Origin: an uncultured Candidatus Saccharibacteria bacterium
Lineage (GTDB): Bacteria; Patescibacteriota; WWE3; UBA101185; UBA10185
Length of the DNA stretch: 40,590 nucleotides
Direction of reading: 5' to 3'
NCBI GenBank assembly: GCA_964532965.1
Contig: CAZHJE010000001.1
Span: forward strand, 10,694-51,283
Shown: one piece after another, positions 1 through 40,590 of the stretch
Layout of the letters: each line of letters starts with the position of its first letter
Position numbering within the stretch: position 1 is the stretch's first letter
Made by a program: the position numbers and the translations under genes
Notes under the pieces: model-generated
Database searches by the model: none
Seen by the model: the letters and a program-made list of their open reading frames with translations, nothing else
Told to the model about the DNA's origin: nothing

Positions 1-875
1 TCTAATGCTTGTTTAAAGTCATCTAGTGATAGTTCTTCTGGTTTTGACTCTGTTTGAATAAGTGGTAAAAATGGCTTACCTACTTGCCAAAAATAATCGA
101 CTTTATCTTTAATCCATGAAACATCTTTGCCGCACATTTTGTGATAAAGCATCGGACAAAATATATCAACATAATTACTAAGCTTCAAAAAATCTTGGCC
201 AAGTATTCTTTTAATTGCAGAACCATATTCTGAATCGTCCCAAGGAATAGCAAGTAACCCTAACACAATTTTATTGTCATGTTTAACCACATCTTTTACG
301 TCGGACACAAATGAAGTAATAGTATTTGTTTTAAATTCGAGCCACTCATGATAATAGCTCCCATCAATATGAAGTGCAGTGTTTTCTAACTGTGTACCTT
401 CTCCGCCAACTCCTTCTATAGGTTCACCAATATAATTTTCAAATAATCTTAAACATCTCGAACAATAGCAAGTGTCTAGTATATATGGCTCTGGTTCATC
501 CCACTTTGTTGGATATCTAATAAAATTTAAAAACATACCATCAATATCTTCTTTAGCTAACTCTTGTATTTTTGCTAATTTTTCTTTTCTAACACCCTCA
601 TGTGTCGGACATACGACATAATACCAATCTCTGTGTGTATCTTTGCCCGAAGAATCGACAGGTACAGCATCTGGATACTTTTTAAGTAAATCATTTCCTG
701 CAAATATAGTTATTTCAACATATATCTTAACGTCTTTCCCTAATATCTCTTTTATTAAAGCTATATTGGCATGTGTTACAAATTTTTCGTTTAAAAACAC
801 CGAAGTTAAATTGAGTGTTTTTGTAGTCTTTAATATCTCTTCATTTACTGTAAGCAAAAAAGTAGATCTCTCCAT
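1..875 (-). CDS. Glycoside-hydrolase-like TIM-barrel protein with GH42-like Cys cluster (3' end runs off window; at least 291 aa visible)
   Basis: Not in the supplied ORF track. Hand translation of the minus strand from ATG 875-873 stays open to position 1: MERSTFLLTVNEEILK...YYVVCPTHEGVRKEK...LDTCYCSRCLRLFENYIGEP...IFCPMLYHKMCG...LIQTESKPEE. A C-x-C-x-x-C followed by an F/Y-rich helix resembles the Zn site of GH42-type barrels. No signal peptide or TM segment. The start lies 2 nt after the ferredoxin stop. Confidence 0.45.
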   Translation of the reverse strand, partial: MERSTFLLTVNEEILKTTKTLNLTSVFLNEKFVTHANIALIKEILGKDVKIYVEITIFAGNDLLKKYPDAVPVDSSGKDTHRDWYYVVCPTHEGVRKEKLAKIQELAKEDIDGMFLNFIRYPTKWDEPEPYILDTCYCSRCLRLFENYIGEPIEGVGGEGTQLENTALHIDGSYYHEWLEFKTNTITSFVSDVKDVVKHDNKIVLGLLAIPWDDSEYGSAIKRILGQDFLKLSNYVDIFCPMLYHKMCGKDVSWIKDKVDYFWQVGKPFLPLIQTESKPEELSLDDFKQAL

Positions 876-877
876 AG

Positions 878-1147
878 TTATTCTTTCTTTTCTGGATATA
901 ATTGATTACCATTTAAATCTTCTATTATAATTGCAGTTGTTGGGCACGATTTCGCACCCTCAATAATTGTTACAGCATCATCCCAATCGCCTTCTTTAAC
1001 ATACGCTATTCCATCGTCATCTAAATCAAAGGTATTTGGTGCTTTAATAATACACGTACTTGCACTTATACATAAATTATTTATAACTTTTATTCTAACT
1101 TTTGATTGTGGATTTGATGTAAACTCATCTTGTCCGTTCTTTGCCAT
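878..1147 (-). CDS. Small single-cluster ferredoxin, 3Fe-4S-type Cys pattern
   Basis: 89 aa with only three Cys, arranged C-I-S-A-S-T-C ... S-C-P (CxxAxxC...CP; Ala sits where a 4Fe-4S ferredoxin has its second Cys). Acidic DLDDDG loop. Strong SD AGGAGG lies 6 nt upstream of ATG 1147, inside the end of the preceding gene. Confidence 0.75.
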   Translation of the reverse strand: MAKNGQDEFTSNPQSKVRIKVINNLCISASTCIIKAPNTFDLDDDGIAYVKEGDWDDAVTIIEGAKSCPTTAIIIEDLNGNQLYPEKKE

Positions 1148-1148
1148 A

Positions 1149-2168
1149 TTAACCTCCTAAATAATTACCTGTTTTTTTATCGATACTTCTTAATTCTAAC
1201 TCGGGTTTTTTTAAAAAGCCAATAATAAAATTTACCCCATATACAACATGTGTTAAAAATATACCAGACAATACCAATGGAAACACTTTTATATCTTTTG
1301 ATTTCACAACAGCCCAAATAGATTCACTTACTAAAAGTACAGCATAAAAAGATAAAATGCTCAAATACAATAAAAACAGTACTAATGATACAAATACAGA
1401 AAACGCACCTAAAGATAAACCTAGTACAAATATCGATGGGACAAAATAATAAGGCAATCTTGATGTTTCTGGAAATATTCTTGCAAATTGCCCCCGATGC
1501 CTACCATATCTTGAAATTTGCTTTAAATGCGGTTTAAACAAGTTTCGTCTGTGATGATAAACAATAGGTTCAGGAGAATATAAAAAAGGCTTGTTATGCT
1601 TTTTTACCAAATCTAAACATAACTTAGTATCCTCACCTGGCCAAAATTCTGTAATAAACCCACCAACAGCATTAAATGCATCCTTTTTAACAAATAAATT
1701 AACTGTAGGATAATCTACAATGTAGCGCTTTTTTTGCGGAATATGCCTATAAGTCTCTCTGTTGCTCGCAAGCATTGATTCGAGTACATACCCAGAGCAT
1801 TTTTCAAGTAATCCTGCATCTTTAGGTGTAATTGCGGGAGCACCTAGTGCATATATATCTTCGCTGCTAAAAATAGCCGCAGCTTCTTTTAACCAATGGG
1901 TAGTAGGATAGGCATCATCATCTAAAAATACAACAATATCTCCTTTAGCTTTTGCTACACCAATATTTCTTTTTTCTCCTGGTCCTTTTGAACCTACAGC
2001 AAAAAGTCTAAATCTAGTGTCATTTTCAAAATCATACACTTGCTCATCATCGGTTAAAATTATTACCTCAAAAAAAGGATAGTTTAATTGTTTTAAATAT
2101 GAAATATTTTCTTTTAAATATGTATTTATGGAACGTACTGGAATTATAATACTAAAAAAGTATTCCAT
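1149..2168 (-). CDS. GT2 family glycosyltransferase with C-terminal transmembrane segments
   Basis: N-terminal FSIIIPVRS, DxD-type FLDDDAYP, WPGEDTKLCLDL. The last ~90 aa are hydrophobic (FVPSIFVLGLSLGAFSVFVSLVLFLLYLSIL...). Confidence 0.8.
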   Translation of the reverse strand: MEYFFSIIIPVRSINTYLKENISYLKQLNYPFFEVIILTDDEQVYDFENDTRFRLFAVGSKGPGEKRNIGVAKAKGDIVVFLDDDAYPTTHWLKEAAAIFSSEDIYALGAPAITPKDAGLLEKCSGYVLESMLASNRETYRHIPQKKRYIVDYPTVNLFVKKDAFNAVGGFITEFWPGEDTKLCLDLVKKHNKPFLYSPEPIVYHHRRNLFKPHLKQISRYGRHRGQFARIFPETSRLPYYFVPSIFVLGLSLGAFSVFVSLVLFLLYLSILSFYAVLLVSESIWAVVKSKDIKVFPLVLSGIFLTHVVYGVNFIIGFLKKPELELRSIDKKTGNYLGG

Positions 2169-2169
2169 A

Positions 2170-2964
2170 TTATTTTCCCGTATTTACTCTCATTTGTAGC
2201 TCTTTATCGTATACCCATTTTCGTTTATTTTCATCTGCATAATAGTTAAGTATTTTAAGTCTATAAAATATTGCAATTGTATCTAGCAGCATATATCTAA
2301 TGTGCCTATCTAAAAAAAGAAATCCCTTAAAACTAGTATTATCATATTCCCAATGTATTTGAACAGGTGCCTCGTAAATCTTAGTAAACCCAAGATATCT
2401 AGCTACAGCAAGTACTTCTATATCAAATGCAAATCTTTTAACAATAAGTCTCGGTAATACAGCTTCTAACACTTTTCGTTTAAATACTTTTAACCCTGTT
2501 TGTGTATCTTTAACCTTAAGCCCAAATAAAATCTTTACAAGCATATAATAACCGAAAAGATAAAGTCTTCTTGAAAACGGGTAATTTAATATTGAGGCGG
2601 GGTGTTTTTTACTACCAATAATTATATCGGCATCGTACCATTCCATGTGTTCAAGTATCATAGAAATACCGTTGGGATTAATATCCATGCCAGCATCAAT
2701 GAATGCTATGTGATCCCCTTTTGCTCGTGCCATACCATATCTTATTGCATATCCCTTTCCACGATTTGTTTCATAACCAATAACAATAACATTATCTTTT
2801 TTTACTTTTTTAGCCTCTTGAAGAGATTTATCTAAATAACCATCGATTACAACAATAATTTCAAAATCCCACCTAGTGTGAGACATAGTATTATAAATAT
2901 TTTCAATATCTTGTTTTATGGTTTTTTCTTGTCTATATGTTGGAACTATTATTGACACTAACAT
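2170..2964 (-). CDS. GT2 glycosyltransferase, DPM/DPG-synthase-like (polyprenyl-phosphate sugar synthase type)
   Basis: MLVSIIVPTY, IIVVIDGYLD, FIDAGMD, DTQTGLKVFKR and FAFDIEVL match the dolichyl/undecaprenyl-phosphate hexose synthase GT-A pattern. The start overlaps the upstream flippase gene by 32 nt. Confidence 0.75.
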   Translation of the reverse strand: MLVSIIVPTYRQEKTIKQDIENIYNTMSHTRWDFEIIVVIDGYLDKSLQEAKKVKKDNVIVIGYETNRGKGYAIRYGMARAKGDHIAFIDAGMDINPNGISMILEHMEWYDADIIIGSKKHPASILNYPFSRRLYLFGYYMLVKILFGLKVKDTQTGLKVFKRKVLEAVLPRLIVKRFAFDIEVLAVARYLGFTKIYEAPVQIHWEYDNTSFKGFLFLDRHIRYMLLDTIAIFYRLKILNYYADENKRKWVYDKELQMRVNTGK

Positions 2965-4216
2965 CTTTAAAATAATATAGTAAAGTTGATAAAAATAAAA
3001 GCATACTAACTAGAATATTAACATTAATTACAGAATTTACACTATCATGAAACGCAGATAAAAGTATAAATTGTGCTATCACACCAAGCAAAAGTAAAAC
3101 AAATACTTTAGTCTTGTTTATTGCCAAAAAATACATAGTCATAAAATATATTAAAATATAAAGTCCAACAAACACTGCAAATTTTGGAAGATACTCGGCT
3201 GCGCTTATAAACTTATCTCCAAATAACACGCTAATAATTAGCGGTGAAAACATATAAAAACAAATGATACCAAGTGCTACGAGTATAATTTGAAATGTAA
3301 CAAACTGCTTAAATCTGGCTAGATACTCTTTATTTGCAGCATATAGTTGCGATATTTGAGGATACATCACCAGTGTTACGGTGCTTGCCCCAAATAAAAA
3401 TACCTTCCCGACAGTAACAATACTAGAATATATTCCAGCAGTATCTGCATCAAAATAATGTTTTACTAAAAGGACATCTACATTATTTAATAAGTTTAAA
3501 CCAACTGTAACCAAAGTGGTTGTAATGCTAAATTTAACAATCATTTTTACTTGGGTTTTCACATCTATAGTCTGTTTGTTGTATGAGGTAAAGTTTTTCT
3601 TTAATAAAAATAAAGATACTACAAAACCTAATATTACTGCCATTGCCATGCCTAAAAACACTCCAGAAATTCCAATACTCACAAATGTTAGCAACATAAT
3701 TGGTAGAATTAGTCTTAAAAAGCTACCAACAACGGTAGAAAATGCAAAGGCCTTAAATCTTAAAAGTCCTTGCAAGTATGAGTACGGTGTAATTGAAAGA
3801 AGTGACACGCCTAACGAAATACCAAAAGCATATATCGCATACATATCAGTAATATTTAAATAATTACCAATAACTTTACTAAAACTCACAACCATACAAA
3901 ATAGTAATATCCCAAAGAGTAATGCATAAGCACTAAGTTTATTAAACAAATGTGTCAAAATATCAAACCTGTTTTGTACCTCTAATTTGGCTACATATTT
4001 GATCAACGACGTAGTTACGGCTGTTGTTGGTATTCCTAAAATTATCATCAAAGATAAAAGGGCATTAAATGTTCCGTAATCAGAAACGCTGAGTGTTCTC
4101 CCAAGATATACTTGAAGAAGATATGAAAAGAAACTACCAATAAAACTACCCAATGATACAATTACAGTACCAACTAATATTTGATTATCTTTTAATGCTA
4201 ATGTTTTTTTAATCAT
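2933..4216 (-). CDS. MOP-superfamily (Wzx-like) oligosaccharide/polysaccharide flippase
   Basis: 427 aa, about 12 hydrophobic spans. The N-terminus GSFIGSFFSYLLQVYLGRTLSVSDYGTFNAL is typical of Polysacc_synt-type flippases. Confidence 0.7.
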   Translation of the reverse strand: MIKKTLALKDNQILVGTVIVSLGSFIGSFFSYLLQVYLGRTLSVSDYGTFNALLSLMIILGIPTTAVTTSLIKYVAKLEVQNRFDILTHLFNKLSAYALLFGILLFCMVVSFSKVIGNYLNITDMYAIYAFGISLGVSLLSITPYSYLQGLLRFKAFAFSTVVGSFLRLILPIMLLTFVSIGISGVFLGMAMAVILGFVVSLFLLKKNFTSYNKQTIDVKTQVKMIVKFSITTTLVTVGLNLLNNVDVLLVKHYFDADTAGIYSSIVTVGKVFLFGASTVTLVMYPQISQLYAANKEYLARFKQFVTFQIILVALGIICFYMFSPLIISVLFGDKFISAAEYLPKFAVFVGLYILIYFMTMYFLAINKTKVFVLLLLGVIAQFILLSAFHDSVNSVINVNILVSMLLFLSTLLYYFKDVSVNNSSNI

Positions 4217-5804
4217 CTACCCTCTTATACACATTGTATAACTTTATGTTTCTCTCATATATACTACCAACATAATCTATTTTAAATCTATCTTCTTTGT
4301 CTGAATCATCTTCCCATACAGGATAAACAAAATATGCAGTGTATTTTGCTTGAGCTGTAATATCTTTTATAGTAGCCCACCCCCCGATTTGTCTAATAAA
4401 CGGATGAAACTGAGTGTAATACTTTTCAGGAAAGCCAACTACCAGTTTTGTGCTAAGTATTGATGTATTTATTAGTGCATCTAAAGACTCGTCTTTAGTA
4501 AATGTTGCATATTCTCCTGAAGCTAACACATCTTTAAAATACGCTTGTATTTGCTTTTGGCCGATACTCCATTTTGGTTCAATTATATATATGCCGTTCT
4601 TCAAGCCCCCAACGAGTGGAGAGTAATATGATAAATAGTCGAAATTTAGATAAAAGTATGTAATAAGCGCTGGAAAAATAAATAAAACCAGTAAAATACT
4701 CTTTTTAAATTTAATTAATGCATATTCAAAAAACATTGCAGAAATTAAAATTAACGAAATTAATGACGGTAAAATATACCTATCTAATTTTTTTGATGGA
4801 ATACTCATTTCTATAAAGTAGGTAGCTGCGTACAAAAATGTATAAAAAGCAAATCTTTTTCTTTTTTCATCTATATTTCTTTTGGCATAAACCAAATAGC
4901 CTAAAGCACCAACTACTATATATAAAGACGATCTAGCCAATAAAACTACTGGATAAAAAGTCAACCCAGGATTTTCGACCAAATTACCAAAATATAACTG
5001 AATGTGCCCTTCTTCTATACCTGTGTCAAATACCCCCCGATAAAGCGTTTGAAACACTAATACAGGATTAACCCATAAGGCAGGCCATAGTAGTAACATA
5101 AAAAAAACTACAAACAATAACCAAAATAGATAGTTTTTAACACTTTCTTTAAGATTCTTTGTATATAAGAAAAACATAAGACCTATAAACGGCAAAAGCA
5201 TTAATGCAGAAGTTTTGGTAAGTATTGCTAAAGTTGTATAAAGTGCAAAAACTATTAGTGTTTTTTTAGTTTTTGAAATACTAACGTAGTAGTATCCCCA
5301 AACAAATGATCCTAACATCAATGTAGAAAGAAGGCCCTCAAGATGTATTACTCTAGTTAAAGCTAAATAAAACGGTTCCAGCAATAATATAAATGAAAAC
5401 ACTAAAGCAAATTTTATAGATATTATTTTTTTTAGTGCAAAAAAAATTCCGCTTGTTGCAAGAGCTAAAAACATAACAATCACTAATTTTTGAAAAAAAT
5501 GAAGTGTAAATACAGTGGTTATATCATTATCAGGAGGTGTAATACCAAGTAAGACTTTGTAATAAAAACTATTCAATTTCACACCAATCGTACCTAACCA
5601 CATTAACGTAACACCTGGGTGGTATCGTTGAAGAGTCTGTACAAAATCTAGATTGAAAATGCCATTGCTAAAGTTGAATATACGGGATTTCCACTTCCAC
5701 ACATCTGTATTAAATATGTCGTGACCCAAATAGGGAAGACGTAACAAAACAAATACCACAAAAACACCAACCTCATATTTAAAATTTGATAAATATTTTT
5801 TCAT
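4209..5804 (-). CDS. Polytopic GT-C-type (ArnT/PMT_2-like) lipid-carrier-dependent glycosyltransferase, paralog A
   Basis: 531 aa, about 12 hydrophobic spans. First-loop NTDVWKW followed by YHPGVTLMW; also LEPFYLALTRVIHLEG and IPSKKLDRYILP. Soluble C-terminal ~110 aa. Clear paralog of 7064..8692. Confidence 0.55.
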   Translation of the reverse strand: MKKYLSNFKYEVGVFVVFVLLRLPYLGHDIFNTDVWKWKSRIFNFSNGIFNLDFVQTLQRYHPGVTLMWLGTIGVKLNSFYYKVLLGITPPDNDITTVFTLHFFQKLVIVMFLALATSGIFFALKKIISIKFALVFSFILLLEPFYLALTRVIHLEGLLSTLMLGSFVWGYYYVSISKTKKTLIVFALYTTLAILTKTSALMLLPFIGLMFFLYTKNLKESVKNYLFWLLFVVFFMLLLWPALWVNPVLVFQTLYRGVFDTGIEEGHIQLYFGNLVENPGLTFYPVVLLARSSLYIVVGALGYLVYAKRNIDEKRKRFAFYTFLYAATYFIEMSIPSKKLDRYILPSLISLILISAMFFEYALIKFKKSILLVLFIFPALITYFYLNFDYLSYYSPLVGGLKNGIYIIEPKWSIGQKQIQAYFKDVLASGEYATFTKDESLDALINTSILSTKLVVGFPEKYYTQFHPFIRQIGGWATIKDITAQAKYTAYFVYPVWEDDSDKEDRFKIDYVGSIYERNIKLYNVYKRVDD

Positions 5805-5814
5805 AGCACAAACT

Positions 5815-7095
5815 TTAGTTTACTCCCCATCTTTCCAAAGTGTTTTGCACAATTGCCAAGATTGGTAATAAAAAATAAGCCACAAAAAACACATACCATA
5901 ATCTTTGGTTATTTATCTTTTTTAAATAGTCAGCTACTTTGTACAAAAAAAACCCACTGATTATAGAAACGTATGGATAAGTTATAAAATAATAATGTGA
6001 TCTACTCTTTTCAAACCCAGCAATATAATAAAAAAAGAAAAGCGACGGAACTAACAATAACAACAAAGCATATATTTCATGCACATTTACAACTCTATCA
6101 AAGAACTTTCTTTTTAAAAAATAAAACGATAAAAAGAGTGTAGCTAAAATGAGTACTATTAAATATGTGTAGAGAGCCGTGTATCCAAAATCATCAGCAA
6201 GTTTTGTAAAAAACAGTGTAAAAAATTTAGACATATGCGCTGCAAGAGGTACTTCTCCTACATTTGTGAATTGCCAAAACGCGCCCTGTGGTCCATCTGT
6301 TCTAGAAAAAGTTACATAATCAAAAAAAGCAAAAGGGGTACCTATTAAAAAACCTAATAGAGCAAATACGGTAGCAAGTAATGGTTTTAGTGTAGTCCCA
6401 TATGCAAACAATTTTTCTTTAGCTTTATATACATAGCAAAAATGAGCAAAAGCTACACCTATAGCTATGAGTCCGCCATTGTATTTTGTAGATGCCGCAA
6501 AACCAGTAAATAGTCCAGCCAATAAATATGCTTTTATAGAGTTATTTTTAAAAATAAGTACAGAAAAATATAAAGCACAACTCAAAAAAAATACCATAGG
6601 CACATCCGGCAATGAATATTGCGAATGCCAAATATGATATGGTAAAAGTGTAAATGTCATCGCAGAAAGTAGTGCCACTTTCTCGTTAAAAAGTCTTTGA
6701 GCCGAATAGTATATGGGTATTAATGTCATTGCACCAAAAAGCGAAGAGAATAACCTAGTTAAATAATAAAAGATCAAAGTATCATCCCAAATGAGAGGAA
6801 ACATGTTTATTAGACTTGCTTTTAAGTTCAATGCCTCAAGAAGCGTTCTAACTTTTGCAAATACCATATATAAAAAATAATTTAGATAAATGTACAAATG
6901 TGGCCAATCAAAATGTTTTGGATTGTTGTAAAACCTTACTTCTAACGCGCTTCTTACTATTGTTGGTTCATCTGGGTGCAATATTAACGGAAATGAGTGT
7001 AGATCCCCAATTATTCTAAGTATAAGACTCACTACAACTAGAAAAAACAGTGTTTTATTTGCTTTACTCAGCTTGTGTGCCTGAAGTTTTAACAT
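5815..7095 (-). CDS. Polytopic GT-C-type (GT39/PMT_2-like) glycosyltransferase
   Basis: 426 aa. HPDEPTIV (D-E motif) in the first predicted outside loop, FDWPHLYIY, and a multi-span body. SD GGAGGA lies 4 nt upstream of ATG 7095. The start overlaps the upstream gene by 32 nt. Confidence 0.6.
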   Translation of the reverse strand: MLKLQAHKLSKANKTLFFLVVVSLILRIIGDLHSFPLILHPDEPTIVRSALEVRFYNNPKHFDWPHLYIYLNYFLYMVFAKVRTLLEALNLKASLINMFPLIWDDTLIFYYLTRLFSSLFGAMTLIPIYYSAQRLFNEKVALLSAMTFTLLPYHIWHSQYSLPDVPMVFFLSCALYFSVLIFKNNSIKAYLLAGLFTGFAASTKYNGGLIAIGVAFAHFCYVYKAKEKLFAYGTTLKPLLATVFALLGFLIGTPFAFFDYVTFSRTDGPQGAFWQFTNVGEVPLAAHMSKFFTLFFTKLADDFGYTALYTYLIVLILATLFLSFYFLKRKFFDRVVNVHEIYALLLLLVPSLFFFYYIAGFEKSRSHYYFITYPYVSIISGFFLYKVADYLKKINNQRLWYVFFVAYFLLPILAIVQNTLERWGVN

Positions 7096-8692
7096 ATATC
7101 CTCCAATAATCTAATCCATTTATTTTTATAACATTATCAAGTATATAGTTTGCACCAGAAGATACCACATTTTCGGGAAACTCTTCATTTATTCCTAAAA
7201 CAATTAAATCGTAATTTCTTGTACCGCTAATACGAATATCAAAAATTCGAGAACTCATATAAATCATTCTCATTGGTTTAGTATCTATAAAACCAAGCGA
7301 AGGGTAATTACCATAATTTTCTAATATAAAATCTTTTAATGCAGGTATTCCTACTCCAAATGATTTTTGTGCAATTATATTGTTTGCATTTTTAGTAGTA
7401 CCAAATAGTGGGCTAGTATATGTAAAATAATATGGAAATATTTTAACTAATGGAGTAACTAAAAATACAGCAGTAAGTAATGATAAAACTAATATAAATA
7501 TATATTTCCCCCAAGCACCAAGTTTTTGAATAAGCTTAGAGTATACAAAATAATAACCATACACAGCAATAAGTGAAAAAAATGGATATATTGGTAACAT
7601 ATACCTATCAATTTTCTTTGAGGGTATCGTCATTAATACAATGTAACCAATATAAAATACCGCTAAATAAGCTATAAAAGATAAATTTGTATACGAAACA
7701 ATGTTTTTAAAACTACTCAATATATATTTTGTCTTAAATAAAGATTCTTTTGATACTCTAAATACGTTCAATAGCATACCTAGTATAAGTAGTGGGGACA
7801 TCTTCATTAAGATAACCAAAATATAAAAAGACACTCCGGGGTCTCTTGTATATTCGCCAAGAAGTATTTGACCATGTCCTTTTCTACCACCAACTCTTTC
7901 TGCCTCGTCAAAAATATTTATTAAAGTTCCAAAAAATTCTACCCAAAGTGCTGGAAAAAATACCACCAATGTAATAATATAAACCAATAACATAACTGAA
8001 CTGTTCCAGACTGCTTTTTTAAAGTTGTAATTGCGCAATAATATTACTGCGTTAGTTAATAAAACATATAATAAAGCAACAATACCTACACTTTTTGTCA
8101 AAAAGGCTAATGCTAAAAAGAAAGCGGAAAGTATAATGTTAATAAGCCTAGTTTCACGTGTATATAAATACGAATAACATAGCCCAATGAATAAAAAAAG
8201 CGAAAGAAGCACGTCCAAGTGCACTAATCTGGAATTACCAACAAAAAATGGTTCTAAAGAAAACAAACTTACAGAAAATAATGCTATTAAAAAATAATAT
8301 TTAACATTTAGTAACTTTAGTATTTTGGACAACACAAATAATAATATTGCGGTTAATATTCCTTGCACAACAACTAGAGCTAATTTAGAAACAAATTGAA
8401 ACATCATAAAATTAATATGGTTGTATACACGCTCTGTAGGGTAAATTTGTCTAAAAATTTCTACTATTGAACCTACTATCCACATTAACGTAACACCAGG
8501 ATGATAGTGTTGGTAGGTTATTATGGGATTTTTAGTTTTTAATCCAACAATGAATTGTTCTGCTCTAAAATGCCAATTCACTCCATCTGGATTTATAGCA
8601 TCATAAGCTATTCCAGAAATCCTAACCACAAAAAACGCGATTATAAAAACAAAGATAAGAATTAGATTAGTTGTTATCTTTTTCGATAGCAT
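7064..8692 (-). CDS. Polytopic GT-C-type (ArnT/PMT_2-like) glycosyltransferase, paralog B
   Basis: The ORF-track start at 8707 is TTG. I prefer ATG 8692 (MLSKKITT...), which has GGAG 6 nt upstream. Motifs: NPDGVNW, YHPGVTLMW, LEPFFVGNSRLVHLD, IPSKKIDRYMLP. Soluble C-terminal domain. Confidence 0.55.
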   Translation of the reverse strand: MLSKKITTNLILIFVFIIAFFVVRISGIAYDAINPDGVNWHFRAEQFIVGLKTKNPIITYQHYHPGVTLMWIVGSIVEIFRQIYPTERVYNHINFMMFQFVSKLALVVVQGILTAILLFVLSKILKLLNVKYYFLIALFSVSLFSLEPFFVGNSRLVHLDVLLSLFLFIGLCYSYLYTRETRLINIILSAFFLALAFLTKSVGIVALLYVLLTNAVILLRNYNFKKAVWNSSVMLLVYIITLVVFFPALWVEFFGTLINIFDEAERVGGRKGHGQILLGEYTRDPGVSFYILVILMKMSPLLILGMLLNVFRVSKESLFKTKYILSSFKNIVSYTNLSFIAYLAVFYIGYIVLMTIPSKKIDRYMLPIYPFFSLIAVYGYYFVYSKLIQKLGAWGKYIFILVLSLLTAVFLVTPLVKIFPYYFTYTSPLFGTTKNANNIIAQKSFGVGIPALKDFILENYGNYPSLGFIDTKPMRMIYMSSRIFDIRISGTRNYDLIVLGINEEFPENVVSSGANYILDNVIKINGLDYWRIYVKTSGTQAE

Positions 8693-9608
8693 ACAGTACT
8701 CCGCCAATTAGGGAAATCCCCAATCTAAATAAATGATATATGATTGACGCACTTATAGATACCTCTGCTGGGATTCCAACAATTGCAAAAAGCTGAACAT
8801 ATAGCGTATCTTGCACACCAACACCATTTAAAGAAGGGATAAAAAAGCTTGCAAGTGTAATAACTGGAAAAATAAAAAGAGAATAAAAAAAAGGCAAAGA
8901 GATCCCTAACGCAGAAAAAATATAGTATTGAGTAAATATGCCAAGTAACTGAACTACAAACGATGTGACAAAAGCCCATATGAGCACATTACTTTTACCT
9001 TTGTATAACATTAAAGAGTTATATACACTTTTTACTTTAGGTAGTTTCTTTGAGAATAGCCTTAAACCTATATAAGCAACAAAAGCAACAATCCAAAATC
9101 CAAAAAACAATATAAACTCAAATAATAGTACAAGCACTTGATTTGAACTAACGTTGTGAGGAAGTAATGACAACCAAAAGTCTAGTGTTTTTGCTAACCC
9201 AAGATAAGAAATTAACACTAAAGATACCATTCCGGTAAATCTTTCCATAAATGTAGCAGAAAAAGCGTTTGATTTACTATTGATAATATTACCAAGCCTA
9301 ACAACTTTAAATACATCGCCACCAATGCTTGTAGGCATAAAGTTATTAAAAAAAGCACCCATAAAATATAACGATGTAAGAAGCGACACTTTTACTTTTT
9401 CACATCCCTCAAAGATTAATAGCTTTTTCCAACGAATAGATGACACAACATAGTTTAAAATTAAAAAAAGCACAATTACTGGCGTAAACCAATAATTAAA
9501 TGAGGAAAAATTAGCATAAACCTGGCTTACTTCTAACCTAGAAAAAATTAAAACAAATAAAACAATACTTATTGCTACTTTAACAAATATTTTTTTATTG
9601 TTCTTCAT
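8667..9608 (-). CDS. UPF0104 / LPG-synthase-TM-type flippase-like membrane protein
   Basis: 313 aa, about 8 spans. SSIRWKKLL, FFNNFMPTSIGGDVFKVVRL and ATFMERFTGM match the lysyl-PG synthase TM-region (flippase-like) family signature. Confidence 0.65.
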   Translation of the reverse strand: MKNNKKIFVKVAISIVLFVLIFSRLEVSQVYANFSSFNYWFTPVIVLFLILNYVVSSIRWKKLLIFEGCEKVKVSLLTSLYFMGAFFNNFMPTSIGGDVFKVVRLGNIINSKSNAFSATFMERFTGMVSLVLISYLGLAKTLDFWLSLLPHNVSSNQVLVLLFEFILFFGFWIVAFVAYIGLRLFSKKLPKVKSVYNSLMLYKGKSNVLIWAFVTSFVVQLLGIFTQYYIFSALGISLPFFYSLFIFPVITLASFFIPSLNGVGVQDTLYVQLFAIVGIPAEVSISASIIYHLFRLGISLIGGVLYAIEKDNN

Positions 9609-11083
9609 CTTGCTAGCCTTTTAGATAATGTGCTGAACCTACGCACCAGTACATCTATATCTGATTTAGTTATAAAATTTGCTATATATACCGCCCAAAG
9701 ATACATTAATGTAAATAGAGCATATATTAATATTTTCAACCAAATATTCGAGATGTCATTTGCAAGTGCTATTATTAAAACTTGAAATAATATTATAGTG
9801 TGTTCATGAGTAATATACTTAAACTTTAATTTCTTTTGAGACACAATTATTAAAAAAATAAAACTCATAAGTACACCAAAAAGCAATCCGAGAGACATTG
9901 AACCTATTTTTGAATAATCAAAAAATCTGGTTAAAGTTAAATAAAACCCTATTGTACCTAATAATAAAAGAACAAATCCTAAGACTAGTTCTTTTACATA
10001 TTTTGCAGGTACAAAAATACTAGACTTTAAAATGTTTATGAATGAATATAAAACAAACGTAAATACCAAAGGCAGTATTAAAGGAAAAGCGCCATCATAT
10101 CTATTATCACCAACTACAAGGCGTATAACTTCTTTTGACCAATAGACCGCGCTAAAAGAAGGTAATAGAATAAATACAAACACTTTATTAAAATTTGTTG
10201 AAAAAAGCTTTTTAAACTCTTCAAAGTTATGTACAAATTTTTCTGATAAAACAGGTAAATTTACATCTGTTATTGCGTCAGAAATATGAACCAATTTTTT
10301 AGAATACAACAAAGCAAAAGCAAAAACACCAACCATTTCATGAGAAATTTCTCTACCTAAAATTAAGGGTCCTGATTTTTCCCACATTGTAAATATTACT
10401 TTTACAAAATATACAGCTAGACTTATAGATAGTAATTGCTTTAACATCAGCTTAAATTCTTCTTTAGATGGTAGTTCATATTTTATCTTCAACGGCTTAA
10501 ATGCAAGATACGCAAGCGCAAACGCTGCAACAACATTGTGTATAAACATAGCGTAAAAATAACCATTTACCTTATACATATATACAAGGGGTATATATAA
10601 TGCTGCACTAACAAATGCTATTACTGCCTGATATGTAAAGAGTGTTTTAAACCTTTGTGTGCCTGAAACAACAGAGTTTAGAATACCTTGCACACCCTGA
10701 AACATCAGTACAACAGCATATATTTTTATTGGTACAATAAGTGCTGGCTCATTATATTGGTTTAATGCAATATATGTTGCCCCAAAAAATAACCCTATTG
10801 CAATTGGGAATGTTACTAAATACCTAATTAGCACAGATGTGATAAATATTTTGAAAACCTCAGTATCGTCTTTGGCAGCAGATATTTCTCTGGTGCTTCC
10901 TGAAGCAAGACCTAAATGCTGATAAATACCAAATGTGGCTCCAACAGCTGCCGCAATCTGCACAATACCGTATTCACCAACTGTTAGTAATCTGACAATA
11001 AAAAAGCTTTGAAATATACCAACAAAAACTGCAACTCCTCGAGAAAAAAGGCTTATCAATTGCCATTTTAAGATATTCTTCAT
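9605..11083 (-). CDS. MOP-superfamily (Wzx/MurJ-like) polysaccharide flippase
   Basis: 492 aa, about 14 spans. N-terminus LISLFSRGVAVFVGIFQSFFIVRLLTVGEYGIVQ. 4-nt overlap with the downstream gene and a TAATG junction with the upstream gene. Confidence 0.7.
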   Translation of the reverse strand: MKNILKWQLISLFSRGVAVFVGIFQSFFIVRLLTVGEYGIVQIAAAVGATFGIYQHLGLASGSTREISAAKDDTEVFKIFITSVLIRYLVTFPIAIGLFFGATYIALNQYNEPALIVPIKIYAVVLMFQGVQGILNSVVSGTQRFKTLFTYQAVIAFVSAALYIPLVYMYKVNGYFYAMFIHNVVAAFALAYLAFKPLKIKYELPSKEEFKLMLKQLLSISLAVYFVKVIFTMWEKSGPLILGREISHEMVGVFAFALLYSKKLVHISDAITDVNLPVLSEKFVHNFEEFKKLFSTNFNKVFVFILLPSFSAVYWSKEVIRLVVGDNRYDGAFPLILPLVFTFVLYSFINILKSSIFVPAKYVKELVLGFVLLLLGTIGFYLTLTRFFDYSKIGSMSLGLLFGVLMSFIFLIIVSQKKLKFKYITHEHTIILFQVLIIALANDISNIWLKILIYALFTLMYLWAVYIANFITKSDIDVLVRRFSTLSKRLAR

Positions 11084-13224
11084 TAGTTAATTATTGTATC
11101 TCCTAAATATATACTTCTTGTTCTCACATTATTACTCATACCAATAAACACACGATATTTCCCACTCTCTAAAAATTCGGGCATCACCACTTCTAACTTT
11201 TCAAGATAATACCTTCCTTGTGCCCAATTAGCAGGTTGATTTAAAGAAAATGATGGTAAATTAGCAAGTTGATATATTTCACCAGTTGTATCATTAACAT
11301 ATGTCATAAACAACACATAGTCATCGAGTCGAGTTTCTTCTCTTTTTACATAAACAAGATCAACATTTGCAATATTACCCTTAATAAACTCTTGTGGAAT
11401 AACATAATCTACAATTGTCAAAGATTGAAATATCTCTAAATTGACCTTTTCTTCATACTTATATCTCTCCTGAAGCGGTAACTTTTGGTCTTTTAAGTGT
11501 CCGCCAATATTTTTAAACACAAATAAATTTCCGCACCCCAATGTTAAATTGTAGTTTGAGTCTTTTAGTAAATCAGAAACCACATCACGAACTAAAGTAA
11601 CATCTAAGTCTAGTATACGAAGTATTTTTTGAGAAAATACATCGACAATTACATAATCTGCAGAATTATACAATGCAGGAAATATTGCGTATGTTTCACG
11701 AACACCAAGATGCGCACCAAGATAATCTGGTCCAGAAACCGACGCATCTTTTGGAATTGTGTTTACTACTTTCAAAGCACACTCCCTGTCTTTATTTTCA
11801 AGTGGCGTCAATCTATATCGCTCCCCTATAGTAAATTCATTTGTCAAATCTAATTCTGAAGCTGTTTTAGCAAAAACTTGTGTAGGGAGTCTCTTTTTTA
11901 TAGCCTGTGTTAACCATAGGTATATTGGGTTGTTAAATGTAAACGAAGTATAAATATTTGATGCAAGTATAAGTAGGGCAAACATCAAAGCAACATTTTT
12001 AAATTTAAGTTTTTGAGAAAAATTTGAGAGTATAGAAGATAGCATATAAACAGCATATATTGTTGATATAAAGAGTATCGGTATTATCATTGAAATTCGA
12101 TGATTATATATTTCTGATGTCCCTATACCACCTGCTGAAGTGGCATAATTAATTAGCAAATCAGGGAACGCAAGTATAAATAATGGTGGGTAGAGTAAAG
12201 GCATATACGAAACAGGCAAAAAAGTTTCTTTTAGATTCTTAGGTTTATCCCCTCCGAATACTACTTTAACTAAATCTTTTGGGTTTGTAATAATACCAAA
12301 TATTACTTCAGAATAGGTGTCTCCAAACAACTCATATCTACTTAAAAAATAATTATCATTTGCAACATTGCTTGTGTCATCTACATCGATATCAAGTAGC
12401 GTCGTAAATCTTTGAAATCCCTCTACTCTATAGTGAGCATACGCAGGAATAATAATAAAAAACGCGGTGATAAACCAAACTAAACCAATGCCAATCATTG
12501 ATATACCCAATTTAGTTCTTACATTGGTGAAGTAACTAGTTTTAAAATAGGTTGTTATTCCAAGATTTTTAATGCTCTCATACGAAAGATTTGATCTAAA
12601 AAATAAAATTAAAACACCAAACATAACAATGTATAACGGCAACTGCTCCTTGCCCATCATTGTCAAGATTAAAAAAAGATAAAAAACACTTATGTTTTTT
12701 TTAGTAAAAGTATTTGTTAGGTGCATTTTTTCAAAAAGATAAAAAGCTAAAAGAAAAAAAGGTATAACAGCAGTTACTCCATGAAACCCCGTCCAAGCAT
12801 TTAAAAACCCAACTGCCGGATAAAACAAAAAAGCAAAACCAAAGCTTGCGGCAGTCAAAGGCGATTTAAATTTTAAAATAGCAATTTTATATATAATAAA
12901 AGCACTACTAAGTACTAATAATATTTGAGCAACAACAATAGTTAAAGGATGTTGGTACACCGCAAATATTGGCACAAAAACCAGTAATATGGGGTCAACA
13001 TGACTCATAGCCCATCTAGGAACATTAGCTCCAAAATAATCGGTTAAATATAATGGCCTGCCGTGAAGCGTATTCCAAATCATTTGATTCATATTTCCAA
13101 GGTCAAATTTTCCAAAATCAAAATTGTTATATCTAAATATATTAATCCTTAGGGTAAGTACAAAAATACCAAGAGCAAATAAGAACAAAGCAATAAGTGG
13201 TAAGTGATTTTTAATTTTTTTCAT
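11083..13224 (-). CDS. DUF2079-like polytopic membrane protein (GT-C clan candidate) with large C-terminal extracytoplasmic domain
   Basis: 713 aa. FDFGKFDLGNMNQMIWNTLHG resembles the DUF2079 N-terminal signature. About 12 spans are followed by ~270 aa of soluble sequence. Confidence 0.55.
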   Translation of the reverse strand: MKKIKNHLPLIALFLFALGIFVLTLRINIFRYNNFDFGKFDLGNMNQMIWNTLHGRPLYLTDYFGANVPRWAMSHVDPILLVFVPIFAVYQHPLTIVVAQILLVLSSAFIIYKIAILKFKSPLTAASFGFAFLFYPAVGFLNAWTGFHGVTAVIPFFLLAFYLFEKMHLTNTFTKKNISVFYLFLILTMMGKEQLPLYIVMFGVLILFFRSNLSYESIKNLGITTYFKTSYFTNVRTKLGISMIGIGLVWFITAFFIIIPAYAHYRVEGFQRFTTLLDIDVDDTSNVANDNYFLSRYELFGDTYSEVIFGIITNPKDLVKVVFGGDKPKNLKETFLPVSYMPLLYPPLFILAFPDLLINYATSAGGIGTSEIYNHRISMIIPILFISTIYAVYMLSSILSNFSQKLKFKNVALMFALLILASNIYTSFTFNNPIYLWLTQAIKKRLPTQVFAKTASELDLTNEFTIGERYRLTPLENKDRECALKVVNTIPKDASVSGPDYLGAHLGVRETYAIFPALYNSADYVIVDVFSQKILRILDLDVTLVRDVVSDLLKDSNYNLTLGCGNLFVFKNIGGHLKDQKLPLQERYKYEEKVNLEIFQSLTIVDYVIPQEFIKGNIANVDLVYVKREETRLDDYVLFMTYVNDTTGEIYQLANLPSFSLNQPANWAQGRYYLEKLEVVMPEFLESGKYRVFIGMSNNVRTRSIYLGDTIIN

Positions 13225-13227
13225 ATG

Positions 13228-13920
13228 TTAATTTACAAATCTATATTTTATCAAGGTTAAAACAGCTGAAAATCCGTCTGTCCAATGCAATTTTTTACCT
13301 TCACTGTGTTTTCTTCCTTTATAATTTATGGGCACTTCTTTAATTTTTAAGCCTGCTTTTATGGCTTTTGCAGTAATCTCTGGTTCAAAATTAAATCGTT
13401 GAGACTTAATTTCTACTTTTCTTGCAAAATCTCCAGGTAAAAGTTTATAGCAAGTCTCCATATCGGTGAGCAAAACCCCAAATAATATGCTAGTTAGTAT
13501 AGTTACAAGTTTATTACCAAAATAATGCAAATTGGACATATCTTCGTATACACCTGAAAATCTAGAACCATACACCACATCGGCACCAAGTTCATCAAGC
13601 CCACGTATAAGTTTAATTATATCCGATGGATCGTATTCTAAATCAGCATCTTGAACAATTACATAGTCACCAGTTGTATGTTTGAAACCCTCTCTTATTG
13701 CAGATCCTTTACCTCCATTTTGTGACTTATAAAAAATTTTAATAGTTGGGTCATTATTTTCTATTTCTTTTAAAATTTCTCGCGTACCGTCTGTAGAATA
13801 ATCATCTACTATAATTATTTCTTTTTCATTTGGTCCTATATTTGCTTGTTTTACTAAATCTAATATTGTTTTAATAGTGTCTTTTTCTTTCCATACAGGT
13901 ATTACTATTGATAATTTCAT
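13228..13920 (-). CDS. GT2 glycosyltransferase, DPM1/GtrB-like polyprenyl-phosphate sugar synthase (soluble catalytic domain)
   Basis: 230 aa. LSIVIPVW, IIIVDDYSTDGT, GKGSAIREG, VIVQDADLEYDP, FNFEPEI. Sits directly downstream of a GT-C gene, an ArnC/ArnT-like pairing. Confidence 0.8.
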   Translation of the reverse strand: MKLSIVIPVWKEKDTIKTILDLVKQANIGPNEKEIIIVDDYSTDGTREILKEIENNDPTIKIFYKSQNGGKGSAIREGFKHTTGDYVIVQDADLEYDPSDIIKLIRGLDELGADVVYGSRFSGVYEDMSNLHYFGNKLVTILTSILFGVLLTDMETCYKLLPGDFARKVEIKSQRFNFEPEITAKAIKAGLKIKEVPINYKGRKHSEGKKLHWTDGFSAVLTLIKYRFVN

Positions 13921-13950
13921 AAGTGTAATAATAACTAAAAAAGGCTATAA

Positions 13951-15558
13951 CTACAAGTCAACACGAAATATTTTGGTAAAAAATAACTTTCCATTAATCA
14001 TGTTGCTGTATTCGTATACTTGTACCAAATATGGATAAAGTGAAACATCTATTGTTAAATCAGTATTGTGTTCATTAGTAACCAGTATGTAATCTAGGTT
14101 TTTCTTTTGTATGTTTTCTTTTGTTTTATTCTCTTTAACAATCAAATCATAATAAAAACCAGATACGTTAGGGTTGATAAGAGCCTGGTTTAAATACCAA
14201 TCTGATACACTACTTACATCGTTATACCCTACCGCACCTGTTAAGTTATTTACAATGTACTCATTAGCCTCTTTAACTACTTTAAAAATATCTTTATGAA
14301 TCCAAATGGTAGCGCCTGCCCATAAAACACAAGATAAAGTCATTATACTAACATAATAGGCTAGTTTTCTTGTATACAAAAAGTACACACTGAACAAATT
14401 TAATATAAGAACTAAAACCAATATTGGCTTTATTAATATCAAAAACTGTAGCCTGTACTGGTATTGTATAAATGCGTAAAATAGTATTAGGCCAAATGTG
14501 TAAAATACTATTTGCAAGGTTTGCTTTGAGTTAGTTTTTGTCTCAAAAAATTCTACTATTCCATGCGATATAAAGATTAATAAAAATGGGATAACAGGTA
14601 TAAATAATCTTGGTACAGCTGCAGGCCATGCTAATACTAAAAAAAGCTCAATAGCTATAAAGACTAAAAGCGCAATATACTTTTGTACAAAATGCAAAAT
14701 AAAATTTTTACTTTTTATCAAAAAATATATAGCTATTATAAAACCAAAAAGAAAGGTAACAGAACTCAAGTATATTAGTAGCGTGTTAAGATCATATACT
14801 CTTCTTGCAGGTTCTTCAAAATAACTAGAACTTAGAGGGCTTCTGTATAACCAGTAAGGTATTAAGACAATAATCGTACTTAGTGTATATATTGCTAAAG
14901 GTAGTTTATTTTTTGCTAATCCCCCGTACACCAAAGCATAAGTCTTTTTAAGCGAACATAATAATTTAAATGAAAAGTCACTATTAAACAGTAAAATTCC
15001 TATAAGTAAGGATACAAATAATATATAGCCCTCAAATCTAGTTAAAATAGCCAAACCAGATAAAACCCCTAAAGATACAGTGTTGACTGTAGAAAAAGCT
15101 TTTTTATTTACACTGTCAATGTATATATTTGTGGTAAGTAGCACAAACAATAGGAAGAAAGTATCTGCCATTATTCGCAGCGACCAGTATAGATACACTG
15201 GATTAAATGTAAATAGTAGCAACGCAACTATTATTTTCTTTTTGTCATTAAAAACATTGGCAAGTATTTTATAAAATATAAAAAACGATAACGCGCTTAT
15301 TATAAACATAAAGATGCGCCCAAAAATAACAGGGTCTATATTTACAGGTTGTAAGGCTAAAAATAAAGAAAACAAGGGTGGTCTTTTTTCATCAGTTGGA
15401 TATTGAAAATCTTTAATAAACTGAGAGGCTCTTAAAATTCTGTAACTATCCCCCCACTCTGCGGCATTGATGTTTAAAAGTAGCAAATGAGTTAAAAAAA
15501 ATACTATAAAAATTAAAGTTAACGGCTTATTTCTTAATAATGTTTTCATATATCTCAT
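13951..15558 (-). CDS. Polytopic GT-C-type (ArnT/PMT_2-like) glycosyltransferase
   Basis: 535 aa. AAEWGDSYRIL and RPPLFSLFLAL in the first loop region, about 12 spans, soluble C-terminal ~110 aa. An alternative ATG at 15549 is possible. Confidence 0.6.
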   Translation of the reverse strand: MRYMKTLLRNKPLTLIFIVFFLTHLLLLNINAAEWGDSYRILRASQFIKDFQYPTDEKRPPLFSLFLALQPVNIDPVIFGRIFMFIISALSFFIFYKILANVFNDKKKIIVALLLFTFNPVYLYWSLRIMADTFFLLFVLLTTNIYIDSVNKKAFSTVNTVSLGVLSGLAILTRFEGYILFVSLLIGILLFNSDFSFKLLCSLKKTYALVYGGLAKNKLPLAIYTLSTIIVLIPYWLYRSPLSSSYFEEPARRVYDLNTLLIYLSSVTFLFGFIIAIYFLIKSKNFILHFVQKYIALLVFIAIELFLVLAWPAAVPRLFIPVIPFLLIFISHGIVEFFETKTNSKQTLQIVFYTFGLILFYAFIQYQYRLQFLILIKPILVLVLILNLFSVYFLYTRKLAYYVSIMTLSCVLWAGATIWIHKDIFKVVKEANEYIVNNLTGAVGYNDVSSVSDWYLNQALINPNVSGFYYDLIVKENKTKENIQKKNLDYILVTNEHNTDLTIDVSLYPYLVQVYEYSNMINGKLFFTKIFRVDL

Positions 15559-16717
15559 TTATTTGTTTTGCCTTAGCAACCCACGAATATTTTGTAGAAA
15601 TTATTTGTAAATCTACTTGTACATTAGATTCAACAATTTCTTGTATTCTCTTTGCAATAATTTTGGCATCTAACTCGTCTAAATAAAATAAACCCTGAAT
15701 ATTCTCTTCGACTTTAAAACCAGATACCAAGCATGGAACATTACAAGATAATCCTTGCATAACAACCTTAGGCAAACCCTCAAAAGACGACGGCAATACA
15801 AAAATATTTGATGCCTGATATGCTACTGGGACTTCTGGATATGGTGTGTAACCAGTAATTAATATTCTCGCTTTAAGGTTATATGTAGCTATAAGATTAT
15901 TTATTTTATCTTTATACGTACTATCAATAAACGGACCTACTAAAAAGAGTTTATAATGCGGTGGTAAATATGTTAATGCCTCTACCAATAAATGAATATT
16001 CTTTCGTTCTACCATAGCACCATGATTCAAAATAATTTTATCGTGATCATCAACACTTAACTCTTTTCTGGTTTTATACTTTTCTTCTATACCAACTGGA
16101 ATAAATAAATCTGTATTTACGCCAGTTTCTACAAGAAAGCATTTTTTTGGGTCAGCATTATAATACTTTACAGCATCATCAATGTTTTCTCGCCCAACAA
16201 AAATACACGCATCTGCACACAAAATTGACCATTTATCTGACAATCGCCATAATGGGTATGTAATATATTTTGAAATTAATTTAATATTTACACCTTTAGT
16301 CTCTAAAGCATTTTGTCTACCACTAATTGTGTTATGAAAATGCACTACCATAGGTATATTGGCCTCTGAAGTCCATTTAAACACTTTTTTTATGATTAAG
16401 CGGTATAAATAAATCCAAATTGCAAAATGTCCGTGGGCATGAATAACATCCGGCTTGTTTTTAAACCTCCACCATAAATAATAAAAGAAAACTATAACTG
16501 ACGTAGTAAAAGATAAGGTACCATTAATCGGCTCCCGCCAAAACGCAGTAACAACTGATCCTTTTGGTATTTCGAGCTTTCCCGCAAAGGGCCACCTGCC
16601 GCAAAACACTGTAACATTATGTCCAATCTTAATTTGTGCTTTTGTAATTTCATATGGTGCCGCTGCAAGACCGTCCCATGGAGGAGGCCAATCATAAATT
16701 ATTCTCAATATATTCAT
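15527..16717 (-). CDS. GT4 family (GT-B fold) glycosyltransferase
   Basis: 396 aa. N-terminal MNILRIIYDWPPPWDGLAAAPYE and C-terminal FVLPSSFEGLPKVVMQGLSCNVPCLVS (E-x7-Q variant of the E-x7-E motif). Confidence 0.8.
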   Translation of the reverse strand: MNILRIIYDWPPPWDGLAAAPYEITKAQIKIGHNVTVFCGRWPFAGKLEIPKGSVVTAFWREPINGTLSFTTSVIVFFYYLWWRFKNKPDVIHAHGHFAIWIYLYRLIIKKVFKWTSEANIPMVVHFHNTISGRQNALETKGVNIKLISKYITYPLWRLSDKWSILCADACIFVGRENIDDAVKYYNADPKKCFLVETGVNTDLFIPVGIEEKYKTRKELSVDDHDKIILNHGAMVERKNIHLLVEALTYLPPHYKLFLVGPFIDSTYKDKINNLIATYNLKARILITGYTPYPEVPVAYQASNIFVLPSSFEGLPKVVMQGLSCNVPCLVSGFKVEENIQGLFYLDELDAKIIAKRIQEIVESNVQVDLQIISTKYSWVAKAKQINEIYENIIKK

Positions 16718-17997
16718 TTGATTACTTCCTTAATAACCTGTAAATATTTATCAAGCATAGTATTTAGTGTAAAATTTTTCATAGCATGATCAATTGCACT
16801 TTTACTCATTTTTGTAATTAAAGCTTTATCAGTTACAAACATACTTATTTTATCAGATAAATCACTAATACTATTTGGTGGTATTATATACCCTGTAATA
16901 CTTTCTATAACAGCATCTTTATTTCCGCCGCTATCAGTAGCTATAATTGGTAATCCAGAAAACATTGCTTCAACAAGTACCATAGGAAAGCCTTCAACAC
17001 GTATTGATGGTAAAACAAACACATCACATTTATCTAACATCTTTGTAACCTCTTCAGGTTTAACATTCCCATAAAATATTATATTTTTATCAAGTGAGGT
17101 GTTTTGAACATATTCTTTTGCATTTTCCAAATCTTCGCCACCACCAACAATATGAAGTTTAATAGTTGGGTTATTTAACTGTATTAGCGCGTCAAGCAAA
17201 ACAAAAATACCTTTAGATCTAATAACTTTTCCAACATAAATTAGATTTAAGTCATTCTCGCTTACTGGTCTCTTGGTACCATGATTAAATCTCTTTGGAT
17301 CTACGCCATTAAAAATAACTTCAATATGGTCTTCGGGTGAGTATGTTTCGTTAATAATCGCCTGTTTTACATAGGTAGAAACTGCAATGACTTTATTTGA
17401 GTGTAATATAAATTCTCTTTGTCGAGTGAAAAAGTTTTTAATAACAAATGCTGTATCTCTAAGTAAACTTAATATAAAACCAAATGATAAAAACTGTTTT
17501 ACCGACGTTATGCTTTTTAGTCTAGTGCGGTATTCACTAAGAATTGTCCCGTGAGATATTGATATCACTTTAACCCCAAGCTTTTTTTTATTTCTAATAA
17601 TACCAATACCACTTGCACTTTGACATAAAACAATATCAAATGGTGTTGTTTGATGAATTTGTGTAAATGCTAAAACAGATTTTTCTATCCAGTCTTCTTT
17701 TCCTTTTTTCGAAAAGATGTTTTTTGTTTTAATACTAGGAAAAACTTTCTCTAATATATATGCAAAGTTATATTCAATAGCTTGAAAAAATATACCTAAT
17801 CTATAAACGGAATTAACAAATACATACTTAACACCATTTTCTTCATATAACTCTTTATCAAAAGTTTCTTTTGGCGAAAAAACAACAACTGTATGTCCTC
17901 TGCTAACAAGTCCTTCAGAAAGTAGCTTAGTTTGTGTCTCAAGCCCGCCATACCCTTGATGAAAGGTTGTACGCTTAACAAATATTGCAATATGCAT
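16714..17997 (-). CDS. GT4 family (GT-B fold) glycosyltransferase
   Basis: 427 aa. GYGGLETQ near the N-terminus. FVLPSIRVEGFPMVLVEAMFSGLPIIATDSGG contains a canonical E-x7-E. Confidence 0.85.
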   Translation of the reverse strand: MHIAIFVKRTTFHQGYGGLETQTKLLSEGLVSRGHTVVVFSPKETFDKELYEENGVKYVFVNSVYRLGIFFQAIEYNFAYILEKVFPSIKTKNIFSKKGKEDWIEKSVLAFTQIHQTTPFDIVLCQSASGIGIIRNKKKLGVKVISISHGTILSEYRTRLKSITSVKQFLSFGFILSLLRDTAFVIKNFFTRQREFILHSNKVIAVSTYVKQAIINETYSPEDHIEVIFNGVDPKRFNHGTKRPVSENDLNLIYVGKVIRSKGIFVLLDALIQLNNPTIKLHIVGGGEDLENAKEYVQNTSLDKNIIFYGNVKPEEVTKMLDKCDVFVLPSIRVEGFPMVLVEAMFSGLPIIATDSGGNKDAVIESITGYIIPPNSISDLSDKISMFVTDKALITKMSKSAIDHAMKNFTLNTMLDKYLQVIKEVIK

Positions 17998-18029
17998 GCA
18001 TATAGTTTAACAAATATACCTGCAAAGTG

Positions 18030-18809
18030 TTAGGATTTTAACGTATCTAATAATTTTTGCGCTTCGGATTTTCGTGCTTTTAAAATACCTTCGGGATCAG
18101 GCGTTTGGAGCACTGCAGCTAAATATATTTCTGCGAGTATTGGTTTGCCTGTATCGGCAAATACTTTGCCAAGCGCAAGAGATATACCAGAAGACCACAC
18201 TCTTAGTTTTATTGCACCTTGATCTTGTGCTTCCATTTCAGCATCATAGCCCTCATAAAGACATCTTTGGGCTTCGAGTAATACGTCTAAAGCCTCGTCA
18301 GTTCTTTTTTGTTCATGCAATATATTTGCTTTTATCGAAAGTGCCCAAGCACGGTGTGCTTTTGACCCGGGGAGATCTTCTAACCCTTTATCAACTGCTT
18401 CTAAGGCATATTTTAACTGCATAGTCTTTTCTTTTGGAGAATATACCCCTGCGTACTTTAAATGAAGTGATGCTTTATGCACATATTGGGTTGCAAGTGG
18501 ACCCTTTGGCAAGTCGTTTTCTTTACCGAGCCTTATCGCCTCTTCTATACATTCACTAGCTTGATTTATATATAGGGTTTTTTTGTCGCCATCCTCACAA
18601 CTATCAGCAAGTAGCGTTAATGTTATTTTTTTATGCCCAAGTACATCCATTTGCCCTCTTGGATTAGCATTTTCTATATCCCAAGCAATTATTGCGTTAA
18701 ATTGTGCTAATGCTTCTTCTAACTTCCCTTGCTCTCGTAAAACAACTGCTTGATTTTTAGCCGTTTCTCTTTGATCTTTAGATTCAAATTTAATAGCTTT
18801 ATCTGACAT
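18030..18809 (-). CDS. Hypothetical soluble alpha-helical repeat (TPR-like) protein
   Basis: 259 aa, acidic and Ala/Leu/Glu-rich, with no hydrophobic spans. Repeated helix-pair-like segments (GKLEEALAQFNAII..., TDEALDVLLEAQRCL...). No family recognised. Visibly higher G+C than flanking genes. Confidence 0.6.
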   Translation of the reverse strand: MSDKAIKFESKDQRETAKNQAVVLREQGKLEEALAQFNAIIAWDIENANPRGQMDVLGHKKITLTLLADSCEDGDKKTLYINQASECIEEAIRLGKENDLPKGPLATQYVHKASLHLKYAGVYSPKEKTMQLKYALEAVDKGLEDLPGSKAHRAWALSIKANILHEQKRTDEALDVLLEAQRCLYEGYDAEMEAQDQGAIKLRVWSSGISLALGKVFADTGKPILAEIYLAAVLQTPDPEGILKARKSEAQKLLDTLKS

Positions 18810-18817
18810 ATATTTTA

Positions 18818-20116
18818 TTATAGCATTAGTTTTTGTAAGTTAGCTACATTTTCATTTGCATTAAATAACTCTTTTGCTTTTGCATAAGCGTTATTGCCAA
18901 GTAGCAGTGCTTTGTTTTTATCGTTTCTTAGACCTATAATAGCATTTGCTATAGCAACGACATCTTTTTGAGGAATTACTATACCTGTTTTATCATTTTG
19001 TATAAGTTCAGAGATACTACCAGCGTCCGTTGTAATAATAGGCAATTTAGCGAATGCGGCTTCTATAACAGTATTAGGTATTCCATCTACATCCCCTGTA
19101 TCTGTTGTTATAGCAGGAAGCACAAATATATCTGCCTTTAGATAATATGGTATTACTAGATCATTTGGTAATCCGTTACCATTACCATCGATGTAAAATG
19201 TGTTTTCGAGCCTTAATTCTCTTATTTTATCTAAAAATAATTGGTACAATGGGCCACCACCAACAACATGCACCTCATGCTTTACACCCTGCTCTAAAAG
19301 TAATTTTGATGCCTCAAGCATATAAATGATACCTTTTTTTTCAACAAGTCTTGTACCGCCTAAAAAAATATATATTTTATCATTATTTAATAAGCCAAAA
19401 TCTCTATTCAAACCCTTAAATAATTTTTGTTCATCGATGCCATGATATATAAAGTATATTTTATCTTTATAATGAGCATCAGTCTTACTCACTAAAAACT
19501 CATAAACATTCTTGTTACAAACTGTAATAAATTTTGCATGTTTAATTTTTGCTTGTATCAAAGATGCATCAACAAGAACATCTTTTGCATGTGCATTTAT
19601 ACTAAACGGTATATCAAGCAGCATTGCAGATACCATAAAAATATTCGATACGTCAGAAAAGAAATGGATGTGAATTTCATCCACAGCATGTTTTTCAATT
19701 AGCTTTGCATATGCGATTCCTTTTAAAAAATGTATTAATCTAGCATTTGTAAAACTGCCAAGTACACTTTTTTTACTCCTTTCATTTGCTGTTAAATAAA
19801 ATGGATTAGGGAAGTATGGGAAATAATCTTTACCAAGAAATAATTTATGTATTTTTAATATTTTTAATGGATGTAACAAAACATATAAAAATGAAGCTTT
19901 AACACAAGTTAAAAAATCAAGCCGAGCGTATATTGTTTTTTTTAGTGTCTTCTCTGAGGTAACCCCATTGCCTTTATTTAAAGAAAATATAACTATATCT
20001 AATACATCCATTTCAATTAACTTAGTTACATCTCTTTCAATAAATGTTTCGGATATTGACGGAAAAGTCGGTATTACTACTAATACTTTCTTTTTCATTG
20101 ATACTTTTTTACTCAT
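18818..20116 (-). CDS. GT4 family (GT-B fold) glycosyltransferase, WcaL-like
   Basis: KKVLVVIPTFPS, EKKGIIYMLEA, VLPAITTDTGDVDGIPNTVIEAAFAKLPIITTDAGS. The start is uncertain: the ORF-track start 20143 is TTG, ATG 20116 gives an ATGAGTAA overlap with the ugd stop, and ATG 20098 is also possible. Confidence 0.75.
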   Translation of the reverse strand: MSKKVSMKKKVLVVIPTFPSISETFIERDVTKLIEMDVLDIVIFSLNKGNGVTSEKTLKKTIYARLDFLTCVKASFLYVLLHPLKILKIHKLFLGKDYFPYFPNPFYLTANERSKKSVLGSFTNARLIHFLKGIAYAKLIEKHAVDEIHIHFFSDVSNIFMVSAMLLDIPFSINAHAKDVLVDASLIQAKIKHAKFITVCNKNVYEFLVSKTDAHYKDKIYFIYHGIDEQKLFKGLNRDFGLLNNDKIYIFLGGTRLVEKKGIIYMLEASKLLLEQGVKHEVHVVGGGPLYQLFLDKIRELRLENTFYIDGNGNGLPNDLVIPYYLKADIFVLPAITTDTGDVDGIPNTVIEAAFAKLPIITTDAGSISELIQNDKTGIVIPQKDVVAIANAIIGLRNDKNKALLLGNNAYAKAKELFNANENVANLQKLML

Positions 20117-21422
20117 GTTTTTTGCCAACAGAATAATACTCAAATCCTAGGCGTTTCATTTCTTTGCTGTCGTATATATTTTTACCGTCAAATATTATCG
20201 GTTCGGTTAAATTTTCTTTAATAACCGCTAAATCAAGGTTTTTAAATACACCCCACTCAGTTAAAACACATAGTGCATCTGCGCCTTTTGCTGCATCATA
20301 TGCATCTTTTGCATAATACATATTTGTATCATTTAATTCATTCTTAGCATTTTCCATCGCATGTGAATCATATGTTCTAATCTTTGCACCCATACCACGT
20401 AGCTGTTTGATAACTTTAATACCAACAGATTCTCTAATGTCATCTGTGTTGTCCTTAAAAGCAAGCCCTAAACAAGCAAATGTTTTACCACTAAGATTTT
20501 TTCCATACCTTCGAGTTATCTTTTTTATAAAGTGATGCTTTTGGAGTTCGTTTGCTTCGATCACCGCACGTAAAATTTTGAAGTCATAGGCATAGTCGAA
20601 CGCGGTTTTATATAATGCCGAAACATCCTTAGGAAAACAACTACCACCATAACCAATACCCGCATTCAAGAACTTAGGACCAATTCTTGAATCAAGCCCC
20701 ATACCTTTTGCTACTACTCTAACATCTGCGCCAGTTTTTTCGCATAATTGGCCTATTTCATTAATAAAGGATATTTTTGTTGCTAAAAATGAATTTGATG
20801 CATATTTAATCATCTCCGCCGAACGCAAATCACACATAACAAGCGGGGCGTCCACATGCGCGTAAAATTCTTCCATAACTTTCTTTGCACGGTCACTATT
20901 TACACCTACAATTGTTCTATCTGTATTTTTCATATCTTCAACCGAATACCCTTCGCGTAGAAATTCGGGATTTGAGGCAACATCAAAAGGTACTTCGCCT
21001 TTTAAATTTTCTTTGATAATTTTAAAGACTTGCTCATTTGTACCAACAGGAACAGTGCTTTTAGTAACAATAACCTTATAATCTGTTAAATATTTTGCTA
21101 TTTCTTTTGCTACTGCCCATACAGCAGATAAATCAGCTTTACCATCGTCATCTTGTGGAGTACCTACACATATAAATACTATTTCCGCATCTTTCATCCC
21201 ATGTGCAAGATTTGTAGTGAATTTTAATCTACCCTCTTTAATATTATTTAACACAATTTCATCAAGCCCAGGTTCATAAATGGGCATAACACCTTCTTCT
21301 ATCATTTTTATTTTCTTTTCATCTATATCTACTCCAACAACATTATTTCCCCAATCAGCAAATATTGCTGCTCCAACTAACCCTACATACCCTGTACCTA
21401 TTACACAGATATTTTTTTTCAT
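20109..21422 (-). CDS. ugd: UDP-glucose 6-dehydrogenase
   Basis: 437 aa. Rossmann motif VIGTGYVG, NPEFLREG, and catalytic-Cys motif GYGGSCFPKD. Full-length match to the UDP-glucose/GDP-mannose dehydrogenase pattern. Confidence 0.9.
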   Translation of the reverse strand: MKKNICVIGTGYVGLVGAAIFADWGNNVVGVDIDEKKIKMIEEGVMPIYEPGLDEIVLNNIKEGRLKFTTNLAHGMKDAEIVFICVGTPQDDDGKADLSAVWAVAKEIAKYLTDYKVIVTKSTVPVGTNEQVFKIIKENLKGEVPFDVASNPEFLREGYSVEDMKNTDRTIVGVNSDRAKKVMEEFYAHVDAPLVMCDLRSAEMIKYASNSFLATKISFINEIGQLCEKTGADVRVVAKGMGLDSRIGPKFLNAGIGYGGSCFPKDVSALYKTAFDYAYDFKILRAVIEANELQKHHFIKKITRRYGKNLSGKTFACLGLAFKDNTDDIRESVGIKVIKQLRGMGAKIRTYDSHAMENAKNELNDTNMYYAKDAYDAAKGADALCVLTEWGVFKNLDLAVIKENLTEPIIFDGKNIYDSKEMKRLGFEYYSVGKKHE

Positions 21423-22180
21423 TTATATATTCCTTTCCAGTCGTTTACTCTGACTGTTAAAACATCTTTAAACATTTTGATAGAATCCTTTACAACATTA
21501 AGTCGTGTTGTAGGAACATGCGTCCAAACTACTGGTAGTTCTTTTATTCTGTAATTTCTTTTCTTTGCAAGATATAAAACCTCAACATCAAACGCGCCTA
21601 AATAGGCATCTTGAATCTCAGATGCATCTTGCCCATAAATGCTTAACATTTTGAATACATTTTTTGCTACATCTTTTTTAAAAAGTTTAAATCCACATTG
21701 AGAATCCTTTATTCCAGGAAGCGCTAAAAGTTGAACTAAAATGTTAAAACCCCTACCAATAAAATGGCGATAAAATGGTTCTTTTATTCTTACTGCCCCT
21801 GCACCTTCTCGTGATGCAATAACAATGTCGTACTCATGTTCGGTAATCCAAAAAGCTAGTTTTTTTAGCTCAGATATCGGAGCTGATAAATCTGCATCGC
21901 ACATATATATCAAATCACCTTGTGCAGCCATGATACCTGTCCATACTGTTGGACCTTTTCCTTTGTGTTTATTTCTAATTATTTTAACTTCTGGGTTTGT
22001 TTTTGAATATGTTTCTACTAGAGCCGCCGTGTTATCGGAACTACCGTCATCAACAACAATAATTTCAAATGATGTAGCATAACTGCGCATAAAATTCACA
22101 ATTTGAGTTAAAGAACTAGTTATTTTATCAGATTCGTTATAAGCAGGTATCACAATTGAATATGCAATGCTTTCGCTCAT
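21419..22180 (-). CDS. GT2 glycosyltransferase, ALG5/DPG-synthase-like polyprenyl-phosphate glycosyltransferase
   Basis: YSIVIPAYNES, IIVVDDGSSDNT, GKGPTVWTG, MCDADLSAP, DSQCGFKLFKK, FDVEVLYLA. I place the start at ATG 22180, which forms a classic ATGA overlap with the upstream stop, rather than 22195. Confidence 0.8.
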   Translation of the reverse strand: MSESIAYSIVIPAYNESDKITSSLTQIVNFMRSYATSFEIIVVDDGSSDNTAALVETYSKTNPEVKIIRNKHKGKGPTVWTGIMAAQGDLIYMCDADLSAPISELKKLAFWITEHEYDIVIASREGAGAVRIKEPFYRHFIGRGFNILVQLLALPGIKDSQCGFKLFKKDVAKNVFKMLSIYGQDASEIQDAYLGAFDVEVLYLAKKRNYRIKELPVVWTHVPTTRLNVVKDSIKMFKDVLTVRVNDWKGIYK

Positions 22181-23316
22181 TTTTTCTTTTTCCAAATAAT
22201 TTTACTGTACACTGTAAAATTCCATACTAGCCCGATCATTATACCAATAAGAAAGGCAATATTGCTAACTATAAAAGTGTCCCCAAATGCGGTGACCGCA
22301 TGGTTGATTAAATAGCTTCTAAATACAATAGGTATATATGAACTAAAACTATAACCAAAATAGTTTAAAGCCATTTTTCTTTTTTTTGTATGCTTACGAT
22401 CACGAAAAGACCAAAAATTATTTAATAAATATGTTGCTAAAAGTGCAAAAAACCCGGATATTAAACTAGAAGACTTACTTACAGAAAAATAAAATAACGA
22501 AACATTAAATAAACGTAACGCATTAAACAACAAAGTATCTACTAAAAAACCTAAACTTCCTGTCACTAAAAATTTAAAAAAATTTTTATTACTTTTAAGA
22601 CGTAACATGATAACAACTCTCATAGAATCTAGCATGTTGTTGTTCTCCATTTTTGATAATCCCCTGTCTCTTACCCCAAAAGCAATAGGAATTTCTGTGA
22701 TTTTAGCCTTAGCCTTATGCATTTTAAAAAGAAGATCGATTTTATATGCAAATCCTTTTGATAAAATATTATCTAAATCTATTGAGTCTACAAACCCCTT
22801 AACCCGGGAGGCCTTAAACCCAGAAGTAAAATCGTTAACATTAAATATACCAAGTACAAATTTTGAAAATATATTACCGCCAATGCTTAAAAACTTGCGA
22901 TAAAACTCCCATTCTTGAGGAATAGAACCCCCTCGAGTAAATCTAGACCCAATAACGTAATCATAACCTTCATCAATCTTTTGTATTAACCTTTTAACAT
23001 CTTTAGGGTCGTGCTGAAAATCGGCATCCATCTCTACTAATACATCCGCTGCAAGTGTGTTCATCGCATACCTAAAGCCATAAACATAAGCGGCACCAAG
23101 TCCGTTTTTTTGTTTTTCTAAAAGAAGTTTTACAAAAGTATATGTTTTAGATAATTCTGCAACTATATCTTTGGTATTGTCGGGAGAATTACCGTCAACA
23201 ACTAAAACTTCTATTGTGTGATTTGGAATTAATTTAAACTCTTCTGCTAAAACAGGTATTAATTTTTTAATATTCTCCGCCTCATTATAAGTCGGTATTA
23301 CAATAACAATTTTCAT
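22177..23316 (-). CDS. Fusion protein: DPM1/Ppm1-like polyprenyl-phosphate sugar synthase (GT2) plus C-terminal GtrA-like 4-TM domain
   Basis: N-terminal half: IVIPTYNEAENI, VLVVDGNSPDNT, GLGAAYVYGF, EMDADFQHDP. C-terminal ~130 aa: FLVTGSLGFLVDTLLFN...NNFWSFRDR...WNFTVYSKIIW, matching the GtrA family pattern. Confidence 0.8.
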   Translation of the reverse strand: MKIVIVIPTYNEAENIKKLIPVLAEEFKLIPNHTIEVLVVDGNSPDNTKDIVAELSKTYTFVKLLLEKQKNGLGAAYVYGFRYAMNTLAADVLVEMDADFQHDPKDVKRLIQKIDEGYDYVIGSRFTRGGSIPQEWEFYRKFLSIGGNIFSKFVLGIFNVNDFTSGFKASRVKGFVDSIDLDNILSKGFAYKIDLLFKMHKAKAKITEIPIAFGVRDRGLSKMENNNMLDSMRVVIMLRLKSNKNFFKFLVTGSLGFLVDTLLFNALRLFNVSLFYFSVSKSSSLISGFFALLATYLLNNFWSFRDRKHTKKRKMALNYFGYSFSSYIPIVFRSYLINHAVTAFGDTFIVSNIAFLIGIMIGLVWNFTVYSKIIWKKKK

Positions 23317-23327
23317 ATATTCGTTTA

Positions 23328-23585
23328 CTACAATTGAAGGGCAACGGTTGCAATTACAAAAACTAACAATGAAAATAGTAAGTACTCCAAAACAATATGC
23401 TTTGTGAGCCTGCCTTCAATTGCGTGATGCATTATACCCCAGCAAAAGTAAAAAAGCGATGCTAACGCAAGTACAATTTGAATGTAAAAATTATTATATT
23501 CAAAAAAAACTAAAGCGATTACAAAAATAAACAACCCTAATACCAAAGTCAAATATTGAAAGATGTGAGAGTTTTTGTGCATCAT
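23328..23585 (-). CDS. Small 3-TM membrane protein, unknown function
   Basis: 85 aa with three hydrophobic spans and a conserved-looking WGIMHHAIEGR loop. 4-nt overlap with the upstream CAP-domain gene. Confidence 0.5.
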   Translation of the reverse strand: MMHKNSHIFQYLTLVLGLFIFVIALVFFEYNNFYIQIVLALASLFYFCWGIMHHAIEGRLTKHIVLEYLLFSLLVFVIATVALQL

Positions 23586-24511
23586 ATTATTTTTCCTGGA
23601 CTAATTACTAGCCAAACACCAACAAGCACCAATACTAAAAACGTAATATGTGCTATTGTGTGCCCTGTAAACTTCGCTATGCTTTTCTTTCGTGTATACC
23701 AAATATCCAACCCCAATAACAACGAAATGAATAATGTAAATATTAAAATGAGATGCGCTGAAACATCTGGGATGTTTACGTATACATGCGTATCTTCAGG
23801 CTGTTGATTTTGCTTTACCTCACCTACAGGCTGAAGATTAAATTGTGGTTGTGTTTCGGGAACACTTTCTAATATCGTGGTTGTTCCTTGTACATCGTTT
23901 GATTCTATACTTCCAACAACTGTGCCAGACCTTGGACGCCCAAACATTTGCACTACAAGTGTCGTTTTATATCCATCAAGCTCTCCATTAACAACAGCAA
24001 AACCCACATCGTCATAATTTGCACTTAAAAGATTATCTCTATGCGAAGTAGATTTGTACCACGCCTGAATTACTCCCACTGAGGTATCAAAATTCTTAGC
24101 TAGGTTCTCGCCAGCATATTCGTAATCATATTTCGATGTCAAAATAAAATGCCACGGCTTCACACCATCTGGCGAGACATGCGCCCAATAATTGTTGTTA
24201 AACATATCTTGCGCTTTAAGTTCTGCTGCATGAGATAAATTAGAATTTAGCCTTAACGGAGACAGCCCGTTTTGTACTCTAATATCGTTGGTCTCATTAA
24301 GCAAATCAACCACTGAAATATTCGACGCGTACCCTAATACTCCAGGAGAAATTTTGTTGATTGACTTTAATGAAATAAAAAAGACCAGCGTAACAAAAAT
24401 ATATGAAAAAAGTGCGAAATGACTAAGTAGTGTAGCCCTTTGTTGTGTAAAAGGGTGAGGTACAAAATGATGTATGATCGAAAACTTTGTTTCTTTAGTA
24501 CTTTCAGACAT
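23582..24511 (-). CDS. Membrane-tethered CAP/SCP (YkwD-like) domain protein
   Basis: I place the start at ATG 24511 (MSESTKETKF...), which removes an opposite-strand overlap with the kinase gene. One N-terminal TM, then a CAP core (AAELKAQDMFNNNYWAHVSPDG, YAGENLAKNF, WYKSTSHRDNLL, VGFAVV), then two C-terminal TM spans. Confidence 0.7.
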   Translation of the reverse strand: MSESTKETKFSIIHHFVPHPFTQQRATLLSHFALFSYIFVTLVFFISLKSINKISPGVLGYASNISVVDLLNETNDIRVQNGLSPLRLNSNLSHAAELKAQDMFNNNYWAHVSPDGVKPWHFILTSKYDYEYAGENLAKNFDTSVGVIQAWYKSTSHRDNLLSANYDDVGFAVVNGELDGYKTTLVVQMFGRPRSGTVVGSIESNDVQGTTTILESVPETQPQFNLQPVGEVKQNQQPEDTHVYVNIPDVSAHLILIFTLFISLLLGLDIWYTRKKSIAKFTGHTIAHITFLVLVLVGVWLVISPGKII

Positions 24512-24554
24512 TAAGAAAATTATAGTGGTTATTTTATATGGTGTATAGTGTAAA

Positions 24555-25670
24555 ATGATACTAATGTCCAACAGTAGTTTATCATTATCACGTGCAGAAA
24601 TGCTACTTTACAGAGTAAATGAGGCAATCTATGCTACAGATAGCACTGGTAAGATTACTTTGTTTAACCATGCACTTGAGTTACTTCTTGGAATAAGATC
24701 TTCAGATGCTATTGGAAAGAATATTAGCACTCTTCTTTATCTTCGAGACGAACACAAAAACCCTTTTGATGTTTTATCATTGTGCTCAGACAATTTGGAA
24801 AACATAAGAATACCAGAAATTTTAATTTTAAGAGATTTTCTAGGTGATGTTAGATATTTAAGAATTAAAGTTTCAGTAATAAAAGGAACTAATACAAATG
24901 AGTATTTAGTAACTATGAGCGACGTCACAAAAGAAAAAGAACTAGACAAAGCAAAAGACGAATTCATATCTATTGTCTCGCACGAGCTAAAAACCCCAAT
25001 GTCGATTGTTAAGAGTTATTTGTGGATGTTAGAGCAAGAAAAAGGAGGCCCACTCACTCAAAAACAAAAAGAATATCTAAATAAAGCACTACTTGGTACA
25101 GAAAGAATGATTTTTTTGATTAATGACATTTTGAGTTTATCTAAAATTGAGCAGGGTAGAATAACATTTAACATAACTGATTTTAAATTAAGCCCTTTCA
25201 TACAAGAAGTAACAAGTGAGATAAAAGTTAAAATTGAAGAAAACAATTTAACATTTAACTTGGTTTGGGAAGAAGATACAAAAGATGTAAATGTTTATAC
25301 TGATAAAGATAAACTTAGAGAAATTCTTTTAAATTTGGTGTCAAATGCAATTAAATATACAAAACAGGGCAATATTACACTTAAAATAAAAAAAGAACAA
25401 AATAATTTCGTTAAAATTCTTATCACTGATACAGGAAAAGGGATTGATCCAAAAGAATTAAAAAAGCTTTTTCACAAATTTCAAAGGCTAGATAATTCGT
25501 ATCAAACTGTAGCAGAAAGTGGCGGCACCGGCCTAGGATTATATATAGTTAAATTGTATATTGGGTTGTTGGGTGGTAGTGTTGGTGCGGAATCAAAAGG
25601 AATTAATAAAGGAAGTACTTTTTGGGTTACAATCCCTACAAATAAAACGCAACTTAAAAAAGTGAATTAA
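24555..25670 (+). CDS. Cytoplasmic PAS-domain sensor histidine kinase
   Basis: 371 aa with no TM span. PAS-like N-terminus, H-box FISIVSHELKTPM, N-box LVSNAIKYT, G1 DTGKGI, G2 GGTGLGLYIV. Confidence 0.85.
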   Translation: MILMSNSSLSLSRAEMLLYRVNEAIYATDSTGKITLFNHALELLLGIRSSDAIGKNISTLLYLRDEHKNPFDVLSLCSDNLENIRIPEILILRDFLGDVRYLRIKVSVIKGTNTNEYLVTMSDVTKEKELDKAKDEFISIVSHELKTPMSIVKSYLWMLEQEKGGPLTQKQKEYLNKALLGTERMIFLINDILSLSKIEQGRITFNITDFKLSPFIQEVTSEIKVKIEENNLTFNLVWEEDTKDVNVYTDKDKLREILLNLVSNAIKYTKQGNITLKIKKEQNNFVKILITDTGKGIDPKELKKLFHKFQRLDNSYQTVAESGGTGLGLYIVKLYIGLLGGSVGAESKGINKGSTFWVTIPTNKTQLKKVN

Positions 25671-25671
25671 A

Positions 25672-25695
25672 TTGGCGGGTACTAAGCCCCGCCAA
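25672..25695. terminator. GC-rich hairpin between convergent kinase and hup genes (probable bidirectional terminator)
   Basis: TTGGCGGG-tactaagc-CCCGCCAA gives a perfect 8-bp stem with an 8-nt loop. On the minus strand it is followed by the T-rich TTTAATTCACTTTTTT. The plus-strand tail is not T-rich. Confidence 0.6.
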
Positions 25696-25720
25696 CAACT
25701 CATTCAAATTAAGATATTCA

Positions 25721-25993
25721 CTATCTTACTGAATCTTTTAATCCTTTACCAGCTTTAAATGCAGGTGTCTTTGTTTCAGGTATTCTAAGTGCAGCACCTG
25801 TTTGTGGATTTCTTCCCATTCTTGCTGCTCTTGTTCTAACTTCAAATGTACCGAATCCAGTCCATGTAACTTTTTCTCCTTTTGCAAGTGCTTTTGTTAC
25901 AATTGCTTGGAGCGCGTCAAGAACTTTACCTGAAGCAACCTTTGTTAATCCAGCTTGATCAGCTAGCATATCTACTAAATCTTGTTTTGTCAT
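25721..25993 (-). CDS. hup: HU-family nucleoid-associated DNA-binding protein
   Basis: MTKQDLVDMLA...GFGTFEVRTRAARMGRNPQTGAALRIPETKTPAFKAGKGLK. I place the start at ATG 25993, with SD AAAGGGGGT upstream. The ORF-track start at 26014 is a TTG lying across that SD. Confidence 0.9.
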   Translation of the reverse strand: MTKQDLVDMLADQAGLTKVASGKVLDALQAIVTKALAKGEKVTWTGFGTFEVRTRAARMGRNPQTGAALRIPETKTPAFKAGKGLKDSVR

Positions 25994-26037
25994 TTTTAAA
26001 ACACCCCCTTTCAAAAAAACTGCCTGACTCCAATTTA

Positions 26038-26808
26038 CTATAAAAGCTTATCAACTCTATCAATTGTTTTTTTCTCTGTATCTATTATTACACTCCTTAA
26101 TGCTATTTTACCAGTATCTTCCCATTCAAATCGTTGGTTCAAACCAGTTAAGTATAAATTTTGTATTATTTGTGTTTTTACTCCAAGAATTGAATCAATA
26201 TTACCAGTCATCCCAACATCACTTATGTACATTGTACCATTAGGCAATACGCGTTGGTCGCAAGTTGGGACATGCGTATGCGTTCCAACAAGAACATCAA
26301 CTTTACCGTCTAAATAAAAGCCCATTACATATTTTTCACTTGTAGCCTCTGCGTGAAAATCTACCAAAGTACAGGAGATGTTTTTATCTTTTGTTTCATC
26401 CAATATTTTTGAAACTGTTGTAAAGGGATCATTTATTCTTTCGTTTAAAAATGTCCTACCCATAATATTTATTATAAGTACATGCCCATGCGTACCTGCG
26501 TCTACAATTTTATAACCATCGCCATATACTGTATCTGGATAATTTGCTGGTCTAATAAGTGGGTATTTATTAAATAGTTCTTCTGTATCTTTTTGCCAAA
26601 ATACATGATCTCCGCCAGTAAAAAAGTCTATGCCTGCATTCTGCATTTCTAAAAGTGTTAAATCAGTAACTCCTCTACCATGTGCTAAATTTTCTACATT
26701 AGCAACTACAAAATTAACAGAAAATTCTTTTTTAATATCTAATAAGTATTTATTTACTATTTCTCTTCCAGGAGCCGCTACGATATCACCAATAAATAAT
26801 ATTTTCAT
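26038..26808 (-). CDS. ymdB: YmdB-like metallophosphoesterase (TIGR00282-type 2',3'-cyclic-nucleotide phosphodiesterase)
   Basis: MKILFIGDIVAAPGR, NVENLAHGRG, GGDHVF, GTHTHVPT. Located downstream of rny, as in Bacillus. Confidence 0.85.
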   Translation of the reverse strand: MKILFIGDIVAAPGREIVNKYLLDIKKEFSVNFVVANVENLAHGRGVTDLTLLEMQNAGIDFFTGGDHVFWQKDTEELFNKYPLIRPANYPDTVYGDGYKIVDAGTHGHVLIINIMGRTFLNERINDPFTTVSKILDETKDKNISCTLVDFHAEATSEKYVMGFYLDGKVDVLVGTHTHVPTCDQRVLPNGTMYISDVGMTGNIDSILGVKTQIIQNLYLTGLNQRFEWEDTGKIALRSVIIDTEKKTIDRVDKLL

Positions 26809-27017
26809 TTTTTAATCCTGGTTATACTAAAATTATTAACTGTCCACGTGTTGAATAGTATAACAGGTTTTTTTACTGAACTAACAAATACATACACAAT
26901 AAATACAATTAGTGCAAGACCTAGAGTAGTTATACATCCTTTAATGATAGAGCTTAGTATATGTGTAAATGCGTATACACATATTATGAAAAGAAGTAAT
27001 AACAACAAATAGTACAT
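26805..27017 (-). CDS. Small 2-TM membrane protein, unknown function
   Basis: 70 aa with two hydrophobic spans. Tightly coupled on both sides: TAATG junction with the rny stop and a 4-nt overlap with ymdB. Confidence 0.45.
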   Translation of the reverse strand: MYYLLLLLLFIICVYAFTHILSSIIKGCITTLGLALIVFIVYVFVSSVKKPVILFNTWTVNNFSITRIKK

Positions 27018-28549
27018 TACTTTGCCATTTCTGTTACTCTAGTTTCTCTAATCACAGTTACTTTAACAACTCCCGGATAAGTCTGTTCAAGTTCTATCTT
27101 TTTTGCAATTTCTCTTGCCAAAAGCGCAGTAGAGGAATCATCAACTTTTTCAGGACTTACAAAAATTCTAACCTCGCGCCCAGCAGATATTGCATATGCT
27201 TTATCGACACCATCAAATGATGTTGCAGCATCTTCCAAGTTTTGCATTCTTGCAACGTATGATTCATAATCTTCAGATCTAGCTCCAGGTCTTGCACCAC
27301 TAATATGATCTGCGAGTGCAACTACCGCCGATTCTATAGAGCTAAAAGGCCTATCTTCATGATGCTCTGCAACAGCATTAATAACTGCCTCAGGCATTTT
27401 ATATTTTTTCAATAAATCAACACCGAGTTGTACATGTGTGCCCTCGGCGTCATTTACGACTTTTCCGATATCATGAAACAAACACCCAAGTTTAACTGTT
27501 TCTACGTCGACTTTTAACTCATGTGCAAGTGCAACACCAATTCTTGTTTCTTCAAGAGTGTGTTCAATCATGTTTTGCCCATATGAAAACCTATATTTAA
27601 ATCTCCCGAGCATCTGGACTAAGTCTTTAGGTACATTATATACACCTACACGATGGCATAAATTGTCGCCTTCTTTGTACATTATATGCTCAATGTCTTT
27701 TTGAGTCTGTTCAACTACCTCCTCTATACGTGAGGGCTGTATTCTGCCATCAGCGAGTAGTCTTTCAAGAGCTATCTTTGCAACTTCTCGTCTTACCGGA
27801 TCAAAAGATGAAATAATTATGTCTCCTGGCGAAGAATCCAAATCTAATTCAACACCAGTTTGCTCTTCGAATTTCTTTATATTTCTACCTTCTTTACCAA
27901 TTATTCTACCTTTCAACTCTTCATCGCCTAACTTAACTTTAGAAGTTGTATATGAAACTACATAATCTGTTGCACCAAATCTCATAGCGTCAACTAATAT
28001 TTCTTGAGCCATAACATCCGCAGTTCTTTTTATTTCCTCTTCAATCTGACGTATTCTTTTACTTTTTTCTTCTATCAGTTCTTTATCGTATAAGACTAAT
28101 AATTCTTTTTTTGCCTCTTCTGGCGTTAAATGTGCCAACTCTTCCAGTTTTTGTTGTTTTTGCTTTAAAAGATCGTCTATCTTAACATTTTTTTCTTCAA
28201 TCTTTTCTTGTATTTGCTTTATTTGAGATTTCTTTTCTTTAAGCTCATCTTCCCTTACTTTTATTTCTGCCTCTTTTATGGTGAGCTGTTTTTCTTTTTC
28301 TCCAGACGATTTAATAATAGTATTTGCCTCATTTGTTGCATCATTTTTTATCTTCAAAGCCTCGGCCTTGGCTTCGAGTAATATTTCTTTTGCTTTTGCT
28401 CTAGCTTGAAGTACAATGGTTTGATCTGATACATCACCAGTATCATCTTTTTTTTGTATGTTTGGTGCTTTTTTATTACTCCCAAAATAATAAGCAACAC
28501 CTGCGATAACAAGTAGCAAAATTCCAAATAATATGTATGTACTTAACAT
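27017..28549 (-). CDS. rny: Ribonuclease Y
   Basis: N-terminal TM, Lys/Glu-rich coiled coil, KH motif GRIIGKEGRNIK, HD motif LFHDIGK. I place the start at ATG 28549, with SD AAGGAGGA 3 nt upstream. The ORF-track start at 28573 runs through that SD. Confidence 0.92.
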   Translation of the reverse strand: MLSTYILFGILLLVIAGVAYYFGSNKKAPNIQKKDDTGDVSDQTIVLQARAKAKEILLEAKAEALKIKNDATNEANTIIKSSGEKEKQLTIKEAEIKVREDELKEKKSQIKQIQEKIEEKNVKIDDLLKQKQQKLEELAHLTPEEAKKELLVLYDKELIEEKSKRIRQIEEEIKRTADVMAQEILVDAMRFGATDYVVSYTTSKVKLGDEELKGRIIGKEGRNIKKFEEQTGVELDLDSSPGDIIISSFDPVRREVAKIALERLLADGRIQPSRIEEVVEQTQKDIEHIMYKEGDNLCHRVGVYNVPKDLVQMLGRFKYRFSYGQNMIEHTLEETRIGVALAHELKVDVETVKLGCLFHDIGKVVNDAEGTHVQLGVDLLKKYKMPEAVINAVAEHHEDRPFSSIESAVVALADHISGARPGARSEDYESYVARMQNLEDAATSFDGVDKAYAISAGREVRIFVSPEKVDDSSTALLAREIAKKIELEQTYPGVVKVTVIRETRVTEMAK

Positions 28550-28726
28550 AGTCCTCCTTGCGACGTTAAACAATTAGTTAAACTTAATATTTTGTCGATT
28601 TAGTATGAAACAAGCAAAAAAGTTTTAAACCCGATATAGGTAATATGAACACCGTATATGCAATAGTTTTTTTGTATTTAGTTTTTTGTTTAAAAAGCTT
28701 GTTATCATAGGAAATACAACAAATAG

Positions 28727-28755
28727 ATAATAGTTTAGATTGGGGAAAGTGTCAA
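28727..28755 (-). promoter_or_regulatory. Candidate sigma70-type promoter for rny
   Basis: Minus strand reads TTGACA (28755-28750), a 17-nt spacer, then TATTAT (28732-27). It lies immediately after the recX stop and about 170 nt upstream of the rny ATG. Confidence 0.4.
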
Positions 28756-28757
28756 AT

Positions 28758-29234
28758 TTAAGATTTTAAGGAATTTATGCTATCCGCCGAGAAGCCTCTT
28801 CTAAAAAGATATGCTTTTTGAGCTCTAAAATCTTTTTTATTCAATTTCTTTAATACAATACTTTGTACAATGCTTCTTTCTAAATCTGCCGTGTAAACAG
28901 CTTCTAAAGCATTTGACACTGTTTGTTTAGCAACCCCTTTTTTATACAAAAACTGTGCGAGCTCTAATTTACTATATGGAGCATTAGAATCACTTTTTTG
29001 AAGTATATAGGTCTCAGCATATCTGTAATCATCTAAAAAGGAATGATCTGTCAAATATTCTAGTATTTCTTTTGTCAGCCTTTCTTTTAGTGTTTCGGCA
29101 CCATCTGCCAGTGTGCTTTTTAGCAATTTAGAAATCTTTTGTTTAACCTCAACAATAGTTCTATCTTTAAATGTAATAAAAGAAAGACAGTTATTTAACA
29201 CTCTTGTATACAACTCGTTGTAATCACTGGTCAT
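28758..29234 (-). CDS. recX: RecX-like recombination regulator
   Basis: 158 aa helical-repeat protein immediately downstream of recA. Has the typical RecX-like repeats (YLxxKG, FLxRRGF-type ending: YLFRRGFSAD). Confidence 0.75.
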   Translation of the reverse strand: MTSDYNELYTRVLNNCLSFITFKDRTIVEVKQKISKLLKSTLADGAETLKERLTKEILEYLTDHSFLDDYRYAETYILQKSDSNAPYSKLELAQFLYKKGVAKQTVSNALEAVYTADLERSIVQSIVLKKLNKKDFRAQKAYLFRRGFSADSINSLKS

Positions 29235-29251
29235 TAAAAATATGGTAACAC

Positions 29252-30337
29252 TTATTCACTATCTGTATACTCACTATCTTCAGCATCAGCTTTTAAAGCT
29301 AAAGGCACTGTTTCGCCACTTGAAAGTATGTTTCTAATCTTTTTTTCGATTTCCTGATATACTTTTTGATTTGTGTTGAGTAATTCCTTCACCGCTTCTC
29401 TTCCCTGACCTATCTTTTCACCATTAAACTCATACCAAGAACCACTTTTTTTAACAATATTCAATTCAACACCTACATCAACCAGGTTTCCTGCCTTACT
29501 TATACCTTCGTTAAACATTATGTCAAACTCTGCTACTCTAAACGGCGGGGCCACTTTGTTTTTGACAACTTTGACACGTACGCGAATTCCAGAAATATCA
29601 GATCCACTACCTTTTAGAGACTCAATTCGTCTAATTTCAAGTCTTACAGAGGCATAAAATTTCAATGCCCGTCCACCAGGTGTGATTTCGGGATTACCAA
29701 ACATTACACCAACTTTTGTTCTTAGTTGATTAGTGAATATGACAGTGCAGTTAGATTTGCTTATTGCACCAGTTATTTTCCTTAACGCATGGCTCATAAG
29801 CCTAGCTTGGAGTGCTATATGACTGTCCCCAATATCTCCATCTATTTCAGCACGAGGTGTAAGTGCTGCAACTGAGTCAATTGCAATAACATCTACAGCA
29901 TTAGAACGAATTAAAGTCTCAGCGATTTCAAGTGCCTGCTCGCCAGTATCAGGTTGCGACACAAGTAAATTTTCAACATCAACTCCGGTTTTTTCAGCAT
30001 ATACAGGATCAAACGCATGTTCTGCATCAATCAATGCCGCCGTACCCCCAATTTTTTGTGCTTCAGCAATAATATGTTGCACCAGTGTAGTTTTTCCAGA
30101 AGATTCTGGGCCATATATTTCAATGATACGTCCCCTAGGGATACCTCCAATGCCAAGTGCTACATCTAAAGCAATAGAACCTGTTGGAATGACCTCTATA
30201 TTTTTTCTTTGAGTCTTATCTCCTAATCTCATAATAGATCCTTTTCCGAAACTTTTTTCTATTTGAGCAAGTGCAGAATCTAGCGCTAATTTTTTATTTT
30301 TATCTACATTTGTATTTGTTGTAATTTTGTTTGCCAT
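29252..30337 (-). CDS. recA: Recombinase RecA
   Basis: [19 protein letters not shown], Walker [33 protein letters not shown], acidic C-terminal tail. Confidence 0.97.
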
Positions 30338-30374
30338 AATGTATACAGTTTATCAAAAACACCATAACATACAA

Positions 30375-30401
30375 CTAGATGTACTCTAGTGAGACTAGAG
30401 T
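30375..30401. repeat. Three CTAGA/TCTAG arms spaced 10 nt apart; strongest hairpin ACTCTAG-tgaga-CTAGAGT
   Basis: CTAGA at 30375-79, TCTAG at 30385-89, CTAGA at 30395-99. ACTCTAG (30383-89) pairs with CTAGAGT (30395-401). Outer arms are ACATACA (30367-73) and TGTATGT (30401-07). The element overlaps the gltX stop codon and lies 40-70 nt upstream of the recA ATG. Confidence 0.6.
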
Positions 30402-31855
30402 GTATGTTGCGCGATTTTGATTCTTTCTAGTACCTCAGCCTTACCTAATACTTCTAATATATCAAAAAGTTGAGGAGTGGCATCCCTACCCGATAGCGCT
30501 ACTCTTATAGTCATAAATGCTTCTTTTGGTGTATAACCCATTTCTTTTATATAATCGAAAGCTTTATCGTGCATAGTTGATGCTCTCCAATCTGAAATAT
30601 CTTCAAAGAAAGTGGAAAAATTAGAAAGTATCTCTTTTGTTTTATCTTTTGCGTACGACACAAGAATAGTTTTATCTATTTGTGGTTTATTAAAAAAATA
30701 TGTTGTTGCGTAATCAAATTCAGCTAAGGTTTTTAACTTTTCTTTCACAAGCCCTATTACAAGTAGCAGATGGTTTTTATCTATATTCTCAAGATTATAA
30801 GAAAAGTTAATATCAAATTTAGTTTTCCAAGAAATTACTTTTTGAAGTAAGGCTTCATTAGAAGTATTTCTAATATAGTACCCATTCATCCACAATAATT
30901 TCTCCCTATCAAATACAACAAGATCTGTTTTGTGTATTCTTTCTATAGAAAAATCTTGTATAAATTCATCTAAAGTATATATTTCTTTTTCGGTACCGGG
31001 GTTCCAACCCAAAAACATCACAAAGTTTAATAAAGCTTCAGGTAAATAGCCATTTTGTAAAAAGTTTATCGCGTAAACCTCGCCATATCTTTTGCTCATT
31101 TTTTTAGTTGCTCCTGCTTCTTTTAGATTTGGTAAATGACCAAATCTAGGAATTTCCCAACCAAAAGCATTAAACAAAACAATTTGTTTGGGAGTAGAAG
31201 GTATCCACTCAACACCCCTTAACACTGGATTTATTTCCATCATATGATCATCAACAACTACCGCGAGATGATAAGTTGGAAAGCCATCAGATTTTAATAA
31301 TATTTGATCATCAAGTTCAGCTGTATTTATTTCAATGTTACCTAATACTAAATCATCCCAAACTATGACTTTATCCTCAGGCATTTTTAACCTAATAACA
31401 TAGGGTTCGTTGTCTTCCAATTTTTTATTTATCTCTTTTTGTGTCAACTGTAAACAGTGTCTATCGTATTTAGTCGTAGCAAGACCCAGTGCTTTTTGTT
31501 CTTGCCGCATATGCTCTAATCTTTCAGGTGTACAAAAACAGCAATATGCATGGCCAAGTTCAATTAATCTTTGTGCATAGTCTTTATATAAGTCCAGTCT
31601 TTGAGATTGTATATATGGTTTATACGGACCAGAGACTTCAGGACCTTCATCCCATGACAAACCAAATGATTTAATTACATCTAACATGCGTTCAAGTGCC
31701 CCAGAAACTTCTCTGTTCTTATCAGTATCCTCAATACGCAAAATCATTTGCCCGTTATTTTTTTTTGCCCAAGCGTAGTTATATAAATAAGTTCGAATAC
31801 CACCGATGTGATATTCACCCGTTGGGCTGGGTGCCATTCGAGTTCTAACTTTCAT
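30395..31855 (-). CDS. gltX: Glutamyl-tRNA synthetase
   Basis: VRTRMAPSPTGEYHIGG (HIGH motif), KMSKR (KMSKS motif), and a Cys cluster YCCFCTPERL...DRHC. Confidence 0.95.
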   Translation of the reverse strand: MKVRTRMAPSPTGEYHIGGIRTYLYNYAWAKKNNGQMILRIEDTDKNREVSGALERMLDVIKSFGLSWDEGPEVSGPYKPYIQSQRLDLYKDYAQRLIELGHAYCCFCTPERLEHMRQEQKALGLATTKYDRHCLQLTQKEINKKLEDNEPYVIRLKMPEDKVIVWDDLVLGNIEINTAELDDQILLKSDGFPTYHLAVVVDDHMMEINPVLRGVEWIPSTPKQIVLFNAFGWEIPRFGHLPNLKEAGATKKMSKRYGEVYAINFLQNGYLPEALLNFVMFLGWNPGTEKEIYTLDEFIQDFSIERIHKTDLVVFDREKLLWMNGYYIRNTSNEALLQKVISWKTKFDINFSYNLENIDKNHLLLVIGLVKEKLKTLAEFDYATTYFFNKPQIDKTILVSYAKDKTKEILSNFSTFFEDISDWRASTMHDKAFDYIKEMGYTPKEAFMTIRVALSGRDATPQLFDILEVLGKAEVLERIKIAQHTL

Positions 31856-31898
31856 AAAAGCATTTTACCACACTAAAAGCTATGTTAATATTAAAAAG

Positions 31899-33104
31899 AT
31901 GAATCTAACATACATTGCTAAGCTCACTAAAAAAATCGTTACCGCTTTTGCACTTCTTACTGCCATGTACATATTAAGCTTAATTTTTAGACCTGTTTTA
32001 AAAAATGCTTTTTACGCAGTGTTTCCACCAAAAGATCTACCCAACCCAGTATTCGGAAAATTGGACCCTCTCGTATTTAATGAAATAGAAACAACAAACT
32101 CTAATTATAACTTTTCAATCAATACAGCAGACGGGGAATTACCGTCAGGATTTCCAAAAAACATGATTGTTTACGAAATCAAAACGCCAGAATTTTCATT
32201 TCAAGCCGGAAAAGATGCGCAAGAAATTGCAAATTACCTTGGCTTTGGTCAAAACGATTTAGTCACCGACCTTAAAGGTAGCATTTATAGATGGAGAAAT
32301 AGAACATCGGGAGGTTTCTTGGAAATAGATATAAATACAAAGGAAATAAGCTTAAAAACCGATTTAAGTACAAAGTCAAACGTATATCCCATTGGTTCAG
32401 TCACAACAAGTAGCGCATCAGCTGCAAGCAAGCAAATGGCAGTAGCTATAGGAGGATTAACCGCAAAGGGATATCAAAATGCTGAAATGAAAGTCAATTT
32501 AGCAAGAATATCTGGCACCTCAGTACGCGCAGCACCCAGTTCGTCCGCACAACTCGCGCGTGTAGATTTTTTTAGAAAGTTTGGAGAATATCCTGTGTTA
32601 GGCGAAAACCCTTATACAGGCCTTATCAGTGTATTATATGGTAACTCTAGTATTAAAAACAACGCATACAACTTTCCATACGTTAAATATATCGAGAGAG
32701 ATGTAGTCGAAAACACTAATAACGTTGCTACATACCCAATTATAACAATTAACGAGGCCTGGAATGCTGTTACAAAAGATGATAAGGGTGTTATTGTAAG
32801 TGTACTACCCATCGGGGGAAGTGTTTTTGATAATCCTAATAACGTCTCAATCGAACAAGTTTTTATTGATAAAATCTATCTTGCATACTACGAAACTGAT
32901 AAAAACAATAAATATATACAACCTATATATGTATTCGAGGGTAAATATAACGTAGATAATAGACCAGGGGGAACATTAACAATATATTTTCCAGCAATAC
33001 AAGGACAATACATAAACCCTGTTGATGAAGACCAACAAAACTCTCCACAAGCACAAGAAGTAAATACAAGTGAACCTACAGTTAATCCGTCAATTTCTAA
33101 TTAA
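31899..33104 (+). CDS. Hypothetical membrane-anchored extracytoplasmic protein
   Basis: 401 aa. One N-terminal hydrophobic anchor (IVTAFALLTAMYILSLIF), Ser/Ala-rich linkers, and a low-complexity Q/N/P/S C-terminal tail. No family recognised. Its 3' end overlaps the convergent carboxypeptidase gene by 8 nt. Confidence 0.6.
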   Translation: MNLTYIAKLTKKIVTAFALLTAMYILSLIFRPVLKNAFYAVFPPKDLPNPVFGKLDPLVFNEIETTNSNYNFSINTADGELPSGFPKNMIVYEIKTPEFSFQAGKDAQEIANYLGFGQNDLVTDLKGSIYRWRNRTSGGFLEIDINTKEISLKTDLSTKSNVYPIGSVTTSSASAASKQMAVAIGGLTAKGYQNAEMKVNLARISGTSVRAAPSSSAQLARVDFFRKFGEYPVLGENPYTGLISVLYGNSSIKNNAYNFPYVKYIERDVVENTNNVATYPIITINEAWNAVTKDDKGVIVSVLPIGGSVFDNPNNVSIEQVFIDKIYLAYYETDKNNKYIQPIYVFEGKYNVDNRPGGTLTIYFPAIQGQYINPVDEDQQNSPQAQEVNTSEPTVNPSISN

Positions 33105-34125
33105 ACCTATAAGAATCCAGTACCCATTTTAATATTTGCTTTGTTTCCTCAAACCTATCTTCACTACCCATAATAATAATTATTATATTAGTACTACTAT
33201 CAGGATTATACCCATAAATAAATACTTGTCCGGCTTCGCTTGTTGTACCAGTTTTCACTCCCATAGAACCTGGGATCTGCACTAATAGTTCGTTTGTGGT
33301 ATAAACCTCTCTTGCTACTAAGCCCGTCTGAAGAGTGTAATTACTTTTAGAAATAGCATCTTTAATCTCAGGTTTATTCAAAGCAACTAATGTTAGCTTA
33401 TAAAGATCGTATGCAGAAGATAGATGATTTCCTTCTGGGCTATCAAACCCTACGGGATTAGAAAAATAAGTATTTTCTAGTTTTAACTCTTTTGCCTTTT
33501 CATTCATTAAATTTATATATGTTGAGTATGATCCTACACCATAAGCAAGTGTACATGACGCGTCTCCTGCAGATGATATTAACATTGCATATATCAAGTC
33601 CTTAATAGTAAGTGTTTCCCCTGGTTCAAAACCTACAATCTGTGTGTCTTTAAATGTTGTGCATTGAAGCGGTACTACTAATGTCTGATCCAAACTAAAA
33701 TAATCTAATGCAATAAGAGCTGTCATTAACTTAGTAGTGGATGCGGGCGGTAACGGAGTATTCTCGTTTAGACCGTACAACTTTTTATCATTTTTAGCAT
33801 CATATACAAGCACAGCATTTGCAGTAACAGAAGGTATAGGTATATCAGTCTTTTTTATTGGAAATATGAGATTAGCAATTTTATTCTCAAAAGCTGAATA
33901 TTTGTTTTGTGTTATATTGAAGTTTTGTTGCTTTGCTTCGTAAACACGGTATGCAGAAACAAAAATCATGTAACATAAAAAAACCACTATGGTAGCTTTT
34001 AATAAATTTTTAAAAAAAACTTGGGGCAACTCTTCGAGATATTCTATAAAAACCAACAAGTACAAAACACTAAATATTGTAAATAGTTGTAGTTTTCTAA
34101 AAGTAGCACGCATGTATTTGATCAT
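33097..34125 (-). CDS. Serine-type D-Ala-D-Ala carboxypeptidase (peptidase S11 / PBP5-like)
   Basis: N-terminal TM anchor, SxxK as ASTTKLMTA, KTG as GVKTGTT. The SxN box reads S-A-G in MLISSAGDAS. Confidence 0.8.
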   Translation of the reverse strand: MIKYMRATFRKLQLFTIFSVLYLLVFIEYLEELPQVFFKNLLKATIVVFLCYMIFVSAYRVYEAKQQNFNITQNKYSAFENKIANLIFPIKKTDIPIPSVTANAVLVYDAKNDKKLYGLNENTPLPPASTTKLMTALIALDYFSLDQTLVVPLQCTTFKDTQIVGFEPGETLTIKDLIYAMLISSAGDASCTLAYGVGSYSTYINLMNEKAKELKLENTYFSNPVGFDSPEGNHLSSAYDLYKLTLVALNKPEIKDAISKSNYTLQTGLVAREVYTTNELLVQIPGSMGVKTGTTSEAGQVFIYGYNPDSSTNIIIIIMGSEDRFEETKQILKWVLDSYRFN

Positions 34126-34154
34126 AACACAAAGAAACTCCTGACTATCTAAAC

Positions 34155-34169
34155 ATCAAATTATTTGAT
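34155..34169. repeat. Perfect 7-1-7 palindrome ATCAAAT-T-ATTTGAT
   Basis: Read directly in the 54-nt gap between the aspS stop (34180) and the carboxypeptidase start (34125). Confidence 0.5.
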
Positions 34170-34179
34170 AGCGAGCTTG

Positions 34180-35577
34180 TTATTTTAGCTTAATATGTAA
34201 CTCATCAAGAAGTGAATATTCTACATCAGAAGGGGCGTCCATTACTGCAGTTTTACCAGAGGATGTCATTGGAAATGCTATTGTTTCTTTTAGTGAGCTC
34301 GCATTTGCTAAAAGCATAACAAGCCTATCAATACCAAGCGCAATACCCCCATGTGGAGGAGTACCAAGTTCAAATGCCTCAAGCATGTGCCCAACACTCT
34401 GGTGTATTTCCATGTCAGAATAACCCATTATTTTAAATGTTGTTTTAAGCACCTCCGGATCATGCGCTCGAATACTACCACCACCAACCTCATACCCATT
34501 GCATACTAAATCATATTGTGTGGTTAATATTTTATCAATGTTTTCTTGCAACATGTGCATTTGGATGTAATCTGAAATAGGAGCGCTAAATGGATTATGT
34601 GTAAAAGTCCAACCACTTTTTCCATCTAGTACTTCGGCGGTATCTGTTTTATCTACTTGTTTAAAAAATGGAAAATTAATTACCCATGCAAATGCTAATA
34701 CATTAGCTTTTTTTTCTTCATCTGTTCGTAAATCAAATTTATCTGCACCGTATTTTTTTATTGCCTCTTCGTACGATATTACTGGGAATGTACTATCTTT
34801 TAATATTGCTCCAGTGGCTGTAATTGATTTTTTTACTATATCCTCAACAATAGTCATAACATCTTCTCTTGATACAAAACTTGCTTCAAGATCAAGCTGT
34901 GTAAATTCATACCCTCTGTCTGCTCTTAAATCCTCATCTCGTATACAACGCGCAACTTGAAAATACCTTTCAATACCTGCTGTCATTAGTAATTGTTTAT
35001 ATTGTTGCGGACTTTGAGGCAACGCATAAAATTTCCCAGGATTATGTCTTGATGGAACAATGAAATCTCTTGCGCCTTCTTTGGTAGATTTTGTAAGCAT
35101 TGGAGTTTCTACTTCTACAAAATCTTTCTCGTACAGATTATTTCTCAAGTTTTTTATGAGGTCTGATCGCATCCTAAGTATTTCTTGCATTCTATCTCTG
35201 CGTAAATCTAGGTAGCGATATTTTAACCTAATCTCTTCACTAATTTCTAAGCCATCTGTGTCAATTGGCATTGGTAATTCTTTTGATTTGTTTAATACGG
35301 TATATTCTTTTACCTCTAATTCAATATTCCCTGTAAGCAGTGTGTCATTCTTCATTGAGTCTGGGCGTTCTTTTACAATACCAATTATTTCAACAACTGA
35401 TTCTACAGATACTTCAGATAGCATTTTTACACCAACGCATTGAATAAGCCCTGTTCTATCTTTTAAATCAATGAATGTTATTTTTCCATGATCTCTTTTT
35501 GTATGCACCCAACCTTTGAGTATCACATCCTCACCAATTTTAGTTAATGTATCTTTAATTAATGTTCTTTCAGTCAT
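34180..35577 (-). CDS. aspS: Aspartyl-tRNA synthetase, bacterial-type core without the GAD insertion domain
   Basis: 465 aa. OB-fold N-terminus, motif 2 region CIRDEDLRADRGYEFTQLDLE, motif 3 GIALGIDRLVMLL. YGADKFDLRTDEEKKANVLAFAWVINFPFF joins the two sequence blocks that flank the ~130-aa GAD domain in E. coli AspRS. Confidence 0.92.
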   Translation of the reverse strand: MTERTLIKDTLTKIGEDVILKGWVHTKRDHGKITFIDLKDRTGLIQCVGVKMLSEVSVESVVEIIGIVKERPDSMKNDTLLTGNIELEVKEYTVLNKSKELPMPIDTDGLEISEEIRLKYRYLDLRRDRMQEILRMRSDLIKNLRNNLYEKDFVEVETPMLTKSTKEGARDFIVPSRHNPGKFYALPQSPQQYKQLLMTAGIERYFQVARCIRDEDLRADRGYEFTQLDLEASFVSREDVMTIVEDIVKKSITATGAILKDSTFPVISYEEAIKKYGADKFDLRTDEEKKANVLAFAWVINFPFFKQVDKTDTAEVLDGKSGWTFTHNPFSAPISDYIQMHMLQENIDKILTTQYDLVCNGYEVGGGSIRAHDPEVLKTTFKIMGYSDMEIHQSVGHMLEAFELGTPPHGGIALGIDRLVMLLANASSLKETIAFPMTSSGKTAVMDAPSDVEYSLLDELHIKLK

Positions 35578-35586
35578 ATTTTCCGA

Positions 35587-37254
35587 TTATCTATTCGAAA
35601 TGCGTACATCTACTAAATGTAAGTCTATATAACTTTTACCGTTATATTGACTTTCACGCACCTTGTAAATTATATCGACATTATCTCCGACTTTAGGCAT
35701 AAAATCAATCATATCTTTAAAATTAAAGAGGATCGCCTTAAAAAACATATCTACAGTTGGATCATATAATCTTAGCGTCAAATGGCTACTTTCTTTTCCA
35801 ACAATATTCGTACCAACTATAGCAACATTTTCTGAAAGAAACGTTGGTTCAAAATTGCCCATTCCATATGGTTTTAATTTTTTTAGGTCATTAAGCAATG
35901 TCATATCTGCAAATTTTATAGGTAACTTAAGATCAATATCAATTGTAGAAATTAACAACTCATCAGCTATGTTTTTTTCAAAATATTCTTCCAAGGTTTG
36001 TTTTAAAAGATCTATTTTTTCTGTTTCTATAGTAAAGCCTGCCGCCATGGGATGCCCGCCAACATTTATAAATAAATCTTCATATTTTCTTAGCACCTCT
36101 ATTATATTTATCGTTGCGACTGATCTCACAGATCCTTTTGAGTGATTGCCATCTATACTAATAACAATTGAAGGGCGGGAATATTTTTGCACTATGCGTG
36201 AGGCTACAAGCCCAATAATACCCTCATGAAATTCTTTATGTGCAGAAATGATAATTTTTGGTATTTTTTCATTATCTTTAAACGTAACTAAGTCATACAT
36301 TTCACTAGTTTTTTGTTGTCTTGAATCATTTGCTTTTGTAATTTTTAACACTTGTTCTTTTAATGCATTTACATCTTTTTCGATAAGCATTTTTAAAGAA
36401 TCAGTTGCATCTGCCATTCGCCCTGTAGCATTTAATTGTGGGCCTATTATCCAGCCCAAGTCGTATGTTCCCACCTCCCTATTTAAAATCCCCAATTCAT
36501 TAAATAATATTTCTAAACCATATGGAGGTTTCGTATTTAATATAGTCAATGCCTCTTTAACAATCGCTCTGTTAAAATCAATTAGTGGAAAAACATCAGT
36601 TACTGTGGCAATGCCCGCAAGTGCTATAGAACTTGTGTCTTTTGAACCTATCGCTTTAGACAATATCCACGAAATAGTAGTCCCAACAATGGTGTCATTC
36701 CACAAGAGAACATCTGGTCTTGGTACATTATGTGGCTTTTGATGGTGATCTGTAAGAATAATCTTATAACCTAGCGATTTAATATAATCAATCTCTTCAA
36801 ATGAAGTAATACCACTATCTACAGTAATAAAAAGAATATCATGCGGCAATTTGGAATATTTATTTTCTAAAATCTTGAACATAGCTTTTATTGAAGCCAT
36901 TGATAAACCATAACCATGTTCAAATCTATTTGGGATAAAAGTGTATACATGTGGGTAATTTAACTCGTATTTTAGTGTGTTATAAATCACACTTGTAGCA
37001 CAAACACCATCAGAATCATAATCTCCGTGAATAATTATTGGGATGTTTTGTGATATACACGTGTGAATTAATTCTTTTGAAGCTTTTAAAGCTTTTTTAA
37101 ATTCACTTGGTAACTGCTCAATATATGTAAGCAGCGCTGGCGGATTTAAAAAAGTATCCGCCTGTTCTTTTGATATTATCCCCCTATTATTTAGCAAGAG
37201 CTGAAGGATTGAATTATTGTCAGTAACTGTATTTAATACATTCCAGTGTTTCAT
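35587..37254 (-). CDS. recJ: Single-stranded-DNA-specific exonuclease RecJ
   Basis: DHH motifs IIIHGDYDSDGVCA and ILTDHHQ; DHHA1 motif GGHPMAAGF. I place the start at ATG 37254 (MKHWNVLN...). The 50-codon upstream extension in the ORF track overlaps secF and looks non-protein-like. Confidence 0.88.
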   Translation of the reverse strand: MKHWNVLNTVTDNNSILQLLLNNRGIISKEQADTFLNPPALLTYIEQLPSEFKKALKASKELIHTCISQNIPIIIHGDYDSDGVCATSVIYNTLKYELNYPHVYTFIPNRFEHGYGLSMASIKAMFKILENKYSKLPHDILFITVDSGITSFEEIDYIKSLGYKIILTDHHQKPHNVPRPDVLLWNDTIVGTTISWILSKAIGSKDTSSIALAGIATVTDVFPLIDFNRAIVKEALTILNTKPPYGLEILFNELGILNREVGTYDLGWIIGPQLNATGRMADATDSLKMLIEKDVNALKEQVLKITKANDSRQQKTSEMYDLVTFKDNEKIPKIIISAHKEFHEGIIGLVASRIVQKYSRPSIVISIDGNHSKGSVRSVATINIIEVLRKYEDLFINVGGHPMAAGFTIETEKIDLLKQTLEEYFEKNIADELLISTIDIDLKLPIKFADMTLLNDLKKLKPYGMGNFEPTFLSENVAIVGTNIVGKESSHLTLRLYDPTVDMFFKAILFNFKDMIDFMPKVGDNVDIIYKVRESQYNGKSYIDLHLVDVRISNR

Positions 37255-37271
37255 ATAACTAACTTCTTTTT

Positions 37272-38186
37272 TTACACTGTCTTTTCCCAATATACAAGAA
37301 ACGGGCTTGCTACAAAAATAGAAGAATATACACCTGAGAGAATACCAATAAATAGTGCAAGTATAAAATACTTTATCGTAATTCCACCAAATAATAATAA
37401 GCACAAAAGAACTAATAATACTGTAAATGATGATGCAATTGATCTGCGTAATGTCTCTGATAAAGATAGACCAACTATTTCTTCAAAAGATTTACCTTTT
37501 TTAAACCTAAGCATGTTTTCCCTTATCCTATCAAAAACAACTATAGTGTCATTTACCGAAAAACCAATAACAGTTAGTATAGCGGTAATAAATAGTAAAT
37601 CTATTTCCACAGCATAAAACTTGCCTAAAAAAGCAAATACGCCAAATACAATAAGTACGTCATGGATCATTGCTAAAAGAGCGCTTATACCAAACTTATA
37701 GCTCTTATATGGAGCAGGGATATTTTTAAATGCATACGAAATGTATGCAAGTATGCCTAAGAACGACAAAAAAAGAGCAATAATTGATTTTTTAATAGCA
37801 TCATACCCAAGCACAGCACCAATCAATTCAAAAGATGTTTTTTGATATGTGTAATCTTTAAAAGTATTAAGATATAAATCGACTTCAGCTAATTTAAGTT
37901 CATCAAATGTTCTGGTAGTTACATCTATAGTATTGCCTTTAAATGATAAACTTATTATATCTACACCTATGGTCTGAAATGTGTCCCGTACCCTATTTAT
38001 AATTATTTCTTCATCTAATAAGGTGGTTACGCTATTATTATTTGAAGCAACTACATAGGTAATTTTAGAACCACCCGTAAAATCAATTGAGAAATTTAAG
38101 CTAAACAGTATTAAAGACAAAATGCTAAACAAAATAAGCGCTAAAGATAGTAACATGTACACTTTTTTGTATTTAAGTATATTCAT
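37272..38186 (-). CDS. secF: Protein translocase subunit SecF
   Basis: 304 aa, six-span pattern, FSIDFTGG, IGFSVNDTIVVFDRIREN. 4-nt overlap with secD. Confidence 0.92.
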   Translation of the reverse strand: MNILKYKKVYMLLSLALILFSILSLILFSLNFSIDFTGGSKITYVVASNNNSVTTLLDEEIIINRVRDTFQTIGVDIISLSFKGNTIDVTTRTFDELKLAEVDLYLNTFKDYTYQKTSFELIGAVLGYDAIKKSIIALFLSFLGILAYISYAFKNIPAPYKSYKFGISALLAMIHDVLIVFGVFAFLGKFYAVEIDLLFITAILTVIGFSVNDTIVVFDRIRENMLRFKKGKSFEEIVGLSLSETLRRSIASSFTVLLVLLCLLLFGGITIKYFILALFIGILSGVYSSIFVASPFLVYWEKTV

Positions 38187-39595
38187 ATAATCTTTTTCTT
38201 AAAGTTAAATATATTCTTTAACATAAACCTTTTGTCTTTATCCATTTTAAATATTGTTATTAATGTTCTAACAACAAACAATGCGCTAAAAAGCGACACA
38301 ATTACTCCTATTGCTAATGTGACAGCAAACCCTCTGATTGTACCTGTGCCCAAGTAAAAAAGAATAAGTGCAGTTAACAAAGACGAAACATTAGAATCTT
38401 TTATAGACGGCCATGCACGCTTAAACCCTTCGGCAATTGCCACACTTTGTGGTTTACCCTTTATAAACTCCTCTTTTACTCTTTCGAATATTAATATGTT
38501 TGCGTCTATTGCAACCCCAATTGAAAGTATAAACCCAGCTATTCCGGGTAAGGTTAAAACTACAGGGATTAGTTTAAACAAAGACAGCATTATTAAACTA
38601 TAAAGTACAAGTGCGAAATCAGCTATTAGCCCCAGTCTTCCGTATAGGAGTACCATAAATAAAAGAATTAAAAACACCGCTAGAATACCTGCAAAAAAAC
38701 TTGCACGTACCGAAGACTCTCCAAGTGTAGCACCAATAGCCTCTTGACTTAATATTTGTACAGGAACTGGTAGGGCGCCCGCGCGTATTTGCAGACTTAA
38801 ATTTTGTGCAGTTTCTAAATCGAAATTACCACTAATTACAGGGTCACCAAATATACCTTCTGCAAGATCAGAACTTACAACAGGCATTGCAAGCGGTACT
38901 TGTTCGTCATTAAAAAAAAGCGCAATAGGTTTATTTATATTTTGTTTTGCAAGCTCTCCAAATTTAGTACGACCATCATCTGAAAATTTGAGTTGCACCT
39001 GTGGAGAACTCGATACCTCGTTTTGTGGAAACAAAATATCTACACCAATTAAATCGGCACCTGAAACATTTGAATCTGCCCAGACAGTTGGATTAAAATA
39101 GTATTCAGAAAATTTACTCTCATCCCATACAACACCAGGAGCTAACTGCCTAAATTGTAATTGTGCTGTCTGCCCAATAATGGATACTGCAGATCTAACA
39201 TCTGTGACACCAGGAATTTCTACCACTATCCTATAATCATTTCCTGATTTCGTTGTAACAATATATGGTTCTGAAACTCCTAGATAATTCACACGTCTTT
39301 CAATAACACCTTTTGCAGCCTCAATTGCATTTTGTTTGTCTAAATCTGTAACCTTAGACATATCAGCCTGAAGTACAATCCTGACACCTCCGCTCAGATC
39401 TAAACCTTTTTTAAAATCTACCATGTCCAAAACAATTTTATTATTAAACAAATTTATATAATACCCACCTATGCTTGTGTCTATATTAAAATACGAACTA
39501 TTGAACTTAATTGGAATGCGTGGTAAAGATATCAAAAAAGATAGCAAAAATACTATTGATATTAATAATACTCTAAAGTGCGTTTTCTTAAACAT
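38183..39595 (-). CDS. secD: Protein translocase subunit SecD
   Basis: 470 aa. LGLDLSGGV, a large periplasmic-type P1 domain, and C-terminal spans with GVAIDANILIFERVKEE. Confidence 0.92.
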   Translation of the reverse strand: MFKKTHFRVLLISIVFLLSFLISLPRIPIKFNSSYFNIDTSIGGYYINLFNNKIVLDMVDFKKGLDLSGGVRIVLQADMSKVTDLDKQNAIEAAKGVIERRVNYLGVSEPYIVTTKSGNDYRIVVEIPGVTDVRSAVSIIGQTAQLQFRQLAPGVVWDESKFSEYYFNPTVWADSNVSGADLIGVDILFPQNEVSSSPQVQLKFSDDGRTKFGELAKQNINKPIALFFNDEQVPLAMPVVSSDLAEGIFGDPVISGNFDLETAQNLSLQIRAGALPVPVQILSQEAIGATLGESSVRASFFAGILAVFLILLFMVLLYGRLGLIADFALVLYSLIMLSLFKLIPVVLTLPGIAGFILSIGVAIDANILIFERVKEEFIKGKPQSVAIAEGFKRAWPSIKDSNVSSLLTALILFYLGTGTIRGFAVTLAIGVIVSLFSALFVVRTLITIFKMDKDKRFMLKNIFNFKKKII

Positions 39596-39601
39596 AAATA
39601 T

Positions 39602-40180
39602 TTACAATGATGTTAATTCTTCTTCGTCGCCAATCAAAATTGTTCTACCTTGCGACAAAACTTTTGAAATAAATTGATCATTCTTTCTCTTTCTAAATAT
39701 AAATTCATCTTCGCCCATTACTGAATAATGAATGTTTTTATTTAAAATAACTTCATTTTCCTTTACAATTTTTTCTAATAAATCAAAGTCTACACTGCCG
39801 ACAATAAATAAATCTACATCAAGTACTGTTGAAGGCTCGTTTCTAGAAAATCTTCTTGCCAAAAGCGCATACTTAATATTACCAAGTGCCTTTCGATTTG
39901 ATAGTATGGATTCTCCTAGATTGGTCTCTTTGGCAACTAAAGATAGCAGCTCAGGATAATATATCGAAGAAGTATCAACAGTATAGTATAAACGATTACT
40001 GCTTTGTCTTTTTTTTAAAAGACCAATACCAGTTAACCTCTCGAGTTCTCTTCTAATAGCATTTATCTCTGTATTCAACTCTCTAACAATAGCCCTAACA
40101 TGTAATGCCTTGTCGGGATTAGGTAACATTAGTTTTAGCATGTTTACACGTACTTCTGATACAAATATATCTTTTAACAT
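39602..40180 (-). CDS. Winged-helix DNA-binding protein with C-terminal nucleotidyltransferase-like domain
   Basis: 192 aa. N-terminal wHTH (VRVNMLKLML...HVRAIVRELNTEINAIRRELERLTGIGLLKK). The C-terminal half has LDVDLFIVG, reminiscent of minimal NTase folds. Family not firmly recognised. Confidence 0.5.
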   Translation of the reverse strand: MLKDIFVSEVRVNMLKLMLPNPDKALHVRAIVRELNTEINAIRRELERLTGIGLLKKRQSSNRLYYTVDTSSIYYPELLSLVAKETNLGESILSNRKALGNIKYALLARRFSRNEPSTVLDVDLFIVGSVDFDLLEKIVKENEVILNKNIHYSVMGEDEFIFRKRKNDQFISKVLSQGRTILIGDEEELTSL

Positions 40181-40221
40181 ATTAATTAAGGGGCAGTTTA
40201 TGAAACTTAGTACTTATACTT

Positions 40222-40590
40222 TTAGTATTTAACTTGGTCAAGATTCCTATCTGGTACTATACTGATCCAGAATTTACCTCTATTAAATTTAATTTCATTT
40301 CCATTTTCATCATAAAAAAAGGTACGTGAGTCTCTGTCTTTTTTTGCCCAAGTAATCTTAGTAACAGCACCATCCATAAATACTAAACCTGATCCACTTC
40401 CTAGCAGTTCATACTCCAATCTATTTTTATCATCACCTGCAATATTACTTTCGGTAGCAAATTGTACTATAACATTCTTAACTTTAATTTGTTCGTTAGT
40501 TTCGCGGTCAACATGCGGCACAGGATTACCTGTTTCATCATACCCTGTAAATCTAAGGTAGGAATTTGTTTCTTTATTCCATTTCCAAAT
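40222..40590 (-). CDS. DUF3048-like protein, C-terminal part (5' end runs off window)
   Basis: The ORF-track start at 40521 is GTG, but the frame stays open to 40590 (IWKWNKETNSYLRFTGYDETGNPVPHVDRE...). NVIVQF..., GSGSGLVFMDG and FYDENGNEIKFNRGKFWISIVP resemble DUF3048 C-terminal domains. Confidence 0.5.
   Translation of the reverse strand: MWKWNKETNSYLRFTGYDETGNPVPHVDRETNEQIKVKNVIVQFATESNIAGDDKNRLEYELLGSGSGLVFMDGAVTKITWAKKDRDSRTFFYDENGNEIKFNRGKFWISIVPDRNLDQVKY

Follow-up and report, generated by a model that had tools for sequence, protein, structure and literature searches.

The window analyzed here, a stretch of 40,590 nucleotides, comes from candidate division WWE3 (Katanobacteria). This is a CPR lineage and the genome is tiny, which agrees with the CPR-like host proposed in a preliminary description of the sequence. 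According to the ORF listing, 22 genes designated V to A follow one another without interruption on the minus strand, from position 24511 to base 1 of the window; all gene coordinates below refer to this strand. V starts with the ATG at 24511, with a TTG at 24571 as an alternative. Intergenic spacing across the 21 junctions ranges from -32 to +32 nt, the widest gaps lying between P and O (32 nt) and between M and L (30 nt), and 12 junctions overlap. The preliminary description had counted 22 genes with gaps of at most 32 nt, which was borne out by ORF and junction analysis, and the ATGA junctions at 9605, 16714, 21419 and 22177 as well as the TAATG junction at 11083 lie exactly where it had placed them. 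The minus strand carries nearly all genes of the window, and over its whole length the window has a negative GC skew. Because of this bias the weight of the observation rests on tight packing and conserved synteny and not on co-directionality.

In strain L087 (97–99% identical) gene A has a length of 327 aa and a convergent gene comes next, which places the end of the run about 110 nt past the window edge. Directly downstream L087 carries further GT2, GT4, methyltransferase and radical-SAM genes. At the other end a candidate sigma-70-like promoter (TATACA-17-TATAAT, 24519..24547, minus strand) was identified by consensus match only. With 10 of 12 consensus positions it is joint-best on the minus strand within 20001–27000. 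It sits in the 43-nt gap that separates V from a divergently oriented histidine kinase gene, with 8 nt between the end of the -10 element and the V start codon. A sequence scan revealed no excess of promoter-like or terminator-like sites inside the run, and we infer a single transcript.

Five proteins of the run (F, G, H, K and M) were confirmed as GT-C enzymes. Four of them had been described as ArnT/PMT-like and one as DUF2079-like; the GT-C character holds for all five, but they are members of the PMT_2 superfamily and not bona fide ArnT or GT39 enzymes. The polytopic proteins G (5815..7095; PMT_2 53 bits, PMT 51 bits), H (about 7064..8692; PMT 26.2 bits) and M (13951..15558; PMT_2 38 bits) exceed the Pfam gathering scores (26.1 bits for PMT_2, 22.7 bits for PMT). 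M aligns to the G family with an hhalign probability of 94.8%. For F and K the assignment is based on AlphaFold2 models, for which all significant full-length Foldseek matches were GT-C structures. Polytopic F (4209..5804) showed no significant Pfam match in its own right (EpsG only, E 0.0096); PF13231 or PF02366 is present in most of its orthologs. The best 33 Foldseek matches of its model (pLDDT 89.9, pTM 0.91) are all GT-C (ALG9, ArnT, STT3, ALG12, Pmt4, PglB, AglB, AftA, AftD, EmbA), and a role of F as Wzy/EpsG polymerase was therefore rejected. H is a paralog of F (hhalign E 6e-71) and weakly matches ArnT (5ezm).

K (11083..13224; Pfam DUF2079 96.5 bits) belongs to a WWE3-specific clade of DUF2079 proteins, which is a new finding. 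The best 14 Foldseek matches of its model (pLDDT 76.9, pTM 0.71) are STT3, AglB, DPY19, ArnT and PglB, with E values from 4e-6 to 7e-4. The model supports a GT-C fold with a C-terminal extracytoplasmic beta-sandwich domain, the latter weakly resembling the glycan-binding domain of Wzt in Foldseek. GT-Cs that carry a CBM and act on polymers are known (PMC11127046). In ortholog alignments each of the five GT-Cs has invariant acidic residues in its first external loop. These alignments show invariant E34, D37 and E57 in the N-terminal loop of M, invariant D36, D41, D62 and D77 in K, and invariant D42 and E43 within the HPDEP of loop 1 of G (20 orthologs). A GTSEIxNHR segment of K is also invariant and lies in a low-confidence external loop of the model. 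The ortholog profile of G matches yeast Pmt1 (6p25_A) with E 3.7e-16, and as the Asp-Glu motif known from protein O-mannosyltransferases is retained in G, a protein acceptor is possible.

Four GT2 proteins, T (22177..23316; Pfam GT2 101 bits, GtrA_DPMS_TM 44.5 bits), S (about 21419..22180; 112 bits), L (13228..13920; 122 bits) and D (2170..2964; 84.6 bits), have the Pyrococcus Dol-P-Man synthase 5mlz as their best solved homolog. All four also match ArnC and GtrB, which rank next for T and L. Their description as DPM1/GtrB-like thus stands, with the reservation that D counts as tentative because it has a non-canonical motif: T, S and L contain a DAD motif, whereas in D a conserved D[AS]GM[DE] replaces DxD (14 orthologs). 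On sequence evidence T, S and L are well-supported candidate polyprenyl-P-sugar synthases. T aligns to 5mlz over residues 1–370 including the TM domain (E 1.7e-39) and is predicted to be a full-length polyprenyl-phosphate glycosyltransferase of the Dol-P-Man synthase type that contains its own translocator candidate. S, L and D, for which no TM helices were predicted, match 5mlz with E 3.6e-20, 6.7e-18 and 6.7e-13, followed by ArnC and then chondroitin synthase and GtrB for S, and by ArnC and GtrB for L. In NCBIfam the top match of S is ArnC, below cut-off. L is flanked by GT-Cs on both sides (M and K), and only for M-L-K is the pairing of synthase and GT-C clear. Polyprenyl-phosphate chemistry is the probable basis of the run. 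In L002 and L005 D is fused to C (1149..2168; Pfam GT2, Glyco_trans_2_3), a GT2 with C-terminal TM helices at about 240–320. C was rejected as a DPMS-like synthase, as it is a generic membrane-anchored GT2 with TarS (5tze) and GalT1 as top PDB matches.

Four translocator candidates are encoded in the run: the Wzx-like MOP-superfamily proteins J (9605..11083; Polysacc_synt_3 74 bits, Polysacc_synt 48 bits) and E (2933..4216; Polysacc_synt 57.5 bits, Polysacc_synt_3 45.6 bits), the LPG_synthase_TM protein I (8667..9608; 139 bits) and the GtrA domain of T. I resembles the flippase domain of MprF and reaches 62.8 bits against the flippase-like domain TIGR00374 (cut-off 43.2). Precedents implicated in the translocation of polyprenyl-P-monosaccharides are the MOP/MATE protein AglR (PMC3871713) and a Citrobacter MATE-family flippase (PMC11127046). 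R (20109..21422; UDPG_MGDP_dh domains 224/131/111 bits) is a UDP-glucose 6-dehydrogenase (Ugd) that would supply UDP-glucuronate. Q (about 18818..20116; Glycos_transf_1 84 bits; EpsE-like in NCBIfam, below cut-off), O (16714..17997; 140 bits) and N (15527..16717; 80 bits) are cytoplasmic GT4s, the last two with an additional Glyco_transf_4 match. Pfam and NCBIfam thereby recovered the two MOP proteins, the UPF0104 protein, the GtrA domain, the three GT4s, the extra GT2 and ugd that had been listed before.

The remaining genes are of other types. V (23582..24511; Pfam CAP 66 bits), the first of the run, encodes a membrane-anchored CAP/YkwD-domain protein whose extracellular CAP domain lies between one N-terminal TM helix and two C-terminal ones; its NCBIfam match is YkwD/DalA-like but below cut-off, and the gene is syntenic in WWE3. 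U (23328..23585) is an 85-aa membrane protein with about three TM helices that resembles the C-terminal part of DUF5656 (Pfam E 3e-4, below cut-off). P (18030..18809), a TPR-repeat protein with sub-threshold TPR matches only, is a lineage-specific insertion: among the scanned loci it occurs only in L001, a near-identical strain, on the same strand, and in L009 on the opposite strand. B (878..1147; Fer4_13 32 bits) is a small single-cluster 4Fe-4S ferredoxin, syntenic in every locus whose flank extends that far. A (1..875; 291 of 327 aa inside the window), the last gene, encodes a TIM-barrel glycoside-hydrolase-like protein with matches to DUF4015, GHL6 and GH42, all below cut-off.

The gene linkage is conserved across the lineage. 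Of 44 species-level WWE3 genomes, 39 are strictly collinear, with amino-acid identities of 35–70%. Among the 44 loci K, J and H occur in 100%, Q, O, N, G and F in 98% and R in 82%, while I is missing from about 25%, including RAAC2. A divergent WWE3 clade still has the core M-L-K-J-G-F. We considered whether several independent modules, for example for glycolipid synthesis, wall-polymer decoration and protein O-glycosylation, were simply neighbors in a streamlined, strongly strand-biased genome in which low recombination preserves synteny. The common strand of nearly all window genes would fit, as would the unrelated genes within the run (ferredoxin B, TPR protein P, CAP protein V), the absence of I, R or P from some lineages and the insertion of three unrelated genes (NTPase, ProRS, radical SAM) between J and I in L004. 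However, collinearity of about 20 genes persists despite the sequence divergence, the overlaps at 12 of the 21 junctions are translationally coupled, and some genomes have a fusion of D with C. The flanking genes moreover differ (EamA/AdoMet_dc in L002, a histidine kinase in the present window) while the block itself is intact. Independent modules are therefore very improbable.

All components of the run are from known families. No glycosylation protein reached an NCBIfam equivalog cut-off, and neither NCBIfam nor the literature search yielded a characterised pathway or published description that maps onto the locus. As the preliminary description had stated, Pfam and NCBIfam detected no priming transferase (PGT), Wzy, Wzz, ligase, ABC exporter or STT3 in the window; these searches also found no PI or diacylglycerol-glycolipid synthase equivalog, LCP ligase or polymerase there. 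This bears on a conventional heteropolysaccharide of the Wzx/Wzy or synthase type, for which the genes of the priming transferase, polymerase and ligase would lie elsewhere. The GT4s and C would then make an Und-PP-linked repeat unit that E and J flip as Wzx proteins, and the GT2/GT-C sets would decorate side chains after polymerisation, comparable to Gtr, CsbB/YfhO or streptococcal SccN/SccM. Two Wzx-like MOP proteins next to several cytoplasmic glycosyltransferases point in this direction, as do the GT2, GT4, methyltransferase and radical-SAM genes downstream in L087. Three-component decoration systems are widespread, sometimes several together (PMC11127046; see also PMC11754754). Yet neither the window nor the 10 kb on either side of K in the 44 genomes showed a PGT, Wzy, Wzz, LCP or O-antigen ligase, and the five GT-Cs outnumber the cytoplasmic glycosyltransferases. 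Decoration loci are also normally strain-variable, whereas this locus is invariant across a class-level lineage. We regard such a heteropolysaccharide as decidedly unlikely.

Protein glycosylation by an archaeal Agl-like and/or PMT-like machinery is somewhat less improbable, but still unlikely. L or T, as an AglJ-like DPMS-type GT2, would start the glycan on polyprenyl monophosphate, which would account for the absence of a PGT. The GT4s would lengthen it with UDP-GlcA provided through Ugd and a MOP protein would flip it. Surface proteins such as pilins or the S-layer would receive it from K, acting as an oligosaccharyltransferase independent of STT3, or from G, acting as an O-mannosyltransferase, and the remaining GT-Cs would attach terminal sugars, like AglS. 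AglR is a MOP-family protein and AglS a PMT_2-like GT-C. The Agl pathway contains the same list of parts, with AglJ and AglD as GT2s acting on Dol-P, AglM as Ugd, AglR implicated in flipping and AglS as Dol-P-Man mannosyltransferase (PMC3871713). AglJ is indeed the top NCBIfam match of L and is matched by T as well, but the score of L (114 bits) falls far short of the 325 bits set as equivalog cut-off. Similarly, STT3 and AglB are the top structural matches of K, and its GTSEIxNHR segment recalls the SVSE/TIXE loop of STT3 and PglB; the TM-scores against STT3 are only 0.33–0.42, however, ArnT is matched too, and motif and Pfam searches detected neither WWDxG nor an STT3 domain in any protein of the run. 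G combines the Asp-Glu motif and the Pmt1 match with the lack of a PMT_4TMC domain in Pfam. No target protein is evident within the locus, and in Chloroflexota DUF2079 occurs in polysaccharide-type loci.

We favor, with a probability of roughly 0.55, an envelope glycoconjugate assembly line that joins several synthase/flippase/GT-C modules and is lineage-defining for WWE3. N, O and Q together with C and UDP-GlcA from Ugd would build a lipid-linked core or backbone at the inner membrane face. In parallel T, S, L and perhaps D, as Dol-P-Man-synthase-type enzymes, would charge polyprenyl monophosphate with individual sugars. Transport of the lipid-linked intermediates across the membrane would fall to J, E, the MprF-like I and the GtrA domain of T, and on the outer face M, K, H, G and F would then extend the glycan with these sugars. 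A comparable division of labor is known from mycobacterial LM/LAM and arabinogalactan, for which GT-Cs do much of the building. The gene content and order of the locus are invariant throughout the lineage, in contrast to hypervariable O-antigen and capsule loci, which argues for a structural product. A core surface sugar polymer is thus probable, most likely a membrane-anchored or wall-associated glycopolymer resembling a lipoglycan or a secondary wall polymer. Product, acceptor and the pairing of synthases, flippases and GT-Cs are deduced from the gene families, and the run may contribute to more than a single product. The lack of an initiating enzyme and of an acceptor-defining gene in the window counts against the assembly line. 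What is new is the gene order common to the lineage, together with the K-type DUF2079 clade.

A link of DUF2079 to polymer assembly, in line with the favored reading, comes from Chloroflexota: within a sugar-nucleotide/GT4 locus it has a Wzz-like protein on one side and, on the other, a ParA/AAA_31 ATPase that may be BY-kinase-like. The ortholog profile of U aligns with a DUF5656 protein of Chloroflexota that adjoins DUF2079 (hhalign probability 61%, E 8e-5).

Listing the open reading frames of the window we found 22 successive ORFs on the minus strand, reaching from the ATG of the first gene, V, at 24511 (with a TTG upstream at 24571) to base 1, where the last gene, A, runs off the window. 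Genes were assigned with Pfam and NCBIfam and are named by letter from V to A, i.e. 5' to 3' on the minus strand. V encodes a membrane-anchored CAP/YkwD protein, U an 85-aa membrane protein, T a GT2 fused to a GtrA/DPMS transmembrane domain and S a further GT2. They are followed by Ugd (R), a GT4 (Q), a TPR protein (P, 18030–18809), two more GT4s (O and N), a PMT_2 protein (M), the GT2 L, the DUF2079 protein K (11083–13224) and the MOP protein J. The remaining genes encode I (8667–9608; LPG_synthase_TM, flippase-like TIGR00374), H (PMT), G (PMT/PMT_2), F, which has no significant Pfam match, a second MOP protein (E), the GT2s D (2170–2964) and C, the latter with C-terminal transmembrane helices, a 4Fe-4S ferredoxin (B) and A, which weakly resembles the glycoside-hydrolase-like DUF4015/GHL6. 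None of the glycosylation proteins reached an NCBIfam equivalog cut-off, so that sugar specificities are not assignable.

The genes are tightly packed. With the most plausible start codons the distances between neighboring genes range from -32 to +32 nt, and 12 of the 21 junctions overlap. Analysis of starts and junctions located the ATGA overlaps at 9605, 16714, 21419 and 22177 and the TAATG at 11083 exactly where the preliminary description had placed them. Little weight is given to the shared strand alone, because the minus strand holds nearly every gene of the 40.6 kb and the GC skew is negative along the whole length. One of just two plus-strand genes of the window, at 31899–33104 (401 aa), lacks a significant Pfam match, as does a minus-strand ORF at 39602–40180 (192 aa). 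In the 43-nt gap between V and a divergent PAS-HisKA-HATPase kinase (24512–24554) we found the promoter-like sequence TATACA-17-TATAAT. Its -10-like element ends 8 nt 5' of the V start codon and would thus give rise to a nearly leaderless mRNA. The intergenic gaps within the block are free of promoter-like or terminator-like sites. Across the block such sites are no commoner than in shuffled sequence, and the operon model is therefore neither proven nor broken by their count. Neither Rfam families nor tRNAs were detected in the window.

The end of the block could be located in a strain 97–99% identical to the window (Logan ERR4450749, contig of 140,707 bp), in which A measures 327 aa and the next gene, encoding an SDR protein, is convergent. 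The run of 22 genes thus covers about 24.6 kb, its end lying about 110 nt past the window edge. In this sister strain (locus L087, 15921–21596) a second glycan-related group lies beyond the convergent SDR gene, past the left edge of the window. It comprises two small ORFs, a B12-binding radical SAM enzyme, a GT2, a methyltransferase and a GT4.

Homologs of K number in the hundreds. The best 120 are 52–98% identical, and those that carry a name belong to candidate division WWE3 or Patescibacteria. When one genome per GTDB species was scanned, 79 loci were obtained; among them are the RAAC2_WWE3_1 chromosome, which is complete, and the curated genome RIFOXYC1_FULL_40_10. Using a tblastn-based script we analyzed synteny in those 44 typical WWE3 loci for which the 10-kb flanks were complete. 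Strict collinearity with the order V-U-T-S-R-Q-O-N-M-L-K-J-I-H-G-F-E-D-C-B was observed in 39 of them; in the remaining five the difference lies in the labelling of paralogs or in a single additional gene. In all 44 loci the cluster genes lie on the strand of K, the exception being an inverted P-like insertion in a single locus (L009). K, J and H are present in 100% of the loci, Q, O, N, G and F in 98%, and T, S and L in 91–93%. The genes flanking the block vary among genomes, and amino-acid identities between orthologs in syntenic loci amount to 35–70%. I was found in 75% of the loci and R in 82%, and I is also missing from the complete RAAC2 chromosome; both genes can be dispensed with in sub-lineages. 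The insertion of P is lineage-specific; elsewhere this gene was found only in a near-identical strain (L001) and, on the opposite strand, in L009. In WWE3 Bin_101 (864-kb contig; L004/L014, 13613–17318) three unrelated genes, for an NTPase, prolyl-tRNA synthetase and a radical SAM protein, are located between J and I, after which the cluster resumes. Beside this order, retained in most of the loci, we regard it as very unlikely that the block is a mere aggregate of independent modules.

In a divergent WWE3 clade (L076, L079 and L080, about 1–20000), whose K is about 29% identical, the core M-L-K-J-G-F is kept. These loci contain at most seven GT-C genes and only one DPMS-like GT2 within 10 kb. 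Two K paralogs (P0269 and P0284) are assigned to a contig of equal length (464,817 bp), which is probably the contig of this related locus. When the divergent K was used for searching, WWE3 proteins were retrieved down to 258 bits, below which the scores fell sharply to at most 124 bits. Only a few of these weaker matches bear a name; they are from Chloroflexota and align over the membrane part only. This abrupt drop marks the K clade as WWE3-specific.

Four of the five GT2 proteins have Pyrococcus furiosus Dol-P-Man synthase (5mlz) as their best PDB match, with E-values of 1.7e-39 (T), 3.6e-20 (S), 6.7e-18 (L) and 6.7e-13 (D). The alignment of T is full-length and takes in the four-helix GtrA_DPMS_TM domain, that of the other three is through the catalytic domain. 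All four also match ArnC and GtrB, which come directly after 5mlz for T and L, follow chondroitin synthase for S and stand below several other GT2s for D. In NCBIfam the best matches of the small GT2s are AglJ, PgfS, ArnC and PpgS, with scores that stay under the cut-off in each case. A DAD motif is present in T, S and L. In D and 13 of its 14 orthologs the DxD motif is replaced by D[AS]GM[DE], in the fourteenth by DDSGR; owing to this non-canonical motif D is the weakest of the synthase assignments. A hydropathy scan detected no transmembrane helices in S, L and D. Synthases of this kind exist, as exemplified by PpgS and human DPM1. A GtrB-like synthase role was also considered for C and rejected; among solved structures it matches TarS and GalT1 best, and it is therefore classified as a generic GT2. 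In one WWE3 genome (L002/L005, 20322–22142, orthologous to 1149–2964 of the window) the orthologs of D and C are fused into a 606-aa protein with two GT2 domains. This fusion of a soluble and a membrane-anchored GT2 suggests that both act jointly at the membrane.

The preliminary description had counted five GT-C enzymes in the block, and this number is borne out, for G, H and M by profiles and for F and K on predicted structures. All five are polytopic with roughly 7–13 transmembrane helices in the hydropathy scan; the AlphaFold2 secondary structure of K and F shows 11–13 long helices. G scores above the gathering thresholds of PMT_2 and PMT in Pfam (53 and 51 bits), H reaches 26.2 bits for PMT (cut-off 22.7) and M 38 bits for PMT_2 (cut-off 26.1). 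The ortholog profile of G matches yeast Pmt1 (6p25_A) with an E-value of 3.7e-16, the alignment covering only about 150 residues. M showed no match to the PDB by profile, and was linked to G with 94.8% probability by profile-profile comparison. Invariant acidic residues are located in the first external loop of each protein: D36/D41 in K, D34 in F (D29 being nearly invariant), Asp42-Glu43 after the first transmembrane helix in G, D41 in H and E34/D37/E57 in M.

F by itself remains below Pfam thresholds (EpsG, 15.5 bits versus 30.1). It is a paralog of H (hhalign E-value 6e-71), and PF13231 or PF02366 is present in the majority of the F orthologs. In a Foldseek search of its AlphaFold2 model (pLDDT 89.9, pTM 0.91) the 33 best PDB matches were all GT-C proteins, among them ALG9, ArnT, STT3, ALG12, Pmt4, PglB, AglB, AftA, AftD and EmbA, with best TM-scores of 0.45–0.55. 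We rejected F as a Wzy/EpsG-type polymerase, since the EpsG score is sub-threshold and the significant Foldseek matches are all GT-C, with Wzy absent from them.

At the level of sequence K matches DUF2079 alone. A link to PMT_2 was not detectable (hhalign against G, 0.6% probability), and a profile search of the PDB found nothing. Structure prediction alone reveals its putative GT-C fold, which is supported by the AlphaFold2 model (pLDDT 76.9, pTM 0.71): the 14 best PDB matches are all GT-C (STT3, AglB, DPY19, ArnT and PglB; E-values 4e-6 to 7e-4), with TM-scores of 0.33–0.44 against GT-C structures. The modeled beta-sandwich at the C-terminus has a weak similarity to NPC2/ML domains and to the domain with which Wzt binds glycans. 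Residues 366–376 contain an invariant GTSEIxNHR sequence in a low-confidence external loop between two transmembrane helices. It is reminiscent of the catalytic SVSE/TIXE loop (EL5) of STT3/PglB and may serve as a lead only. The WW[DN]xG motif is absent from F, G, H, K and M, and the likeness of the K model to STT3 would be one of general GT-C fold only.

We searched the window with Pfam for the usual partners of such proteins. Phosphoglycosyl transferases (PGT), WecA/MraY-type transferases, Wzy_C, Wzz, ABC exporters and STT3 were without match. Likewise a backbone pathway for O-antigen, teichoic acid or capsule (PGT, Wzy, ABC transporter, TagF-like) is absent from the window and from the flanks of the 44 loci. 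A conventional Wzx/Wzy polymer with multiple decoration modules would require PGT and Wzy to be encoded elsewhere; of the Wzx/Wzy set the window holds only the Wzx-like MOP proteins, and we judge this arrangement to be quite unlikely.

Taking families, folds, packing, conserved linkage and a window free of the usual partners as observed, we propose the following mechanism. T, S, L and perhaps D would charge polyprenyl monophosphate with single sugars at the cytoplasmic face. Four candidates may carry the lipid-linked intermediates across the membrane: T by its GtrA domain, the two MOP proteins J and E, and I, which is MprF-like. MOP/MATE proteins have been implicated in flipping polyprenyl-phosphate monosaccharides in Haloferax (AglR, PMC3871713) and Citrobacter (PMC11127046). 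M, K, H, G and F would then transfer the lipid-borne sugars on the outer side of the membrane to an acceptor whose core may be built inside the cell by N, O, Q and C together with Ugd.

This three-component logic of extracytoplasmic glycosylation is well established (PMC11127046). The GtrA/GtrB/Gtr*, CsbB-GtcA-YfhO and ArnC-ArnEF-ArnT systems as well as the Citrobacter system of synthase, MATE flippase and GT136 enzyme share with the block a GT2 synthase of the DPMS/GtrB/ArnC type, a translocator candidate (GtrA domain or MOP/MATE) and a GT-C. The predicted extracytoplasmic beta-sandwich of K can be likened to the CBM of the Citrobacter GT136 enzyme (PMC11127046). Synthase, translocator and GT-C stand side by side as in GtrABC in the adjacent genes M (GT-C), L (GT2), K (GT-C) and J (MOP), an arrangement kept even in the divergent clade, and T carries its own GtrA domain. 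In contrast to Gtr-type systems the parts are multiplied in WWE3, with three to four synthases, four translocator candidates and five GT-Cs in one co-directional block. Furthermore the block is invariant across a class-level lineage, whereas Gtr-type loci are strain-variable or phage-borne, and the separately encoded acceptor polymer pathway of the latter is not seen in the window or the 44 flanks. Three of the WWE3 synthases also lack the C-terminal transmembrane helices of GtrB and ArnC.

In mycobacteria and corynebacteria PIM, LM and LAM as well as arabinogalactan are made by the GT4s PimA and PimB, by Ppm1 and by the GT-Cs PimE, MptA, MptB, MptC, Emb and Aft. The logic is the same as that proposed here: a lipid-anchored core made by GT4s is flipped and extended outside by many GT-Cs using polyprenyl-phosphate sugars. 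The mycobacterial product is a conserved structural envelope glycopolymer, to which we liken the proposed WWE3 product. Unlike their mycobacterial counterparts, which are scattered, the WWE3 genes form one block, and the GT-Cs are of PMT_2 and DUF2079 types rather than GT87, MptA or Emb. The F model matches PimE, AftB and EmbA weakly (E-values 0.06–1.4), and equivalogs of PI synthase and PimA are absent according to NCBIfam. We favor a structural product built by GT-Cs because the gene content is invariant over a class-level lineage and the five GT-Cs outnumber the four cytoplasmic glycosyltransferases. By analogy with mycobacterial LM/LAM and arabinogalactan it would be lipoglycan-like or wall-polymer-like and made largely by the GT-Cs, a reading to which we assign a probability of roughly 0.55. 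Our confidence in the general lipid-carrier/GT-C logic is higher than in this specific product.

Outside of WWE3, DUF2079 also occurs near genes for polymer synthesis. In Chloroflexota (L085 and L086, 4174–9080) it is flanked on one side by a Wzz-like protein and on the other by a ParA/AAA_31 ATPase that might be BY-kinase-like. Nearby we found a DUF5656 protein (upstream), nucleotide-sugar enzymes, a GT4 and a Wzy_C protein. U is similar to the C-terminal end of DUF5656 (hhalign, 61% probability, E-value 8e-5), and the association of DUF5656 with DUF2079 seems to recur across phyla. The polymer-locus context in Chloroflexota and the likeness of U to DUF5656 link DUF2079 to polymer assembly.

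AglR of Haloferax is a MOP-type protein and AglS a PMT_2-like GT-C. The N-glycosylation cluster of Haloferax volcanii encodes AglJ, AglG, AglI, AglE, AglM (Ugd), AglD, AglR, AglS and AglB (PMC3871713). It shares with the WWE3 block DPMS-like GT2s, Ugd, a MOP-type flippase candidate and a PMT_2-like GT-C adding sugar outside, all clustered. Since a DPMS-like GT2 initiates the glycan on polyprenyl monophosphate, an Agl-type start needs no PGT. GT39 protein O-mannosyltransferases (Pmt1/2, Rv1002c) offer a second parallel, as G passes Pfam PMT, matches Pmt1 and keeps the loop-1 Asp-Glu. In contrast to GT39 enzymes, G is only 426 aa long, Pfam detected neither the C-terminal PMT_4TMC domain nor MIR in it, and the match spans about 150 residues only. 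The block differs from Agl in having five GT-Cs as opposed to one plus an oligosaccharyltransferase, and in its bacterial host. An Agl-like or PMT-like protein glycosylation system could account for best matches that are AglJ-like, for a list of parts resembling that of Agl and, in K, for both the STT3-like structural matches and the invariant GTSEIxNHR loop. However, WWDxG and STT3/AglB are absent from the block, similarity to AglJ stays below the equivalog cut-off, and DUF2079 elsewhere belongs to a polysaccharide context. We therefore consider protein glycosylation unlikely. Somewhat more doubtful, and offered as a conjecture, is an essential WWE3-specific glycoconjugate assembled wholly on polyprenyl monophosphate in the style of Agl, initiated by a DPMS-like GT2 instead of a PGT. 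In that case K might represent a novel type of GT-C, acting either as an oligosaccharyltransferase independent of STT3 or as a polymerase or ligase that brings the flipped glycan to protein or wall, with the GTSEIxNHR loop acting as the SVSE/TIXE loop does in STT3.

CPR/Patescibacteria are thought to live attached to other microbes by way of their own cell surface, and next to nothing is known of their envelope glycans. All parts of the block are from known families, and nothing so far departs from known chemistry. New are their multiplicity in one block and the class-wide invariance in WWE3, a WWE3-specific DUF2079 clade that has an extra beta-sandwich domain and whose GT-C fold is supported by structure prediction, and priming and polymerizing partners that were not found nearby. 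O-antigen and capsule loci are the opposite of such invariance. The conservation throughout the class points to a core structural component with a status comparable to that of lipoarabinomannan or teichoic acids. In the literature on DUF2079/PF09852, on WWE3/Katanobacteria and on GT-C proteins in Patescibacteria we found no description of the locus. WWE3 genomes have been described as unusually rich in glycosyltransferases (PMC3812714), and much of this richness is accounted for by the block, which holds about 20 genes in about 24.6 kb. A PIM-like pathway has been proposed for one Saccharibacterium (PMC6031116), and multiple copies of Dol-P-Man synthase were reported in Peribacteria (PMC4736985). 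The block can serve as a genetic marker for WWE3, and its three clear polyprenyl-phosphate-sugar synthases and five GT-Cs including the DUF2079 clade are targets for biochemistry. It also provides a testable hypothesis on what underlies attachment to the host or the integrity of the envelope in WWE3.

Among the compared loci (L005–L083) many stem from MAGs labelled “uncultured Candidatus Saccharibacteria bacterium” that carry a WWE3-type K (45–62% identity) and the full WWE3 gene order. These are probably mislabelled WWE3 genomes.
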